From positions 4,480,001-4,544,000 of the forward strand of contig OZ245046.1 of the NCBI GenBank assembly GCA_965224245.1: a stretch of DNA of 64,000 bases, written 5' to 3'. Positions 1 to 64,000 of the stretch are shown here, piece after piece. A program made the translations under genes and the position numbers. This DNA is from Candidatus Eiseniibacteriota bacterium (GTDB lineage: Bacteria > Eisenbacteria > RBG-16-71-46 > CAZAMP01). The notes under the pieces were generated by a model that was not told the DNA's origin, made no database searches, and worked only from the letters and a program-made list of their open reading frames with translations. The first letter of the stretch is position 1. Every line of letters starts with the position of its first letter.

Positions 1-1
1 C

Positions 2-841
2 TCGCCGGCCGACTTCAGCGACTGCGTCGTCCGCCGCGAGTTCGCGACCGCGGACGACGGCGTTCGCATTCCCGTCGACATCCTGATGCGCGAGGACACG
101 CCGCTGGACGGCAGCGCGCCGTGCATCCTCTATGGCTACGGCAGCTACGGCATCAGCCAGCGCCCGTGGTTCAGTCCCAACAAGCGCCTGTGGCTCGAGC
201 AGGGTGGGATCCACGCGATCGCGTCGATCCGCGGCGGCGGCGAGTACGGCGATGCCTGGCATCGCGCCGCCAACCTGGAGCGCAAGAAACGATCGATGGA
301 CGACTTCGCCGCGTGCGCGTCGTACCTGGTGGAGGCCGGCTACACGACGCCCGAGCACCTGGCGATCGAGGGCGGCAGTGCCGGCGGTCTCCTGGTGTAC
401 GGCACGATGGCCCACTACCCCGATCGGATGGGAGCGGTGGTCTCTCACGTCGGCTTCGGGGACGCGCTCCGGATGGAGCTGGCCCCGAACGGCGTGTTCA
501 ACGTCACCGAGTTCGGCACCGTCACCAACGAGCAGCAGTTCCCGGGAATGCTCGCGGCATCGCCGTACCATCAGATCGAGGACGGGCGCACGTACCCGTC
601 GGTGCTGTCGCTGACCGGCATGAACGATCCCCGCGTGGAGCCGTGGCAGACGTTCAAGATGACCGCGGCGCTGCAGGCCACGGGATCACCCAATCCCGTG
701 CTGATGCGGGTCAGCCGGCACTCGGGTCACGGCCAGGGCACCATGCTGTCCGAGCGCGACGCGCAGACGGTGGACGTGCACGCGTTCCTGTTCAAGCAGT
801 TCGGCATGGAGTACCGCGATACCGACCGCCGGGCGGACTGA
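2..841 (+). CDS. Prolyl oligopeptidase family (S9A) serine peptidase, C-terminal catalytic part (5' end outside window)
   Basis: Frame is open from the window start. Contains LYGYGSY, RGGGEYG, nucleophile motif GGSAGG, NDPRV (Asp) and SGHG (His). Confidence 0.92.
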   Translation, partial: SPADFSDCVVRREFATADDGVRIPVDILMREDTPLDGSAPCILYGYGSYGISQRPWFSPNKRLWLEQGGIHAIASIRGGGEYGDAWHRAANLERKKRSMDDFAACASYLVEAGYTTPEHLAIEGGSAGGLLVYGTMAHYPDRMGAVVSHVGFGDALRMELAPNGVFNVTEFGTVTNEQQFPGMLAASPYHQIEDGRTYPSVLSLTGMNDPRVEPWQTFKMTAALQATGSPNPVLMRVSRHSGHGQGTMLSERDAQTVDVHAFLFKQFGMEYRDTDRRAD

Positions 842-852
842 CCCGGCGGTCG
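823..852. terminator. GC-rich hairpin between convergent genes (candidate terminator)
   Basis: CGACCGCCGGG (823-833) pairs perfectly with CCCGGCGGTCG (842-852) around an 8-nt loop that contains the stop codon. No U-tract. Confidence 0.45.
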
Positions 853-886
853 ATCCGCCCGCGCCGAACGCGTCGACCGCGGCCGC

Positions 887-2056
887 TCAGAGGGCGAACC
901 GCGCATCCACCAGGAAGAACGGATCGGTCAGCGTCAGGGACGTCCGTACCGCTCCGGTGAACGTCATCCGATCCTTGCGTGCCTCGAACCCCCAGGCGAA
1001 GCGCTCCGCGTTCGTCTCGGAGATCATCCGATCGCGTTCCTCCCGGCCGTCGTGGACGACGTCGACGGTCGTGCTGCGCATCCAGACGTGTGACGTCTCG
1101 ATCCCCGCCCCGGCGCTGACGTCCCGCGTCAGGTCCTCCCAGAGGGACAGCGACGCCGTCGTGGTACGGGTGGTGTGGCGCGCGGCGTCCAGCGTGCCGG
1201 CCACCGCGTTCATGGCGTCGGCGTCCGAGTACTCGACGCCGAACGCGATTCGCCGATCACGCTCTGGCCGGTGAGCGACCATGAAGGCGGCCTTCCACAC
1301 GTCGGCGTAGCGATCGACGTCGGTGTCCAGCTCGAACGGCGCGATGTCGTTGCGGATCGACAGCGTCTCCGACGCATCGTTCCAGGCGGCGTATACCGAG
1401 ACGGTCGTGCGGCGGGACGTCCGAAGGCGGGCGCGGGTCGCCGCGGACAGCAGAAGATCGTGAGCCGAGGAGGTCTCGGAGCGAGTCGACACGTCGTCAA
1501 GGGTCCGGCTGGACGTCACCGTCCGGTCGGGCCGGGTCGCCGCGACGACGACGTCGAACACGACCCGCCGCCCGGTGGCACCGATGCCCATCGAGGCCGT
1601 GAGATCGTTCAGAACACGTTCCGATAGGATGGCCTGGCGCGGGTCGCCCGAGCTCTCGCGCTCCTGAAGCGTCCGCCGTCGCGTCCATGCGGCCGAAAGC
1701 CCGCCCCGGGCCCCCCGGTCGCGACCGAACGCGAGGCCTCCGCGCCACTGCCGGACCGTGCCGAGCATCGACGCCACCCGATGAGAGGTCGCGAAGGCGC
1801 GCGCCTCTCCGGCTCCGATCGAGCCGACGACCCCTTGCTGTCCATCGGACAGGCCCAGCCCGATGATCTCGCTGGATCGCGTGGCGTGGAGCTGCGGAAA
1901 CACGAACAGGAGCGCGCGCTCGTCGACGAGCTCCACGGGCAGCGTCTCGGCCTCGCCTCGCGCGCTCCGGGGGGCTTCGAGCGTCGAGGCGGTGGCGCCA
2001 CCGGCGAGGCACACGACGGCGACGAGGCAGGCGGCGCGGATCCCGGTCCCATGCAT
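887..2056 (-). CDS. Hypothetical secreted protein, probable outer-membrane beta-barrel
   Basis: SD AGGAG upstream; signal peptide ending ATA. Many amphipathic beta-strand-like segments (e.g. VVFDVVVAAT, TVSVYAAW, FAWGFEA) and a C-terminal FFLVDARFAL. Confidence 0.55.
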   Translation of the reverse strand: MHGTGIRAACLVAVVCLAGGATASTLEAPRSARGEAETLPVELVDERALLFVFPQLHATRSSEIIGLGLSDGQQGVVGSIGAGEARAFATSHRVASMLGTVRQWRGGLAFGRDRGARGGLSAAWTRRRTLQERESSGDPRQAILSERVLNDLTASMGIGATGRRVVFDVVVAATRPDRTVTSSRTLDDVSTRSETSSAHDLLLSAATRARLRTSRRTTVSVYAAWNDASETLSIRNDIAPFELDTDVDRYADVWKAAFMVAHRPERDRRIAFGVEYSDADAMNAVAGTLDAARHTTRTTTASLSLWEDLTRDVSAGAGIETSHVWMRSTTVDVVHDGREERDRMISETNAERFAWGFEARKDRMTFTGAVRTSLTLTDPFFLVDARFAL

Positions 2057-2172
2057 GGTGGATCTCCTGGTGGTCGTCCGATGGCGGGCAGGCCGACGGT
2101 CACGCGGGAGGTCAGTCGGTGGTACACGATCGAGGCACGTTTTGTTTCGCCAACGGTTTGCCCGCGAGAGCC

Positions 2173-2409
2173 TTACCAGTCGTCGTGGTGTTCGAATCCG
2201 AACGACTCCAGCGCGGCTCGCAGCTCGGGCAACCAGTCGGCGAGGGCACGATCGGCGGGGACGACGATCCGGATGACGCCGTCGGACCGGGTGACCGACC
2301 CCGTGCCGGACGGCGCCAGCGGAACCTTGATCTGCTCGCGGTGAATGCCCATCGCATCGGTGATCTCGAAGATCGCGCGCATGTCGTCGATCGTCACTCC
2401 GTGCGTCAC
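2173..2409 (-). CDS. Small hypothetical protein (78 aa)
   Basis: GTG start at 2409 preceded by GGGAGG; globular-looking sequence VTIDDMRAIFEITDAMGIHREQIKVPL...ADWLPEL. Confidence 0.65.
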   Translation of the reverse strand: MTHGVTIDDMRAIFEITDAMGIHREQIKVPLAPSGTGSVTRSDGVIRIVVPADRALADWLPELRAALESFGFEHHDDW

Positions 2410-2491
2410 GGCGCCTCCCGTGTCGTCAGACGGAAACATCTACAAAACCGCATACATGCCGATTTCGGGAACCCAGCCGGGCCGTCGAGAC

Positions 2492-2519
2492 TTGAGTCTC
2501 AACGGGTATCGGCTATCAT
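2492..2519 (+). promoter_or_regulatory. Candidate sigma70 promoter for the ABC operon
   Basis: TTGAGT-N16-TATCAT in an AT-richer divergent intergenic region; overlaps the inverted repeat GAGACT-TG-AGTCTC (2487-2500). Confidence 0.35.
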
Positions 2520-2580
2520 TCTCGCCCGTCAAAACCCATCCGGTTCACACGTTGGTTTCGAGTCAAACCAAGGGACGAAC

Positions 2581-3519
2581 ATGATAAGCGTATCTGGCGT
2601 CACCAAACGGTACGGCACCACGCTCGCCCTGAAAGACGTGAACTTTTCCGTCGATCGGAACCAGATTCTCGGCTTTCTGGGACCCAACGGAGCGGGCAAG
2701 AGCACGTGCATGAAGATCATCACGACCTACCTGTCCGCCGACGAGGGAACGGTGACCGTGGACGGGCTGGACGTCTCGAGCGACGCCCTGGCCGTGCGCA
2801 AGCGGATCGGGTACCTGCCCGAGGTCGCGCCGCTCTACGACGACATGCGTACCTTCGAGTACCTGAACTTCGTTGCGCGGGCTCGTGGGCTCTCGGGCGC
2901 GGATCTCGACACCCGGCTGAGCTGGGTCTACGACGCGATCAGCATCCGGGACGTGCTCTACAAGCCGATCAACGCGCTGTCCAAGGGGTATCGCCAGCGC
3001 GTGGGTCTGGCTCAGGCCCTCGTCCACGACCCGGACATCCTGATCCTGGACGAGCCCACGTCGGGGCTCGACCCGAGGCAGATCATCGACATCCGGAACC
3101 TCATCCACGAGCTGGCCGCCACCAAGACGATCATCTTCTCGTCGCACATCCTGGCCGAGATCAGCGCGGTCACCAACCGCATCGTGATCATCAACGAGGG
3201 GCGGATCGTCGCCGACGGTCAGGTCGATCAGCTGCGCAGCGAAGCCCGCAAGCACAACCGCGTGCTCGTGGAGCTGGCCGGCGCCAACGGCGACGCCGCC
3301 GCCGCGATCGGGTCGATCTCCGGCGTGACCGACGTCGGCCACATGCAGCTCGAGGGGCGCGAGACGCTGGTCGTTCAGAGCGCGATCAACCTGGACGTCC
3401 GACGCGACATCGCGCGGCTGGCGCGCGAGAAAGGCTGGGACCTCCTCGAGCTCCACAACGATCAGCCGTCGCTCGAGGAGGCGTTCATCGCGCTCACCGG
3501 AAAGGAGAGCGTCAACTGA
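2581..3519 (+). CDS. ABC transporter ATP-binding protein (GldA-like)
   Basis: Walker A GPNGAGKST, signature LSKGYRQR, Walker B ILILDEPTSGLDP, H-loop SSH. ATG at 2581 follows AAGGGA. Confidence 0.93.
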   Translation: MISVSGVTKRYGTTLALKDVNFSVDRNQILGFLGPNGAGKSTCMKIITTYLSADEGTVTVDGLDVSSDALAVRKRIGYLPEVAPLYDDMRTFEYLNFVARARGLSGADLDTRLSWVYDAISIRDVLYKPINALSKGYRQRVGLAQALVHDPDILILDEPTSGLDPRQIIDIRNLIHELAATKTIIFSSHILAEISAVTNRIVIINEGRIVADGQVDQLRSEARKHNRVLVELAGANGDAAAAIGSISGVTDVGHMQLEGRETLVVQSAINLDVRRDIARLAREKGWDLLELHNDQPSLEEAFIALTGKESVN

Positions 3520-4244
3520 TGCGTGACGTCAACGTCATCTTCCGGCGCGAGTTCGGCGCGTACTTCAACTCGCCGATCGCCTACGTGTTCATCATCGTGT
3601 TCCTGCTGCTGACGACCGGGTTCTACGTGAACGGGTTCTTCCTGGCCGGCGTGGCCGACATGCGCGACTTCTTCGCCAGCCTGCCGTTGTTCCTGATCTT
3701 CTTCATCCCGGCCCTGACGATGCGGCTGTGGTCCGAGGATCAGCGGCGCGGGACGTTCGAGCTCCTGATGACGCTGCCCATGAAGCCGCGTCAGATCGTC
3801 ATCGGAAAGTACCTGGCCGGCCTGGCCTTCTACTCGATCGCCCTCCTGTCCACGATCACCATCCCGATCACGCTGGCCTGGCTCGGGAACCCCGACGTCG
3901 GCGCCATCGTGTGCGGCTACATCGGGGCGTTGCTCCTGGGCGCGCTCTACCTGGCGATCGGGATCTTCGTGTCGGGACTGTTCCGCGATCAGATCGCGGC
4001 GTTCATCCTGACGCTCCTGGTGTGCTTCTTCTTCTTCCTGATCGGACAGCCGTTCTTCGCGCTCCTGCTCGACGGATGGGTGCGCGGACTGGGCTCGTTC
4101 CTGTCGGAAGGCTTCGGCGTCACCACGCACTTCGACGGGATTCAGCGCGGCGTGATCGGGGTCGAGAACATTCTGTTCTTCGTCTCGTTCTCGATCGTGT
4201 TTCTCGCGTTGAACACGCTGTCCCTCGAAGGACGCAAGTACTAG
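3519..4244 (+). CDS. ABC-2 type permease (GldF-like)
   Basis: TGATG overlap with the ATPase gene; REF..YFNSPIAY, PALTMRLWSEDQRRGTFELLMTLP, GKYLA; about 6 TM helices. Confidence 0.9.
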   Translation: MRDVNVIFRREFGAYFNSPIAYVFIIVFLLLTTGFYVNGFFLAGVADMRDFFASLPLFLIFFIPALTMRLWSEDQRRGTFELLMTLPMKPRQIVIGKYLAGLAFYSIALLSTITIPITLAWLGNPDVGAIVCGYIGALLLGALYLAIGIFVSGLFRDQIAAFILTLLVCFFFFLIGQPFFALLLDGWVRGLGSFLSEGFGVTTHFDGIQRGVIGVENILFFVSFSIVFLALNTLSLEGRKY

Positions 4245-4257
4245 GAGGACGCGCTAC

Positions 4258-6015
4258 ATGGCTTCGAGAAAAGCAAGCTACTCGACCGGACTCGCGGTCG
4301 GCGCCGTGCTCCTGCTCGGCATCGCCGTGTTCCTGAACAGGACGGTCGCCAACGTCGGTCTCGGGCGCTTCGATCTGACCGAGGACAAGATCTACACCGT
4401 CTCCGACAGCGCCAAGAGCATCATGAAGTCGCTCGACGTGCCCGTGCAGGTGAGCTTCTACGTCACCCCCAAGGACGACATGCCCTCGGGCCTGAAGTCG
4501 CTGCAGCAGGACGTCGTGGACAAGCTGAGCGAGCTGTCGATCGCGTCGGGCGGGCGCCTCGAGTACAAGGTCGTGGACCCCAACGAGACCGAGGAGCTCG
4601 CCGAGACACTGGCCAAGAAGGGCGTCCGGCCGTTCCAGGTCCAGAGCGTGGATCGGGACGAGCTGGCCGTGAAGCTCGTCTACTCCGCCATCGGGATCGC
4701 GTACAAGGACAAGCCGGACGCGATCCTGCCCCAGATTCTCCCGGAGAGCCTGTCGAACTTCGAGTACGAGCTCCTGTCGAACGTGCTGCGGATCACTCGC
4801 GAGTCGTCGCCGCTCGTGGCGGTTTACTCCACCAAGGAGTCGGTCGATCCGCAGATGATGCAGCTCTACATGCAGATGGGCCAGCAGCCACCGCCGCCCG
4901 CGGACAACTTCACCGGCGTGCCCGAGATCCTCCGCAGCGAGGGCTACGACGTTCGGCCGGTGCAGCTCACACAGGACGACGGCATCCCCGAGGACACCGA
5001 GACGCTGATCGTGCTCGCGCCCAAGGACCTGAACGAGCGCCAGCGCTACGAGATCTCCGCGTTTCTGCGCGAGGGCGGCAACGTGATCCTCGGAGTCCAG
5101 GCGCAGCTGTTCGACTACAACCCCTCGCAGCGAGGCGGCTTCGACTTCAGTGCGCGCCCGCAGACGTTGACGATCAACGACCTCTTGACCGAGTACGGCG
5201 TGCGGGTCGACGACCGCCCGCTGATGGACACGCAGGTGGCCACGCTGGCCATTCCCCGCACGGTGACCGTGGCCGGCCTTCGTCTGCAGACGAGCGAGCC
5301 CGTCCAGGCGCCGATGCAGGTCCGCATTCTCGGTGCCGGCCTCAACAAGGACGTCCCGTTCGCTGCGGGCGTGCCCGAGATGCTGTACCTGTGGGGGACG
5401 CAGCTCATTCTCGACGACGAGCGGCTGGCCGCGAACGAGCTGACGGCCACACCGATCCTCGAGGGCGGCGAACACACGTGGGTGGTGAGCAAGACCTCGG
5501 GCTTGCTGTCCGACGTCGACCTGGACCCGGACGCGAACGACATCGTCTCGCGTCCGCTCCTCGGCGTGATGCTGGAGGGGACGTTCCCCGATCCGTACGC
5601 GGACACCGGCGTTCCGGACTGGCCGGGCGCCGCCGTGGACTCCACCCAGGTCGCCGACGCCGACACCGGCGTCTCCGACGAGGACGCGAAGCCGGGGCGT
5701 CTGATCGTCACCGGCTGCGCCAAGCTGTTCGAGGACATGCTCCTCCAGCAGCAGGGGCACTCGCTGTTCGTCCTCAACGCGGTCGACGCGATCACGCTCG
5801 GTGACGATCTCATCGCGCTGCGCTCGCGCTCGTACGAGCGCCGGACGCTCGAGGACGCGTCCGACGGGAAGCGGCTCGGATTCCGCCTGGCCAACATGGC
5901 GTTGGTGCCCGCGCTCGTGATCGTCTTCGGGCTCACCCGCAAGTTCAAACGTGACAGCGAATCCAACGCGTATGCGGCGCGCATGCGCCAGGGTGCGACG
6001 GGAGGGAAAGCGTAA
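4258..6015 (+). CDS. GldG-family ABC transporter auxiliary component
   Basis: N-terminal TM, RFDLTEDKIYTVS, VDP motif, FEYEL, LIVLAP..L...E, C-terminal TM; SD AGGAGG. Confidence 0.88.
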   Translation: MASRKASYSTGLAVGAVLLLGIAVFLNRTVANVGLGRFDLTEDKIYTVSDSAKSIMKSLDVPVQVSFYVTPKDDMPSGLKSLQQDVVDKLSELSIASGGRLEYKVVDPNETEELAETLAKKGVRPFQVQSVDRDELAVKLVYSAIGIAYKDKPDAILPQILPESLSNFEYELLSNVLRITRESSPLVAVYSTKESVDPQMMQLYMQMGQQPPPPADNFTGVPEILRSEGYDVRPVQLTQDDGIPEDTETLIVLAPKDLNERQRYEISAFLREGGNVILGVQAQLFDYNPSQRGGFDFSARPQTLTINDLLTEYGVRVDDRPLMDTQVATLAIPRTVTVAGLRLQTSEPVQAPMQVRILGAGLNKDVPFAAGVPEMLYLWGTQLILDDERLAANELTATPILEGGEHTWVVSKTSGLLSDVDLDPDANDIVSRPLLGVMLEGTFPDPYADTGVPDWPGAAVDSTQVADADTGVSDEDAKPGRLIVTGCAKLFEDMLLQQQGHSLFVLNAVDAITLGDDLIALRSRSYERRTLEDASDGKRLGFRLANMALVPALVIVFGLTRKFKRDSESNAYAARMRQGATGGKA

Positions 6016-7079
6016 TGGGAAAGCTCGCGAAACCCATCGTCATTCTCGCGGTCGTGCTGGTCGCACTGGTCTTGGTCTCGAAGCTCAGTGAGGACCGCAA
6101 GCTCGCCACCGAGAGCGGCGGCGGCTTCACCGACGTCCTCGGCAGCGGCTTCGATACCGGCAACATCGACGTCGTCGAGGGCTGGCTCGGCTCTGCCCCG
6201 GACACGCTGGTCACGTTGACGCGCGGCACCGACGGCTGGGTCGTGTCGTCGGCCTGGAGCTGGCCGGCCAAGGAGGCCCAGGTCGATCGACTGATCGAGA
6301 ACCTGGGGAAGCTCTCCGGTGAACGTCGCTCCTCGGACGCGTCGGTGCTGGCCGATTATCAGATCGACGACGAGTCGGGCTTTCACCTCGTCGGCAGGAA
6401 GTCCGGCGGCGCCGAGCTCTTCCACGTCGTCGTGGGCAAGAACGCCAGCGGCGGCGACTTCGTCCGAACCGAGGGCTCGAACGACGTCTATCTGACGAGC
6501 GTGAACCTCCGCTCGGACTTCGGACTCTGGGGCGAGACGCCCAAGCCCCCGGACAACAAGCGGTGGGTGGACCTCGTGGTCAACACGTGCGACCGGGAGG
6601 CCGTGGACGAGGTCGTCCTGAGCACGCCCGACGGCGACATCGTGCTCACGCGCGAGTTCGAGACGATCACGCCCGATCCCGCGGAGGAGGCCGAGGCCGG
6701 CGCCGACGAGACCAGCGTGGACGTCGGCGGCGACGGGACCACCGTCAATCGAAAGGTCTACGAGTACACGCCGGACGCCAAGGGCGCCTTCGACAAGGCG
6801 AAGGCCGATCGCGTGATCGGTGCGCTGGCGTCGCTCCGGGCGTCGGACGTGGCCGATCCCGCCGACGTCGACTCGTACGGCTTCGAGGGAGGCCGTTCGG
6901 CCGAGATCACGCTCAGCGACGGCTCGGTCACGAAGATCATCTTCGGGTCGAACACCGAGGACGACTCGAAGACGTACGTGATGGCCGAGGGTGGGAAGCC
7001 GGCGATGATGTACAAGGGGACCGTCGACAACATCTTCAAGTCGAGGGACGAGCTGTCGCCGGACGAGAACTCGTCCTAG
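6015..7079 (+). CDS. DUF4340 domain-containing protein
   Basis: TAATG overlap; N-terminal membrane anchor; two repeats of the W...PA...V..L..L...YG/YQ...VG pattern; typical last gene of gldAFG-like operons. Confidence 0.75.
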   Translation: MGKLAKPIVILAVVLVALVLVSKLSEDRKLATESGGGFTDVLGSGFDTGNIDVVEGWLGSAPDTLVTLTRGTDGWVVSSAWSWPAKEAQVDRLIENLGKLSGERRSSDASVLADYQIDDESGFHLVGRKSGGAELFHVVVGKNASGGDFVRTEGSNDVYLTSVNLRSDFGLWGETPKPPDNKRWVDLVVNTCDREAVDEVVLSTPDGDIVLTREFETITPDPAEEAEAGADETSVDVGGDGTTVNRKVYEYTPDAKGAFDKAKADRVIGALASLRASDVADPADVDSYGFEGGRSAEITLSDGSVTKIIFGSNTEDDSKTYVMAEGGKPAMMYKGTVDNIFKSRDELSPDENSS

Positions 7080-7100
7080 GTCCGGCAGATCGGCGGCGCG

Positions 7101-7131
7101 TGCCTCCGTCCCGCGAGCCGGGACGGGGGCA
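7101..7131. terminator. Hairpin downstream of the ABC operon (candidate, possibly bidirectional terminator)
   Basis: TGCCTCCGTCCCG / CGGGACGGGGGCA form a 13-bp stem with one G-U pair and a 5-nt loop; a second 8-bp hairpin lies at 7162-7182; located between convergent genes. Confidence 0.55.
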
Positions 7132-7241
7132 TGAACCCCTCTGCTCGGACAGGCCTCGGGCGGCCGCGCTCGACGCGCGGCCTGATTCCCTGCGGACTCG
7201 CTGGGATCCAACCCCCCATCGCCGCTCGATGACTGCACGCG

Positions 7242-10200
7242 CTACTTCAGCACCACGAGCTTCGTGCGGCTGCGGAAGCCGAACGACGTGGTCATCCGCG
7301 CCCAGTAGACACCGCTTCCCACTTCCTTGCCGGCATCGTCGAGTCCGTCCCAGGTCACGGCGTGGATCGCGGGATCCTGAGCGGACGACACCAGCGTGCG
7401 AACGCGGCGGCCGTTCACGTCGTACACCTTCAGTGTGACGAAGCCGGACTCTCCGAGCACGTAACGCAGCGTCGTCGTCGGATTGAACGGGTTGGGCGCC
7501 GCCGACACGAGGCGAGTGATCGCCAGAGCCCCGAGCCCGGGGGACGGCTCGACCGCGATGACGCAGTCCGGATCCTTCAGCGGGTCCACCGGCACGCCGA
7601 GCCACTCGAACACGTCGGCCACGCGCCGGGCGATCGCGGTGAGATCCTCGCACGCGCCGCCTCCGGGGCCGGATCCGGTCCAGCCGTCCGGTGTCGTGCG
7701 GAGCAGATCGAGCGAGAACGAGTCGGTCACGACGCGCTGGCTGCGTGACGCGTCCTGATCGTTGGACACCGAGGCGTACATCTCCGCGGCTCCGCCGGAG
7801 TCCTGGTCGATGTACTCGAGGTTGCCGACGCCCTCCGATTCGACGCCGATCACGTCGAACGGCGTGAGTGTCGAGCAGCCGGCGCGCGCCACCGACGCGT
7901 AGCTCTCGCCGCCGACGGGGAAGTGTCTCCCGCCGGACGGATCCAGCCTCACGCACGCGGATCCGTCGCCGCTCAGCGACTCGTAGTCGCCGCGGCGGAA
8001 GGCCTGAGCGTAGCGCTCGAGCAATCGGTTCGAGTACGGACGACCGGATCGCGAGAGAATGCGCGTGACGTGGTCACCGTTCAGCCACAGCCCGCGCGTG
8101 AGCGAGTCGTCGCAGCGCGGCGCCTCGACGTTCTGGATCAGGATCCGAGCGTCCTGATCGCGCAGGCCCTCCTGGGAGCGCGACCCGGTGTTGTAGAGGA
8201 TCGTGTTGTAGGCCAGCGACTGGAAGAGCGTCATCCCGTTGTCACCGAAGAGCTCGCGACCCAGCGGCGCCGGCACGTTGGAGCTGGCGGCGAGGTAGTC
8301 GTAGCGATCCCAGTTGTCGCGCGTTCGTCCCTCGACGTCGTCGGACGCGCCGAGAATCGGGCGCAGTCCTGCGTTCTCGATCACGTGCTGGCGGCCATCG
8401 TTTGCGGCGTCCACGTACAGGACGCAGGACGTGACCAGCGCGCCGCCCGGGCTCTCGCGCCATCCGGGCAGGACCTCGAACTCCAGCGCGCCATCGGTCG
8501 TGTCGGGAGCCACCCGGGTGCCGCCCGGACCCTCGGACGAGAAGAAGTACTCGACCGTGGTCCCGGGCGTGAACAGTCCGTCGGGCAGGATCTTGGGATC
8601 GTCGGCGTCCAGGACGCCGTCGTCGTGGACGTACGTCGCAAAGTGCTCGTCTCGCGGCGACGGAAGCGCCTCCATGCGGACGGCCAGGTAGTCGACGCGG
8701 TCTCCGGCGCCACCCACCGCGCCTCCGCGCGCATCGAGGAACGCGGCGTAGTCACCGTCGTCGATTGCCGGACCGGGATGCACCCGGAAGTTCAGGTACA
8801 CCTCGGCGCCGGGCTCGGAGATGACCACCGCGGAGTCGCCCATGTTCGCGTTCGTCTGGTCGCCGTCCAATCGGTTGTTGTCGAAGAACGAGTGCACGTC
8901 GGCGGTCGCCGTCGGTGACAGCGAGCTCTCCTGGGGAAAGACGTCTTGATAGAGGAGCTCGAGCGCGATCGCGGGGACATCGAGGCCGTCGCCCACCGCC
9001 GCGATGCGGATGTCGTCCCAGTACGGCCTCTCGTCGCGGCGCTCCGGATTACACGATCCGAAGTCGTCGCAGTTGACGAGCAGCTCGATCGCCACGGCCA
9101 GGGAGTCGGCGTCTCCGGGAATGTACGGGCTCACGTCCTCGATCACGCGGGCGCACTGATCGGGTAGGAACAGGAATCCCCCGACGCCGACGAAATCCCG
9201 GGACCAACCCACGACGCCGGTCGCCTCACAGGTCCACGGGTAGTACGAGATCCCGACCCGGTAGCCCACGCCGGCGTTGGCCCGTGCCCCGTACGTGTTC
9301 CACATCACACGCCAGTCGGATCGGCCCTCCACCGGCGAGCCGGGACCGACGTAGAGGGGAGGCGAACGCATCAGCTCGTGCTGTCCCTCCGGGTGAACCT
9401 CCGGCCCCACCCCGTCGAAGGCCGTCATCACGTACGCGTTCTCGGGGTCGGCGAGCGGACACGTGCACGGATCGTCCTCGATCGGTGGCAGATCGTCCAG
9501 GTGCGTCACGTCGAGGTACGTTCCGATCGGCGGGGCGGCGAAGAACGCCCACTCCTCGGGCCCCGACTCGAAGTCGTCGGTGTCGGACAGCCCGGTGCCC
9601 GCAATCGAGAAGTTGTCGAGCCCGAACGCGCCATAGACCGAGTTCAGGAAGCCCGAGAAGGAGTCGCGACCGTCCGAAAAGAGGGGATCGGACACGAACT
9701 CGAACACGACGTCGAAGTCGCCGGCCCCGATCGGCAGGTCGTCGACCTGGATCACGAGGCTCTCGTGCGCCGGCGACGACGGAGTGCCGATCGCCGTGCC
9801 CTCTTGAGTCGAGCCCGAGTACTCCGCCAGGGGATCGCTTCGCACTCCATCCACGACGGTGTAGAGCGAGGTGATGTCGAAGTCCGTCTCACTGTCGGTG
9901 AAGTAGTCGAACTCGATCGTCACGACACCGACGCCGGTGTACGAGAACGTCTTGGTCGCCGACACCGTCCACAGGTTGTCGTAGCCCATCCCGCCCGGCC
10001 AGCAATCCTCCGCGGCCTCGGCGTCGTGAGCGCCGACCCAGAGCGATCCATCGCCGTCGATGATGGCGCTGACGGGATCATCGACGAAGTCGATCGTCGT
10101 CCGGTGGCGGAAGAACGGGTTTCCGAACGCATCGACACCGCCGCCCGAGAGGTCTTCGCTCGTCCATCCCTGGAGCGTGCCGTCCTCGAAGTCCCAGACG

Positions 10201-10430
10201 CCGCCGACCTCGGCGAGGCCATCCGACCCCAGACCGCCGAACCAGATCGTGTCGGCCGCTCCGCGTGCGGTCCTTGCGGCGTGCTCGACCAGCCCGGTCT
10301 CGATGGAGACGGGGTGCGACAGCGTCGGCTCGATCCTCGGTCCGGCCACGGGCCGCCGCGCGGTGGTGAGCGAAGGCGCCGTGCACACCGCCATCACCGA
10401 GAGTGCCAAGATGATTCTCCGTGTCGTCAT
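7242..10430 (-). CDS. Large secreted protein with C-terminal FlgD-Ig/T9SS-CTD-like domain (paralogue 1, 1062 aa)
   Basis: Signal peptide; SD GGGAGG; family motifs GGVWDFEDGTLQGW, CWPGG.GY, DNNR.DGDQTNANMGDSA, SCVLYVDA, NWDRYDY; tail APNPFNPTT...VYDVNGRRVRTL...WDG.DD.G...SGVYWAR...KLVVLK. Confidence 0.88.
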   Translation of the reverse strand: MTTRRIILALSVMAVCTAPSLTTARRPVAGPRIEPTLSHPVSIETGLVEHAARTARGAADTIWFGGLGSDGLAEVGGVWDFEDGTLQGWTSEDLSGGGVDAFGNPFFRHRTTIDFVDDPVSAIIDGDGSLWVGAHDAEAAEDCWPGGMGYDNLWTVSATKTFSYTGVGVVTIEFDYFTDSETDFDITSLYTVVDGVRSDPLAEYSGSTQEGTAIGTPSSPAHESLVIQVDDLPIGAGDFDVVFEFVSDPLFSDGRDSFSGFLNSVYGAFGLDNFSIAGTGLSDTDDFESGPEEWAFFAAPPIGTYLDVTHLDDLPPIEDDPCTCPLADPENAYVMTAFDGVGPEVHPEGQHELMRSPPLYVGPGSPVEGRSDWRVMWNTYGARANAGVGYRVGISYYPWTCEATGVVGWSRDFVGVGGFLFLPDQCARVIEDVSPYIPGDADSLAVAIELLVNCDDFGSCNPERRDERPYWDDIRIAAVGDGLDVPAIALELLYQDVFPQESSLSPTATADVHSFFDNNRLDGDQTNANMGDSAVVISEPGAEVYLNFRVHPGPAIDDGDYAAFLDARGGAVGGAGDRVDYLAVRMEALPSPRDEHFATYVHDDGVLDADDPKILPDGLFTPGTTVEYFFSSEGPGGTRVAPDTTDGALEFEVLPGWRESPGGALVTSCVLYVDAANDGRQHVIENAGLRPILGASDDVEGRTRDNWDRYDYLAASSNVPAPLGRELFGDNGMTLFQSLAYNTILYNTGSRSQEGLRDQDARILIQNVEAPRCDDSLTRGLWLNGDHVTRILSRSGRPYSNRLLERYAQAFRRGDYESLSGDGSACVRLDPSGGRHFPVGGESYASVARAGCSTLTPFDVIGVESEGVGNLEYIDQDSGGAAEMYASVSNDQDASRSQRVVTDSFSLDLLRTTPDGWTGSGPGGGACEDLTAIARRVADVFEWLGVPVDPLKDPDCVIAVEPSPGLGALAITRLVSAAPNPFNPTTTLRYVLGESGFVTLKVYDVNGRRVRTLVSSAQDPAIHAVTWDGLDDAGKEVGSGVYWARMTTSFGFRSRTKLVVLK
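10161..10205 (-). repeat. Copy 1 of a ~40-nt coding repeat shared by the four paralogues
   Basis: TCTGGGACTTCGAGGACGG(C/T)ACGCTCCAGGG(A/C)TGG also occurs at ~21131-21172 (-), ~46981-47016 (+) and ~63700-63744 (+); encodes WDFEDGTLQGW. Confidence 0.85.
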
Positions 10431-10742
10431 GACCTGAATCCTCCCTTTTCATCCACTCGAGTGCGCCGAGCGCGTCGCGGCGGGAGGTCCGGACGCGAGG
10501 GGCGGGCCCGACAATGCTCAGAGACTCGATCGTGCGGGCACGGAACACGTGCCCGGAACGGTGAGGGATACCGAAGTCGAGCGCGGGGAGAACGCGCGCG
10601 GCGCGCGCGGGTCGGCGACGAGCAGAGAGCGGTCCTGCGGCGCGCAACGGCTGCGACGTGGAGAAGCGGGAGCCGACCATCGACGACGCACCTCCCAGAT
10701 CTCGTGTGCACACGCTCGACGTGTTCGGGAGGGACTATTCAG

Positions 10743-10772
10743 ACGCTATGTCCAAATGAGCAGTTCCGTCAA
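10743..10772 (-). promoter_or_regulatory. Candidate sigma70 promoter of paralogue 1
   Basis: Minus strand TTGACG-N18-TAGCGT; implies a 5' leader of about 300 nt. Confidence 0.45.
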
Positions 10773-10950
10773 CTGTTTTCGTTGTTGCGCGCCACCTCAC
10801 CCCGGCGCGACGCGTGCGACGCCGAGGCGTGTGCTAGACTCGTGCGTTCGCGATCGCACGGCCACCCCCACTCCAGACGCTCCGGCGGCGCACGCGCGGC
10901 CGCAGTTCGCCATGCGCACGCATCCTCATGTCATCCAAGGAGTTAACTAG

Positions 10951-13920
10951 GTGCACGCGATCAGCCACACCGTCCGGTGGACGATCCCCGCCATCGCGAT
11001 GACCGTCGGATCCGGGATCCTGGCCAGCGTGCCGGCATTCGTTCCGGCGCCCCAGAACGCCGAGTACGAGATCCCACTCCCGACGTTCGACGCTCGCACG
11101 TTCCGGACGCTCGAGACTCTCGCTGCCACTCGCACCGTGACCGAGGCGGCGGCGGCCAAGTTCGGCGGCGAGTGGCGCGTGTATTCCTGGAGCGCGTCGT
11201 CCGGGACGGCTCGCGATCTGTATGGCAGCGGTCTCGACCTGGGCGCGCCGATCACGACCGATGAGGCCGCCGACGCGGTCGCGCGAGGCGTCATCGCCGA
11301 CAATCCCGAGATCTTCGCCGCCGACGTCTCGAACCTGACGTTGGATGCGATCGCGCGCGGACGCGGCAAGGTCGGCGTGCACTACCGGCAGACCTACCTG
11401 GGCATCGAGGTTCTGGGATCCAAGATCTACACGATCTTCACCGAGGACGGCGGTCGGCTGTTCGTCATGGGCTCCAACTACCACGGAGACATCTCGCTCG
11501 ACCCGACACCCGCGCTCGCCCGGTCCGAGGCGATCGGCATCGCACGGGACGCCGTTCCGTTCGACCCGTCCACCGACGCCGTCGAGGACGAGGTCGACCT
11601 CCTGATCGTCCCCGTTCCGACGTCACCGTCGTCGGTGCAGCACCGACTGGCGTGGCGTGTCCGCGTCCAGACGCACGATCCGCTCGGGATCTGGGTCACG
11701 CACGTGGACGCTCACACCGGCGAGATCTTCTACCGCTACAACGACGTGCGTTTCTTCGACTACGAGGGTACGAGCGCTCTCGACACCCAGCCGATCACGT
11801 ACTGCGACGGGACCGAGCCCGCGGCCGCCAAGTACATGTACGTCGACGTCGACGGGCTGCCTCAGATCACGACCGGCGCCGACGGCACGTGGGCGGCCGG
11901 CGTGGACGACACGGTCGACCGCAGCGCGTCGGCGGCTCTGCAGGGTCCCTACGTCACCATTCAGAACTTCGCCGGTGACGAGGCGTCGTGGACGGGAACC
12001 GCAACCCCCGGTGAGCCGACCGAGATCTACTTCGACATCTCGAACTCGCAGGCCGACGAGCGCGACGTTTTCGACGGTGTGAACGACATCCACGACTTCT
12101 TCCAGGAGATCGACCCGACCTTCGCGTACGCGTCCGAGCAGATCGTCGCGAACGTCAGCATCGACGAGAACTGCAACGCGTTCTGGTTCGGCTCGATCAA
12201 CTTCTACCGGGAGGGCGGCGGCTGCGCGAACACCGGCGAGATCCAGGGCGTCGTCCAGCACGAGTACGGTCACGGCGTTCAGAGTGCGGTGATCGGCGGT
12301 CAAGGGAACGAGGGGCTCGGCGAAGGCAACGCCGACGTGCTCGCCAACATCATGACACGCGAGTCGATCATCGGGCGGGGCTTCTCGCTGGACGCTTGCT
12401 CCACCGGGCTTCGCAACTCGGACAACGATCTGCGCTACCCCGAGCACGTCGTCGGTCGAGAGGAGCACGACGCCGGCCGCGTCATCGCGGGCTTCCACTG
12501 GGACATGGCCGAGAATCTCAGGGCGAGCCTGGGTGAGGACGAGGGCTGGCGGTACATGGCCGAGCTCTGGCACTACGCGCGCAAGCTCCACCGGCCGGTG
12601 TATCAGCCGGATCAGGTTCTGGCCAACTTCATCGCGGACGACGACGACGGTGACCTCACCAACGGCACGCCGAACTACCTCGATCTCTGCGCCGCCGCCG
12701 AGCACCACGGGTTCTCGTGCCCGGCATCCTCCGGCGTTCACTTCTGGCGATCGGCGACCTCGAACACCGTGGACCGCACGGACCCGATCAGCATCGTCGT
12801 GGCGCCGTTCTCGACCGACGGCTCGATCGTTCCGAGCTCCGTCGAGATGCACTACCGGATCGACGGCGGATCGTTCATCGACGTCGGCATGACCCCCACC
12901 GGTGATCCGGACGAGTACGAGGCCTCGATCCCGGCTCAGCCGCTGGGGACGTTGATCGAGTACTGGGTGGAGGCCAGCGACGACCTCGGCTCCACCGGCA
13001 CCGGTCCCGCGGACGCGCCCGCGTCACTGCACGGATTCTACGTGGCGGCGGTGTACGACCCCTTCGAGGAGGATGACGCGGCCTGGACGGTCGGTTTGCC
13101 CGACGATGACGCCACGCGCGGGATCTGGGAGCGGGTCGATCCGATCGGGACCACCGCCCAGGCGTCCGTCGACGCGACGCCGTCCCCGGGAACCGATGCG
13201 TGGATCACCGGTCAGCACGAGGGACCCGAGGGAGGATGGCAGGGTCAGAGCCAGATCAACGACGGCAAGACCACGCTGATCAGCCCCGTGTACGACATCT
13301 CGGCCAGCACCCAGTTCGCCAGGCTGCAGTACCGGCGCTGGTTCTCGAACGACACGGGCCCGAATCCCGGCGAGGATCCGTGGATCGTCCGGGTGTCGAA
13401 CGACGGCGGCGAGACCTTCGTCGAGGTCGAGAACACCACCGTCAGTGATCGCTCGTGGCTCTTCGTCGAGCACGACCTCTGGGCGCTCTTCGGCGGCAGC
13501 GTCGGACAGATCCAGGTCCAGTTCGAGGCGAGCGACTATGCGCCCAGCGCCGTCGTCGAGGCCGGCGTGGACGACTTCACGATCATCGCCGACCTCGGCG
13601 AGGGCACGGTGGCGGTGGAGCCGACGCTGCCGGGGATCCCGCGGGCGGCGTATCTGGCCGAGGCCCGTCCGAACCCGTTCCGGCCGCGCACGACGATTCG
13701 CTATGGTCTGAACGACGAGGGGCCCGTCACGCTCGCCGTTTATGACGTCGGCGGCCGTCGCGTGCGCGGTCTCGTGAACGCGGTAGAGGGCGCGGGTCAC
13801 CATGCGGTGTCCTGGGACGGCCTCGACGACACCGGTGTTCGCGCACCGTCGGGCGTGTATTACGTGCGGGTGGAGGGTCCGGACCTCTCGGACACGAAGC
13901 GCGTCACGCTCGTTCGCTGA
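10951..13920 (+). CDS. Secreted zinc metalloprotease (thermolysin M4/fungalysin M36-like) with propeptide and FlgD-Ig/CTD tail
   Basis: SD AAGGAG + GTG; FTP/PepSY-like propeptide (YRQTYLGIEV, VDAHTGEI); NCNAFW; HEYGH; third ligand GLGEGNAD; DDDDGDLTNGTPN; tail PNPF...VYDVGGRRVR...SGVYYVR...KRVTLVR. Confidence 0.88.
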   Translation: MHAISHTVRWTIPAIAMTVGSGILASVPAFVPAPQNAEYEIPLPTFDARTFRTLETLAATRTVTEAAAAKFGGEWRVYSWSASSGTARDLYGSGLDLGAPITTDEAADAVARGVIADNPEIFAADVSNLTLDAIARGRGKVGVHYRQTYLGIEVLGSKIYTIFTEDGGRLFVMGSNYHGDISLDPTPALARSEAIGIARDAVPFDPSTDAVEDEVDLLIVPVPTSPSSVQHRLAWRVRVQTHDPLGIWVTHVDAHTGEIFYRYNDVRFFDYEGTSALDTQPITYCDGTEPAAAKYMYVDVDGLPQITTGADGTWAAGVDDTVDRSASAALQGPYVTIQNFAGDEASWTGTATPGEPTEIYFDISNSQADERDVFDGVNDIHDFFQEIDPTFAYASEQIVANVSIDENCNAFWFGSINFYREGGGCANTGEIQGVVQHEYGHGVQSAVIGGQGNEGLGEGNADVLANIMTRESIIGRGFSLDACSTGLRNSDNDLRYPEHVVGREEHDAGRVIAGFHWDMAENLRASLGEDEGWRYMAELWHYARKLHRPVYQPDQVLANFIADDDDGDLTNGTPNYLDLCAAAEHHGFSCPASSGVHFWRSATSNTVDRTDPISIVVAPFSTDGSIVPSSVEMHYRIDGGSFIDVGMTPTGDPDEYEASIPAQPLGTLIEYWVEASDDLGSTGTGPADAPASLHGFYVAAVYDPFEEDDAAWTVGLPDDDATRGIWERVDPIGTTAQASVDATPSPGTDAWITGQHEGPEGGWQGQSQINDGKTTLISPVYDISASTQFARLQYRRWFSNDTGPNPGEDPWIVRVSNDGGETFVEVENTTVSDRSWLFVEHDLWALFGGSVGQIQVQFEASDYAPSAVVEAGVDDFTIIADLGEGTVAVEPTLPGIPRAAYLAEARPNPFRPRTTIRYGLNDEGPVTLAVYDVGGRRVRGLVNAVEGAGHHAVSWDGLDDTGVRAPSGVYYVRVEGPDLSDTKRVTLVR

Positions 13921-13940
13921 TCGGTCGCGTTCGCATTCGG

Positions 13941-13972
13941 CGCCCCCGGCTCCTCGGAGTCGGGGGCGTTCT
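13941..13972 (+). terminator. Probable intrinsic terminator after the protease gene
   Basis: CGCCCCCGGCTC-CTCG-GAGTCGGGGGCG forms a 12-bp stem followed by TTCT. Confidence 0.6.
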
Positions 13973-14127
13973 CGCCTGTGACGTCGGGGCGTGTGCCCCG
14001 TGCCGCATCTCGTGACCGCTCTCGCCGCTCCGCGTCCGGATCGTTGTGCAGCCGGGGGAAGTGCGGCAGAATGACCGGAGCGGCGCGTCCGAGCGCGCCG
14101 GACAACCCCTCCCCAACAGGTCGTCGC

Positions 14128-17082
14128 ATGAGTCGCTCGCTGCCCGAACCGATCGACGGATTCGAGATCAAACATGAGATCGGCCGCGGCGCGATGGGCG
14201 TGGTGTACCTCGCCGAGGACCTGACGCTGGGGCGCGACGTCGCGCTGAAGATCCTGAGCGAGACGCACCGGGACGATCCGGCCCACCTCGAGCGCTTCCG
14301 TCGCGAGGCCCGGGCGCTCGCCGCGCTCAACCATCCCAACGTCGCCACCATCCACTCCCTTCTGGACGTGCGCGATCGAGTCGTCCTCGTCATGGAGCAC
14401 GTGCCCGGCGAGTCGCTCGATCGCCGGGTCGGACTCCTCCCGTTTCGCTCGGTCGTCCGATACGCGCGGCAGATCGCCTCGGGTCTCGAGTTCGCGCATG
14501 CGCACGGCATCGTCCACCGCGATCTGAAGCCGGCCAACGTGATGATCACGCCGCTGGAGCAGGTGAAGCTCCTCGACTTCGGGCTGGCCAAGCGCGGCGC
14601 CGGGCTCGCCGGAGGCGAGAAGCCCACCACACAGGTCGGGGAGATCCTCGGCACGCCCGGGTACATGAGCCCCGAGCAGGTCGAGGGCAAGTCGGTGGAC
14701 CATCGCGCCGACGTCTGGGCGTTCGGGTGCCTCTTGTTCGAGTGCCTCGTGGGTCGGCTGCCGTACGCGGGCAGCACGGCCTACTCGATCCTGGCCCAGA
14801 CGCTGGAGCACGATCCGGACCTCGCGCCCCTGGACTGGGTGTCCGAGATGACGCCGGGGCTGCGCACGCTGATCGAGCACTGCCTGACCCGCGATCCCGG
14901 TGCGCGCGCCTCGGACATGGGGCAGATCCGCGAGCGGCTCGGCGACGAGATCGCGGTCGTGGGCCTGCCGACGGACGTCCGCATGCCGGTGGTGACCGGC
15001 GCCGGTCTCAGCACGACGCCCAACAACCTGCCGATCGCCGCCTCCAAGCTCGTCGGACGGGCCGAGGCGCGCCGTCGCATCACCGCGCTTCTGGACGCGA
15101 ACCGCCTCGTGAACGTCGTGGGTTTCGGGGGAACCGGCAAGACGCGCCTGGCCACCGAGCTCGGGCGCGAGCTGTCCTCCACGTACCTCGACGGCGTCTG
15201 GCTGGTCAGCCTCGACGACCTGATCGACGAGAGCGAGCTCGTCCCCGTCGTGTGCAAGACCATGCGCCTCACCGACCAGGCCGGGCTGGTGGAGCAGCTC
15301 CAGCACCGGCGTCATCTCCTGATCCTCGACAACTGCGAGCATCTGCGCGACGCGTGCGCCACCTTCCTGAAGGGCATCCTCACGGTCGACCTCCGCTCAC
15401 GCGTTCTGGCGACCAGTCGAGAGCCGCTCGGGCTCAGCGGCGAGCAGATCTACCGGCTCCCTCAGCTCGACGTCCCGCATCTGAACGGATCGGCGACGAT
15501 GGCCGACGTCGAGGAGTGCGAGGCGGTCACGCTCTTCGTGCAGCGTGCGAGATCGGCACAGGACGACTTCACGCTCACACCGGACAACTGGACCCACGTC
15601 CTCGACATCTGCCGGCGGGTGGACGGGAGCGCGCTGGGAATCGAGCTGGCCGCGGCACGTGTTCCGGTCCTCTCGCCCCGGCAGCTCAGCGAGCGACTCT
15701 CGGGCGATCTGTCCCGCGTCCTCGTCGGTCGCGGATCGGACCTGCCCGAGCGCCACCGCACCCTGGCCCGCCTGGTGTCGTGGAGCTACGCGAACCTCAA
15801 CGACCGCGAGCAGAAGGTGCTCGAGATGCTGTCGGTGTTCGTGGGCGGGTGGACGCTGGACGCCGCCGAGGCCGTCTGCACGACCGAGTCCATCGAGTCG
15901 TGGGAGATCCTCGACATCCTGGGCAGCCTGATCGACAAGTCGCTCGTGGAGCGCGTGATCCATCCGCTCATGGTGAACCGGCGCGCGCGATACCGGCTCC
16001 TCCAGATCGTGCGCGAGGAGGTTCGCGCCCAGGCCGCACCCGAGACGCTGGCGGATGCGGCGGTCCGGCACTGCGAGTACTACGTGTCGCTGACCGCGGA
16101 CCCCAATCCGACCAAGTGGCCCCACGGTTACTCGTCGATCGATCCCGACGAGGCGAACTACCGGCTCGCGCTGGAGACCGCGGTCGCTCGTGAGCACCCA
16201 GGTCAGGCATCGATGCTGATCGCGCTCGGGTGGCGGTCGTTCGCACACGGGGACCACCGGAGCATGCTCGGCTACGCCGATCGCGCGTTTGCCCTGGGTG
16301 TGAGCGACGAGGTCTCCACGGGCGTGCTCCACTACCTCGCGGGCACCGCTCACTGCATGGCCGGCCGCACCGAGGAGGCGGTGTCGCACCTGGATCGGGC
16401 GATGGAGATCACGGCCGATCCGGATCTCGGCGAGCTCAGCATCGACATCATCCAGAACTGGTCGATCGTCACCAACGTGGACCGGGCCGAGCTGGTCGAG
16501 CGGTACGCACGGCTCGTGGCCGAGACGAGAGCCGTGAGCACCAATCAGCGGGCCAAGCTCCTGAACAACTACATCGCGCTGCTCCTGGAGAGCGGGGACT
16601 ACGACCGCGCGCGCGAGGCGATCACCGAGTGCCTCGCCGCCGCCCGCGCGGGCGACTATCCGCAACGCCTGCCCTACTCCCTGAACGCGGCGGCCGTGAT
16701 CGCCTTTCACGACGGTCAGCTCGACGAGGCCCGATCGGCCCTGGTGGAGAGCGCCCAGCTCAGTCGCCGAATCCGGCACGACGCGAACCTCCGGGCGGCG
16801 CTCGTGTGGCTGGCCCGCGTGCTGAGCACACAGGACGAGCCGGAGGCCGCGGCGACGAGCCTCGGCATGGCCAACACGGTGGATGCGCGACTCGACGCTC
16901 CGTTTCCACACGAGCACGACAACGCGGTGGCCCGCGAACGCATCGAGTGCACCCTGGGCACGAAGGCGTTCCAGGCTCGGTTCGAGGCCGGTCGGTCCGC
17001 GTCGGACGACGACGTCGACACGTTCCTGCGCTCGCTCCGGAGCGACGGCGCGGCCGGCAGCGCCGCGGGAGCCCGGACGTGA
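14128..17082 (+). CDS. Hanks-type Ser/Thr protein kinase fused to a STAND-like (NB-ARC-type) ATPase and TPR-like repeats
   Basis: IGRGAMGVVY, VALK, HRDLKPAN, DFGLAK, GTPGYMSPEQ; then PNNLP...LVGR, GFGGTGKTRLA, LILDNCEH, TSREPL, IELAAAR, WSY; helical C-terminus. Confidence 0.92.
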   Translation: MSRSLPEPIDGFEIKHEIGRGAMGVVYLAEDLTLGRDVALKILSETHRDDPAHLERFRREARALAALNHPNVATIHSLLDVRDRVVLVMEHVPGESLDRRVGLLPFRSVVRYARQIASGLEFAHAHGIVHRDLKPANVMITPLEQVKLLDFGLAKRGAGLAGGEKPTTQVGEILGTPGYMSPEQVEGKSVDHRADVWAFGCLLFECLVGRLPYAGSTAYSILAQTLEHDPDLAPLDWVSEMTPGLRTLIEHCLTRDPGARASDMGQIRERLGDEIAVVGLPTDVRMPVVTGAGLSTTPNNLPIAASKLVGRAEARRRITALLDANRLVNVVGFGGTGKTRLATELGRELSSTYLDGVWLVSLDDLIDESELVPVVCKTMRLTDQAGLVEQLQHRRHLLILDNCEHLRDACATFLKGILTVDLRSRVLATSREPLGLSGEQIYRLPQLDVPHLNGSATMADVEECEAVTLFVQRARSAQDDFTLTPDNWTHVLDICRRVDGSALGIELAAARVPVLSPRQLSERLSGDLSRVLVGRGSDLPERHRTLARLVSWSYANLNDREQKVLEMLSVFVGGWTLDAAEAVCTTESIESWEILDILGSLIDKSLVERVIHPLMVNRRARYRLLQIVREEVRAQAAPETLADAAVRHCEYYVSLTADPNPTKWPHGYSSIDPDEANYRLALETAVAREHPGQASMLIALGWRSFAHGDHRSMLGYADRAFALGVSDEVSTGVLHYLAGTAHCMAGRTEEAVSHLDRAMEITADPDLGELSIDIIQNWSIVTNVDRAELVERYARLVAETRAVSTNQRAKLLNNYIALLLESGDYDRAREAITECLAAARAGDYPQRLPYSLNAAAVIAFHDGQLDEARSALVESAQLSRRIRHDANLRAALVWLARVLSTQDEPEAAATSLGMANTVDARLDAPFPHEHDNAVARERIECTLGTKAFQARFEAGRSASDDDVDTFLRSLRSDGAAGSAAGART

Positions 17083-17912
17083 CGAATCCTCGCAACCCCA
17101 CCGGCCGCCCGGAGGCGGCGCTGCCCGAGCACGTGTCGGCCAACCGCGCGTACTGGGACGAGATGGCGCACGAGTGGACCGAGCCGGGCCGCCGGGCCTG
17201 GTCCTCGGGCGAGCCGACCTGGGGGTGCTGGGACATCCCCGAGTGCGACGTCGAGATGCTCCCGCCCGACATGACCGGACTCGACGCGATCGAGCTGGGC
17301 TGCGGCACGGCCTACGTTTCGGCGTGGATGGCGAGGCGCGGCGCGCGCGTGGTCGGCATCGACAACTCCGAGCGGCAGCTCGACACCGCGCGGGCGCTGG
17401 CCGCCGAGCACGGGGTGAGCCTGACGCTCCTTCACGGCAATGCCGAGCACGTGCCGTATCCGGACGCGTCGTTCGACTTCGCGATCAGCGAGTACGGCGC
17501 GGCGATCTGGTGCGATCCGTACGTGTGGATCCCCGAGGCCCATCGGCTGCTGCGGCCGGGCGGAACCCTCGTGTTCCTCGGCACCGCCCCGCTCGCGATG
17601 GTCACGACGCCCGACAGCGGCGACGCGTGCGACACCGTGCTGCACCGGGACTACTTTGGCATGCACGCGCTGGACTTCCGCGAGGTCGAGATCGATCCCG
17701 GCGGCGTCGAGTTCAATCTGCCGGTCTCGGAGTGGTTCCGGCTCTTCCGGGAGACCGGGTTCGACGTGCTCGATTACCGCGAGCTCCGGGCCCCCGACTC
17801 GGCATCCGGGCTTCGCTTCGCGGTCGCCGCTGAGTGGGCCAAGCGCTGGCCGTCCGAGCAGGTGTGGAAGCTCCGGAAGCCGGCGGAGACCGCGTCTCGC
17901 TCGTCCGGGTGA
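17079..17912 (+). CDS. Class I SAM-dependent methyltransferase
   Basis: GTGA overlap with the kinase gene; IELGCGTAY, GIDNS, SFDFAISEYGA, RLLRPGG. Confidence 0.88.
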   Translation: MTNPRNPTGRPEAALPEHVSANRAYWDEMAHEWTEPGRRAWSSGEPTWGCWDIPECDVEMLPPDMTGLDAIELGCGTAYVSAWMARRGARVVGIDNSERQLDTARALAAEHGVSLTLLHGNAEHVPYPDASFDFAISEYGAAIWCDPYVWIPEAHRLLRPGGTLVFLGTAPLAMVTTPDSGDACDTVLHRDYFGMHALDFREVEIDPGGVEFNLPVSEWFRLFRETGFDVLDYRELRAPDSASGLRFAVAAEWAKRWPSEQVWKLRKPAETASRSSG

Positions 17913-18061
17913 CGGCGTCGCGGTCGCCGACCCACGCAGACGTGCGGAGCGGCCAGGGAGGTGGCTCGTGCCTCGCGATCGGGGCACGCTCGGGACGGGA
18001 GGGGGCCGGGCGAGGATGCGGCGGGGCGACGCACGAGCGTCACCCCACCGCGTCGAGGTCG

Positions 18062-21000
18062 CTACTTCAGGACCACCATCTTCGTCGCGGCCGAGAACCC
18101 GGCCGACGTGGTCAGCCGTGCCCAGTAGACGCCGCTGGAGATGCGTTCACCGTCGTCGGTGAGACCGTCCCACTCGGCGGTGTACGCACCGACGGGATGC
18201 ACGCCGCTCACGAGCGTGCGAACGAGCCGCCCGGAGACGTCGTAGACGCCGAGCGTGACGAACGCCTCGGTGCCGACGGCGAACCGGACCCGCGTGCGCG
18301 GGTTGAACGGGTTCGGCGCGTTCTGGTAGAGCACCGTTCTCGCGATCGGCGTCGAGACGTCGTCCGCGCCCACGATGATGTGGTCGAACGGCTTCATCAC
18401 GTCCCCCGGGACCTCCATGAACTGGAAGACGTCCTGCATCCGCGTGAGAATCGCGTAGTCGGAGCATGGCTCCCCGTCCCCGGGCACCGATTCCGGGTCC
18501 CCGTCGCCGATCCAGCCCGGCGGCACCTGCCGCAGGAAGTGGAGCGAGAACGCGTCCACCACCGTCCGGTACCCGATGCTGGCCGGGGCCTGCTCGTTGG
18601 ACACGGCCGCGAACGGGGTCTGGATCTCGCCGGCGTCCTGATCCACGTAGATGAGGTCGCCGGCACCGTCGCCGGTCACTCCCAGCACGTCGAACCCCAG
18701 CAGGATGGGACAGCCGTTTCCCCGGAGACCATACGACGTTCCCGGCGGGGTCACGTCGCTGCCGGGGTCGGCGTCCAGCCGCACGCAGAACGACGAATCC
18801 GCCGGAAACGCGACCTCGCGATACGGCGTGCCGAACAGGAACGCACCGCAGAACTGATTCAAGAGCGCCTGGTTGAACGGTCGCGCCGGTCGGTCGAGGA
18901 TCGATGCGATTCCGTTGCCACTGAGCCAGAGTCCGCGGACGAAGTCCGACCCACCCGGACGCGCGACCGCCAGCCACGACGTGAGCAGGTTGGCGTCGCC
19001 GTTGCGGAGGCCCTCCACTCTATTCGTTCCGGTGTTGTAGAGCACCGTGCGGTAGATCAACGACTGGTACTTCGTCATGCCGTTGTCACCGGACGTCTCG
19101 CGCGCCATCGGGGCGGGGATGTTGGCGTTGGCGGCCAGGTAGTCGTATCGATCCCAGTTGTCGTGCACCACGCCGTCGGGGTCGGTTGACGTTCCCAGGA
19201 TCGTACGCAGCCCCTCGTCCTGGATCGGCTCCTGCGCACCCACGTTGTACGCGTCCACGTACAGCACGCACGACGAGAGGAACGGCTCATCGCCCGCCGG
19301 CGCCGTGCTGCCACCGGAGATGATCCCCGGCAGGAGGTCGAACTCCAGGAAGAACCCGCCGGTCGTGTCGGGGACGACCCGTGTGTCGAGCATTCCCATG
19401 TACCGGGAGGAGAAGAAGTACTCCACCGAGCTTCCGGGGGTCAGGACGCCGTCCGGGATGACCTTGAGCCCGTCCGACACGCGATAGGTCGCGTACACGC
19501 CCGACGTGGTGGTCTCGATGACCTCCACCTCCAGGAACGTCGGATCGACCCTGGCGTCGCCGGCCCCGCCCGCGGCCCCCCCGTTCGGGACCAGGACCTC
19601 GTTGACCCCGTCCGACGTCATCGCCGGTCCCGGGTACAGGCGGAAGTTCATGAACACCTGCGGCGTGGGTCCCGGGGCCAGTCCGCTCTCGGAGATGACG
19701 GTCGCCGAGTCGCCCATGTTCGCGTTCGTCTGATCCCCATCGGCGCGGTTGTTGTCGTAGAAGGAGTAGACGTCGCAGGCCGCGGTCGGGAGCAACGAGT
19801 TCTCGGCCGGGTAGGCGTCCTGGTACAGGAGCTCCAGCGACAGCTGAGGCGCGTCGATCGCATCGCCCGCCAGAGCGAACGTGATGTTGTCCCAGTACGG
19901 CGACTGGTTGGTCTGATCGGGTCCGGTGCAGTCCGCGGTGCCGAAGTCGTCGCAGTCCCCGAGGAGCTCGAACACGATCCGCAGGGAGTCCACGCCGTTC
20001 GCGTGTGCGCTCGTCATGAACTCGGAGTTGTCGACACGCAGCGTCGCGCACCTCGAACCCCCGAGCGTCTGGAAGATGTAGCCCCCGTCCCCGGCCGGCT
20101 CGATCGTCCAGCCCACCTGGTCGGTCTCCGGGCACGTCCACGGCCAGTAGTCCATCAGCGCGCGATAGCCGACGCCGTTGGATACCGGGAGATCCTCCCA
20201 GACGTCCCACTCGATGAGGTACACCGGACGGTCGTCGTCCGGTCCGTCGATGTACGCGGGGTTCGATCCGATGAGCTCGTGCTGCTTCTGGGGATGCGGG
20301 AACCCGCCGCTGATCGACCCGTCCCAGTCCGAGGCGATCATGACGTAGTCGTTGTCCGGGTCCTGTGTGATCGGACACACGCACGGGTCGGGAATGGGAT
20401 CGAGATCGCCGAGCGCCACGACCTGTAGGTACGTGCCGATCGCCGGATCGGTGTCGAACTCCCAGCCCTCGGCGTCGATCTCGAAGTCGTCCGCGTCGGA
20501 GAGCCCGACGCCGTTGATGACGAAGTCGTCCATCCCGAACGGGCCGAAGTACGAGTTCAGGAACCCGGAGAACGAGTCGAGGCCGTCGGAGTACAGCGGG
20601 TCGGAATCGAAGTTGAAGATGATCTGGAACGGCTCCCCGGCCCCCGGCGGCAGAAGCGAGACGTCGATCACGATGATGTCGGTGGCCGGTGACGTCGGCG
20701 ATCCGATGGCCGTGCCTTCCTCGTTCGCTCCCGAGTAGCCCCAGCCCTCAGGCGTGGACCACGCCGAGCCGTTCAGGGGCGGGGAACGCACGCCGGCCAC
20801 GTCCGTGTACACGTAGGTGTAGTCGAATTGCGTCTCGCAATCGGTGAAGTAGTCGAACTGGATCGTGACGGTCGAGCTCCCGCCGTACAGGAAGGTCTTC
20901 CGTGCGCTCACCCCCCAGCCGTTGTCATAGCCCAGTCCGCCCGGCCAGCAGCCGGCCGCGGCCTCCTCGTCGTTGGCGCCGGCCCAGAGCGAGCCCACGC

Positions 21001-21391
21001 CGTTCATGACCGGAATCGTGGTCGCCCCGGAGAAGTCGGCCGCCGTGATGCGCCGGAAGTACGTGTCTCCTCCGACCGACGGATCGCCGGGCGGGTCGGC
21101 CTGGCCGACGTCGGTCAGATCCCTGGAGGACCAGCCCTGGAGCGTGCCGTCCTCGAAGTCCCAGATGCCGCCGTCGAAGGCCAGTCCATCGACCCCCTCG
21201 CCTCCGAAGAGCACCGTGTCGGCGGTTCCGCGCGCGACAGCGGACGCCGTCACCGGCGGGGCGTCGAGCGCCGCCCGCTCGTCGCCGACCGGCAGAACCT
21301 GCCGGATCTCGAGCTTGCCGCCCGCGAGCACCGTCGTGGTCAAGCCGGCGACGGCCAGGGAGGCGAGCAGCAGTGTGCGTATCGTACTCAT
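18062..21391 (-). CDS. Large secreted protein with FlgD-Ig/CTD tail (paralogue 2, 1109 aa)
   Basis: Start MSTIRTLLLASLAVAG at 21391 after SD GAGGAG; same collinear motif series as paralogue 1; tail QNAPNPFNP...SGVYWAR...KMVVLK. Confidence 0.88.
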   Translation of the reverse strand: MSTIRTLLLASLAVAGLTTTVLAGGKLEIRQVLPVGDERAALDAPPVTASAVARGTADTVLFGGEGVDGLAFDGGIWDFEDGTLQGWSSRDLTDVGQADPPGDPSVGGDTYFRRITAADFSGATTIPVMNGVGSLWAGANDEEAAAGCWPGGLGYDNGWGVSARKTFLYGGSSTVTIQFDYFTDCETQFDYTYVYTDVAGVRSPPLNGSAWSTPEGWGYSGANEEGTAIGSPTSPATDIIVIDVSLLPPGAGEPFQIIFNFDSDPLYSDGLDSFSGFLNSYFGPFGMDDFVINGVGLSDADDFEIDAEGWEFDTDPAIGTYLQVVALGDLDPIPDPCVCPITQDPDNDYVMIASDWDGSISGGFPHPQKQHELIGSNPAYIDGPDDDRPVYLIEWDVWEDLPVSNGVGYRALMDYWPWTCPETDQVGWTIEPAGDGGYIFQTLGGSRCATLRVDNSEFMTSAHANGVDSLRIVFELLGDCDDFGTADCTGPDQTNQSPYWDNITFALAGDAIDAPQLSLELLYQDAYPAENSLLPTAACDVYSFYDNNRADGDQTNANMGDSATVISESGLAPGPTPQVFMNFRLYPGPAMTSDGVNEVLVPNGGAAGGAGDARVDPTFLEVEVIETTTSGVYATYRVSDGLKVIPDGVLTPGSSVEYFFSSRYMGMLDTRVVPDTTGGFFLEFDLLPGIISGGSTAPAGDEPFLSSCVLYVDAYNVGAQEPIQDEGLRTILGTSTDPDGVVHDNWDRYDYLAANANIPAPMARETSGDNGMTKYQSLIYRTVLYNTGTNRVEGLRNGDANLLTSWLAVARPGGSDFVRGLWLSGNGIASILDRPARPFNQALLNQFCGAFLFGTPYREVAFPADSSFCVRLDADPGSDVTPPGTSYGLRGNGCPILLGFDVLGVTGDGAGDLIYVDQDAGEIQTPFAAVSNEQAPASIGYRTVVDAFSLHFLRQVPPGWIGDGDPESVPGDGEPCSDYAILTRMQDVFQFMEVPGDVMKPFDHIIVGADDVSTPIARTVLYQNAPNPFNPRTRVRFAVGTEAFVTLGVYDVSGRLVRTLVSGVHPVGAYTAEWDGLTDDGERISSGVYWARLTTSAGFSAATKMVVLK

Positions 21392-21672
21392 CGCGTTCTC
21401 CTCGCGTTGTGCTCGATCCGTGAAACGCCACGGGGCGGCGAGTGCCGACGGGCGGCGCGATGCCCAGATCCGGATGCCGATCCTCGGGATGCCGACGAGG
21501 ACGGACGGCGGCGGAGCGTCGAGGCGGGTCGATGCGCGCTTTCGGACCGACGCGAACGCCGGTCGAGTCGTCCCGACATCACGACGCCTCCACCTGACGA
21601 GCTGGCGGGCAGGAGGGACGGGGAGGACGCCCCGGGCTGACAGCGGTTTTGGGAGGATCTCGGTTTCCTGGC

Positions 21673-21702
21673 ATTTTATCCGACGCGCGCGGAGATCGTC
21701 AA
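21673..21702 (-). promoter_or_regulatory. Candidate sigma70 promoter of paralogue 2
   Basis: Minus strand TTGACG-N18-TAAAAT; implies a 5' leader of about 275 nt. Confidence 0.6.
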
Positions 21703-21902
21703 TGTGGTGCGCCGCGATCCGCCGCTCCCGAGCGTGTCGTGGATGAACGACGCCACCGGTGCCGGACGGCTTGGCAGGTCGCCTCCGGACGCGCGACAAT
21801 GGGCGGCAGGCGCGCCGGTGCGACGGCGCTCAGGCGGACGTCCGCGGGACACCCGGGGCGATCGCGCCTCGACACCGCTACAACCCTTCTCGGAGGTCGC
21901 AG

Positions 21903-23270
<1,368 letters not shown>

Positions 23271-23343
23271 TGCGCCGTCGCGGCCGGGCACCGGCGCTCG
23301 CGGCACCCTGGCCCGGAGAGGCTCCACGAGCGCTTCCGCTGCG

Positions 23344-23664
23344 CTACGGGCGCCGCCGGAGCACCTGCATCAGAACGAAGAGCCAGACGTAGCAGATGAG
23401 GAGACCCCACGCCTCGCGGGCCAGCTCGGAGTCGATGCTCCAGCGATCCACGTTCAGGATCGAGATGACCGTCACGACCCCGATCAGCATCGTGCCCCAG
23501 GCGAACGCACGGCCCAGGCGTTCGGCGAAGATCGTGAGCAATGCCGTTCCCAGGTAGTAGGCGATCCACACCGGGGAGTCCGGGTCGTTCAGCTGGACGG
23601 CCGCCGCGACGACGAAGAGACCGACCATGACCCATCGGAGAGCCATGAACCACGGGATGCGCAT
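23344..23664 (-). CDS. Transmembrane-220 family membrane protein
   Basis: Signature AVQLNDPD..VW, C-terminal E..RE..GL, about 4 hydrophobic segments. Confidence 0.7.
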   Translation of the reverse strand: MRIPWFMALRWVMVGLFVVAAAVQLNDPDSPVWIAYYLGTALLTIFAERLGRAFAWGTMLIGVVTVISILNVDRWSIDSELAREAWGLLICYVWLFVLMQVLRRRP

Positions 23665-23763
23665 CGGAGACTCCATCGACGTGAGACGGGCGCGATCGAC
23701 GAGGCCACGACGGTACCAGCGACGGCCGCTCCAGGGGAAGCGCGCGAGATCGGGCACCGACGC

Positions 23764-24444
23764 ATGAACGAGGAATCGCTCTCACTCCACGTCTCGGAGC
23801 CTCCGCGGCAGGTGTCGGCGCTGGAGACCCGCCCTCCGTCGGCCCGGTGGGGGCTGGTCCTCGCGCACGGAGCCGGCGCCGGAATGCAACATGCCTTCAT
23901 GGCGGCGTTGACGGCGCGTCTCGTCGATCGCGGAACGGCCGTGCTCCGCTACCAGTTCCCCTACATGGAGGACGGTCGCCGGCGGCCCGACCCTCCCGCC
24001 CGGCTGATCGACACGGTACGCGGCGCCGTCTCGCTCGCCCGTGAGCGCTTTGCCGGTCTCCCGCTGTTCGCCGGAGGCAAGTCGATGGGCGGCCGGATGA
24101 CGTCCCGGGCCGAGGCGGACCAGCGCCTGCCCGGCGTGTGCGGGCTCGTGTTCGTCGGGTTTCCGCTGCACCCGGCGGACCGCCCCGGCATCGAGCGGGC
24201 CGAGCACCTGTCGCGCGTGGCGGTGCCGACGCTGTTTCTTCAGGGGACGCGCGACAAGCTCGCGTACCTGGATCTCGTGCGGAGCGTCACCGGCGATCTC
24301 GACGGAGCCGAGGTGCACGTGGTGGACGGCGCCGATCACGGCTTCCACGTGCTGAAGCGATCGGGCCGCACCGACGACGACGTGCTCGACGAGCTGGCCG
24401 ACGTCACCGTGGCGTGGATGAGCGCCGTCGCGATCGCTCAGTAG
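23764..24444 (+). CDS. Alpha/beta hydrolase family protein
   Basis: LAHGAGAG, GGKSMGGR (nucleophile Ser), GFPLHP, QGTRD, DGADH. Confidence 0.88.
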   Translation: MNEESLSLHVSEPPRQVSALETRPPSARWGLVLAHGAGAGMQHAFMAALTARLVDRGTAVLRYQFPYMEDGRRRPDPPARLIDTVRGAVSLARERFAGLPLFAGGKSMGGRMTSRAEADQRLPGVCGLVFVGFPLHPADRPGIERAEHLSRVAVPTLFLQGTRDKLAYLDLVRSVTGDLDGAEVHVVDGADHGFHVLKRSGRTDDDVLDELADVTVAWMSAVAIAQ

Positions 24445-24641
24445 TGCGGGGGCGGTGGCTCGTCTCGCGGATCGGGGCGCTCGCCCAGGTCTTCCCCCGC
24501 CACGAGCCCGGCGAGGCGGACCAGCTCGGCGCGCAGCGCGTCGAGGGTGCGCTGCTGATCCACGAGCACCTCGTGAAGTGCCCGGATCGTCTCCGCCTGC
24601 TGGGCGAGCTGGATCTCGATCTCGGTGAGGCGTTCTTCCAC
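24438..24641 (-). CDS. slyX: SlyX family protein
   Basis: EERL.E.EI.LA.Q...I..L..V...QQ coiled coil and C-terminal PPPHY. Confidence 0.88.
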   Translation of the reverse strand: MEERLTEIEIQLAQQAETIRALHEVLVDQQRTLDALRAELVRLAGLVAGEDLGERPDPRDEPPPPHY

Positions 24642-24785
24642 CGATCGCGTCCTCCGTCGCCTGATCCCCTCGGACGCCGGCCGTCCGTGCAGTGGGTCTG
24701 ACCCTAACCCGTCCGAGATCGGATCGACAACGGCAACCGCGCCGGCGCGGCGAGCACACCCCCTCGTCCGTCTACGGGACGACGG

Positions 24786-25304
24786 CTACCCGAGGACGAC
24801 GCGCCACGCCGAGCGGTCCAGCACCTCGCGGTGGACCGTGGCCGTGCGCGGCTCGACGGGGGCCGGATCCCGCCGGATCGCGTCGACCAGCGCCGCCGGA
24901 TCGTCGGCGATCCCGGTCATCATGGCGAGGAACGCGCGATACTGATCGAAGCCCACCGAGTGAAGACGGATCGACGCGTGATCACCGGCGATCTCGTCGA
25001 TCGAGCCACGAAGCTCGATCACGGGCACATCACCGCGTCCCGTGGGGATCGAGAGCCGGATCGGGTCCCCGGCGCGGAGATCGAGCCCCGACGACGGTCG
25101 AACCGCGGCGCCACGGAGGCCGAGCCGCTCGAGCGCCACGTCGATCGACGACGGGCTCGGGGACCCGTCCCGGACGAGGACGGCGGACGCGTGGGTCGGG
25201 AACACGAGATCGCGGGGATCACCGATGGCAACGCTGGAGACGGTCATCGAGAGGTCACTTTCGTGAATGTGGGTGCCGGCGGCAGGAGGTGCGCCGTGAG
25301 TCAT
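24786..25304 (-). CDS. Hypothetical protein (possibly a degenerate PilZ-like beta-barrel); start uncertain
   Basis: Fills the gap between tyrS and slyX on the same strand; pattern GL.GAAV...GDPIRLSI...IELRGSI...ASIRL; no RxxxR motif seen. Confidence 0.5.
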   Translation of the reverse strand: MTHGAPPAAGTHIHESDLSMTVSSVAIGDPRDLVFPTHASAVLVRDGSPSPSSIDVALERLGLRGAAVRPSSGLDLRAGDPIRLSIPTGRGDVPVIELRGSIDEIAGDHASIRLHSVGFDQYRAFLAMMTGIADDPAALVDAIRRDPAPVEPRTATVHREVLDRSAWRVVLG

Positions 25305-25403
25305 GAGGCCGGTATCGGCCACCTGGCCGGTATCTTGAGCGCCTGCGTGGCGATCGGAAGACCGTCGGCGGTGATCGGGCGACCGGCCGCCGACGCTACT
25401 GGA

Positions 25404-26690
25404 TCAGCGCCAGCTGATCGCGTGCCAGGACTTCTTGCCGCGCCTCAGAAGCAGAATGCGTCCGTGCAGGAGATCGTCGGTGGTGATCCGCCGATCGGCG
25501 TCGGCCTTCTCGCCGTTCACGAACACGGCGCCGTTGGCGAGGAACTCGCGCGCCTGCCTCTTGGACGGCGCGAGCGTCGTCTCGGCCAGCACGTCCACCA
25601 GAGACGCGCCGTCACCGGAGAGCTCGGCGGCGTCGTGGGTCGAGTGCGGAACGTCGGCAAACACGTCGGCCAGCATCTCGGCGTCCAGCGCCCGCACGTC
25701 CCCGTGTCCGAACAGCGCGGCCGACGCGGCCTCGGCCCGCGCGAGCTCCTCGGCACCGTGGATGAGCGTGGTCATCTCGCGCGCGAGGGCCTGCTGCGCG
25801 ACGCGGAGGTGCGGCGTCTCGGCGTGTCGGGCCTCGATGGCGGCGATCTCGTCCTGGTCGAGGAACGTGAACCACTTCAACAGACGAACGACGTCGGCGT
25901 CCGCCACGTTGATCCAGTACTGGTAGAACCGATACGGGCTCGTGCGATCCGGCGTGAGCCAGACCGCTCCTCCCTCGGTCTTGCCGATCTTCTTCCCCTC
26001 GCTGTCCAGCAGCAACGACGACGTGATGCCGTACGCGACACCCTTCTCCCCGCCGTCGCGGCGAATGAGATCCATTCCGGCCACGATGTTGCCGTACTGA
26101 TCGGAGCCGGCCACCTGCACCGTGCAGTTCATCGTCCTGAACAGGTGCAGGAAGTCATACGCCTGCAGGATCATGTAGCTGAACTCGGTGTAGCTGATGC
26201 CCTGGTCGCGGTTGTGCAGCCGATCGCGCACCGAGTCCTTCTGGATCATCACGTTGACCGAGAAGTGCTTTCCCACGTCCCGGAGCATGTCGATGAAGCT
26301 GATCCGATCCAGCCAGTCGATGTTGTTGACCATGATCGCGGCGTTGGGGTTCTTCGGATCGAAGTCGAGGCACTTCTCGAAGATCCGCATCTGACCGGCG
26401 ACGTTGATCTCGACCTGATCCCGGCCCATGAGCTGTCGCTCGGCGTCCTTGCCGGACGGATCTCCGATGAGCCCGGTGCCGCCACCCATGACCACAATCG
26501 GCTTGTGGCCCGCCCGCTGCCAGTGCATCAGCACCTTGATGGCGATGAAGTTGCCGATCGTGAGGCTCTCCCGGGTGGGGTCGAATCCGCAGTACGCGAC
26601 CCGACTGCCCGACGCCAGGTGCTCGGCGACATCCGCGCCCGCCGTCTGGTGGAGCATTCCGCGCCACTCCAGTTCCTCGAGAAAGCCCAT
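25404..26690 (-). CDS. tyrS: Tyrosine--tRNA ligase
   Basis: ELEWRG, YCGFDPT..SLTIGN (HIGH equivalent), GDPSGK, EFSY..LQAYDF, GSDQYGN, KIGKT (KMSKS equivalent), C-terminal S4 domain ending RRGKK. Confidence 0.96.
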   Translation of the reverse strand: MGFLEELEWRGMLHQTAGADVAEHLASGSRVAYCGFDPTRESLTIGNFIAIKVLMHWQRAGHKPIVVMGGGTGLIGDPSGKDAERQLMGRDQVEINVAGQMRIFEKCLDFDPKNPNAAIMVNNIDWLDRISFIDMLRDVGKHFSVNVMIQKDSVRDRLHNRDQGISYTEFSYMILQAYDFLHLFRTMNCTVQVAGSDQYGNIVAGMDLIRRDGGEKGVAYGITSSLLLDSEGKKIGKTEGGAVWLTPDRTSPYRFYQYWINVADADVVRLLKWFTFLDQDEIAAIEARHAETPHLRVAQQALAREMTTLIHGAEELARAEAASAALFGHGDVRALDAEMLADVFADVPHSTHDAAELSGDGASLVDVLAETTLAPSKRQAREFLANGAVFVNGEKADADRRITTDDLLHGRILLLRRGKKSWHAISWR

Positions 26691-26827
26691 GCCCATCCTC
26701 TTCGGCCGATCCGTCGGGACGGCGATCGCAACCCGTCTGGCGCGCGCTTGTCCCGGAGAGGCGACATGGTACGGAGCGGGCCCAGACAAGGCAACCGCCT
26801 GGAGACCGGGCGTGGGGGATGGCGGAG

Positions 26828-28408
26828 TCAGTCTCGCTTCACGCGAAGGGTCATCGTCGCGTGTGGATCGAGGTGGGTGGCGCCGAGCTGCATGGTGCCG
26901 GTCGCATCGAAGTTGCGGTTCGTCGTGGCGCCGTAGGCCTCGATCACGAGCATCGCCGCCACCACGACCCCGGCCAGCGTTCGCGCGCGCGGGGCCCGGG
27001 GCCACCGGGCGGAGATCCGGGATCCCACCGCCACGAGCGTGGCCGCCAGCGCCGACGACCACAGCGGTACCAGCACCGCGGACGCGCGCGCGTAGCCCCA
27101 GAACGCGGCCACCACGATCATCGTACACGCGGTCGGAACGAGCACGACGAGCGCCCAGCGACGACCGAGACCCGGCCGGCGAAGCCACCCCACGACACCG
27201 ATCAGGATCAGGGGAACGCTCACCCACATCCCGATCGCGCGGAAAGGAACGAACATGTCGATCGGACGCCGGATCCCGTCCAGACCCCCGGGCCAGTCCC
27301 ACTGCGTCCAGCCCAGACGGAGTACGTCGAGCGTCAGGCGCCACTTCGCGGCCACGAGGGCCAGGAACGCCGCCGGGTCGGACCTGACGAACGCCCACGC
27401 ACGCTCGTGTCCGTGAAGAACCGCGTCCAGGTGATCGGCGTTCCGGAGATTCAGCGTCGCGGCGCCTCCGCTGGTGGCGAGCAGCGATCGCGAGAACGTG
27501 CCGTCGGCCCCGGCATGGTTGGCCAGCGCCAGGTTCAGCGGGCCGTATATCGTGATCGGAACGAGCGTGGGCAGCGGCTCGGCCAGCCGAGGTCCGAGCA
27601 TGCGATTGACCTCGTCGAGGCGCGTGTGGTTCCGGATCGTCCACGGTGCGATCGCGCACGCGGCCGTGACGAGTGCGAGGACCCACGGCAGGAGCCGGCG
27701 TCGCGGGGGAGCGTGCATCGCGCGGGCGGGTCCGCCGGCATCGATCGTGCGGCCCGCGCCGATCGCGCCGACCGTGCCGATCGTGATCATGGCGGCTCCG
27801 ACGAGAGCCGCCTCCGCGCGCACGAGCGCCATCAGACCGACGACGCCCCCGAGCGCGGCGCCCCACGCAGGGGCGTGGCGGCGCGGCTCGTCGGTCGCCG
27901 CCAGCGGGTGGGAGAGGCGCGTCGTCCAGATGGTCAGCGCGAGCATCAGCAACGTCGTGTAGAGGCCCTCGGTGACCGGCGCCACCGAGATGACCGCGTG
28001 TCCGAAGCTGTACGTGACCAGGAGCACCGTCACCCACGCCGTGGTCCGTCCCAGGTAGGCGCGCACGATCACGTGGACGAGGCCCACCGCCACCGACGAG
28101 ATCAGCGCCAGCAACACCTTGACCACCAGGTGCGAGACCTCGGTCGCCGGTGTCCCTGCACCGTCGCCGATCAGCGCGTGGAGCCCGGCGAGCACCACCG
28201 CGAAGCCCGGCGGGTGAAAGGGTACGCCCCCGTCGTACGGGACCCCGGCCAGGATGCTGCGGGCGTAGTCGAAGAAGATCTCGGAGTCGCCCTCGTAGAA
28301 GATCGAGAACCCCCACGCGCGATCACGATTGGACGCGAGGAAGAGCAGGCGGTGGAGCCACGCGAGAAGGATCGAGAGAAGGACGTCCCGGCGAACCGAC
28401 GAACGCAT
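26828..28408 (-). CDS. Polytopic membrane glycosyltransferase (GT-C / ArnT-PMT-like)
   Basis: First loop D...F...A..I followed by FHPPGF, TEGLY, LVR.E, PWTIRN; about 10-12 TM helices; TGATG overlap with the upstream channel gene. Confidence 0.7.
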   Translation of the reverse strand: MRSSVRRDVLLSILLAWLHRLLFLASNRDRAWGFSIFYEGDSEIFFDYARSILAGVPYDGGVPFHPPGFAVVLAGLHALIGDGAGTPATEVSHLVVKVLLALISSVAVGLVHVIVRAYLGRTTAWVTVLLVTYSFGHAVISVAPVTEGLYTTLLMLALTIWTTRLSHPLAATDEPRRHAPAWGAALGGVVGLMALVRAEAALVGAAMITIGTVGAIGAGRTIDAGGPARAMHAPPRRRLLPWVLALVTAACAIAPWTIRNHTRLDEVNRMLGPRLAEPLPTLVPITIYGPLNLALANHAGADGTFSRSLLATSGGAATLNLRNADHLDAVLHGHERAWAFVRSDPAAFLALVAAKWRLTLDVLRLGWTQWDWPGGLDGIRRPIDMFVPFRAIGMWVSVPLILIGVVGWLRRPGLGRRWALVVLVPTACTMIVVAAFWGYARASAVLVPLWSSALAATLVAVGSRISARWPRAPRARTLAGVVVAAMLVIEAYGATTNRNFDATGTMQLGATHLDPHATMTLRVKRD

Positions 28409-29532
28409 CAGGGACCCAGGTATCGATCCACGACGGATCGCCACTCCCGCCGCGAGACCGTCCGCAACAGCGATCGGTTCAGCTCCTCGCGAAGCGGGCT
28501 CCGCGGCGCCAGCGCGAAGCCGTACGACTGGGGCTCGAACGTGAACGGCGCCACGCGGAGCCGACTCGAGTCGAACTGGTTCACCCGGAAGCGCAGCACC
28601 GGGGCGTCGTGCACGAACGCGTCGATCTCACCCTCGAGAAGCCCGGAGAGGCCCGATCTCACGTCGGGGTACGTCCGAGGCTCGATCCCCCGGGCGATCA
28701 TCGCGCGCTCGCCGGTGGCACCGCGAAGCGATCCGACGCGAAGACCGTTCAGATCGCCCACCGATTGCACACCGGCGTCGAGCCAGGCCGCCGTCAGGGA
28801 CGATGCGATCGCCGCGGTGAGGCTCGAGATCGTGATGATCGCCACGAACATCCAGACGAACCCGACGGTGCGTCCGCCGAGCGTCTGCGGCGCCTTGTCG
28901 CCGTAGCCCACCGTGGTCATCGTGACCGCCGCCCACCAGAAGCCCGAGCCGATCCCGTGCCAGGGCCTGCCCCCGAACTGCTCGCGGTTCGCGCGCGACT
29001 CGAACAGCCAGACCACGACGCCGACGGCGAAGAGCACGATGCACAGCGTCAGGAGCGCGCGCCACAGGTCTCCCGCGGCCACGATCCGGGCCAGCTGCCG
29101 CATCGGACCGGCGCTGGCGCCCGCCGTCGCCACTCCGAGCCCGGTCGAGTAGAACGCGTGCGTGAAGTCGAGGCGCCTCTCTCGCTCGTCGGTGATGGTG
29201 ATCGCCCCGACACCGACGTCGATGCGACCGCCGGCGATGCCGGCGAGGAGCGAGTCCAGCGGCAGCTCCACCCATCGATAGGGCCGGTCGAGGTCGGACG
29301 CGATCTCGTTCCAGAGCCACACCGCGATCCCGTCGTGGCCGCCGTTGGGCTTGGCCAGGACGAACGGGGGCGCCTCCTTGGTGGCGACCACGAGCGTGTC
29401 CCGCGTCGACTCCGCGGCGCCCGCCGGCGCGACGAGGATCGCCGCGGCGATGACACTCGCCGCGAGCGCGGCGCCGACCGACGCCAGCGCGGTCGCGGCG
29501 CGACGAAGACGACGATCGAGGTAGGCGGTCAC
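28408..29532 (-). CDS. Prokaryotic ligand-gated K+ channel (GluR0-like: split periplasmic-binding domain plus pore)
   Basis: Signal peptide; S1 (APPFV, GAITIT.ERE..LDFT..FY); TM1; pore helix and filter WWAAVTMTTVGYGD; TM2; S2 (DAFVHDAPVL, YGFAL). Start uncertain. Confidence 0.88.
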   Translation of the reverse strand: MTAYLDRRLRRAATALASVGAALAASVIAAAILVAPAGAAESTRDTLVVATKEAPPFVLAKPNGGHDGIAVWLWNEIASDLDRPYRWVELPLDSLLAGIAGGRIDVGVGAITITDERERRLDFTHAFYSTGLGVATAGASAGPMRQLARIVAAGDLWRALLTLCIVLFAVGVVVWLFESRANREQFGGRPWHGIGSGFWWAAVTMTTVGYGDKAPQTLGGRTVGFVWMFVAIITISSLTAAIASSLTAAWLDAGVQSVGDLNGLRVGSLRGATGERAMIARGIEPRTYPDVRSGLSGLLEGEIDAFVHDAPVLRFRVNQFDSSRLRVAPFTFEPQSYGFALAPRSPLREELNRSLLRTVSRREWRSVVDRYLGP

Positions 29533-29770
29533 GGCACCGATCCTCGATCGAACACGGCTGACCGATCTCGCAGGCTCTCGCTCTCGTGCGTGCCACATCT
29601 CGCTGCTCCTCGTCTCGACCCTCGCCGCCCATCGTCCGAGATCGCCGTCCGGGATGCAACCCGAGCCGTCCGACGCCGGCGTTCCGGTCCACCGGCCTCG
29701 TTTGCCGTGCCGTCATCCAGTCCGTAGAATGGTCGCGGCTCGACCGTCACCCGACCTCTGGAGCACACCC

Positions 29771-31597
29771 GTGACCCCTGCCGAATTTCCGGAGACCTCG
29801 TTCGCCGAGTGGCGTGCCGCCGCCCGGGGCGCACACGACGACGCCGGGTTCGAGCGTCGCCTCACCAGCACGATCGACGGTGCGCTCCGCGTCGAGCCCC
29901 TGTACACCCGCGAGAACGCGCCCGAGGGCCCGGCGATCCCGGCCGGGCCGCACGCCCGTCGCTGGATCCTCTGCCAGACGGTGGAGATCCCGGACCCGGA
30001 CGGCGCTCGCCTGGTCGCCCAGGTGAAGGCGCTGGGTGCGACCGGGTTCTGGCTGCAGCCGTCGCCCGGGGCCGGTGCGAACGGGTCCCGTGCGGGCAGG
30101 TCCGACGCGGGGGCGGCCGACGCACGCGCGCTGGTCGCGGCCGCGCTGGGTGAGACCACCGACGACGGTCTCTGGATCGACGTCGATCCCCGCGAGGCGG
30201 ACGAGTTCTCGGGCTTGCTCACGCTCGTACGGTCACGACCGGCGGGCGGCGTCGTCGTCGATCCGGCCGGCGGCCTTCAGGAGAACCGCACCCGGGCTCT
30301 CGACGCGCTCGCCGACCTCGTCTCGGACGTGGCTGGCGCGGCCCGGGGTGTCCGTGTTCTCTGGACCGACCTTCGCGGTGTTCACGCGCGGGGCGCCGAT
30401 GCCGTCACCGAGCTCGGTGTGGCGGCGGCGGCGCTCGTCGAGACGATCGATGCGATGCGGGAGCGCGGCCATGCACTCGATGCGATCGCAGCACGGGTCG
30501 GCGTCACGCTCGAGGTGCCGGACGATCTCTTCACGGGAGTCGCGACGATCCGGGCGCTCCGCGGGCTCTGGGCACGCATCCTGGGTGCCTACGGAGCCGA
30601 TGCGTGCCGGCCGCTGTGGATCCACGCCCGGACGTCGGGACGCGTCGAGACGCGACGGGACCACTGGAGCAACCTCCTGCGCGGCACTCTCGGCGCGTTC
30701 GCGATCGGAGTGGGCGGCGCCGACTCGATCGGCGTGCGGCCCTTCGATGGCGATCGGCGCGCCTCGAACGCGTTCGGTCACCGGATGGCGATCAACACCC
30801 AGCGCATTCTCCTGGACGAGGCCCACCTCGCGGCCGTCGCCGACCCCGTTCGCGGATCCTGGTACGTGGAGTCGCTCACCGACGCGCTCGCCCGCGCGGG
30901 CTGGGACACGTTCCGGGAGATCGTCCGCGCGGGCGGCCTCTCCGGCGCGCCCGAGGGCGCCGGCTGGACGCACGTGCACGAGCGCATCCACCGCCACGCC
31001 GATGTGCGCCGGCGGCAGGTCGCCGACCGCACGACGCCCGTGGTCGGCGTGACGCTCTTCGCACCGACGCCGGGCAGTCGGGCGGCAGCGGCGCCCGCGT
31101 CTCCGGACGTGGACGACCGGATGCGCTGGAGCGAGCCCGTCGAGGCACTTCAGGACGACGCCGACGCCCACGCCGCGAGAACGGGCTCGCGCCCCGGCGT
31201 CTCGATCGTCGTGCTCGGTTCACCCCGGGCGATCCGCGATCGCCTGGCGTTCGTCCACGACGTGCTGGCCGCGGGTGGGCTCGTCGTCTCGGCGACGCAC
31301 GAGCTCCCCGACGGCGATCCGGTAGGCGCACTGGACGTGGACCGTCTCGGCGCGCATCCGGTCGTCGTCTGTGGGCCGGACGACGTCTGCTCGCGGCTCG
31401 TGCCCGATCTCGCGCGTCACCTCGCGGCCGGGGGCATCGGTGAGATCGTCGTCGCCGGTCGGATTCCCGACGACGCACGCGAGACCTGGACGTCGGCAGG
31501 GGTCACCGGATCGGTCCACGTGGGCTCGGACATCGTGGCGCTCCACCGGACGCTGGCCGATGCGATCGGCATCGTGCGAGGTGGAGGTCGGACATGA
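29771..31597 (+). CDS. mutA: Methylmalonyl-CoA mutase small (beta) subunit
   Basis: F...S..EW, PLYT, RALR.LW, NLLRGT..AF...GGAD, A.NTQ.IL..E.HL..VADP..GSWYVE.LT; lacks the DxHxxG cobalamin motif; ATGA overlap with the large subunit. Confidence 0.85.
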
Positions 31598-33774
31598 GCG
31601 ATCGCCCCGACTTCGCGTCGCTCGACTACGACGACGCGCCCCCAGCGGCCGAGGGTGCCGGGCCGTCGACCGGCGAGCCGATGCTCGCTCCCGAGGGCAT
31701 CGAGATCGCCCCCCGCTACACGCGAGCCGATCTGGGGCCGGTGCGCCACCTCGACTCGATGCCCGGCTTCCCGCCGTTCGTGCGCGGCCCTTACCCCACG
31801 ATGTACGTCGAGCGCCCGTGGACGATCCGGCAGTACGCGGGCTTCTCGACCGCCGAGGAGAGCAATGCGTTCTACCGGCGCAATCTCGCCGCCGGGCAGC
31901 GCGGGCTCTCCGTCGCGTTCGACCTGGCCACGCACCGCGGATACGACTCCGATCATCCCCGCGTGAAGGGCGACGTGGGCATGGCGGGCGTGGCGATCGA
32001 TTCGATTCTCGACATGCGCCTGCTGTTCGACGGCATCCCGCTCGATCGCATGAGCGTCTCGATGACCATGAACGGGGCCGTGCTGCCCGTTCTCGCGCTC
32101 TTCATCGTGGCCGCCGAGGAGAGCGGCGTGGACCGGCGCGAGCTCACGGGGACGATCCAGAACGACATCCTCAAGGAGTTCATGGTCCGCAACACGTACA
32201 TCTATCCCCCCGAGCCGAGCATGCGCATCGTGGCCGACATCTTCCGCTACACGTCCGAGCACATGCCCCGCTTCAACTCGATCAGCGTGTCCGGGTATCA
32301 CATGCAGGAGGCCGGGGCCACCGCGGACATCGAGCTGGCGTACACGCTGGCGGACGGGCTGGAGTACGTGCGCGCCGGCGTGGACGCCGGGCTGGCGGTC
32401 GATGCGTTCGCGCCGCGGATCTCGTTCTTCTGGGCCGTCGGCATGAGCTTCTTCATGGAGGTCGCGAAGCTCCGCGCGGCCCGGCTCCTGTGGGCCGAGC
32501 TGATCGCGCCGTTCGAGCCAGGGAACCCGAAGTCGATGTCGCTGCGCACGCACTGCCAGACGTCGGGGTGGAGCCTCGCGGCCCAGGATCCCTACAACAA
32601 CGTCGCGCGCACGTGCATCGAGGCGCTGGCCGCCGCGCACGGCCACACGCAGTCGCTCCACACGAACTCGCTCGACGAGGCGCTCGCGCTGCCGACCGAC
32701 TTCTCGGCCCGGATCGCCCGCAACACGCAGCTCGTCATCCAGCACGAGAGCGGAACGTGCCGCACGATCGATCCCTGGGGCGGCAGCTACTACGTCGAAC
32801 GGCTCACGCACGACCTGGCCGAGCGCGCGCGGGTTCATCTGCGCGAGATCGAGGAGCTCGGCGGCATGGCGCGCGCCATCGAGACGGGGCTGCCCAAGAT
32901 GCGGATCGAGGAGGCCGCGGCCCGCACCCAGGCGCGGATCGACTCGGGCCGGCAGACGATCATCGGCGTCAACGCGAACCGCCTCGCGGACGAGCCGCCG
33001 CTGGACATCCTCAAGGTGGACAACTCGGCGGTCCTCGCCTCGCAGCTCGCCCGGCTCACCGAGCTGAGACGATCGCGCGACGACGGGGCGGTCACGGACG
33101 CGCTCGCGCGGCTGGAGCGCGTCGCGGCCGGCGGCGACGGCAACCTCCTCGACGCGACCGTCGGCGCGGCCCGCGCGCGGGCCACGGTGGGCGAGATGAG
33201 CGCCGCCCTCGAGCGCGTGTGGGGACGTCACGAGGCCAGGATCCAGTCAATCTCGGGGGTCTACAGTGGTGAGATCGGCGACATGAACGCGGACGTCGCG
33301 CGCGTGCGCGAGCTGACCCGGGCCTTCGAGGCCGCGCACGGCCGCCGCCCGCGCATCCTGGTGGCGAAGATGGGCCAGGACGGACACGATCGCGGACAGA
33401 AGGTGATCGCGACCGCGTTCGCGGATCTGGGCTTCGACGTGGACGTGGGGCCACTGTTCCAGACGCCCGAGGAGACCGCGCGGCAGGCGGTCGAGAACGA
33501 CGTGCACATCGTCGGCGTCAGCTCGCTCGCGGCGGGACACCTGACGCTGGTGCCCGAGCTGAAGGCCGCGCTGACGGCACTCGGTCGCGACGACATCGTG
33601 ATCGTGGCCGGGGGCGTGATCCCGCCGCAGGATCACGAGGCGCTCCGGGCCGCCGGCGCCGCCGCGGTGTTCGGCCCGGGAACCGTCATCGCGACCGCGG
33701 CCGCCGAGCTGATCGCGGCGCTCGACCCCGACCTCGGCGCGCGCGGCGGCGGTCGTCCCGGCTCCGGCACATGA
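31594..33774 (+). CDS. mutB: Methylmalonyl-CoA mutase large (catalytic) subunit
   Basis: [42 protein letters not shown], cobalamin motif [10 protein letters not shown]. Confidence 0.97.
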
Positions 33775-34778
33775 CGCGGCGTCGAGACTCCCCGGACGTG
33801 GACGCGCTGGTGCGCGCGGTGCGTGACGGCGATCGCGCCGCGCTGGGCCGCGCCATCACCCTCGTCGAGAGCACGCTGGCCGGGGATCAGTCGCTCGCCG
33901 AGGCGCTCCTGTCCGAGCTGCAGCCGCACACGGGCAAGTCGGTACGCGTCGGGATCACCGGGATTCCCGGCGTGGGCAAGAGCACGCTGATCGAGTCGCT
34001 CGGCCGCCACCTGATCGACACGGGGCATCGCGTGGCCGTGCTCGCGGTGGATCCGACCAGCGGCGTCTCGGGCGGCAGCATCCTCGGGGACAAGACACGC
34101 ATGACCGAGCTCGCGCGCGACGACGCGGCGTTCATCCGACCATCGCCGAGCGCGGGCACCCTCGGAGGGGTCACGCGCGCCACGCGCGAGTCCGTGCACG
34201 TGTGCGAGGCGGCCGGGTACGACGTGATCCTGGTCGAGACGGTCGGCGTCGGGCAGTCCGAGGTCGAGGTCTCGCACATGGTCGACGTGTTCCTGCTTCT
34301 CCTCCAGCCGAGCGCGGGCGACGAGCTCCAGGGGATCAAGCGCGGCATCCTGGAGCTGGCCGACGTGGTCGCGGTGAACAAGGCCGACGGGAAGCTCGAG
34401 ATGGCGGCCCGGCGAACGCGACAGGAGTACGAGACGGCGCTGCGGCTGATGAGGGGATCGGACGCGCCCAGGGTGGTCGCGATCAGCGCGACCACGGACA
34501 TCGGCGTGCCCGAGCTCTGGACGATGCTGACCGCCGTCGTGACGTCCCGCCGCGCGGCGGGTGCGTTCGACGAGCGGCGCCGACGGCAGCGCCTGCGCTG
34601 GATGTGGGCGCTCGTCGACGAGTCACGACGGCGAGAGGCGAGGACGCATCCGGTGGTGGTCGCGATGTCCAGTGATCTGGAGCGGGACGTCCTGGACGGC
34701 GATGTGATCCCGCTGGCGGCGGCCCGGCGGATTCTCGCGGCACTGTCGGCCGGGCCATCCACGAGCAGCGGCGACTAG
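33771..34778 (+). CDS. meaB: Methylmalonyl-CoA mutase-associated GTPase
   Basis: [42 protein letters not shown]. Confidence 0.95.
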
Positions 34779-34843
34779 ATCGCCCTTCGCGTCGTCGAGT
34801 TTCCGAACGGGACGCTCCGCGGGTGGAGCTTCGCCGCGGCGGG

Positions 34844-35248
34844 TCAGCTCTCGGTCGGTGCCTCCGCCGAGAGCTCGCGGATCAGCGCCTTCTCCTTGCG
34901 GAGGAGAACGACCGTGTCGGTCAACGCGAGGGCCAGGATGACCCAGCCCAACCAGTTCCTCCACGTACCGGCGTCACCCGGTCGGACCCACAGCGTGTTC
35001 GACAGACCGATGATCCAGAACAGCACCGTTCGCAGGACGTGCCACACAGATCCGGCACCGCGGCTCGGATACATGAGGCGCACGAGCTGCACGAGGTTGA
35101 CGACGATCGCGGCGGCCACGACGGCGATGACGACCCAGTCGACCACGGCGCGATCGCCGGCACTGAGGTCCAGGACGAAGTACAGAACACCCGTGGCGAG
35201 AAGTGCGCGGACCAGGGGCGAGCCCTTCGGCGCGGGCGAACGCGACAT
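34844..35248 (-). CDS. Hypothetical membrane protein (about 4 TM)
   Basis: ATG at 35248 after GGGGAGG; four hydrophobic segments; downstream of the Lrp gene on the same strand. Confidence 0.65.
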   Translation of the reverse strand: MSRSPAPKGSPLVRALLATGVLYFVLDLSAGDRAVVDWVVIAVVAAAIVVNLVQLVRLMYPSRGAGSVWHVLRTVLFWIIGLSNTLWVRPGDAGTWRNWLGWVILALALTDTVVLLRKEKALIRELSAEAPTES

Positions 35249-35358
35249 CACCACCTCCCCGGCGGGACCGAGACGTGCATCGCCGTACGGTCGCCGGAGG
35301 GGTCGGGGTTCGTTTTGCCGGTCATCCGACCTCCGATCGCTCCGGTGCGACGAGCCGG

Positions 35359-35838
35359 TCACACGTCCTCAGGTGGATAGAGCGGCCACTTCTCCGAACG
35401 GCTGCGCTCGTAGATGATCGACGTCCGGATCGTCGCCACCTCCTCGCGGCGCGTGAACGCATCCATCGCCACCGCACGCAGGTGCTCGGCATCTCGCACG
35501 GCCACGTGTACGAGAAAGTCGTCGTCACCCGCGATGTGGTACACGCCGACCGCCTCGGGGAGCGTGCGCGCGTGCCGCCGGAACGCGTCGACGAACTCCC
35601 GCGAGTGACGGCGCAGACGCACCGCCACCATCGCCTGGAGTCCCACCCCCACCGACGCCGGGTCGATCTCCGCGTGAAAGCCCCGGAGCACACCCGATTC
35701 CCGGAGCCGCCGCACGCGCTCCAGGCACGTCGACGGCGCCAGCCCCACCCGCGCCGCCAGCTCCTTGTTGGACAGCCGTGCATTGTCCGAAAGAGCGGCG
35801 ATGATTCCGTAATCCGTTCGGTCCAGCTTCGTTTTCAT
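35359..35838 (-). CDS. Lrp/AsnC family transcriptional regulator
   Basis: LDRTD..I...L..NARLSNKELA..VGL.PSTCLERVRRL...GV, C-terminal RAM domain (G..DFL.HV). Confidence 0.94.
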   Translation of the reverse strand: MKTKLDRTDYGIIAALSDNARLSNKELAARVGLAPSTCLERVRRLRESGVLRGFHAEIDPASVGVGLQAMVAVRLRRHSREFVDAFRRHARTLPEAVGVYHIAGDDDFLVHVAVRDAEHLRAVAMDAFTRREEVATIRTSIIYERSRSEKWPLYPPEDV

Positions 35839-35925
35839 GGCCACCTTCCGACTTCTATTCGGTGGATTGATCTCAGATCGGAATTATATCCTGATATCAG
35901 CGCCCACACCGAAAGGATCTCCGCC

Positions 35926-37194
35926 ATGCACGACCACCGCCGCACCAGTGCCGTCCATGCCGGTCGCGCGGACCTGAGGGACCTCGGCGTGCACGCGCCG
36001 CCGATCGATCTGTCCTCCACGTACCCGATCGACGACCTGGAGGCGGGCTCGGAGAGCCTGCTGAACCTGGCCCAGGGGCACCCGTGCCGGAAGGGCGCCG
36101 ATCCGATCTACCAGCGCCTGTGGAATCCGACCGTCGCGCGCTTCGAGGAGGGGCTCGCGCAGCTCGAGGGCGCCGAGGCCGCGGTCGCCTTCTCGTCGGG
36201 CATGGCGGCGCTGACCGCCGTGCTCCTCGCGGCACGCGCGCGCGGCAACCATGTCCTGGCGATCCGGCCGCTCTACGGCGGCTCCGATCATCTCCTGTCC
36301 TCGGACCTCCTCGGCATCGAGACCGAGTGGGTCACCCCCGAGGGCGTCGCGGACGCGGTCCGCGACGACACCGCGATCGTCATCCTGGAGACACCGGCGA
36401 ACCCGACGCTGGCGCTCGTCGACATCGCCGCCGTGGTGGCCTCCGCCGGGGACGTGCCGGTGCTCGTCGATTCGACCTTCGCCACGCCGATCCTTCAGCG
36501 TCCACTGCGGCGGGGTGCGGCGCTCGTTCTCCACAGTGCGACGAAGTTCCTCGGGGGACACGGCGACGTCGTGGGGGGTGTCGTGGCCGGGAGTGAGGCG
36601 TGGATGGCGCGCCTCCGGCAGGTGCGCGTGGCCACTGGCGGGATTCTGCACCCGATGGCCGGGTACCTCCTCCACCGCGGACTTCCGACGCTGCCGGTGC
36701 GCGTGGAGACCGCACAGTCCACCGCGCGCCGGCTCGCCGAGCGTCTCCTCGGACACTCCGACGTGACCGAGGTCTTCTACCCGGGACTCCTCCCCGCCTC
36801 GGACCCGCACGGCCTCATCGGAACGCAGATGGACGGACCGGGCGCGTTGATCGCGTTCACCGTTCGCGGGGGCCGGTACGCGGCGTGTCGCACGCTGTCG
36901 AACGTGCGCATCGCCACGCCGGCGGTCAGCCTGGGCTCGGTGGACACGCTGATCCAGCATCCGGCCGGGCTCACGCACGGCGTCGTGCCCGAGGAGGCCC
37001 GTGAAGCGCACGCGGTGTCCGAGTGCATGCTCCGCATATCGGTCGGACTCGAGGACGCCGACGATCTCTGGCAGGACCTCCGGGACGCGATCTCGCTCGC
37101 GCACTGCGCGCCGCACGACGTCCGTGCGCGGCCGGCGGGCGGCCGCCCGGAGGGCGAGCCATCGGGCTCGGGAGCGCCCGGCGAGCGGGTTTGA
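35926..37194 (+). CDS. Cys/Met metabolism PLP enzyme (methionine gamma-lyase / cystathionine gamma-synthase family)
   Basis: YQRL.NPT...FE..LA.LEG, FSSGMAA, ETPANP, VDSTFATP, HSATKFLGGHGD (PLP Lys), AVSLG, RISVGLE; SD AAAGGA. Confidence 0.92.
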   Translation: MHDHRRTSAVHAGRADLRDLGVHAPPIDLSSTYPIDDLEAGSESLLNLAQGHPCRKGADPIYQRLWNPTVARFEEGLAQLEGAEAAVAFSSGMAALTAVLLAARARGNHVLAIRPLYGGSDHLLSSDLLGIETEWVTPEGVADAVRDDTAIVILETPANPTLALVDIAAVVASAGDVPVLVDSTFATPILQRPLRRGAALVLHSATKFLGGHGDVVGGVVAGSEAWMARLRQVRVATGGILHPMAGYLLHRGLPTLPVRVETAQSTARRLAERLLGHSDVTEVFYPGLLPASDPHGLIGTQMDGPGALIAFTVRGGRYAACRTLSNVRIATPAVSLGSVDTLIQHPAGLTHGVVPEEAREAHAVSECMLRISVGLEDADDLWQDLRDAISLAHCAPHDVRARPAGGRPEGEPSGSGAPGERV

Positions 37195-37294
37195 CCGAGA
37201 CTCGGAGCGCGGAGCCACCTACACTTTCGCCGGCGCCCCGTCACGAGGATGGGGCGTTCGGCGCATGTTCCTCCCCAAGCAGGTCGCTCTGCCG

Positions 37295-40200
37295 ATGATC
37301 CACGTGCACATCGGATCGGGCACGCGCGCGCGCACGCACGAGGTCGTCTCGTTCGTCGCCGAGAGGGCGCGCGACGACGAGATGCTCCTGGTCGGCGGGA
37401 CGCGCGAGGCGGTCGATCAGATCGCGCACGACGTCACCGAGACGCACACGGCCACGTTCGGACTGGGTCGGTACAGCCTCTTGCAGCTCGCGTCGGTGCT
37501 GGCGACGCCCGTCCTGGTCGAGCGCGGTCTGGCGCCGGCCACGTCCCTGGGGATCGAGGCGGTCGCATCGCGCGTCGCGTTCGACGCGGCGGAGGCGGGT
37601 CTCACGCCGCGGCTGGAGCCGGTGCGGCGGTTTCCCGGGTTCGCCTCCGCGCTGGCCCGGACGCTGACCGAGCTCAGGCTGGCCCGAACGCCTCCGGACG
37701 CGCTCCGCGCGGCAGGGGACGACTCGGCCGAGATCGGGCTCCTTCTCGAGCGGTACGAGTCGGCACTCCGGGACGCGGGCGTCGTCGACCGCGCCGGCCT
37801 GCTCGCGCTGGCCACCGAGGCGATCCCCGAGACCGTGCCGTCCCGGGTGGCCTTCGTCGACGTCCCGATCGACTCGCGCGCCGTCCGCGACTTCGTGCGG
37901 GCGATCCTCGATCGCGCTCCCGACGCGATCGCGACGGTTCCGGTCGGCGATCGACCCACACGCCTCGCCTGGATGGCGATCGCACGGGATCTGCCGGTGG
38001 AGATCCACGACCAGGAGACCGACGAGGAGGACGCGGGCTCGACCACGCGCCTCGAGCAGCTCCGCCGCAACGTCTTCGCCGATGCCCCGCCGCACCGCAT
38101 CGAGTCCGCCATGATCGACGAGAGCGTCGAGTTCTTCTCCGCGCCCGGGGAGGGCCGCGAGTGCGTGGAGATCGCGCGGCGTCTCCTCGCCTGCGCGAAA
38201 GCGGGTACGCCGTTCGATCGGATGGCCGTCTTTCTCCGGAGCCCGGGCACCTACGCACCGCTCCTGGAGACGGCGCTCTCGCGCGCCGGGATCCCCGCGT
38301 ACTTCGATCGGGGCACCGCGCGGCCCGATCCGGCGGGACGGGCGTTCCTGGCGCTTCTGAGCTGCCGGGACGACAACCTCTCGGCCCGGCGCTTCGCCGA
38401 GTACCTGTCGTTCAGTCAGGTGCCGGCGCTGACGCCCGGTGGCGAGCCCCCGGGCGATCGCGACGTCTGGCGCGGCGCGACCGACGAGTCGCTGGGCCGG
38501 GCCGCGACCGCGGTGCAGCTCTCGCTTCTCGACGCGCTCGATCCCCCCTTGCCCGAGCCCGAGCCCGATCACGACGATGCCCCGGCGCTCGAGGGCGCGC
38601 TGCGCGCGCCGTGGAAGTGGGAGGAGTACCTCGTCGAAGCGGCCGTGATCGGCGGCGCCGATCGCTGGCGCGATCGGCTGGACGGTCTGGCCGCGGAGCT
38701 CGCGCGCAAGTGCGCGATCCTCCGCAAGGAGGACCCCAGCCGACCGATGCTCGCGGCGCTGGAGCGAGACGCGACGAACCTCGCCCATCTGAGGCGATTC
38801 GCGTTGCCCGTGATCGACACGCTGTCGCGACTGCCCGATCACGCCTCGTGGGGTCGGTGGCTGCGCGCACTCTCCACGCTCGCCCCCATGGTGCTGCGCC
38901 GGCCCGAACGCGTGCTGGCCGTGCTCGGCGAGCTGGAGCCCATGTCGCGCGTGGAGCCGGTGACGATCACCGAGGTGCGCGCGATCCTGCGCGAGCGCCT
39001 GTCCACGCTGGAGAGCGATCCGCCTCCCGAGCGCGCGGGACGCGTGTTCGTGTCCACCCCCGAGCGGGCGCGCGGACGCCACTTCGACGTTGTCTTCGTA
39101 CCGGGACTCGCCGAGCGCGTTTTCCCCGAGCGGCCGCGTGAGGACCCGCTCCTCGTCGACGTCGCGCGGGCGAAGCTGCAGTCCACCCCGGACGACGCCG
39201 GCGCGGCCGGTGATGGTGGCGCCGGCCGGGTCGAGCTCCGTACCCAGACCGATCGCGCTCTCACCGAGCGGCTGCAGCTCCTCTTGACCATCGGCGCCGC
39301 GAACGACGGCATCGTGTTCTCGTATCCCCGCATCGAGGTGGCCGAGGCGCGTCCGCGGGTCCCGTCGTTCTACGCGCTCGACGTGGCCAGGGCGGTCCAC
39401 GGTCACATCCCGAACCTCGACGTCCTCGAGCGCAGCGCGCGCAACGCCGCCGAGGCACGCCTCGTCTGGCCGGCACCGGTGCGCGCCGACAGCGCGATCG
39501 ATCCGGTCGAGCACGACCTGGCGGTACTGCAGCATCTCCTGTCGACCGATCATCGCAACGCCCGGCACGTCGTCGGGCGCGCGCGCTATCTCCTGGGCCT
39601 GAACGAGAGCCTCGCCCGATCGCTGCGCTCGCGGTACGTCCGGTGGCAGAGGAAGTCCTGGCTGCCGCAGGACGGCATCGTGCGCCGCACCGAGGCCACC
39701 GGCGACATGCTCGCGCGCTTCCGCCCGTCGGTGCACCCGTTCTCCACGACGGCGCTGCAGCGATACGCCCGGTGCCCGTATCAGTTCCTGCTCGCGTCCA
39801 TCCACCGGCTCGAGCCCCGGCCCGACGCGGCGCCGCTGGTCCGGATGGATCCCCTCACGCGGGGCGCGATCTATCACGACATCCAGGCCCGGGCGTATCG
39901 CGCGCTGGCCGAGTCCGACCTTCTGCCGGTGTCGCGTGCGAACCTGGAGACGGCCGAGGCCACGCTGAACGCCACGATCTCCGCCGTGGCCGCCCGCCAC
40001 CGCGAGGAGCTGTTCCCGGCGATCCCCAGGGTCTGGGACGACGAGATCGACTCGATCCGCGCCGACCTGCGCATCTGGCTCCGGCGCATGACCGACGAGA
40101 GCGCCGACTGGACGCCGCGGCACTTCGAGCTGGCGTTCGGCCTGCCGCGCGAGGTGCTCGACGGGGGGCACTACGATCCGGAGAGCTCGCCGTCGCCGGT

Positions 40201-40666
40201 GACGCTCCCGGGCGGCTGGAAGCTCAGGGGTGCGGTCGACGTGGTGGACGAGAGCACGCACGGCAACGCGCTCCGCGTGACCGACCACAAGACCGGACGC
40301 AACACCACGACGGCCGGATACATCGTCGGCCAGGGCGAGTCGCTTCAGCCGGTGCTCTACGGCCTCGCCATCGAGAACGTGCTGCGCCGGCCGGTGGCCT
40401 CGGCGCGGCTGTACTTCGCCACCGAGCGCGGCGGCTTCACCGAGCGCGAGGTGACCCTCGACGAGCGGGCCAAGCGCCACGGCATCGAGGTCTTCGAGAT
40501 CGTCGATCGCGCGGTGGTCAGCGGGACGATGCCCCCCGCGCCCCGAAAGGACGCCTGCGCCTGGTGTGACTTTCGACTGATCTGCGGACCGGACGAGGAG
40601 CGCCGCGTGCGCCGGAAGGACCCCGCGTTCCTCGACGACCTGCGCGAGCTGCGGTCACTGCCATGA
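37295..40666 (+). CDS. addB: AddB-like subunit: degenerate helicase domains plus PD-(D/E)XK nuclease with Fe-S staple
   Basis: No Walker A; RGR.FD.VFVPGLAE..FP; nuclease S.T.L..Y..CPYQF, RG..D.VD, DHKTG, Q..LY, CAWCDFRLIC; ATGA overlap with addA. Start could instead be 37265. Confidence 0.8.
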   Translation: MIHVHIGSGTRARTHEVVSFVAERARDDEMLLVGGTREAVDQIAHDVTETHTATFGLGRYSLLQLASVLATPVLVERGLAPATSLGIEAVASRVAFDAAEAGLTPRLEPVRRFPGFASALARTLTELRLARTPPDALRAAGDDSAEIGLLLERYESALRDAGVVDRAGLLALATEAIPETVPSRVAFVDVPIDSRAVRDFVRAILDRAPDAIATVPVGDRPTRLAWMAIARDLPVEIHDQETDEEDAGSTTRLEQLRRNVFADAPPHRIESAMIDESVEFFSAPGEGRECVEIARRLLACAKAGTPFDRMAVFLRSPGTYAPLLETALSRAGIPAYFDRGTARPDPAGRAFLALLSCRDDNLSARRFAEYLSFSQVPALTPGGEPPGDRDVWRGATDESLGRAATAVQLSLLDALDPPLPEPEPDHDDAPALEGALRAPWKWEEYLVEAAVIGGADRWRDRLDGLAAELARKCAILRKEDPSRPMLAALERDATNLAHLRRFALPVIDTLSRLPDHASWGRWLRALSTLAPMVLRRPERVLAVLGELEPMSRVEPVTITEVRAILRERLSTLESDPPPERAGRVFVSTPERARGRHFDVVFVPGLAERVFPERPREDPLLVDVARAKLQSTPDDAGAAGDGGAGRVELRTQTDRALTERLQLLLTIGAANDGIVFSYPRIEVAEARPRVPSFYALDVARAVHGHIPNLDVLERSARNAAEARLVWPAPVRADSAIDPVEHDLAVLQHLLSTDHRNARHVVGRARYLLGLNESLARSLRSRYVRWQRKSWLPQDGIVRRTEATGDMLARFRPSVHPFSTTALQRYARCPYQFLLASIHRLEPRPDAAPLVRMDPLTRGAIYHDIQARAYRALAESDLLPVSRANLETAEATLNATISAVAARHREELFPAIPRVWDDEIDSIRADLRIWLRRMTDESADWTPRHFELAFGLPREVLDGGHYDPESSPSPVTLPGGWKLRGAVDVVDESTHGNALRVTDHKTGRNTTTAGYIVGQGESLQPVLYGLAIENVLRRPVASARLYFATERGGFTEREVTLDERAKRHGIEVFEIVDRAVVSGTMPPAPRKDACAWCDFRLICGPDEERRVRRKDPAFLDDLRELRSLP

Positions 40667-43600
40667 CGAACCACCCGCCACGCGAGCCCGAGCGGCTCGT
40701 CGATCAGGACGCCCGGGATCGGATCCAGAAGAGCCTCGACGAGACACTGATCGTCGAGGCGGCCGCGGGCACCGGCAAGACGACCGAGCTCGTCACGCGC
40801 ATCGTCGCGATGCTCGCGTCGGGGCGCGCCCGCGTGGACGGGCTGGCCGCCGTGACGTTCACCGAGAAGGCCGCGGGCGAGCTCAAGCTGCGTCTGCGTG
40901 CCAAGCTCGAGGAGGAGCGCCATGCCCTCGCCGAGCGGGCCGCCGGCGGCGGAGAGTCGGAAGCCGACCGCCACGCCAACCTCGAGGACGCGCTCGCACG
41001 GCTCGAGGAGGCCCGACTGGGCACGATCCACGGCTTCTGCGCGGATCTCCTCCGCGAACGATCGGTCGAGGCCCGCGTGGACCCCGAGTTCCAGACGATG
41101 ACCGAGCCCGAGGCCGAGCGTCTGTTTCGCGAGGCGTTCGACTCGTGGTTCCAGGAGCAGCTCCGCGATCCTCCCGAGGGTGTCCGGCGCGCGCTCCGCC
41201 GCGTGGCGTTCGAGCGACCGGGTGGGGGCAATCCGCTTGCGCGCCAGCGCCTGGCCGCCGACGGGGGGCCCATCGCGCGGCTCCGACAGGCGGGCTGGAC
41301 GCTCGCGAACTGGCGGGACTTCCCCGCCGACTGGCGTCTCGACTCGTTCCCCCGCGAGGAGCACGTCGACACGCTGGTGGCCGGGCTGCACGAGCTCGCC
41401 AGGAAGAGTGCGACGTCGTCCTATCCGGCACGCGACAAGTTCTTCCGCGACACGCAGGGCGTCCGCGATCTGAGCGAGCGGATCCGGACCGCGGAATCGG
41501 TTCGCGCCCGGGACTACGACGGCCTCGAGGCCCAGCTCGTGGCGGTTCTGGATCGGTCGCTGCGCTACGCGAAGAAGGGGCGCGGAAAGCAGTACGGCCC
41601 CGGGGTGACCTGGGACGAGGTGTGTGATCTCCACCAGCGATTCGTCGCCGCGCTGGAGGCGTTCGTCGAGCAGGCCGACGCGCACCTGGCGGCTTGCCTG
41701 CAGCGCGAGCTGCGCGACGCCGTCGAGCGGTACGACGTGCTGAAGTCGCGGCTGGGGCGACTCGACTTCGTGGATCTCCTGGTTCGCGCACGGGATCTGG
41801 TGCGCGACTCGGCCGGGGCGCGGCGCGACTATCAGCGTCAGTTCTCGCACGTCTTCATCGACGAGTTTCAGGACACCGATCCGCTCCAGGCCGAGATCCT
41901 GATGCTCCTGGCCGCCGACGATCCCGACGCCACCAGTTGGCGCGAGGTCACGCCCGTCCCCGGGAAGCTCTTCCTGGTCGGCGATCCGAAGCAGTCGATC
42001 TACCGCTTCCGGCGGGCCGACGTGGGAACCTATCTCGACGTGAAGGACATGCTCGTGGCACGGGGCGCGGTGGCGCTGACGCTGACCACGAGCTTCCGAT
42101 CGCTGCCGAGCATCCAGCGCGTCGTGAATCACGCGTTCGTGGAGTCGATGGACGGCGATCGCGACGCGCTCCAGGCCGACTACGTGCCGCTGTCGCCGTT
42201 CCGTGAGGACGTGACGTCGCGACCGACGATCGTCGCGCTGCCGGTGCCGAAGCCCACCAGCCAGTACGGGCGGGTGACGAAGGGAGCGATCGAGGCGTCG
42301 CTGCCCAACGCCGTCGGTGCGTTCGTGGAGTGGCTGGTGACCGAGAGCGGCTGGAAGGTCACCGAGCGGGACTCTCCGGCGCCGGTGCCGGTCCAGGCAC
42401 GACACGTGTGCATCCTCTTCCGGCGCTTCGACAGCTTCTACGCCGGCGACATCACCAAGGGCTACGTGCAGGCGCTCGAGTCCCGGGGTGTACGCCACCT
42501 CCTGGTCGGGGGACGCACGTTTCATCTGCGCGAGGAGATCGAGACCGTGCGGACCGCGCTCACCGCCATCGAGTGGCCCGACGACGAGCTGTCGATCTTC
42601 GGGACGCTCCGGGGCCCCCTCTTCGCGATCGGCGACGAGGAGCTGCTCCTGTGGCGACACGACCCCACGCGAAAGACCGCCCGCCGTCTCCATCCGTTCC
42701 GCGTGCCCGAGGCCGATGCGATCCCCGAGTCGCTCCATCCCATTCGCGAGGCGCTTCTGCTCCTCGCCGATCTGCACCGCGCCCGCAACGAGCGCCCCAT
42801 CGCCGAGACGATCTCGGTGCTGCTCGAGGCGACGCGGGCGCACGCCGGCTTCGCGCTCCAGCCGTCGGGCGAGCAGGTGCTGGCCAACGTGCTCTTCGTG
42901 GCCGAGCAGGCCCGGCGCTACGAGGGCTCCGGCGGCATCTCGTTCCGGGGCTTCGTCGACCAGCTCCTCGAGGACGCGGGCAGCGGGAAGGCCGCCGAGG
43001 CCCCCATCCTCGAGGACGACAGCGACGGCGTTCGACTGATGACCGTGCACAAGGCGAAGGGACTCGAGTTCCCGGTCGTCATCCTGGCCGACATCACGGC
43101 CAGCTTCGCCACCCAGCAGGCGAGCCGGTTCATCGACCCCGCGAGGGGGCTCTGTGCGGTGCGGGTGGCGGGCTGGAGCCCGCTCGATCTGATCGAGAAC
43201 CGGGGCGTCGAGCTGAAGCGTGACCAGGCCGAGAGCGTGCGGCTCGCGTACGTCGCCGCGACGCGCGCGCGGGATCTTCTCGTGGTCCCCACCATCGGGG
43301 AGGGTCCGGGCGCTCTCGGGCAGCTGGGTGAGGATCTCGCGCGGGCGGGCTGGGTGGCACCACTGATGCCGGCGCTGTATCCGCCCCGTCCGGCCTGGCA
43401 GCATGCCGGCCCCGCGCCCGCCTGTCCCCGGTTCGGCAAGGCCAGCGTCATCGACGACGATCCGACGAGCCCGGCCCCGGCCACCGTGTCACCGGGCCAG
43501 CACGAGATCGGCGAGTACCGCGTGACGTGGTGGGATCCGAAGCTGCTCGGCACCACCCCGCCGGTCGTGTTCGGCATCCGACGCGAGGATCTGATCAAGA

Positions 43601-44277
43601 AGACGGTCGACCTGTCGCTCGTGCAGGCCGATCTGGAGACCTACGATCGATGGTGGACCGCGCGGCAGTCCGCGATCGCGGACGCGTCGCAGCCCACGCG
43701 GCGCGTCGTTCGCGTGACCGACCTGGCCGGCGAGGGGCTCGACGACGGGTGTCTCTCCGAGCTGCCCGAGCTCTCGGACATCCCGATCGACATAATCGAG
43801 ATCGCGCGTGCCGGGGCGCGCCCCGGCGGCAAGCGCTTCGGCGCGCTCGTTCACGCGGTGCTGGCCGCGGTGCCGCTTCGAGCGGACGAGAACGCCATCG
43901 CGAGGGTGACGGAGCTTCAAGGTCGGATACTCGGGGCGTCCGAGGCGGAGGTGGAAGCCGCGCGCGCGGTCGTGTCCCAGGTACTCGCGCACCCGATCGT
44001 GGCTCGGGCCGCCGAGATCGAATCCGATCCGGCGACGACGTCGGCCGAGTGCCGGCGGGAGAGCGCGGTCACCCTGCGGCTCGACCCGCGGACGAACGTG
44101 GACGGTGTCGTGGATCTCGCGTTCCGCGACGGTGACGAGTGGACCGTGGTGGACTTCAAGACCGATCGCGAGATCGGTGACGAGGCCGACGCGTACACGG
44201 CGCAGCTACGGCTCTACGCGATCGCCATCGGGCGCGCCACTCGATCCCCGGTGCGTGGGGTGCTGATGCGGATCTGA
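40663..44277 (+). CDS. addA: AddA-like UvrD/SF1 helicase-nuclease
   Basis: AAAGTGKT, TFTEKAA, TIHGF, IDEFQDT, VGDPKQSIYRFR.AD, MTVHKAKGLEFP, YVAATRAR; C-terminal G.VD...VVDFKT...QL.LY. Confidence 0.88.
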   Translation: MTNHPPREPERLVDQDARDRIQKSLDETLIVEAAAGTGKTTELVTRIVAMLASGRARVDGLAAVTFTEKAAGELKLRLRAKLEEERHALAERAAGGGESEADRHANLEDALARLEEARLGTIHGFCADLLRERSVEARVDPEFQTMTEPEAERLFREAFDSWFQEQLRDPPEGVRRALRRVAFERPGGGNPLARQRLAADGGPIARLRQAGWTLANWRDFPADWRLDSFPREEHVDTLVAGLHELARKSATSSYPARDKFFRDTQGVRDLSERIRTAESVRARDYDGLEAQLVAVLDRSLRYAKKGRGKQYGPGVTWDEVCDLHQRFVAALEAFVEQADAHLAACLQRELRDAVERYDVLKSRLGRLDFVDLLVRARDLVRDSAGARRDYQRQFSHVFIDEFQDTDPLQAEILMLLAADDPDATSWREVTPVPGKLFLVGDPKQSIYRFRRADVGTYLDVKDMLVARGAVALTLTTSFRSLPSIQRVVNHAFVESMDGDRDALQADYVPLSPFREDVTSRPTIVALPVPKPTSQYGRVTKGAIEASLPNAVGAFVEWLVTESGWKVTERDSPAPVPVQARHVCILFRRFDSFYAGDITKGYVQALESRGVRHLLVGGRTFHLREEIETVRTALTAIEWPDDELSIFGTLRGPLFAIGDEELLLWRHDPTRKTARRLHPFRVPEADAIPESLHPIREALLLLADLHRARNERPIAETISVLLEATRAHAGFALQPSGEQVLANVLFVAEQARRYEGSGGISFRGFVDQLLEDAGSGKAAEAPILEDDSDGVRLMTVHKAKGLEFPVVILADITASFATQQASRFIDPARGLCAVRVAGWSPLDLIENRGVELKRDQAESVRLAYVAATRARDLLVVPTIGEGPGALGQLGEDLARAGWVAPLMPALYPPRPAWQHAGPAPACPRFGKASVIDDDPTSPAPATVSPGQHEIGEYRVTWWDPKLLGTTPPVVFGIRREDLIKKTVDLSLVQADLETYDRWWTARQSAIADASQPTRRVVRVTDLAGEGLDDGCLSELPELSDIPIDIIEIARAGARPGGKRFGALVHAVLAAVPLRADENAIARVTELQGRILGASEAEVEAARAVVSQVLAHPIVARAAEIESDPATTSAECRRESAVTLRLDPRTNVDGVVDLAFRDGDEWTVVDFKTDREIGDEADAYTAQLRLYAIAIGRATRSPVRGVLMRI

Positions 44278-44787
44278 GACGTTGGTGGACTCGACGGAAG
44301 CCGCGTGACGCCGGGGCCAGAGCGACGCCAGTGCGATCGCGATCACGCCGGTCGTGATCGCGAGATCCGCCACGTTGAACACGCCCGTCCGCACCGGTCC
44401 CACTCCGACCACCATGAAGTCGCGCACGACCCCGAGCTGAACCCGATCGATGATGTTCCCGATCCCGCCGGCCACGATCATCGCCATCGCCACGACTCGC
44501 CACGCGCGGGCGCGCCCGTCCACGAACAGATGGAACAGCAGCCCCAGCACGAGCGCCCCCGACAGCCCCACGAAGATCGCCGTGCGCCATGCGGGCGGGA
44601 GCGCGGCGCCCAGACTCAGGAAGGCACCCTCGTTCTCGGCGTAGTGCAGGCGGAAGAGACCGCCGAGGTACTCGTGGCTTGTGCCGTCCGACAGCGCGGC
44701 GACCGCGATGCGCTTGGTCCAGAGATCGATCGCGAGCAGAACGACGATGACGACGAGGATCACGATCAGTCGTGCCGGGCGGGTCAT
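44206..44787 (-). CDS. lspA: Lipoprotein signal peptidase II
   Basis: D.WTK, N.GAFLS, GG.GN.IDR, VRDF and FNVAD (both catalytic Asp); C-terminal tail overlaps the addA end convergently by 72 nt. Confidence 0.92.
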   Translation of the reverse strand: MTRPARLIVILVVIVVLLAIDLWTKRIAVAALSDGTSHEYLGGLFRLHYAENEGAFLSLGAALPPAWRTAIFVGLSGALVLGLLFHLFVDGRARAWRVVAMAMIVAGGIGNIIDRVQLGVVRDFMVVGVGPVRTGVFNVADLAITTGVIAIALASLWPRRHAASVESTNVSDPHQHPTHRGSSGAPDGDRVEP

Positions 44788-45458
44788 GCGGTCCTCACAT
44801 CGGTCAGGCGACATCCGCCTCGGTAGAACAGGACCATGCCGAGGATCTGCACGACGTGGTAGATGTCGTTGTTGTTGAAGTGTGTGTGGAGGCCCCATCC
44901 CGAGAGCTGGATCGCCGCGGCGGCGAACGACACCGCCACGCCCCCCGCCAGGGGAAGCCCCGCCGACGGCGCCGCGGCCCGGCCGGGCCCGTCCGTCCCG
45001 CGGGATCGCAGATGCAGCGCGATGGCCCCGGCGAACACGATGATGAGCGATGGCACGTAGTCGTAGATCACGTAGCGGAAGTCGGCATCCACGAACGTGA
45101 CCCACGCCAGGTACAGCGCCAGCTTCAGCCCCACGAGCACGAGCAGGATCCGGCGCGCCGCGACCGGGGCCACCGCGAAGACGATCGCAACCAGTAGGAA
45201 CGCGTCGGCCAGCCCGATCGAGTAGACGGTGATCGTCCACATCGCGTGCTGCCCGGCATCGCCGATGTACGCGACGAGCCCGTGCCAGACGCCGCCAGCC
45301 AGCGCGGCGAGCGCGAGCCACAGGAACGTCCCGCTCATGGCCCACACCGCTCGCTGGCGTCCCGATTGCCACCGCTGGACGAGCTTCATCCCGAGCGCGA
45401 TCGTGACGCCCGCCAGCAGGAAGTCGGTCACCATCGTCATCGGCTCGCGAATGTCCAA
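44784..45458 (-). CDS. Polytopic membrane protein (DUF6962-like)
   Basis: TTG start after AAAGG; EPMT..TD.LL, GG.WHG, FNNNDIYH..Q; about 7 TM; ATGA overlap with lspA. Confidence 0.65.
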   Translation of the reverse strand: MDIREPMTMVTDFLLAGVTIALGMKLVQRWQSGRQRAVWAMSGTFLWLALAALAGGVWHGLVAYIGDAGQHAMWTITVYSIGLADAFLLVAIVFAVAPVAARRILLVLVGLKLALYLAWVTFVDADFRYVIYDYVPSLIIVFAGAIALHLRSRGTDGPGRAAAPSAGLPLAGGVAVSFAAAAIQLSGWGLHTHFNNNDIYHVVQILGMVLFYRGGCRLTDVRTA

Positions 45459-45738
45459 TGCGTGGCCTTTCGAAGTCTCGGACACGGCGGGGGCTCGGGG
45501 AGTCGCGCCGAGACCGATCGACTCGGCGTGGACGCGACGGGGACGGCGCCCGCCGGGCCTCGAGCCCACGTCCGCCTGGATCGCGCGGCACGATATCACC
45601 TGACGTCGCGCCGCTCAAACTCCCAGCCACACCGAGGACCCCACCCCGAGCCGACTATCGACGCGAGGCCGGGCGCGCTATCCTCGGGCGTTCCCCAGCG
45701 TCGTCACATACTCTCGACCTCAGGAACGGAGACGAGCC

Positions 45739-46566
45739 GTGAAGGGATTCCTGGAAGCCGGCGCTTGCGACGGAGCGACCGCGATCGTGACCGGTGGCGG
45801 CACCGGACTCGGGCTCGAGGTCTCGCGCCTGCTCGCATCGCTCGGGGCCAACGTCGCGATCGCGAGCCGGAGCGCCGAGCACCACGAGACGTTCCTCGCC
45901 GACGCGGCCGAGCATGATTGGCCCGCCGCTGCCCACGTCGTGGACGTACGCGAGCCGAAGGCCATCGACACCGTGTTCGGCGCGGTGCGCGATCAGTTCG
46001 GCCGTGTCGACATCTTGATCAACAACGCGGCCGGCAACTTCGTCCGCCCGTCCATCGACCTTCCGCCGAAGGGATGGCGCGCCGTCATCGACATCGCGCT
46101 GTCGGGCGTCTTCTACTGCTCGCAGTCGCTGGCCCGCCTGGCACGAGACGACGGCGGAGGCGCCAGCATCGCGAACATCATCGCTCCGTACGCGTGGACG
46201 GGATGCCCCGGCGTCGTGCACTCGGTGTGTGCGAAGGCCGGCGTGCTGGCGATGACGCGGTCGCTCGCGGTGGAGTGGGCGTCGCTCGGCATCCGCGTGA
46301 ACGCCGTGGCGCCGGGGCCCTTCGAGAGCGAAGGCGCCGCGTCCCGGCTCTGGCCGTCCGAGGAGATCGCCGACGCCATCCGGGCCGAGATCCCGATGGG
46401 GCGCTTCGCCGACGTGGACGAGGTGGCGCGGACGGTGGTGTATCTGGCGTCGCCACAGGCCAGCTACGTCACCGGAACGTGTCTGACCGTCGACGGGGGC
46501 TGGTCGCTCGGCAAGGGGCTCGCCGGCGAGATGAGCGTGAGCGCGCGGCCCCGTCGACGCTCGTGA
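45739..46566 (+). CDS. SDR oxidoreductase, 2,4-dienoyl-CoA reductase-like
   Basis: TGGGTGLG, NNAAGNF, HS..AKAGV (Tyr-less active site typical of DECR-type SDRs), IP.GR, DGG. Confidence 0.85.
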   Translation: MKGFLEAGACDGATAIVTGGGTGLGLEVSRLLASLGANVAIASRSAEHHETFLADAAEHDWPAAAHVVDVREPKAIDTVFGAVRDQFGRVDILINNAAGNFVRPSIDLPPKGWRAVIDIALSGVFYCSQSLARLARDDGGGASIANIIAPYAWTGCPGVVHSVCAKAGVLAMTRSLAVEWASLGIRVNAVAPGPFESEGAASRLWPSEEIADAIRAEIPMGRFADVDEVARTVVYLASPQASYVTGTCLTVDGGWSLGKGLAGEMSVSARPRRRS

Positions 46567-46761
46567 AGTCGCGGGACGCCCGTCCCGACCTTCTTCGCAT
46601 GCGCCGCGATCGACACCGATTGAATGATGCCGATGCATCATTGGCGCACGAGCCCACGTGCTCGACGATTCGGTTTTCATGGCCATCGAGCGGCTCCAGG
46701 TCTCGTCACCCTCGAGGACAGGCCGCTCGACAGTCCGCTACCCATAACAAGAGGTCGGACC

Positions 46762-49700
46762 ATGTTCGATCGAGCAATCACTCGTGCCGCGCTGCTGGTC
46801 GCGGCGAGCACGGTCGCTCTCCCGAGCGGCGTCTCCGCGAGCGACGAGCCGCGTCCTACGGTTGCGAAGCCGACCCTCACACACCGAGACGATGAACTCG
46901 CAGGCCGCCAGGACGCCAGCCGGCAAGCGGTCGTGTGGCTGGGCGGTGTGGGCGCCGACGGGCAGGCGCAGGTCGGCGGAATCTGGGACTTCGAGGACGG
47001 TACGCTCCAGGGATGGCAGTCGGTCGATCTCTCCGCCGAGGCAGCGTACTTCCGTCGCATCACGCCGGCCGACGCAATCGCACACGGCGATCCGACCGAC
47101 CCCACGATGGCCGGCGCCGGATCGATGTGGGTGGGCGCCCACCAGGACGAAGCAGAGATGATGTGCTGGCCCCGCGGTATGGGCTACGGCGATTCCTGGG
47201 CCATGTGGATGACGAAGACCTTCACGTACGGCGGTACCGGCACCATCACGCTGAGCTTCGACTACTTCACTGACAGCGAGACCCAGTTCGACTACACGTA
47301 CGTGTACACGGAAGTCGCCGGGATCCGCTCGCTACCTCTGAACACCTCGGTGTGGTCGAGCCCTCAGGGCTGGGGCTACTCCGGTGCGATCGACGACGGC
47401 ACCGCGATCGGAAGTCCGTCGGCCCCGGCCACCGACACCATCGTGATCGACGCCTCGCATCTTCCAGCCAACCCAGGCGATCCGTTTACCATCGCGTTCA
47501 AGTTCGACTCCGACTACGTCTACTCGGACGAGCTGAACCGATACTCGGCGTTTTTGAACTCCCGGTTCGGCGCGTTTGGCGTCGACGACATCGGGGTCGT
47601 GGGCGTGGGACTCTCCGACGTGAGCACCTTCGAGATGGACGTGGATGGATGGAGCACGTTCAGCGAACCCCCGATTGGCACCTACCTCGACGTGGACATG
47701 CTCGGGAGTCTTCCACCGATCGGAGGGACGTGCCTCGATCCGCCCACGAACCACGTGATGGTTGCGATCGACGGCAGCGGTACCTACGCACACCCTCAGC
47801 GCCAGCACGAGGAGCTACTGTCGCCGCCCGCGTACGTTGGATCGGGGTCCGGATTCGAGAGCTTCGAGAGTATCGTGGCCCGCTTCACGACATGGGAGGA
47901 GCTGCCTCTTCCTGAGGGAGTCGGCTACCAGGTGGGCGCACGCTACCATCCCTGGACGTGCCCCGAGACCGGCGTCGTGAGCTGGAGCATCGTCGCGAGA
48001 GGTCCTCTCGGTTACTTCTTCACCTTCCCCGGTCTGTGTCAGACGTGGGACGTCGACCTGGGGCCCTACGTGCCGGCGGGCGTCGACTCGATCCGGCTGG
48101 TCTTCGAGCTTCTCAGCGACACCGAGGACTTCTTCTCTGGGTCGGGGCCCGCCGTGACCGACCCATCGCCGCTCTGGGACGACATCCAGCTCGGGGTCGA
48201 CTTCGGAAGCGCGACGTTCTTCGCGCGCGGCTCCTACTACGCCGGCACCACCGGCATCTGGGGATTCGACAGCGGGAACCAGCTCCATGACGACGGGCTC
48301 CATGGCGACGACGCGGCCGGCGATGGGATCTTCGGCGCGTTCGTGGTGACCGACCAGCCACCCGGGCAGCACGAGTTCAAGATCGCGACCGGCGACTGGA
48401 GCCAGGCCTACCCGACGAACCCCTCCTATCCGACCGCGAATGCAATCCTCTACACCGAGGCATCCGACGATCTGGTGCACTTCCGGCTGGACACGAACGT
48501 GCTCTCGGACTGGCAGCCGGCGGCGAACGCGGTCTCGTGCGATCGCTTCGCGCCGACGGGCTCGGTGTTCGAGGTGATCGGCAGCGCGCCGGAGCTGGGG
48601 TCCTGGGTGACCGGCGTTCCCGCCACTCTGGACGGGGATACGTGGTACGCCGACATCGTGGTCGCCTCGCCCGGCCCCGTCGAGTACAAGTTCCGCGTGG
48701 CGGGAACCTGGGACGTCTGCAACGTCGGGATCCACTACAACATGTTCATCGGCGACAACTTCTCCGCCACCATCCCGAGCGCGAGCGCCCTGATGCGGTT
48801 TGAGTTCAACACGATCGACGGGCGGTCGCGCGCCAGAGAGCTGAACGCCAGCTCGCTGGTGCTCGAGCCGGATCTCCTCTATCAGGACATCTATCCCTCC
48901 GAGAACTCACTCGTGCCGAGTGCCACGGCGGAGATGCACAGCTACCTGGATCTCACGGCCGGCGATGGAGACGACTTGAACGCCCAGCTCGGCGACTCGG
49001 TCACCGTCGCGGGAACCGATGACGTCGGTGTGGAGGTATATCTCAACTTCCGTGTCTATCCCGGACCCGCCATGGACCTGAACGGGAATGGAGACTACTC
49101 GGACGATACCGGCTGGTGGACTGATCCCCGCTTCGAGCCCGGCAGCGATGCGTTGGCCCCGTCGTGGGCGGCAGCTCGGCTGGACACGGCGATGACCGGA
49201 GAGGTCGTGACCCCGGGGATGTTCGCCACGTACTTCTGGCCCGACGGCTCGAACGGCTACGGATCGGGCAATCCCGACAAGGTGCTGCCGGACGATTTCT
49301 TCACGCCGGGAACCACCGTCGAGTACTTCTTCTCGACGAACTACGCGTCCAGCCCTGCCGATCAGAAGATCTCGCCCGATACGACGGCCGGAGAGCCCCT
49401 CGAGTTGGAGGTCCTGCCCGGCTACGTTCGAGTGGGAAGCGACATCCTGACTTCGTGCGTGCTGTACGTGGATGCGGCCGAAGAGGGTGCCGAGGAGCTG
49501 ATCGAGGACTACGGACTGCGTCCCTGGTGCGGGTCCGGCTTCGACTACACCGGCCTCGAACACGACCGCTGGGATCGATACGACTACCAGGAGGCTGCGT
49601 CCACGATCGTGGCCCCGATGGCGCGCCAGGTTCTCGGCAACAACGGCATGACGCCTTATCAATCGATGGCGTACCGGTACATTTTCTACAGCACCGGTGC

Positions 49701-50622
49701 TCGCCGGGAGCGAGCGCTTCGGAACGGGGACGCGGATCTCCTGGCCAGCTTCCTGACGAACGGGAGCCTCGGCCGAGACAGCTTCGTGAAGGGGCTCTGG
49801 CTGAGCGGGGACGGAGCGGGAGACATTCTCGTCTCCCAGGGCGACTCACACGCACAGGCGTTGCTCGAGCATTTTTTCCAGGCTCAGCTCATCGGCCACC
49901 TCATCGACGTGCCTCCTTGCTGCATCCGGCTGGATCCGACCCCGACCCGGCACTTCCCGCCCTCTCTGTCGCCGTACAGCGCGGCCGATCACGGCACGCC
50001 GCCCGACGAGCGGATCTTCGACGTGGTGGGCGCGGTGGGGGACGGGGTCGGCGACATCACCTACGTGGATCAGACCAGTGGGGAGATACAGACCAACTTC
50101 GCGTCGGTGTCGAACGAGCAGACCTCTTACCACACGGTGATCGACGGGTTCTCACTGACCCAGCTTCGCGAGGTTCCCGGGGGATGGACGGGCTGTACGT
50201 GCCCCCCGATCGGGAACGCGATCACGATCCGGGTGGCCGACGTCTTCGATTGGTTCGGCGCGCCTGCCGGTTCGGCGGTGATGAAGGACGTGGATCCACT
50301 CCTGATCGACGTGGACGAGACCGCCTCGAGCGAGTCGCCCCGTCGCACGCGGCTCCTTCGTGGTGCGCCGAATCCGTTCAACCCCACGACCTCCGTGCGC
50401 TACGAGATCCACGAGCGCACCGAGGTCACGATCCAGGTGCTGGACGTCCGAGGCCGATACGTATCGACGCTGACGAGCACCGCGTACGATCCCGGCCGGT
50501 ACGAGCTGAGCTGGGACGGTCGGAATGCGATCGGTGACGCGCTGGCCAGTGGCGTCTACTGGGTGCGGATGACCACGTCGAGCGGGTATCGTGGCGCGAC
50601 GCGCGTGATCTTGCTGAAGTGA
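46762..50622 (+). CDS. Large secreted protein with FlgD-Ig/CTD tail and an internal inserted cassette (paralogue 3, 1286 aa)
   Basis: Signal peptide after SD AAGAGG; same family motifs; insertion of about 210 aa at ~48205-48850; tail APNPFNPTT...SGVYWVR...RVILLK. Confidence 0.87.
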   Translation: MFDRAITRAALLVAASTVALPSGVSASDEPRPTVAKPTLTHRDDELAGRQDASRQAVVWLGGVGADGQAQVGGIWDFEDGTLQGWQSVDLSAEAAYFRRITPADAIAHGDPTDPTMAGAGSMWVGAHQDEAEMMCWPRGMGYGDSWAMWMTKTFTYGGTGTITLSFDYFTDSETQFDYTYVYTEVAGIRSLPLNTSVWSSPQGWGYSGAIDDGTAIGSPSAPATDTIVIDASHLPANPGDPFTIAFKFDSDYVYSDELNRYSAFLNSRFGAFGVDDIGVVGVGLSDVSTFEMDVDGWSTFSEPPIGTYLDVDMLGSLPPIGGTCLDPPTNHVMVAIDGSGTYAHPQRQHEELLSPPAYVGSGSGFESFESIVARFTTWEELPLPEGVGYQVGARYHPWTCPETGVVSWSIVARGPLGYFFTFPGLCQTWDVDLGPYVPAGVDSIRLVFELLSDTEDFFSGSGPAVTDPSPLWDDIQLGVDFGSATFFARGSYYAGTTGIWGFDSGNQLHDDGLHGDDAAGDGIFGAFVVTDQPPGQHEFKIATGDWSQAYPTNPSYPTANAILYTEASDDLVHFRLDTNVLSDWQPAANAVSCDRFAPTGSVFEVIGSAPELGSWVTGVPATLDGDTWYADIVVASPGPVEYKFRVAGTWDVCNVGIHYNMFIGDNFSATIPSASALMRFEFNTIDGRSRARELNASSLVLEPDLLYQDIYPSENSLVPSATAEMHSYLDLTAGDGDDLNAQLGDSVTVAGTDDVGVEVYLNFRVYPGPAMDLNGNGDYSDDTGWWTDPRFEPGSDALAPSWAAARLDTAMTGEVVTPGMFATYFWPDGSNGYGSGNPDKVLPDDFFTPGTTVEYFFSTNYASSPADQKISPDTTAGEPLELEVLPGYVRVGSDILTSCVLYVDAAEEGAEELIEDYGLRPWCGSGFDYTGLEHDRWDRYDYQEAASTIVAPMARQVLGNNGMTPYQSMAYRYIFYSTGARRERALRNGDADLLASFLTNGSLGRDSFVKGLWLSGDGAGDILVSQGDSHAQALLEHFFQAQLIGHLIDVPPCCIRLDPTPTRHFPPSLSPYSAADHGTPPDERIFDVVGAVGDGVGDITYVDQTSGEIQTNFASVSNEQTSYHTVIDGFSLTQLREVPGGWTGCTCPPIGNAITIRVADVFDWFGAPAGSAVMKDVDPLLIDVDETASSESPRRTRLLRGAPNPFNPTTSVRYEIHERTEVTIQVLDVRGRYVSTLTSTAYDPGRYELSWDGRNAIGDALASGVYWVRMTTSSGYRGATRVILLK

Positions 50623-50696
50623 CCCTGGGCCGGGTCAGTGAGCCGACATCGTGGCCCCGACGGGCCGGTCTTCCGGCACGGGTGAGGCCCCGCGTT

Positions 50697-51329
50697 CTAC
50701 GCGCCACCCGGGTTCCGCGGGGCCTCCTCCCACGCCCGGAGGAACTCCCGCGCCGCCTCGGCCGAGTGCAGGTACGCGAACTTCGCGACCTGCTCGCCGA
50801 CCTGACGCACTTGCTTCTCCAGCTGGGGATCAGTGAAGCGTCCATCGTCGTCGATCGCCTGCCAGGCGTGGGGAATCGCCACCTGCTCGGGCACGACCCA
50901 CGCATGCAGCGCGCGGCCGATCATCCTGAGCGTGGTCAGCGCGTTCACCGCCCCGAGCGCGCCGCCGGCGATCCCGACGAGACCGATCATCTTGCCCTCG
51001 AACTCGGAGAACCCCATCAGATCGAGCGCGTTCTTGAGGACGCCGCTGAAGCTGCCGTGGTACTCGGGCGTCGCGAGGATGATGCCCTCGGCCTCGCGGA
51101 CCTTCCGGCGCAGCCTGAGCACGCCGGGTGGATCGTCGGGCTGCGGACCCCCGGTGCAGAAGATCAGATCGTAGTCTCGGAGATCGATCAGCTCGCAGTC
51201 GGCGCCGATCGCCTCGGCCCCGGCGAGGGCCGTGGCCAGGGCCACGTGCGTGCGGCCGCGGGGCGTCAGGCTGCCGCAGATTCCGACCACGCGGACGGGA
51301 CGATCCAGCTGCTCGCGTGCGGTCGTCAC
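50697..51329 (-). CDS. NADPH-dependent FMN reductase
   Basis: GICGSL, ATPEYHGSFSGVLKNALD, GG..GA; SD GGAGG. Confidence 0.92.
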   Translation of the reverse strand: MTTAREQLDRPVRVVGICGSLTPRGRTHVALATALAGAEAIGADCELIDLRDYDLIFCTGGPQPDDPPGVLRLRRKVREAEGIILATPEYHGSFSGVLKNALDLMGFSEFEGKMIGLVGIAGGALGAVNALTTLRMIGRALHAWVVPEQVAIPHAWQAIDDDGRFTDPQLEKQVRQVGEQVAKFAYLHSAEAAREFLRAWEEAPRNPGGA

Positions 51330-51694
51330 GGGATGTCACCTCCACCGGACTCGAGGACCGCGGTGACGTCCTCGGCCTCCCGGACGAAGCGCCGCGCCTC
51401 GTCGGTGCTGACCTCGTCGTCTTCGAGGATCAGGAACGTGTGCCGACGGAAGGCCGCAAAGGCCGAATCGGTCTCGGCGGTGACGCCGTACGTCTTGTAC
51501 GCGTCCCAGAGCCGGTCGCATACCGCCTGCGCGGCGGCGCGCTCGTCGGCCGGAAGACCCGTCACGACCTTTTCGGTCGTCTTCGCGAAGACGTAGTCGT
51601 TCACCCGCCGGGAGACCGGGCCGCAGAAGGCCACGAGCCCCAGAGCCAGCACGACGACGGTCAGGAACGTCACGATGGTCAGACGCGGCAACAT
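51326..51694 (-). CDS. Hypothetical membrane-anchored protein
   Basis: N-terminal hydrophobic helix; GTGA overlap with the FMN reductase gene. Confidence 0.6.
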   Translation of the reverse strand: MLPRLTIVTFLTVVVLALGLVAFCGPVSRRVNDYVFAKTTEKVVTGLPADERAAAQAVCDRLWDAYKTYGVTAETDSAFAAFRRHTFLILEDDEVSTDEARRFVREAEDVTAVLESGGGDIP

Positions 51695-51771
51695 GGCCGG
51701 GACGATACTACCCCTTGCCGAACCGCGAAAGCGCCCTATCATGGGTCGCGTTCAATCACCAGGAGGGGATC

Positions 51772-52947
51772 ATGAGCCGCACGGTCACATTCGAGACCCG
51801 GATCTCCGGCGGAGCCGCGCTCGCCGGTCTGCTCGCGCTCACCGGCGCGGTCGGTTTCGTCGGGTGCTCGTCGTCGCCCGAGATGGATCAGGCCAGCCTG
51901 GACGCCATCGAGCAGCACCTCGCCAGCATGGGGGCCCCGCCCATCGACTACGTGATCGGTCTGTTCGACGACCACGACGTCGTGCTCCTCGGCGAGCACC
52001 AGCTCGTGCGGCAGGATGCCCGGTTCGCGGCGTCGCTGGTCCCCGCGCTGGGCGATGCCGGCATCGTGCTCGCGATCGAGTACGCCTGTGCCGAGGATCA
52101 GGCGCGGATCGACGCCGTCGTGAACGAGCCCCTGTACGACGAGGCCGGCGCGATCGCGGTACAGCATCACTACGCCGGGGGCCTGTGGCCGTACCGGGAG
52201 TACGTCGAGATCCTGAAGGCGGCCTGGGACCACAACCGGCACGCCGATCAGGCGTCCCGCATCCGGGTCATCGGCCTCTCGCCGGTCGTCGACTGGGAGG
52301 CCGTGAACTTCGGCGAGGGCGCGGAGCGCGAGGCCGAGGTGCGGAAGATCCAGCAGACCGACGCCTACATGGCGGCGCTCGTGCAGCGCGAGGTGGACGC
52401 CGGACGCAAGGTGCTCGTCTACTGCGGGACGACGCGTGCGTTCACGGACTTCGTCCCGACCATCGAGCACCAGGGCGATCGGGTGCCCGACGACAACCAC
52501 ATGGGGCACATCCTGAGCCGGTCGCTCGGCGATCGCGCGGTCACGGTGCTGTTGCATCAGCCGTGGCCCGGCCCCGACGGGGCGCTCGTCGGTCCGGCCG
52601 ACGGCCGCCTGAACCCGGCCCTGGCCGCGCTCGCGGACTCGGCCGGCGTCGGCTTCGATCTGGCCGGACCGGTGGGACAGCTGACCGAGACGCGCTCGCT
52701 CTACGCGCTGGACGATGCCGATCTCCACCTGTCGGACGTGGCGGACGGGTACGTGTTTCTCGCTCCGTTCGCCGAGCTCATCGGTGTGCAGGTGATCACG
52801 TCGTGGGTCTCCGAGGACGAGTTCGAGGCGTTCCGCCGGGGCTATCCCAATCCCCGCGTGATGGACGAGGTGGACTCGGTCCGGCGGCTCGTCGAGCGGT
52901 TCTCGCAGAACGCGGCCATCCGTCTCCGGTTCCGCGGCATCGAGTGA
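51772..52947 (+). CDS. Putative lipoprotein, EreA/ChaN-like fold
   Basis: SD AGGAGG; lipobox GFVGC; DVVLLGEH, LAIE, RD-like D.YMA, KVLVYCG pattern. Confidence 0.6.
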   Translation: MSRTVTFETRISGGAALAGLLALTGAVGFVGCSSSPEMDQASLDAIEQHLASMGAPPIDYVIGLFDDHDVVLLGEHQLVRQDARFAASLVPALGDAGIVLAIEYACAEDQARIDAVVNEPLYDEAGAIAVQHHYAGGLWPYREYVEILKAAWDHNRHADQASRIRVIGLSPVVDWEAVNFGEGAEREAEVRKIQQTDAYMAALVQREVDAGRKVLVYCGTTRAFTDFVPTIEHQGDRVPDDNHMGHILSRSLGDRAVTVLLHQPWPGPDGALVGPADGRLNPALAALADSAGVGFDLAGPVGQLTETRSLYALDDADLHLSDVADGYVFLAPFAELIGVQVITSWVSEDEFEAFRRGYPNPRVMDEVDSVRRLVERFSQNAAIRLRFRGIE

Positions 52948-53018
52948 GCGCGCCGGCGGCCAGATCCGCCCCCGGTGGCGCCCGGAGCCCGGATGGCGTC
53001 GGGCGACCGTCACGACGC

Positions 53019-53048
53019 TTGCGGGGGTGATCGCCGCCTCCGTATAGT
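53019..53048 (+). promoter_or_regulatory. Candidate promoter giving a leaderless fadI transcript
   Basis: TTGCGG-N18-TATAGT; ATG follows 8 nt after the -10; no SD. Confidence 0.4.
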
Positions 53049-53056
53049 GCGCGATC

Positions 53057-54361
53057 ATGTCCACGAACCCCTTTCGCGACGTCGTCATCGTGGGCGGCCT
53101 CCGAACGCCGTTCGCCAAGGCGGACACGGTCTTCACCGACCTGACCGCCGTGGACCTCGGCCGGCTCGTCGTCTCCGAGCTGATCGAGCACTACGACCTC
53201 GCGCCCTCGGACGTGGACGCGGTCATCATGGGCAACATCGCCCAGCCCCCCCATGCACCCAACGTGGCGCGCGTCATCGCGCTCGCGGCCGGCCTGGCCC
53301 GCGAGGTTCCCGCGCACACGGTCAATCGCAACTGCGCGAGCGGCATGGAGTCGGTGCTGGAGGCGGCCCGGCTGATCGCGCTCGGCGAGGCCGAGGTGGT
53401 CGTCGCCGGTGGCGTCGAGTCGATGTCGCAGATCCCGCTCTTCTACCCCGAGTCGTACCGGCGCATCCTCTTCGGCGCGCAACGCGCACGGACTCCCGCG
53501 GCACGCGTCGCGACGCTCAGCCACGTGCGGCCGAAGCACTTCAAGCCGATCGTGGGCCTGGAGTGCGGCCTGACCGATCCCATCGCCGAGCTCAACATGG
53601 GCGAGACCGCCGAGGTGCTGGCCAAGGAGTTCGGGATCTCGCGCCAGACCCAGGACGAGTTCGCGCTCCGGAGCCATCAGAAGGCGGTCGCCGCGGTGCA
53701 GTCCGGACGACTCGCGCAGGAGATCATGCCGGTCTTTCCACCCGGGTATCGCGCCGCCGTACGGGACGACAACGGCCCGCGCTCCAATCAGTCCATGGAG
53801 GCGCTGGCCCGGCTGCGTACGATCTTCGACCGGCAGTTCGGCACCGTGACGGCCGGCAACGCGTGCCCGATCACCGACGGAGCCGCGGTGCTGCTGCTTG
53901 CGCACGAGCAGGTCGCGCGCGCGAACCGGTGGGACGTGCTGGGGCGCATCCGATCGCACGGCGTGCGCGGGATCGAGCCCGAGCGCATGGGGCTGGGACC
54001 GGTGGTCGCGACGGCGGTCGCGCTCGACCGGGCGGGCATGTCGCTCGCGGACATCGAGCTCGTCGAGATCAACGAGGCGTTCGCGGCCCAGGTGCTCGCC
54101 TGCGAGATGGCGTTCTCGTCGGTGTCGTTCGCGCGGAAGGCGCTCGGACGCTCGAGCGCCGTGGGGACTCTCCCCACGACGCACCTCAACGTGAACGGCG
54201 GGGCGATCGCGCTCGGACATCCGGTCGGCGTGAGCGGGACGCGACTCATCCTGACGCTTCTGATCGAGCTCCGGCGGCGGCAGCTCGGAACGGGGCTGGC
54301 CACGCTGTGCGTCGGTGGCGGCCAGGGATCCGCGGTGATCCTGGAGAGCATGGTGCCATGA
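53057..54361 (+). CDS. fadI: Acetyl-CoA C-acyltransferase (3-ketoacyl-CoA thiolase)
   Basis: RTPF, NRNCASG, GGVESMS, TAGNA..ITDGA, EINEAFA, NGGAIALGHP, CVGGGQG. Confidence 0.88.
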   Translation: MSTNPFRDVVIVGGLRTPFAKADTVFTDLTAVDLGRLVVSELIEHYDLAPSDVDAVIMGNIAQPPHAPNVARVIALAAGLAREVPAHTVNRNCASGMESVLEAARLIALGEAEVVVAGGVESMSQIPLFYPESYRRILFGAQRARTPAARVATLSHVRPKHFKPIVGLECGLTDPIAELNMGETAEVLAKEFGISRQTQDEFALRSHQKAVAAVQSGRLAQEIMPVFPPGYRAAVRDDNGPRSNQSMEALARLRTIFDRQFGTVTAGNACPITDGAAVLLLAHEQVARANRWDVLGRIRSHGVRGIEPERMGLGPVVATAVALDRAGMSLADIELVEINEAFAAQVLACEMAFSSVSFARKALGRSSAVGTLPTTHLNVNGGAIALGHPVGVSGTRLILTLLIELRRRQLGTGLATLCVGGGQGSAVILESMVP

Positions 54362-56655
54362 ACGGACACGGTTCCACTCCGATGACCGACCAGCTCGAGT
54401 TCTTCGATCCGGCGAGGGCCACGGCCGCCGATCGCGATGCCGACGTCCGGCTGGAGGAGCTGGCGCCGGGTGTGGCCGGCGTCATCTTCCACGCGCGCGA
54501 GCGTTCGCAGAACGTGCTCACGAAGGCCGTCCTGGATCGCCTCGACGAGATCGTGCGCGCGATCCGATCGGCCACGGGATATCGCGCGGTCCTGATCACG
54601 TCCACGCTACCGGGGAGCTTCATCGCCGGCGCGGACGTGAACGAGATCGCCTCGGTCGACGACGTGGCCACCGGGCGCGATGCCGCCCGCCGCGGCCAGC
54701 GCGTCTTCGGCGAGCTCGCGGCGCTGACGATCCCCACGGTGGCCGCGATCGGCGGCGCGTGCCTCGGCGGCGGGCTGGAGCTGGCGCTGGCCTGCCACTA
54801 TCGCATCGCGTCGGATTCCTCGAAGGTGCGGCTCGGGCTGCCGGAGGTCCGCCTGGGAATCATCCCCGGCTTCGGCGGCACCCAGCGTTTGCCGCGACTG
54901 GTCGGGCTTCCGGCCGCGATCGATCTCATCCTGACCGGCAAGACGCTCGATGCACGGCGGGCCAGGCGCCGGGGACTGGTCGACCTCGTGATTCCCGAGA
55001 TCCTGTTCCGGCAGGAGTCGCTCCGGTTCGTCGAGCGTCTCGCGGCCGGCGAGGCGCCTTCGCGCCACGTCATGGCCTTTTCGGGCCCGCGCAAGGCCGC
55101 GGCGAGGCGCGCTCCCCTGAGCGCACGCGATCGGTTCCTGGAGAGCCCCGTGGGCCGGCCGATCCTGTTTCGACTGTCCAGGCGAAGCGTGCTCTCCAAC
55201 ACGAAAGGGCACTATCAGGCGCCGCTCGACGCGCTGACGGTGATCGAGGACACGTTCGGAAAGCCGATCGAGGAGGGTCTCGACGTCGAGGCCGCCGCGC
55301 TCGGCCGGCGCCTCGTGACACAGGAGAAGAAGGCACTCGTTCACGTGTTCTTCCTGACCGAGGCCAACCGCAAGGACACCGGCAGCGATGACGCGTCGCT
55401 GATCCCGCGACCCATCACGCGGGCGGGGCTCCTCGGCGCGGGGGTCATGGGCGGCGGCATCGCACAGCTCCTGTCCCGGCGGGACATCCGCGTCCGCATG
55501 AAGGACCTGAACGACGATGCGCTCCTGTCCGGTCTCCGCTCCGCCAGCAACGTGACGCGATCGCTGGTGAGGCGCCGCCGGATGCGGCCGGCCGAGGCCG
55601 CGCGCCAGCTCGCGCTGATCAGCCCGACGACCGAGTACACCGGGTTCGGGCGGGTCGACGTCGTCTTCGAGGCCGTCGTGGAGAAGATGGACGTGAAGAA
55701 GACCGTCCTCGGCGAGGTCGAGCGCGTCGTACGCCCGGGCACGATCATCGCATCCAACACGAGCGCCCTCTCGATCACCGAGCTGGCCACCGTGAGCCGG
55801 CGACCCGAGCACGTGGCCGGCTTTCACTTCTTCAATCCGGTTCACCGCATGCCGCTGGTCGAGGTGGTTCGCGGTGAGCGCACGAGCGATGCCGCCGTCG
55901 TGACGCTGGTGGCGCTGGCGCGTCGGCTGGGCAAGACGCCGATCGTGTGCAACGACGGTCCCGGGTTCCTGGTGAACCGCATTCTCGGTCGCTACATGAA
56001 CGAGGCCAGCCATCTCCTGGCCGACGGCGTTGCCATCGAGCACTGCGACTGCGTGGCCACCGACTTCGGCATGCCGATGGGCCCGATCCGTCTGGTGGAC
56101 GAGGTGGGTGCCGACGTCGCGGCGAAGGTCGCATCGCTCCTGCTCGCGGGGCTGGGTGATCGCTTCAAGACGAACAACCTGATCGAGCGGCTGGTCGGTG
56201 AGGGCCGGCTCGGCAAGAAGTGCGGGCGCGGCTTCTACACGTACCCCGGGGCACGCGGCGGGCGTCTCCCGGCGTGGACGCCGTCGTGGGTGCCGGGCGC
56301 GCCGCGAGAGCACGTCGATCGCGGCGTGCTCGCACTCATCGAGACCGGCGGGCGCCGGTCCTCGCTGTCGGATCGAGAGATCCGCGATCGGCTGGTCTAC
56401 GTGATGGTCGACGAGGCCGCGCGGTGCCTGGACGACGGCATCGTGGCCTCCCCGCGCGACGTGGACCTCGGCATGATCTTCGGAACCGGCTTCCCGCCGT
56501 TCCGGGGCGGCCTCCTTCGGTTTGCCGACGAGACCGGCGTCGACGTGGTGGCCGACACGCTCTCCCGACTCGCCGACAGTGCGTCTCCCCGCTTCGCGCC
56601 GTGCGATCGCCTGCGCGACATGGGTAACCGGGCCCTCCGCTTCCATCCCTCGTGA
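54358..56655 (+). CDS. fadJ: Fatty-acid oxidation multifunctional enzyme alpha subunit (enoyl-CoA hydratase / 3-hydroxyacyl-CoA dehydrogenase)
   Basis: FIAGAD, CLGGGLELALAC, LPEVRLGIIPGFGGTQRLPRL, GAGVMGGGIA, SNTSAL, HFFNPVHRMPLVE, GTGFPPFRGG; ATGA overlap with fadI. Confidence 0.9.
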   Translation: MNGHGSTPMTDQLEFFDPARATAADRDADVRLEELAPGVAGVIFHARERSQNVLTKAVLDRLDEIVRAIRSATGYRAVLITSTLPGSFIAGADVNEIASVDDVATGRDAARRGQRVFGELAALTIPTVAAIGGACLGGGLELALACHYRIASDSSKVRLGLPEVRLGIIPGFGGTQRLPRLVGLPAAIDLILTGKTLDARRARRRGLVDLVIPEILFRQESLRFVERLAAGEAPSRHVMAFSGPRKAAARRAPLSARDRFLESPVGRPILFRLSRRSVLSNTKGHYQAPLDALTVIEDTFGKPIEEGLDVEAAALGRRLVTQEKKALVHVFFLTEANRKDTGSDDASLIPRPITRAGLLGAGVMGGGIAQLLSRRDIRVRMKDLNDDALLSGLRSASNVTRSLVRRRRMRPAEAARQLALISPTTEYTGFGRVDVVFEAVVEKMDVKKTVLGEVERVVRPGTIIASNTSALSITELATVSRRPEHVAGFHFFNPVHRMPLVEVVRGERTSDAAVVTLVALARRLGKTPIVCNDGPGFLVNRILGRYMNEASHLLADGVAIEHCDCVATDFGMPMGPIRLVDEVGADVAAKVASLLLAGLGDRFKTNNLIERLVGEGRLGKKCGRGFYTYPGARGGRLPAWTPSWVPGAPREHVDRGVLALIETGGRRSSLSDREIRDRLVYVMVDEAARCLDDGIVASPRDVDLGMIFGTGFPPFRGGLLRFADETGVDVVADTLSRLADSASPRFAPCDRLRDMGNRALRFHPS

Positions 56656-56664
56656 GGTGACACG

Positions 56665-57276
56665 ATGGCGTTTCCGAAGCCGTTCTATCGATGGCGACCG
56701 CATCCGTGGCACGGTCTCGAGCCCGGCGACGATCCGCCGTCGCGCGTTCAGGCGTACATCGAGATCACACCGTTCGACCTCGTGAAGTACGAGATCGACA
56801 AGACGACCGGTTACATCCGCGTGGATCGGCCGCAGCGCAGCTCGTCGCAGCCGCCCACGCTGTACGGGTTCATCCCGCGCACGTACTGCGCGTCACGGGT
56901 GGGCGCGCTGTCGGAGTCGTCGAGCGACGGCGATGGGGATCCGCTCGACATCTGCGTCCTGAGCGAACGCCCGATCGCGCGGTCCGAGGTGATTCTGAAC
57001 ACCCGGGTCGTCGGCGGCCTGCAGATGGTCGACGACGGGCTCGCGGACGACAAGATCATCGCGGTGCTGGAGAACGACAACATCTGGGGCCATGCCACCG
57101 ACGTGTCGGACCTGCCCCAGATTCTGATCGAGCGCCTCCGACACTACTTCCTCACCTACAAGCTCGTGCCGGGCACGGCGCCGAGCATCTCCATCGAGAC
57201 CGAGTACGGCCACGAGCACGCCTGCGCCGTCGTGTCGGCCGCGCTCGCCGACTACGACGAGACGTTCGGCGAGTGA
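56665..57276 (+). CDS. ppa: Inorganic pyrophosphatase (family I)
   Basis: HPWHG, KYEIDK, YGFIPRT, DGDPLDI, MVD.G..DDKIIAV, F..YK. Confidence 0.95.
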
Positions 57277-57818
57277 GCGACGGCGTCGCCGACCCCGGGC
57301 GCCGTCGCCCCGATCGCGCGCGAGCCGACGGCGTGCGCCTTCGACGGGCCGTCCCCGGCGACGAGGCGATCGTGCGCAGGCTGCGCCTCGAGGCGCTGGC
57401 CGATGCGCCCCGGGACTTCGACTCGACGCTGGAGCGCGAGCGCGTGATGACGACCGCCGAGTGGGGCGAGTGGATCGCCGGCGGCGCCACGTTCATCCTG
57501 GAGGCGGGATCGGCCCCCCGCGGCATCGTCGCCGGCGTGCCGCATCGCGACGACCCACGAGCGGTTTACCTGATCTCGATGTGGGTGCACCCCTCGATCC
57601 GGGGGAGCGGGGCCGCCGACGCGCTCGTCGGTGCCGTGATCGGGTGGGCCGAGGAGCGGGAGGCGGAGGTCGTCTGTCTGGACGTGGTGGCCTCGAACGA
57701 TCGCGCGCGCGGCTGCTACGAGCGGAACGGTTTCCGGGCGACCGGCCGCACGTTCACGCGGGGTCGGGACGGCATCGTCGAGATGGCCATGGAACTCCGA
57801 CTCGACCCGGGATCATGA
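57273..57818 (+). CDS. GNAT family N-acetyltransferase
   Basis: GTGA overlap; RLEAL.DAP..F, SMWVHP..RGSG....LV, N..A...YER.GF. Confidence 0.88.
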
Positions 57819-57874
57819 GGCTCCCATCGGTGGCGTAATCCGTTTCCTTTCAATCCGTTGGCTTCCGATCGATG

Positions 57875-57919
57875 TTTCATCCGGGTAGAATTGACGCACG
57901 AGTTTTACCTGGGTATAAT
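57875..57919 (+). promoter_or_regulatory. Near-consensus sigma70 promoter overlapped by two imperfect palindromic operators
   Basis: TTGACG (57891-57896)-N17-TATAAT (57914-57919); sites TTTCATCCGGGTAGAA (57875-57890) and TTTTACCTGGGTATAA (57903-57918), consensus TTTTACCCGGGTAAAA. Confidence 0.75.
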
Positions 57920-57963
57920 CTCCCCTCTCGTGCCCCTGGATCGATCAAAGGAGAGAAGCCGAC

Positions 57964-58584
57964 ATGCCCACGACCACGACGTGCACCGCGTTCGCCGGAT
58001 CGACGCGCATCGCCTCCGGTACCATCGAGGACGTGGCCGTTCGCGTGAAGGGAGTCGTCGACGCCGATGACCCCCGGTCGATCCTGATCTTCGACGACGC
58101 CACGAGCGCGCCGATCGAGCTGGACCTGCGCGGCAGCGTCGAGGACGTCCGGCGGGCCGCGCGGTCGGTCAGCGCCGGGTCGACCCCGCCGGCCGCGTCG
58201 GCGACACCCGGCTCACCGCGAGACGGCGAGACCGCGCGGCGCCGATCTCCCGGACGGCCGAAGCTGGGCGTGGTCGGCCGGGAGGTCACGCTCTTGCCGC
58301 GACACTGGGCGTGGCTGAACGCGCAGCCGGGTGGTGCGTCGGTGGCGCTCCGGAAGCTCGTCGACGCCGCGCGCCGCGTGCCGGACTCGACGAACACGAA
58401 GCGGCACGCGCAGGAGGCGGCGTTCCGCTTCATGTCGGCGATCGCGGGCAACGAGGCGGGCTACGAGGAGGCCACGCGCGCGCTGTTCGCCGGCGACGCC
58501 GGTCGCTTCGACGAGCACACGCGTGGCTGGCCCGCGGACGTTCGCGATCACGCCGCGCGGCTGGCCTCGGGGGCACTCGAGTGA
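57964..58584 (+). CDS. DUF2239 family protein
   Basis: CTAF.G...IASG, LIFDD.T...ELDLRG, GRPKLGVV.REVTLLPRHW.WL..QPGGASVALRKLV, AGN..GYEEA.RALFA, WP.DVR. Confidence 0.9.
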   Translation: MPTTTTCTAFAGSTRIASGTIEDVAVRVKGVVDADDPRSILIFDDATSAPIELDLRGSVEDVRRAARSVSAGSTPPAASATPGSPRDGETARRRSPGRPKLGVVGREVTLLPRHWAWLNAQPGGASVALRKLVDAARRVPDSTNTKRHAQEAAFRFMSAIAGNEAGYEEATRALFAGDAGRFDEHTRGWPADVRDHAARLASGALE

Positions 58585-58596
58585 GGAGGTCGCGCG

Positions 58597-60825
58597 CTAC
58601 AGCCCCAGCTGGACGATGTAGTTCGACTCGAGCCCACCCACGCTCGTGAACCGACCGGCGGCCACGACGTGTCCCTGGTACGTGCCGAGCGACCACACGT
58701 GCGTGTTCGTGTCCATGCCGCCGAACTGCCTGCCCATGGCGGTCCACGCCGTCCCGTTCCAGCGGGCGAGGTGCTGTGTCGCGACCGAGCCCGCTGTCTC
58801 GAACGCACCGCCCAGGAGGAGATCGCCGCCGACCTCCATGAACGTCCGCGCCCACCAGTCGAGCCCGTCGCCGACCGGCTCCCATTCGGAGGCCGTGTCG
58901 TTCCAGCGCGCGACGCGACGGACGCCGTACCGGTTCCGCTGCGTCGACACCTCGACCTCGCCGGTGTTCGCATCGAAGAACGCCACCCGCGGCTTGCCGT
59001 TGAATACGGCCAGCGACGACCAGGCCCCGACGCCGGAGCCGGCGCTGACGATCTCGTTGAGCCAGATCTGCTCGCCCGGACGCCGGAAGGCGACCGTCGC
59101 GCCCGGACCGATCTCGGCCAGTCGCGCACGCTGATGGCTGATGAAGAGCGTGCCGTCGTTCGCAACCGCAATGGACGGATACGCGCCCGTATTGCCGCGC
59201 GTCGACACCGGGAGCGGAGATGCCCAGACGCCGGCCGCGGAGCGCGTGATGTACTGCGCGCGCTGGCGGCCCGTCGTGCCGCTGGCGGTCGGATCGTAGT
59301 ACGCGACGTGAACGACGTCGTTCCGGTCCAGCACGATCGCGGGCCGCTCGCATCGAGTTCCCCCGATGTCCTGCGCGTAGCTCCAGCGGCTCCCGTCGGG
59401 GAGGTTGGGGTCGTAGAGGGCGTAGCTGAGGTCCTGGCCGTCCATGCTGGCGAGGATGACGTGGACCCGGTCGCGGGAGTCGACGGCCAGATCCGTCCAG
59501 TACCCGACGGGATCGATGGGAACGCCGGTGGGGTCCATCAGGGCCGACCGGAACTGCCAGTCGTACGTGCCCGGCTCGGTCAGGCTCGGGATCTGGAACG
59601 CCAGCTTCAACGTATTGGCGGTCACGTCCATGAACGCGATCACGGGACGATTCTGGCGGTTGAGGCCGATCGAGCACTCGACGCCCACGTTGGCGGTATC
59701 ACCGGCGACCGTCTCGATCAGCCACTCCTCGAGCGGTCGTGTCGCGTACTTCAGATCCCCGCTGGTGGCATCGTAGTACGCGACGTGTCCCTCGCCGCTC
59801 TCGGTGAGCACGAAGTCCGCGTACTGCCCGACGTCGCCGCCGGAATCGATCGTGGAGGTGAGCCAGTCGTCGCCGTCCTGGATCGCGTGCACGAGGTCGG
59901 CGTTCGTCTCGTCGTAGTAGACGAGCTGCGCGCCGTCCGCGCCGTCGACCCCCATCGAGATGTGAGAGACGGCGCCGGGCGCCTCCGCGGCGGGCTGGGT
60001 GGTCCAGCGTCCCTCGGCCTCACTGAACAAGCCGGCCGCGTACACCTGATCCTGGTACGTGGTCACGGCCAGCACGTCGCCCGCGAAGCCGCGTCCCATC
60101 GGCAGCCAGGCCGGGACCGTCGGATCCCACATCGCCACGTTGAACACGACGCGACCGGCGCCGGTGCTCGTGAACGCGCCGCCGACGATCAGCTTGTCGC
60201 CCCAGACGGTCGCCGAGTAGACCGGGCCGTTGACGCCGTTGAGCGTGCCGGTGCCGAACACGCTCCATTCGGTGCCGTCGTACTGGGCGACGTTGCGGGC
60301 CGACGCGATGCCGGCACCCTCGAACTCGCCGTACACGATCAGGTTGCCGTTGTACTCGCTCATTCCCTCGACGACGCCGGTCACGCCGAGCGCGACGTCC
60401 GACCAGCTCGTGCCGTCCCACGACGCGATGCTCTGCACGTCGAGGCTGTCGGCGCCGGCGTACCGGAACAGCCCGCCCACGTAGAGCGCGTCGTTCCAGA
60501 CCCGCGCGGCATTCGCGCGCTCGGTGAGCGCCGGATTCCCGACGCCGAACAAGCCCATGTCGAGGCTCGACCAGGACGTGCCGTTCCAGGAGGCGACGTT
60601 GCGGACCGCGGAGTCGCCGGCGGTGCGAAAGCTGCCGACAGCGACGAGGGAGCCGTCGAACTCCGCCATGCCGTTGGCGCGGGCCGACAGGCCGGGGTAC
60701 CCGATGCCGGGCACCGGGTCGGGCGGACCGGTCACGGTTTCTTTCTTCTCGTCAGGCGTACACGATGCCAAGCCGAGCGTCAGCGCGCCTCCCAACATCC
60801 ACTGCCACACACGTCTCACGCGCAT
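58597..60825 (-). CDS. Lipoprotein with two types of beta-propeller repeats
   Basis: SD AAGGAG; lipobox LGLASC; repeats LYVGG.F..AG.....IA.WDG..W flank a central block of S...D......H.AYYD....L.YA repeats. Confidence 0.8.
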   Translation of the reverse strand: MRVRRVWQWMLGGALTLGLASCTPDEKKETVTGPPDPVPGIGYPGLSARANGMAEFDGSLVAVGSFRTAGDSAVRNVASWNGTSWSSLDMGLFGVGNPALTERANAARVWNDALYVGGLFRYAGADSLDVQSIASWDGTSWSDVALGVTGVVEGMSEYNGNLIVYGEFEGAGIASARNVAQYDGTEWSVFGTGTLNGVNGPVYSATVWGDKLIVGGAFTSTGAGRVVFNVAMWDPTVPAWLPMGRGFAGDVLAVTTYQDQVYAAGLFSEAEGRWTTQPAAEAPGAVSHISMGVDGADGAQLVYYDETNADLVHAIQDGDDWLTSTIDSGGDVGQYADFVLTESGEGHVAYYDATSGDLKYATRPLEEWLIETVAGDTANVGVECSIGLNRQNRPVIAFMDVTANTLKLAFQIPSLTEPGTYDWQFRSALMDPTGVPIDPVGYWTDLAVDSRDRVHVILASMDGQDLSYALYDPNLPDGSRWSYAQDIGGTRCERPAIVLDRNDVVHVAYYDPTASGTTGRQRAQYITRSAAGVWASPLPVSTRGNTGAYPSIAVANDGTLFISHQRARLAEIGPGATVAFRRPGEQIWLNEIVSAGSGVGAWSSLAVFNGKPRVAFFDANTGEVEVSTQRNRYGVRRVARWNDTASEWEPVGDGLDWWARTFMEVGGDLLLGGAFETAGSVATQHLARWNGTAWTAMGRQFGGMDTNTHVWSLGTYQGHVVAAGRFTSVGGLESNYIVQLGL

Positions 60826-61289
60826 TGGAAATCGCTCCTTTCGAGCGGAGTAACCGTGTCGACCGGTCACGGCGATCGGGTCGGACGGACGTCGGCCCGG
60901 TGCCGGTCGTCGACGGAGGAGTCCGGTTCGAGGGACGTCGCGCCGGGCGCGGCGGGGCGCCTCGCGACGATCGGGCCAAAGTGTCCTACGCATGACGTGG
61001 AAACGCAAGAGGCGGTGGGGGTTGGCGCGGTCGATGGGACCGTTGCCGCACGGGCCGCCGTCGGGTCGCCGATCGCGGGGGCCCGTCGATCCGCCTGCGG
61101 TCGTAATCGTCCACCACGACACATGTTGCACGGCCTTCCGGCTCGCGGATTGGGTCCTTGTTCGCGTGCCGCGTGCGTGCCAGTATCGCGCGTCGATGCG
61201 GATGGAGCCGCACCGTGCGTGCGTGAACGCGCACGGGGAACCGCAACCGGGCGGAGCCGGCGGTGACCACGGACGAGAGGGGCGAGTAC

Positions 61290-62396
61290 ATGGATCGACG
61301 CAGGTTCGTCTCGCGCGCCGTCCCGGCGGCTCTCGCGGGCGCCACCGCGATCGGGTGCAGCCGCGAGGAGACGGGCCCTGCCGTTCAGACACGGCCCAAC
61401 GTGGTCTGGCGGCTCGCGTCGAGCTTTCCCAGGACGGTCGACTCGATCTACGGGGCGTGCGACGCGGTCGCGGCGCGGGTGTCCGCGATGACCGATGGTC
61501 GGTTCCAGATCCGCGCCTACCCCGGCGGCGAGATCGTCCCCGCGCTGCAGGTCCTGGATGCCGTTCAGCAGGGCACCGTGCAGATGGGGCAGTCCTGCGG
61601 GTACTACTTCACCGGAAAGAACCCGGTCTTCGCGTTCGACACGTGCGTTCCGTTCGGGTTCACCGCGCGGCAGCAGACGGCGTGGCTGCTCGAGGGCGGC
61701 GGCCGCGAGCTGCTCGCGCCGGCCTTTGCCGACTTCAACGTGGTCTCGATCCCGGGCGGGAACACGGGCGTCCAGATGGGCGGCTGGTTCAAGCGACCGA
61801 TCGGGTCCGCCGCCGATCTCGCGGGCCTGAAGATCCGCATCCCGGGGCTCGGCGGCCAGGTCATGAGCCGACTCGGGGCGACCGTTCAGGTTCTGGCCGG
61901 TGGCGACATCTACCCGGCGCTCGAGCGCGGGGCGATCGACGCCACCGAGTGGGTGGGTCCTTACGACGACGAGAAGCTCGGCTTCTTTCGCGTGGCCAAG
62001 CACTACTACTACCCCGGCTGGTGGGAGCCGGGCGCCACCCTGAGCTACTACGTCAATCGCGACGCTTTGCAGGCGCTCCCGTCGAGCTACCGCGAGGCGC
62101 TGGAGGCCGCCGCGCTGGAGGCCGGCGCCTCGATGCAGGCCGCGTACGACGCCCGGAACCCGCCGGCGCTGGAACGCCTCATATCCGAGGGTGTTACGCT
62201 CGCCCAGTATCCGGACGACGTGATGGATGCCGCGCGTGCGGCCACCACCGAGCTCCTCGAGGAGCAGGCGGCCGCGAGCACGGAGTATCGGGAGCTTTAC
62301 GATCAGTGGAAGGCGTTCGGGAGCTCGAGCTCCCGGTGGTTCGCCACAGCCGAGCTCGCCTATGCCGGGTACGCGTTTCGACCCGGACGCCGGTGA
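61290..62396 (+). CDS. dctP: TRAP transporter substrate-binding protein DctP (TakP-like), Tat-exported lipoprotein
   Basis: MDRRRFV twin-Arg plus AIGC lipobox; WRLASSFP, GNTGVQMGGWF, GLKIRIPGLGG, LERGAIDATEWVGPYDD, YYYPGWWE. Confidence 0.88.
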   Translation: MDRRRFVSRAVPAALAGATAIGCSREETGPAVQTRPNVVWRLASSFPRTVDSIYGACDAVAARVSAMTDGRFQIRAYPGGEIVPALQVLDAVQQGTVQMGQSCGYYFTGKNPVFAFDTCVPFGFTARQQTAWLLEGGGRELLAPAFADFNVVSIPGGNTGVQMGGWFKRPIGSAADLAGLKIRIPGLGGQVMSRLGATVQVLAGGDIYPALERGAIDATEWVGPYDDEKLGFFRVAKHYYYPGWWEPGATLSYYVNRDALQALPSSYREALEAAALEAGASMQAAYDARNPPALERLISEGVTLAQYPDDVMDAARAATTELLEEQAAASTEYRELYDQWKAFGSSSSRWFATAELAYAGYAFRPGRR

Positions 62397-62512
62397 GGGT
62401 GACCATGGGCGCTCCTCGGCCAATGCCAAGAACATCAACTGGTTCTGACGCCGCCGGCCGATAACGGCTGATGTACCAGGATTGCCCACCTCAGACGTCC
62501 AGAGGACCCTCG

Positions 62513-63271
62513 ATGTCCACATTCCCCCTCGGGAACGGCCTCACGCTGGTCGCCGCAGCCATGACTCACATCGGACGCGTCCGGAAGCTGAACCAGGATT
62601 CGATCGGGATCCTGGACACCGGCGACGCGGACCGCGGCTTTCTCCTGACCGTGGCCGACGGCATGGGAGGAGCCGTCGGGGGTGAGATCGCGAGCCGCAT
62701 GACCGTGGATGCCGTCCATCACGTGTTCGTCAGTGCCGACGCACGCGCCGACAACGCGCTGGCCGAGGCCGTGGCCGCCGCGAACGATTGCGTCTTCTCG
62801 CGCTCGCAGCGGGAGACCGAGCTCAACGGCATGGGCACGACGTGCACGACGCTGGCGATCACGAGCGGGGACTTCTACATCGCGCACGTCGGCGACAGCC
62901 GCGCGTACGTGTGTGACGACTCCGGCTTCCGGCAGGTCACGAACGATCACTCGCTGGCCGAGGAGATCCGCCGTCAGTCCGGTGGCGGCGTCGCCTCGCC
63001 GGCGGTGCCGAGGAACATCCTCTCCCGCTGCCTGGGCGTCGAGCCCGAGGTCGAGGTGGACATCGTCTCCGGCCGCGGCCGGATCGCCGAGGGGCTCAAG
63101 TTCCTGATGTGCTCGGACGGCCTGAGTGGACTCGTGTCATCCGAGGAGATGCACGAGGCGGTTCGCCGCCAGCCGCCAGACGTCGCCTGCCGCGACCTGA
63201 TCCACCAGGCGCTGGAGCGCGGCGCGCCGGACAACGTGAGCGTGATCGTCGCCGCCATCGTAGCCGGCTGA
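62513..63271 (+). CDS. PP2C/PPM-family Ser/Thr protein phosphatase
   Basis: THIGRVRKLNQD, VADGMGG, MGTT, HVGDSRAY, T.DHS, CSDGL, DNVS. Confidence 0.93.
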   Translation: MSTFPLGNGLTLVAAAMTHIGRVRKLNQDSIGILDTGDADRGFLLTVADGMGGAVGGEIASRMTVDAVHHVFVSADARADNALAEAVAAANDCVFSRSQRETELNGMGTTCTTLAITSGDFYIAHVGDSRAYVCDDSGFRQVTNDHSLAEEIRRQSGGGVASPAVPRNILSRCLGVEPEVEVDIVSGRGRIAEGLKFLMCSDGLSGLVSSEEMHEAVRRQPPDVACRDLIHQALERGAPDNVSVIVAAIVAG

Positions 63272-63365
63272 GTCGCCACCCTCCCCCGCTACCCACCCCG
63301 ATCCTCGCCGGATCGGCCGATCGGGCCGATCTCCTCGATGGGGCTTGCTCACGGCCCGCGTCGGT

Positions 63366-63414
63366 GATATCCTTAAATAAGATCAAATCTGATTTGATCA
63401 CTCAGAGAGATATC
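63366..63414. promoter_or_regulatory. 49-bp dyad-symmetric AT-rich site upstream of paralogue 4
   Basis: GATATC-N9-GATCAAATC-T-GATTTGATC-N9-GATATC, all symmetric about position 63390. Confidence 0.65.
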
Positions 63415-63468
63415 CAGGAAGCCTGCTTCCTCCCCGCAGGCTCCGGGCCGGCCACACGGGAGGGCCAC

Positions 63469-64000
63469 ATGTCTTGCTCCGCGATGCTCGCCGCCGTGCT
63501 CACGGCCGCCGTGATCACGACCCTGTCCACTCCGGCGACCGCGCGCCCCACGGACGCCCCCCACGACGCCCGAGTAGTCCACGCCGGCGCCGACCACGGC
63601 GACCACGACGAGCCGCTCGCGCGACGCTCGAGCGCCCGCACGAGCGGCCTCGACACCGTGTACTTCGGGGGCCGGGGTCCGGACGGACGGGCGATCCAGG
63701 GCGGCGTCTGGGACTTCGAGGACGGCACGCTCCAGGGCTGGACGTCGATCGACGTATCCGACGTGTCGCAGGTGGACCCGCCGGGCGATCCGTCGGTCGG
63801 CGGACCCGGCGCGTCGTACTTCCGGCGGATCACGGCAGCCGACTTCACGTCGGACCCGCCGTTGATTCACGGCGTCGGCTCGGTCTGGGTCGGCGCGAAC
63901 GACGAGGAGGCCGCGGCCCTGTGCTGGCCCGGCGGCCTCGGGTACGGCAACGACTGGGTCATGGGCGCACGAAAGACGTTCACGTACGGCGGCTCGGGCG
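63469..64000 (+). CDS. Large secreted protein, paralogue 4 (3'-truncated; absent from the ORF track)
   Basis: SD GGGAGG, ATG at 63469; manual translation MSCSAMLAAVLTAAVITTLSTPATA...DTVYFGGRGPDGRAIQGGVWDFEDGTLQGWTSID...YFRRITAADF...CWPGGLGYGNDW...KTFTYGGSG, open to the window end. Confidence 0.9.
   Translation, partial: MSCSAMLAAVLTAAVITTLSTPATARPTDAPHDARVVHAGADHGDHDEPLARRSSARTSGLDTVYFGGRGPDGRAIQGGVWDFEDGTLQGWTSIDVSDVSQVDPPGDPSVGGPGASYFRRITAADFTSDPPLIHGVGSVWVGANDEEAAALCWPGGLGYGNDWVMGARKTFTYGGSG

Follow-up and report, generated by a model that had tools for sequence, protein, structure and literature searches.

The four large genes found in the window, i.e. the whole stretch of 64,000 nucleotides that was analysed, belong to a new family. 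The family is real and unnamed, and consists of large, predicted exported proteins assembled from known folds. Since known sugar- or protein-binding folds are combined with a type IX tail, the members are most likely surface binding proteins and not fundamentally new. The explanation we prefer, with chances that we put at about even, is that they are surface-displayed binding proteins secreted by a type IX-like pathway. The host is an uncultivated, soil-type member of Eisenbacteria with an assembly of 6.9 Mb.

Four paralogous genes

The original prediction described a family of four genes on both strands with shared motifs, and its coordinates and strands were confirmed. Copy 1 (7242..10430, minus strand, stop codon included) is complete with 1062 aa (P0001) as judged from the ORF and its translation, and its full-length AF2 model has a pLDDT of 82.2. 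Copy 2 (18062..21391, minus strand, 1109 aa) and copy 3 (46762..50622, plus strand, 1286 aa) are also complete; translations, profile matches and a motif check gave both the architecture of copy 1, with an insert added in copy 3. Copy 4 (63469..64000, plus strand) is cut by the window end after its first 177 aa. The gene continues to genome position C1:4546816, and two further family copies follow in tandem directly beyond the window. The four paralogs are 47-50% identical over about 1,000 aa. Compared with copy 1, which was used as the reference, the other window copies have identities of 50, 47 and 47%, and a genome search with copy 1 as query found the other copies at E-values of 1e-247 to 1e-298, far beyond chance.

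Regular expressions were used for the motif check. 'GG.WDFEDGTLQGW' and 'CWP.G.GY' were found in 4/4 copies and the remaining 14 predicted motifs in 3/3 complete copies, so that all 16 motifs are present. For one of them, the literal 'GVGY...PWTC' was found in 0/3 complete copies, as its two parts are in fact 7 residues apart, and 'GVGY.{3,8}PWTC' was found in 3/3. The copies are, as predicted, acidic (D+E 11.9-15.3% versus K+R 4.7-6.7%), Gly/Asp-rich (Gly 10.5-14.7%) and Cys-containing (12-14 Cys per complete copy). The start codons originally chosen agree better with signal-peptide-like N-termini than those of the longest reading frames.

The insert of copy 3 covers 216 residues (479-694; 48196..48843, plus strand) between the head and the middle domain. 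It carries a choice-of-anchor X motif (NF041940, 39.6 bits against a cut-off of 25, residues 508-541) and weak CBM20/X25-like signals (PF00686 at 14.5 bits and PF22058 at 16.6 bits, each below its own cut-off).

Family size, distribution and selection

The genome holds 10 full-length family copies and 7 partial or divergent loci. The predicted expansion beyond the window is therefore real, but 'many more' genome-wide is an overstatement for 17 loci out of the 410 reading frames (at least 200 aa) that carry the tail, in 366 cases at the very C-terminus. The ten paralogs have diverged to 47-87% identity, and the copies are either solitary or in tandem with one another. The family comprises 629 representative clusters. 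Of 121 genomes sampled from the phylum, 35 were found to have it, often as tandem copies. In whole families of the same class it was not found (0/45 and 0/26 sampled genomes), and it is thus not the general envelope layer of the group.

Pfam and NCBIfam models matched the tail alone, leaving the core of about 900 aa without a match, and the source names were absent or 'hypothetical protein' wherever seen. This is what had been expected of proteins annotated by their tail domain only. The proposed modularity also held, as the head and the C-terminal half are each found alone or with other partners.

The family is under purifying selection, with dN/dS of 0.27-0.30 in the three closest pairs and below 0.45 in every domain. 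No internal stops were found in the genomic copies, and from the intact frames together with the low dN/dS the genes appear to be in use. Conservation is fairly even along the paralogs, without a hypervariable region and without hypervariable head loops. The diversification with variable loops that was originally proposed did not find support here, and the even conservation is unlike what would be predicted for a repertoire of diversified binders.

C-terminal tail and probable type IX secretion

Secretion had been predicted, and it agrees with a signal-peptide-like start, a T9SS-type tail and the presence of PorU, PorV and SprA in the genome. The signal-peptide-like N-terminus of copy 1, approximately residues 1-24 (10359..10430, minus strand), was read from the translation as a charged start followed by a hydrophobic run; the full-length AF2 model has a pLDDT below 50 over residues 1-59. 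The C-terminal sorting domain, residues 975-1062 (7245..7508, minus strand), is FlgD_ig / T9SS type-A-like and reaches 35.5 bits with PF13860 (cut-off 27) and 28 bits with TIGR04183 (cut-off 23). TIGR04183 is sub-threshold in copies 2 and 3 (21.8 and 22.3 bits versus 23), and no copy reaches the cut-off of PF18962. In the family, FlgD_ig matches the tail of 39/39 members, and Por_Secre_tail that of 31/39 at E<=1. Against the PDB, the family profile matched the PorU CTD (6za2, E 2.1e-6) and the C-terminal domain of PorZ (E 0.0076).

The genomic PorU scores 469.6 bits (cut-off 420) and is adjoined by PorV (37.2 bits, cut-off 27), and SprA_N was found at 80.7 bits inside a frame of 2363 aa. No match to GldL or GldM, the motor proteins of T9SS, was detected in the genome, a non-detection whose meaning is limited by the controls; the pathway may differ from canonical T9SS.

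T9SS type A cargo (TIGR04183 / PF18962), such as the gingipains of Porphyromonas gingivalis, resembles the family in combining a signal peptide with a beta-sandwich sorting domain at the C-terminus. Furthermore, the head matches the cleaved-adhesin domain K1 of Kgp (4itc, Z 11.0, rmsd 3.2, 153 aligned), and the nearest Atlas leads are Cleaved_Adhesin clusters, with scores of 0.87 that are below the 0.9 mark. In contrast to the gingipains, the family is hosted by the phylum Eisenbacteria, has neither a protease domain nor a PF07675 sequence match, and has a tail with higher scores for FlgD_ig than for Por_Secre_tail. T9SS substrates are described as combining a Sec signal peptide with a C-terminal domain, and type-A cargo as being covalently linked to anionic LPS at the surface (PMC9143113, PMC12618676, PMC10202324). 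By likeness to this cargo, we infer that the proteins would be synthesised with a Sec-type signal peptide, would cross the outer membrane via the C-terminal sorting domain, and would probably stay at the cell surface, as is the case for type-A-tail cargo in Bacteroidota.

The N-terminal head

AF2 and the fold search show the head of copy 1, residues 60-480 (8991..10253, minus strand), as two jelly-roll beta-sandwiches forming a single rigid unit, and a separate model of residues 56-485 reached a pLDDT of 94.8 and a pTM of 0.91. VIA-align returned about 45 CBM (CBM4/22/61/16), MAM, Eph and gingipain cleaved-adhesin domains at Z 9-12.7, and Foldseek found the tandem CBM22 4xup at E 2.8e-7. The core is not a new fold, since AF2 and the fold search give MAM/CBM-like jelly rolls and a GATase1-like domain, all of them known folds.

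The best structural match of the head is that of its inner MAM-like jelly roll, residues 117-298 (9537..10082, minus strand), with residues 482-632 of 4yu5_A, InhA2 (Z 14.2-14.4, rmsd 2.7, 147 aligned). From alignment ranges and secondary structure, this jelly roll seems to lie nested within a CBM4/22-like sandwich (Z about 11). A MAM-like domain inserted into another sandwich is also described for InhA2 of Bacillus anthracis (PDB 4yu5; PF20773, InhA-like_MAM). In a sequence comparison by hhalign, the inner jelly roll matched a PF20773 protein encoded in this genome with a probability of 82% (E 1e-5, 52 columns), and PF20773 gives 24.3 bits with a distant member of the family in the genome. 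Within the family PF20773 is below cut-off, with 2/39 members at E 0.032 and 0/10 paralogs at E<=0.1. The InhA peptidases have an M6 catalytic domain, whereas the family has none; NF052323 (T9SS-dependent M6-like inactivated metalloprotease) matched the tail alone, at 24-29.5 bits versus a cut-off of 600.

The outer jelly roll is similar to type B CBMs of CBM4, CBM22, CBM61 and CBM16 (2xom Z 11.6, 4bj0 Z 11.5, 2zew Z 11.2). No CBM Pfam family reaches threshold, CBM_17_28 being seen in 3/39 members at E 0.13. Unlike the CBMs, the head is joined to no recognised glycosidase in the 32 scanned relatives. Its partners there are beta-helix, DUF11/DUF7619/SdrD_B, CARDB, NHL, RCC1, FG-GAP/ASPIC and LDL-receptor-B modules. 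None of the head-bearing proteins among them has a recognised catalytic domain, and the sole peptidase-family signal was a weak, partial Peptidase_C39_2 match in one protein without a complete head. The head begins within the first 130 residues in 144/149 head-bearing proteins and is therefore far from the tail.

The structural matches of the head (InhA2 MAM-like, CBM, MAM, Eph and cleaved-adhesin) are all binding modules. Most likely, the head would be the working part of the protein and bind an extracellular polymer or protein.

Middle and GATase1-like domains

A middle beta-sandwich of copy 1, residues 485-660 (8451..8978, minus strand), was recognised from the model secondary structure and has no assigned fold, in a region barely covered by the fold search. 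It is followed by a class-I glutamine-amidotransferase-like alpha/beta domain, residues 665-950 (7581..8438, minus strand), found by AF2 and the fold search. This domain matches 3rht_A (Z 16.1, rmsd 3.0, 206 aligned), 2gk3_A (Z 15.2), GH42 middle domains (Z 13-15), 5xb7_A (Z 15.1), ThuA-like proteins (Z 12-13.2) and the IFT52 GIFT domain 5fms (Z 12.6), as well as the OST subunit 6s7o_G at Z 12.8 but with an rmsd of 15.4. A shared fold alone does not show function.

The fold is thus shared with GATase1-like systems that have no amidotransferase activity (the uncharacterised 3rht and 2gk3, the GH42 middle domain, ThuA-like proteins, and the GIFT domains of GldG/IFT52/OST48/Wbp1). A sequence relation to them is undetectable, with hhalign probabilities of 0.1% against the GldG-like protein of the window and 0.05% for the family against a PF07090 protein of the same genome. 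In GH42-type glycosidases the GATase1-like middle domain is non-catalytic and stands behind a TIM barrel, whereas here it stands behind jelly-roll modules of an exported-type protein. For GIFT domains, a sugar-binding role is proposed in the cited excerpt (PMC7226087).

The family alignment has no conserved Cys at the nucleophile elbow, whose position was inferred from alignment ranges and secondary structure; the consensus after strand 779-784 is GLWLSG(N/D)G. In agreement with the original prediction, neither Pfam/NCBIfam profiles nor the fold search revealed a catalytic domain or catalytic triad in the family. The middle sandwich and the cysteine-less GATase1-like domain may form a stalk, or a platform for oligomerisation or for additional binding. 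The C-terminal half was also found without the head and with its own N-terminus in four proteins (P0062, P0063, P0169, P0184), and it should therefore have a role of its own.

Alternative explanations

That role might be catalysis. The proteins would then be secreted enzymes of a new family, with the middle sandwich and GATase1-like domain as the catalytic unit, carboxylates or metal replacing the lost cysteine, for example in action on polysaccharide, and the jelly-roll head targeting the substrate. In the C-terminal half, at least 90% of about 120-138 representatives share the polar residues D496, D532, D617, E650, D708, R709, D711, R725, Q737, Y741 and D760, a possible sign of an active site. 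By the model secondary structure, several of these would be situated where the active site of the GATase1 fold usually lies, either at the C-terminal end of a parallel strand or in the loop that joins strands 2 and 3. Long collinear motif blocks and a dN/dS near 0.3 are more enzyme-like than expected of a fast-evolving adhesin, the C-terminal half stands alone as an exported-type protein, and many structural neighbours of the GATase1-like domain are parts of glycoside hydrolases. However, the domain is non-catalytic in those neighbours, and there is no TIM barrel here; no catalytic family matched by sequence, and the inferred elbow is without a conserved nucleophile. The invariant residues are mostly Asp, Gly, Pro, Trp and Cys, as would fit an acidic extracellular protein with calcium sites, turns, a packed core and disulfides, and the other partners of the head are stalk-like or propeller modules rather than enzymes. 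We consider an enzyme possible but distinctly less probable than binding proteins.

The binding-type fold of the head would also suit substrate catchers that pass nutrients to a TonB-dependent or other outer-membrane transporter. This is improbable, as no barrel or transporter gene adjoins the three complete window copies on the same strand. The genes next to these copies are unrelated and of the housekeeping type (a DUF4340 protein, a Ser/Thr kinase, an FMN reductase, a PP2C phosphatase and a DctP-family protein), and the copies occur solitary or in tandem with each other.

A slightly poorer candidate still is the S-layer or scaffold of the original prediction, in which copies would self-assemble, e.g. 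via the GATase1-like domain, into an outer-membrane lattice or coat: the protein is large, acidic, predicted exported and multi-copy, and its fold matches include both GH42-type structures (GH42 enzymes are trimeric, and GATase1-like middle domains take part in oligomerisation) and MAM-type structures (oligomerisation or homophilic contacts in meprins and RPTPmu), but no S-layer family or SLH domain was matched by Pfam/NCBIfam profiles, ten paralogs at 47-87% identity are unusual for a single lattice former, 17 of 410 tail-bearing frames belong to the family, and it was not found in whole families of the class. If the members are surface-displayed binding proteins, as we prefer, the 10 or more diverged paralogs would provide the cell with a set of related binders.

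Family members in the window and in the genome

The four paralogous genes that were predicted to encode large exported proteins lie on the window at the positions and on the strands originally assigned to them. On the genome, the window corresponds to C1:4480001-4544000. Copy 1 (7242-10430, minus strand, 1062 aa) and copy 2 (18062-21391, minus strand, 1109 aa) are complete, as is copy 3 (46762-50622, plus strand, 1286 aa), which carries a 216-residue insert. Copy 4 starts at 63469 on the plus strand, and only its first 177 aa lie inside the window. The copies align collinearly, with identities to copy 1 of 50, 47 and 47%. Searching with regular expressions recovered the two N-terminal motifs in 4/4 copies and the remaining 14 motifs in 3/3 complete copies. 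The motif written as 'GVGY...PWTC' is present, but its actual spacing is 7 residues and the literal form matches none of the copies. The composition is acidic, Gly-rich and Cys-containing as described, with 11.9-15.3% D+E, 4.7-6.7% K+R and 12-14 Cys in the complete copies.

All residue numbers below refer to the copy 1 protein unless stated otherwise. We divide it into a head (residues 60-480), a middle domain (485-660), a GATase1-like domain (665-950) and a tail (975-1062). The middle and GATase1-like domains are together called the C-terminal half, and the approximately 900 residues ahead of the tail the core. The insert of copy 3 is located between the head and the middle domain; a choice-of-anchor X motif is recognised in it (39.6 bits, cut-off 25), and signals for CBM20/X25 stay below threshold.

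The expectation that the family extends beyond the window was borne out. The genome holds 17 family loci, a number on which the copy 1 search and an HMM scan of every frame of 200 aa or longer concurred, and ten of these loci are full-length. Four of the ten are those of the window, two follow directly behind copy 4 in tandem, and the others are found elsewhere on the same contig (C1), as a tandem pair at C1:2.337-2.344 Mb and as single genes at 3.49 and 5.20 Mb. Paralog identity ranges from 47 to 87%, the closest pairs being tandem neighbours. Two further loci consist of the head and part of the C-terminal half, and one is a distant family member. Two near-identical head-plus-tail genes (623-aa frames) are situated on two small contigs, at C3:2338-4209 and C11:43718-45589, pointing to recent duplication or to a repeated element. 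At C1:6226351-6230081 (plus strand) the head is split over two overlapping frames, covering profile positions 4-128 and 181-451; either a frameshift in this copy or an error of assembly could account for the split. The 989-aa frame at 10951-13920 (plus strand) of the window was considered as a member and rejected, being divergent from copy 1 and outside the family in the HMM scan. It has the same sorting tail (FlgD_ig 36.9 bits) and no further Pfam domain.

The three pairs of paralogs that are closest to each other gave dN/dS values (NG86) of 0.27, 0.30 and 0.29, with every domain below 0.45. The ten paralogs are rather evenly conserved along their length (0.49-0.88 per 20-residue block), with minima in low-confidence linkers. 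From their sequences, all copies therefore look functional. A diversified repertoire with variable loops, as had been proposed, does not agree with these values, and no hypervariable region was found.

Export and sorting tail

On inspection of the translations, the four copies and the other paralogs open with charged residues and continue into a hydrophobic stretch, resembling a Sec signal peptide. At the other end, FlgD_ig (PF13860) scores 35.5-38.9 bits in the copies (cut-off 27) and is above cut-off in 39/39 relatives. Por_Secre_tail (PF18962) is below cut-off in all copies and reaches E<=1 in 31/39 relatives. TIGR04183 gives 28 bits for copy 1, and 21.8 and 22.3 bits for copies 2 and 3 (cut-off 23). 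Sequence searches of the PDB with family profiles returned tail relatives only: the PorU CTD (6za2, E 2.1e-6), the PorZ CTD (5m11, E 0.0076) and RgpB, the latter only at E 0.26-0.58.

The genome encodes PorU (469.6 bits, cut-off 420), adjoined by PorV (37.2 bits, cut-off 27), the pair being located at C1:2570492-2575325. SprA_N was also found (80.7 bits, cut-off 27). GldM (TIGR03517, PF12081) and GldL (TIGR03513) were not found in the genome, in a search where the TIGRFAM controls matched nowhere either. T9SS substrates are described as having both a Sec signal and a C-terminal domain, with anionic LPS as the anchor of type-A cargo (PMC12618676, PMC9143113, PMC10202324). By analogy we infer that the family proteins would share the fate of such cargo.

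The sorting tail occurs on 410 frames of at least 200 aa (median 791 aa, longest 5025 aa), in 366 of them at the very C-terminus. This is an unusually large exported set for a 6.9-Mb genome. The presence of four copies within 64 kb is therefore partly due to the enormous number of tail-bearing genes.

Database status

As had been anticipated, the family is annotated by its tail alone, the only shared part that Pfam and NCBIfam recognise. Among the 39 relatives the faint recurring Pfam matches were InhA-like_MAM (2/39, E 0.032) and CBM_17_28 (3/39, E 0.13). In a word-indexed search the core matched 44 clusters, every one unnamed or 'hypothetical protein' and one labelled Candidatus Eisenbacteria; ten more clusters that were looked up were likewise unnamed or 'hypothetical'. 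In an exhaustive profile search the number of representative proteins was 629 at E<=1e-3, falling to 427 at E<=1e-10 and to 236 at E<=1e-30. Searching genome contigs for related loci yielded two, one of them titled Candidatus Eisenbacteria. Matches of both halves in the ESM Atlas had scores of 0.81-0.87, all under the 0.9 mark, and are used as leads only.

NF052323, describing a T9SS-dependent M6-like inactivated metalloprotease, has no full-length match in the family. It scores 24-29.5 bits against a cut-off of 600, with the alignment confined to the tail (model positions ~960-1037 of 1043).

The family itself is unnamed, its core of about 900 aa is without a database model, and no paper on it was found. 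We also found no publication on Eisenbacteria together with type IX secretion, on the FlgD Ig-like tail together with T9SS, or on the immune inhibitor A MAM domain together with VEG; among the Eisenbacteria papers listed, none deals with surface proteins as far as title and opening lines of the abstract show. What is already known is the fold of each assigned part and the general kind of protein, T9SS-type cargo with jelly-roll modules. The original suggestion of a functionally undescribed core stands with respect to database models. The core is not a new fold, as AF2 models and fold search resolve it into MAM/CBM-like jelly rolls and a GATase1-like domain.

Fold of the head

The full-length AF2 model, built from a 39-sequence alignment, had a pLDDT of 82.2 and a pTM of 0.57, and the model of the head only (residues 56-485, 99-sequence alignment) a pLDDT of 94.8 and a pTM of 0.91. 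The full-length model was aligned with 48,161 PDB representatives. Foldseek on the whole protein found no PDB match beyond generic multi-sandwich structures (GH2 enzymes, reelin; TM 0.10-0.17).

Residues 117-298 form a MAM-type jelly roll. The best match was InhA2 (4yu5_A, residues 482-632; Z 14.2-14.4, rmsd 2.7, 147 aligned), with other MAM matches to 8yt7 (Z 11.3), 5l73 (Z 11.0) and 2c9a (Z 10.2). The next matches were about 45 CBM4/22/61/16, MAM, Eph and gingipain cleaved-adhesin domains at Z 9-12.7, whose aligned ranges run from the first strands to approximately residue 480 and yet cover only 130-170 residues. Because of these long but sparsely covered ranges, the model suggests a nested topology, in which the N-terminal strands and residues 300-480 would make up an additional outer jelly roll that carries the MAM-like domain as an insertion. 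Foldseek on the head gave the same kind of match (tandem CBM22, E 2.8e-7; InhA2, E 7.8e-7).

The MAM jelly-roll fold is shared with the InhA-like MAM family PF20773, whereas the sequence score stays below the gathering score. None of the 10 paralogs matched PF20773 at E<=0.1 in a six-frame genome search, and one distant family member reached 24.3 bits (cut-off 26.9). Comparing the family with a genuine PF20773 protein from this genome by hhalign gave a probability of 82% (E 1e-5, 52 columns); this was computed without the tail, since only the common tail was aligned when it was included. Likeness to CBM4/9, CBM22 and similar modules is in fold only (Z ~11), with no CBM model above threshold. 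The HPxxQHE motif was considered as a metal site and dropped: H346 and P347 are invariant in 39 close members and fall below 90% in the wider family.

The C-terminal half

The middle domain is beta-rich in the model. Residues 665-950 have a GATase1 alpha/beta fold, matched in the full-length model over residues 669-947, with 3rht_A as a match at Z 16.1 (rmsd 3.0, 206 aligned) and more than 15 GATase1 or GATase1-like chains at Z 11-16. Next to 3rht_A stands 2gk3_A with Z 15.2; GH42 middle domains aligned at Z 13-15, ThuA-like proteins at Z 12-13.2 and the GIFT domain of IFT52 at Z 12.6. For GIFT-type domains a sugar-binding role has been proposed (PMC7226087). No sequence link was obtained with hhalign to the GldG-like protein of the window (probability 0.1%) or to a PF07090 GATase1_like protein of the genome (probability 0.05%). 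Complex prediction for a trimer of residues 660-955 returned a score of 0.00 (mark 0.42), a value that says nothing for or against oligomerisation.

The fold is common to the family and the active class I glutamine amidotransferases; however, the catalytic Cys of the latter is without a counterpart at the inferred nucleophile elbow. By model secondary structure, the fourth parallel strand is 779-784, followed by the turn GLWLSG(N/D)G. Only G785 is conserved there at 90% or more, and no conserved Cys of a Cys-His-Glu triad was found at the elbow, as placed by secondary structure. The earlier statement that no catalytic motif was recognised is in keeping with this result. Asp, Gly, Pro, Trp and Cys predominate among the positions kept at 90% or more (117-171 representatives). 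The conserved polar residues that stand out in the C-terminal half are D708-R709-x-D711, R725, Q737, Y741 and D760.

Modularity and distribution

The proposed modularity was confirmed, as head and C-terminal half occur together and each also apart. Within a set of 187 proteins, both parts are present in 99; 53 have just the head, 21 just the C-terminal half, and the other 14 neither in complete form. Slightly different criteria gave 22 proteins with the C-terminal half and no complete head. The majority are fragments truncated at the N-terminus; four have an N-terminus of their own, and in five the front part is a different one. In 144/149 head-bearing proteins the head begins no later than residue 130, and one of the five exceptions is the over-long translation of copy 2. 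In the 32 relatives scanned, the partners of the head were beta-helix, DUF11/DUF7619/SdrD_B, CARDB, NHL, RCC1, FG-GAP/ASPIC and LDL-receptor-B domains, and no recognised catalytic domain was present on head-bearing proteins. The sole peptidase-family signal was a weak partial Peptidase_C39_2 on one protein without a complete head.

Matches at E<=1e-20 were found in 23/41 sampled relative genomes, and at E<=1e-40 in 35/121 sampled genomes of the phylum, both counts being samples in which kin are not independent. Matches are complete in some families (7/7, 8/8, 9/9, 3/3, 2/2) and zero in others (0/45, 0/26, 0/5, 0/3). Matching genomes usually have several copies, often in tandem.

Possible function

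The reading that best accounts for the data, to which we give about even odds, is an exported, probably surface-held protein with the distal head as a binding module. The binding reading is based on the fold class, the N-terminal position of the head and the stalk-like nature of its alternative partners. The proteins would leave the cell by a T9SS-type route and then probably be retained on the surface, where the distal head would bind and the C-terminal half might serve as a platform or offer another binding site.

The strongest alternative, though rather unlikely in our judgement, is a new enzyme. It is favoured by the conserved polar cluster and by the independent existence of the C-terminal half; because of these conserved residues an enzymatic reading stays alive. 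A specific form of it, which we hold to be improbable, takes the C-terminal half as an unrecognised carboxylate- or metal-dependent catalytic module, whose substrate would be an extracellular polymer and which the nested MAM-in-CBM head would direct. If true, this would be a new enzyme family, expanded by Eisenbacteria to at least 10 copies per genome. That the proteins are transporter-linked catchers seems very unlikely. The S-layer or scaffold protein of the original prediction is the least probable reading; no S-layer or SLH family was matched in Pfam and NCBIfam.

Eisenbacteria are common in soils and sediments, yet uncultivated. About 400 genes of this genome are spent on proteins with a type IX-like sorting tail, and with its 629 representative clusters in public data the family is among the larger groups without a name in that exported set. 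The domain make-up provides a handle for annotation, namely new domain models for two parts, the head and the C-terminal half, and it directs experiments towards a defined question, binder or enzyme. The understanding of secretion or adhesion is unchanged by the finding.

Gene neighbourhood

No gene recurs beside the copies, and their neighbours in the window are unrelated housekeeping genes. Directly beside copy 1, a gliding-type ABC transporter set occupies 2119-7079 (plus strand), comprising an ABC ATPase (2119-3519), a GldG-like ABC_transp_aux/DUF7088 protein (4258-6015) and a DUF4340 protein (6015-7079). The GldG-like protein has a GIFT/GATase1-like domain of its own. A 1034-aa Ser/Thr protein kinase with an AAA_16 ATPase and TPR repeats (13978-17082, plus strand) is placed between the frame 10951-13920 and copy 2, and a PP2C phosphatase (62471-63271) just ahead of copy 4. 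At 28408-29598 (minus strand) the window encodes a prokaryotic glutamate-receptor-like channel, with SBP_bac_3 interrupted by the pore (Lig_chan, Ion_trans_2). The housekeeping genes between the copies include a methylmalonyl-CoA mutase cluster with MeaB (29654-34778, plus strand) and an AddAB-type helicase-nuclease pair (37001-44277, plus strand).
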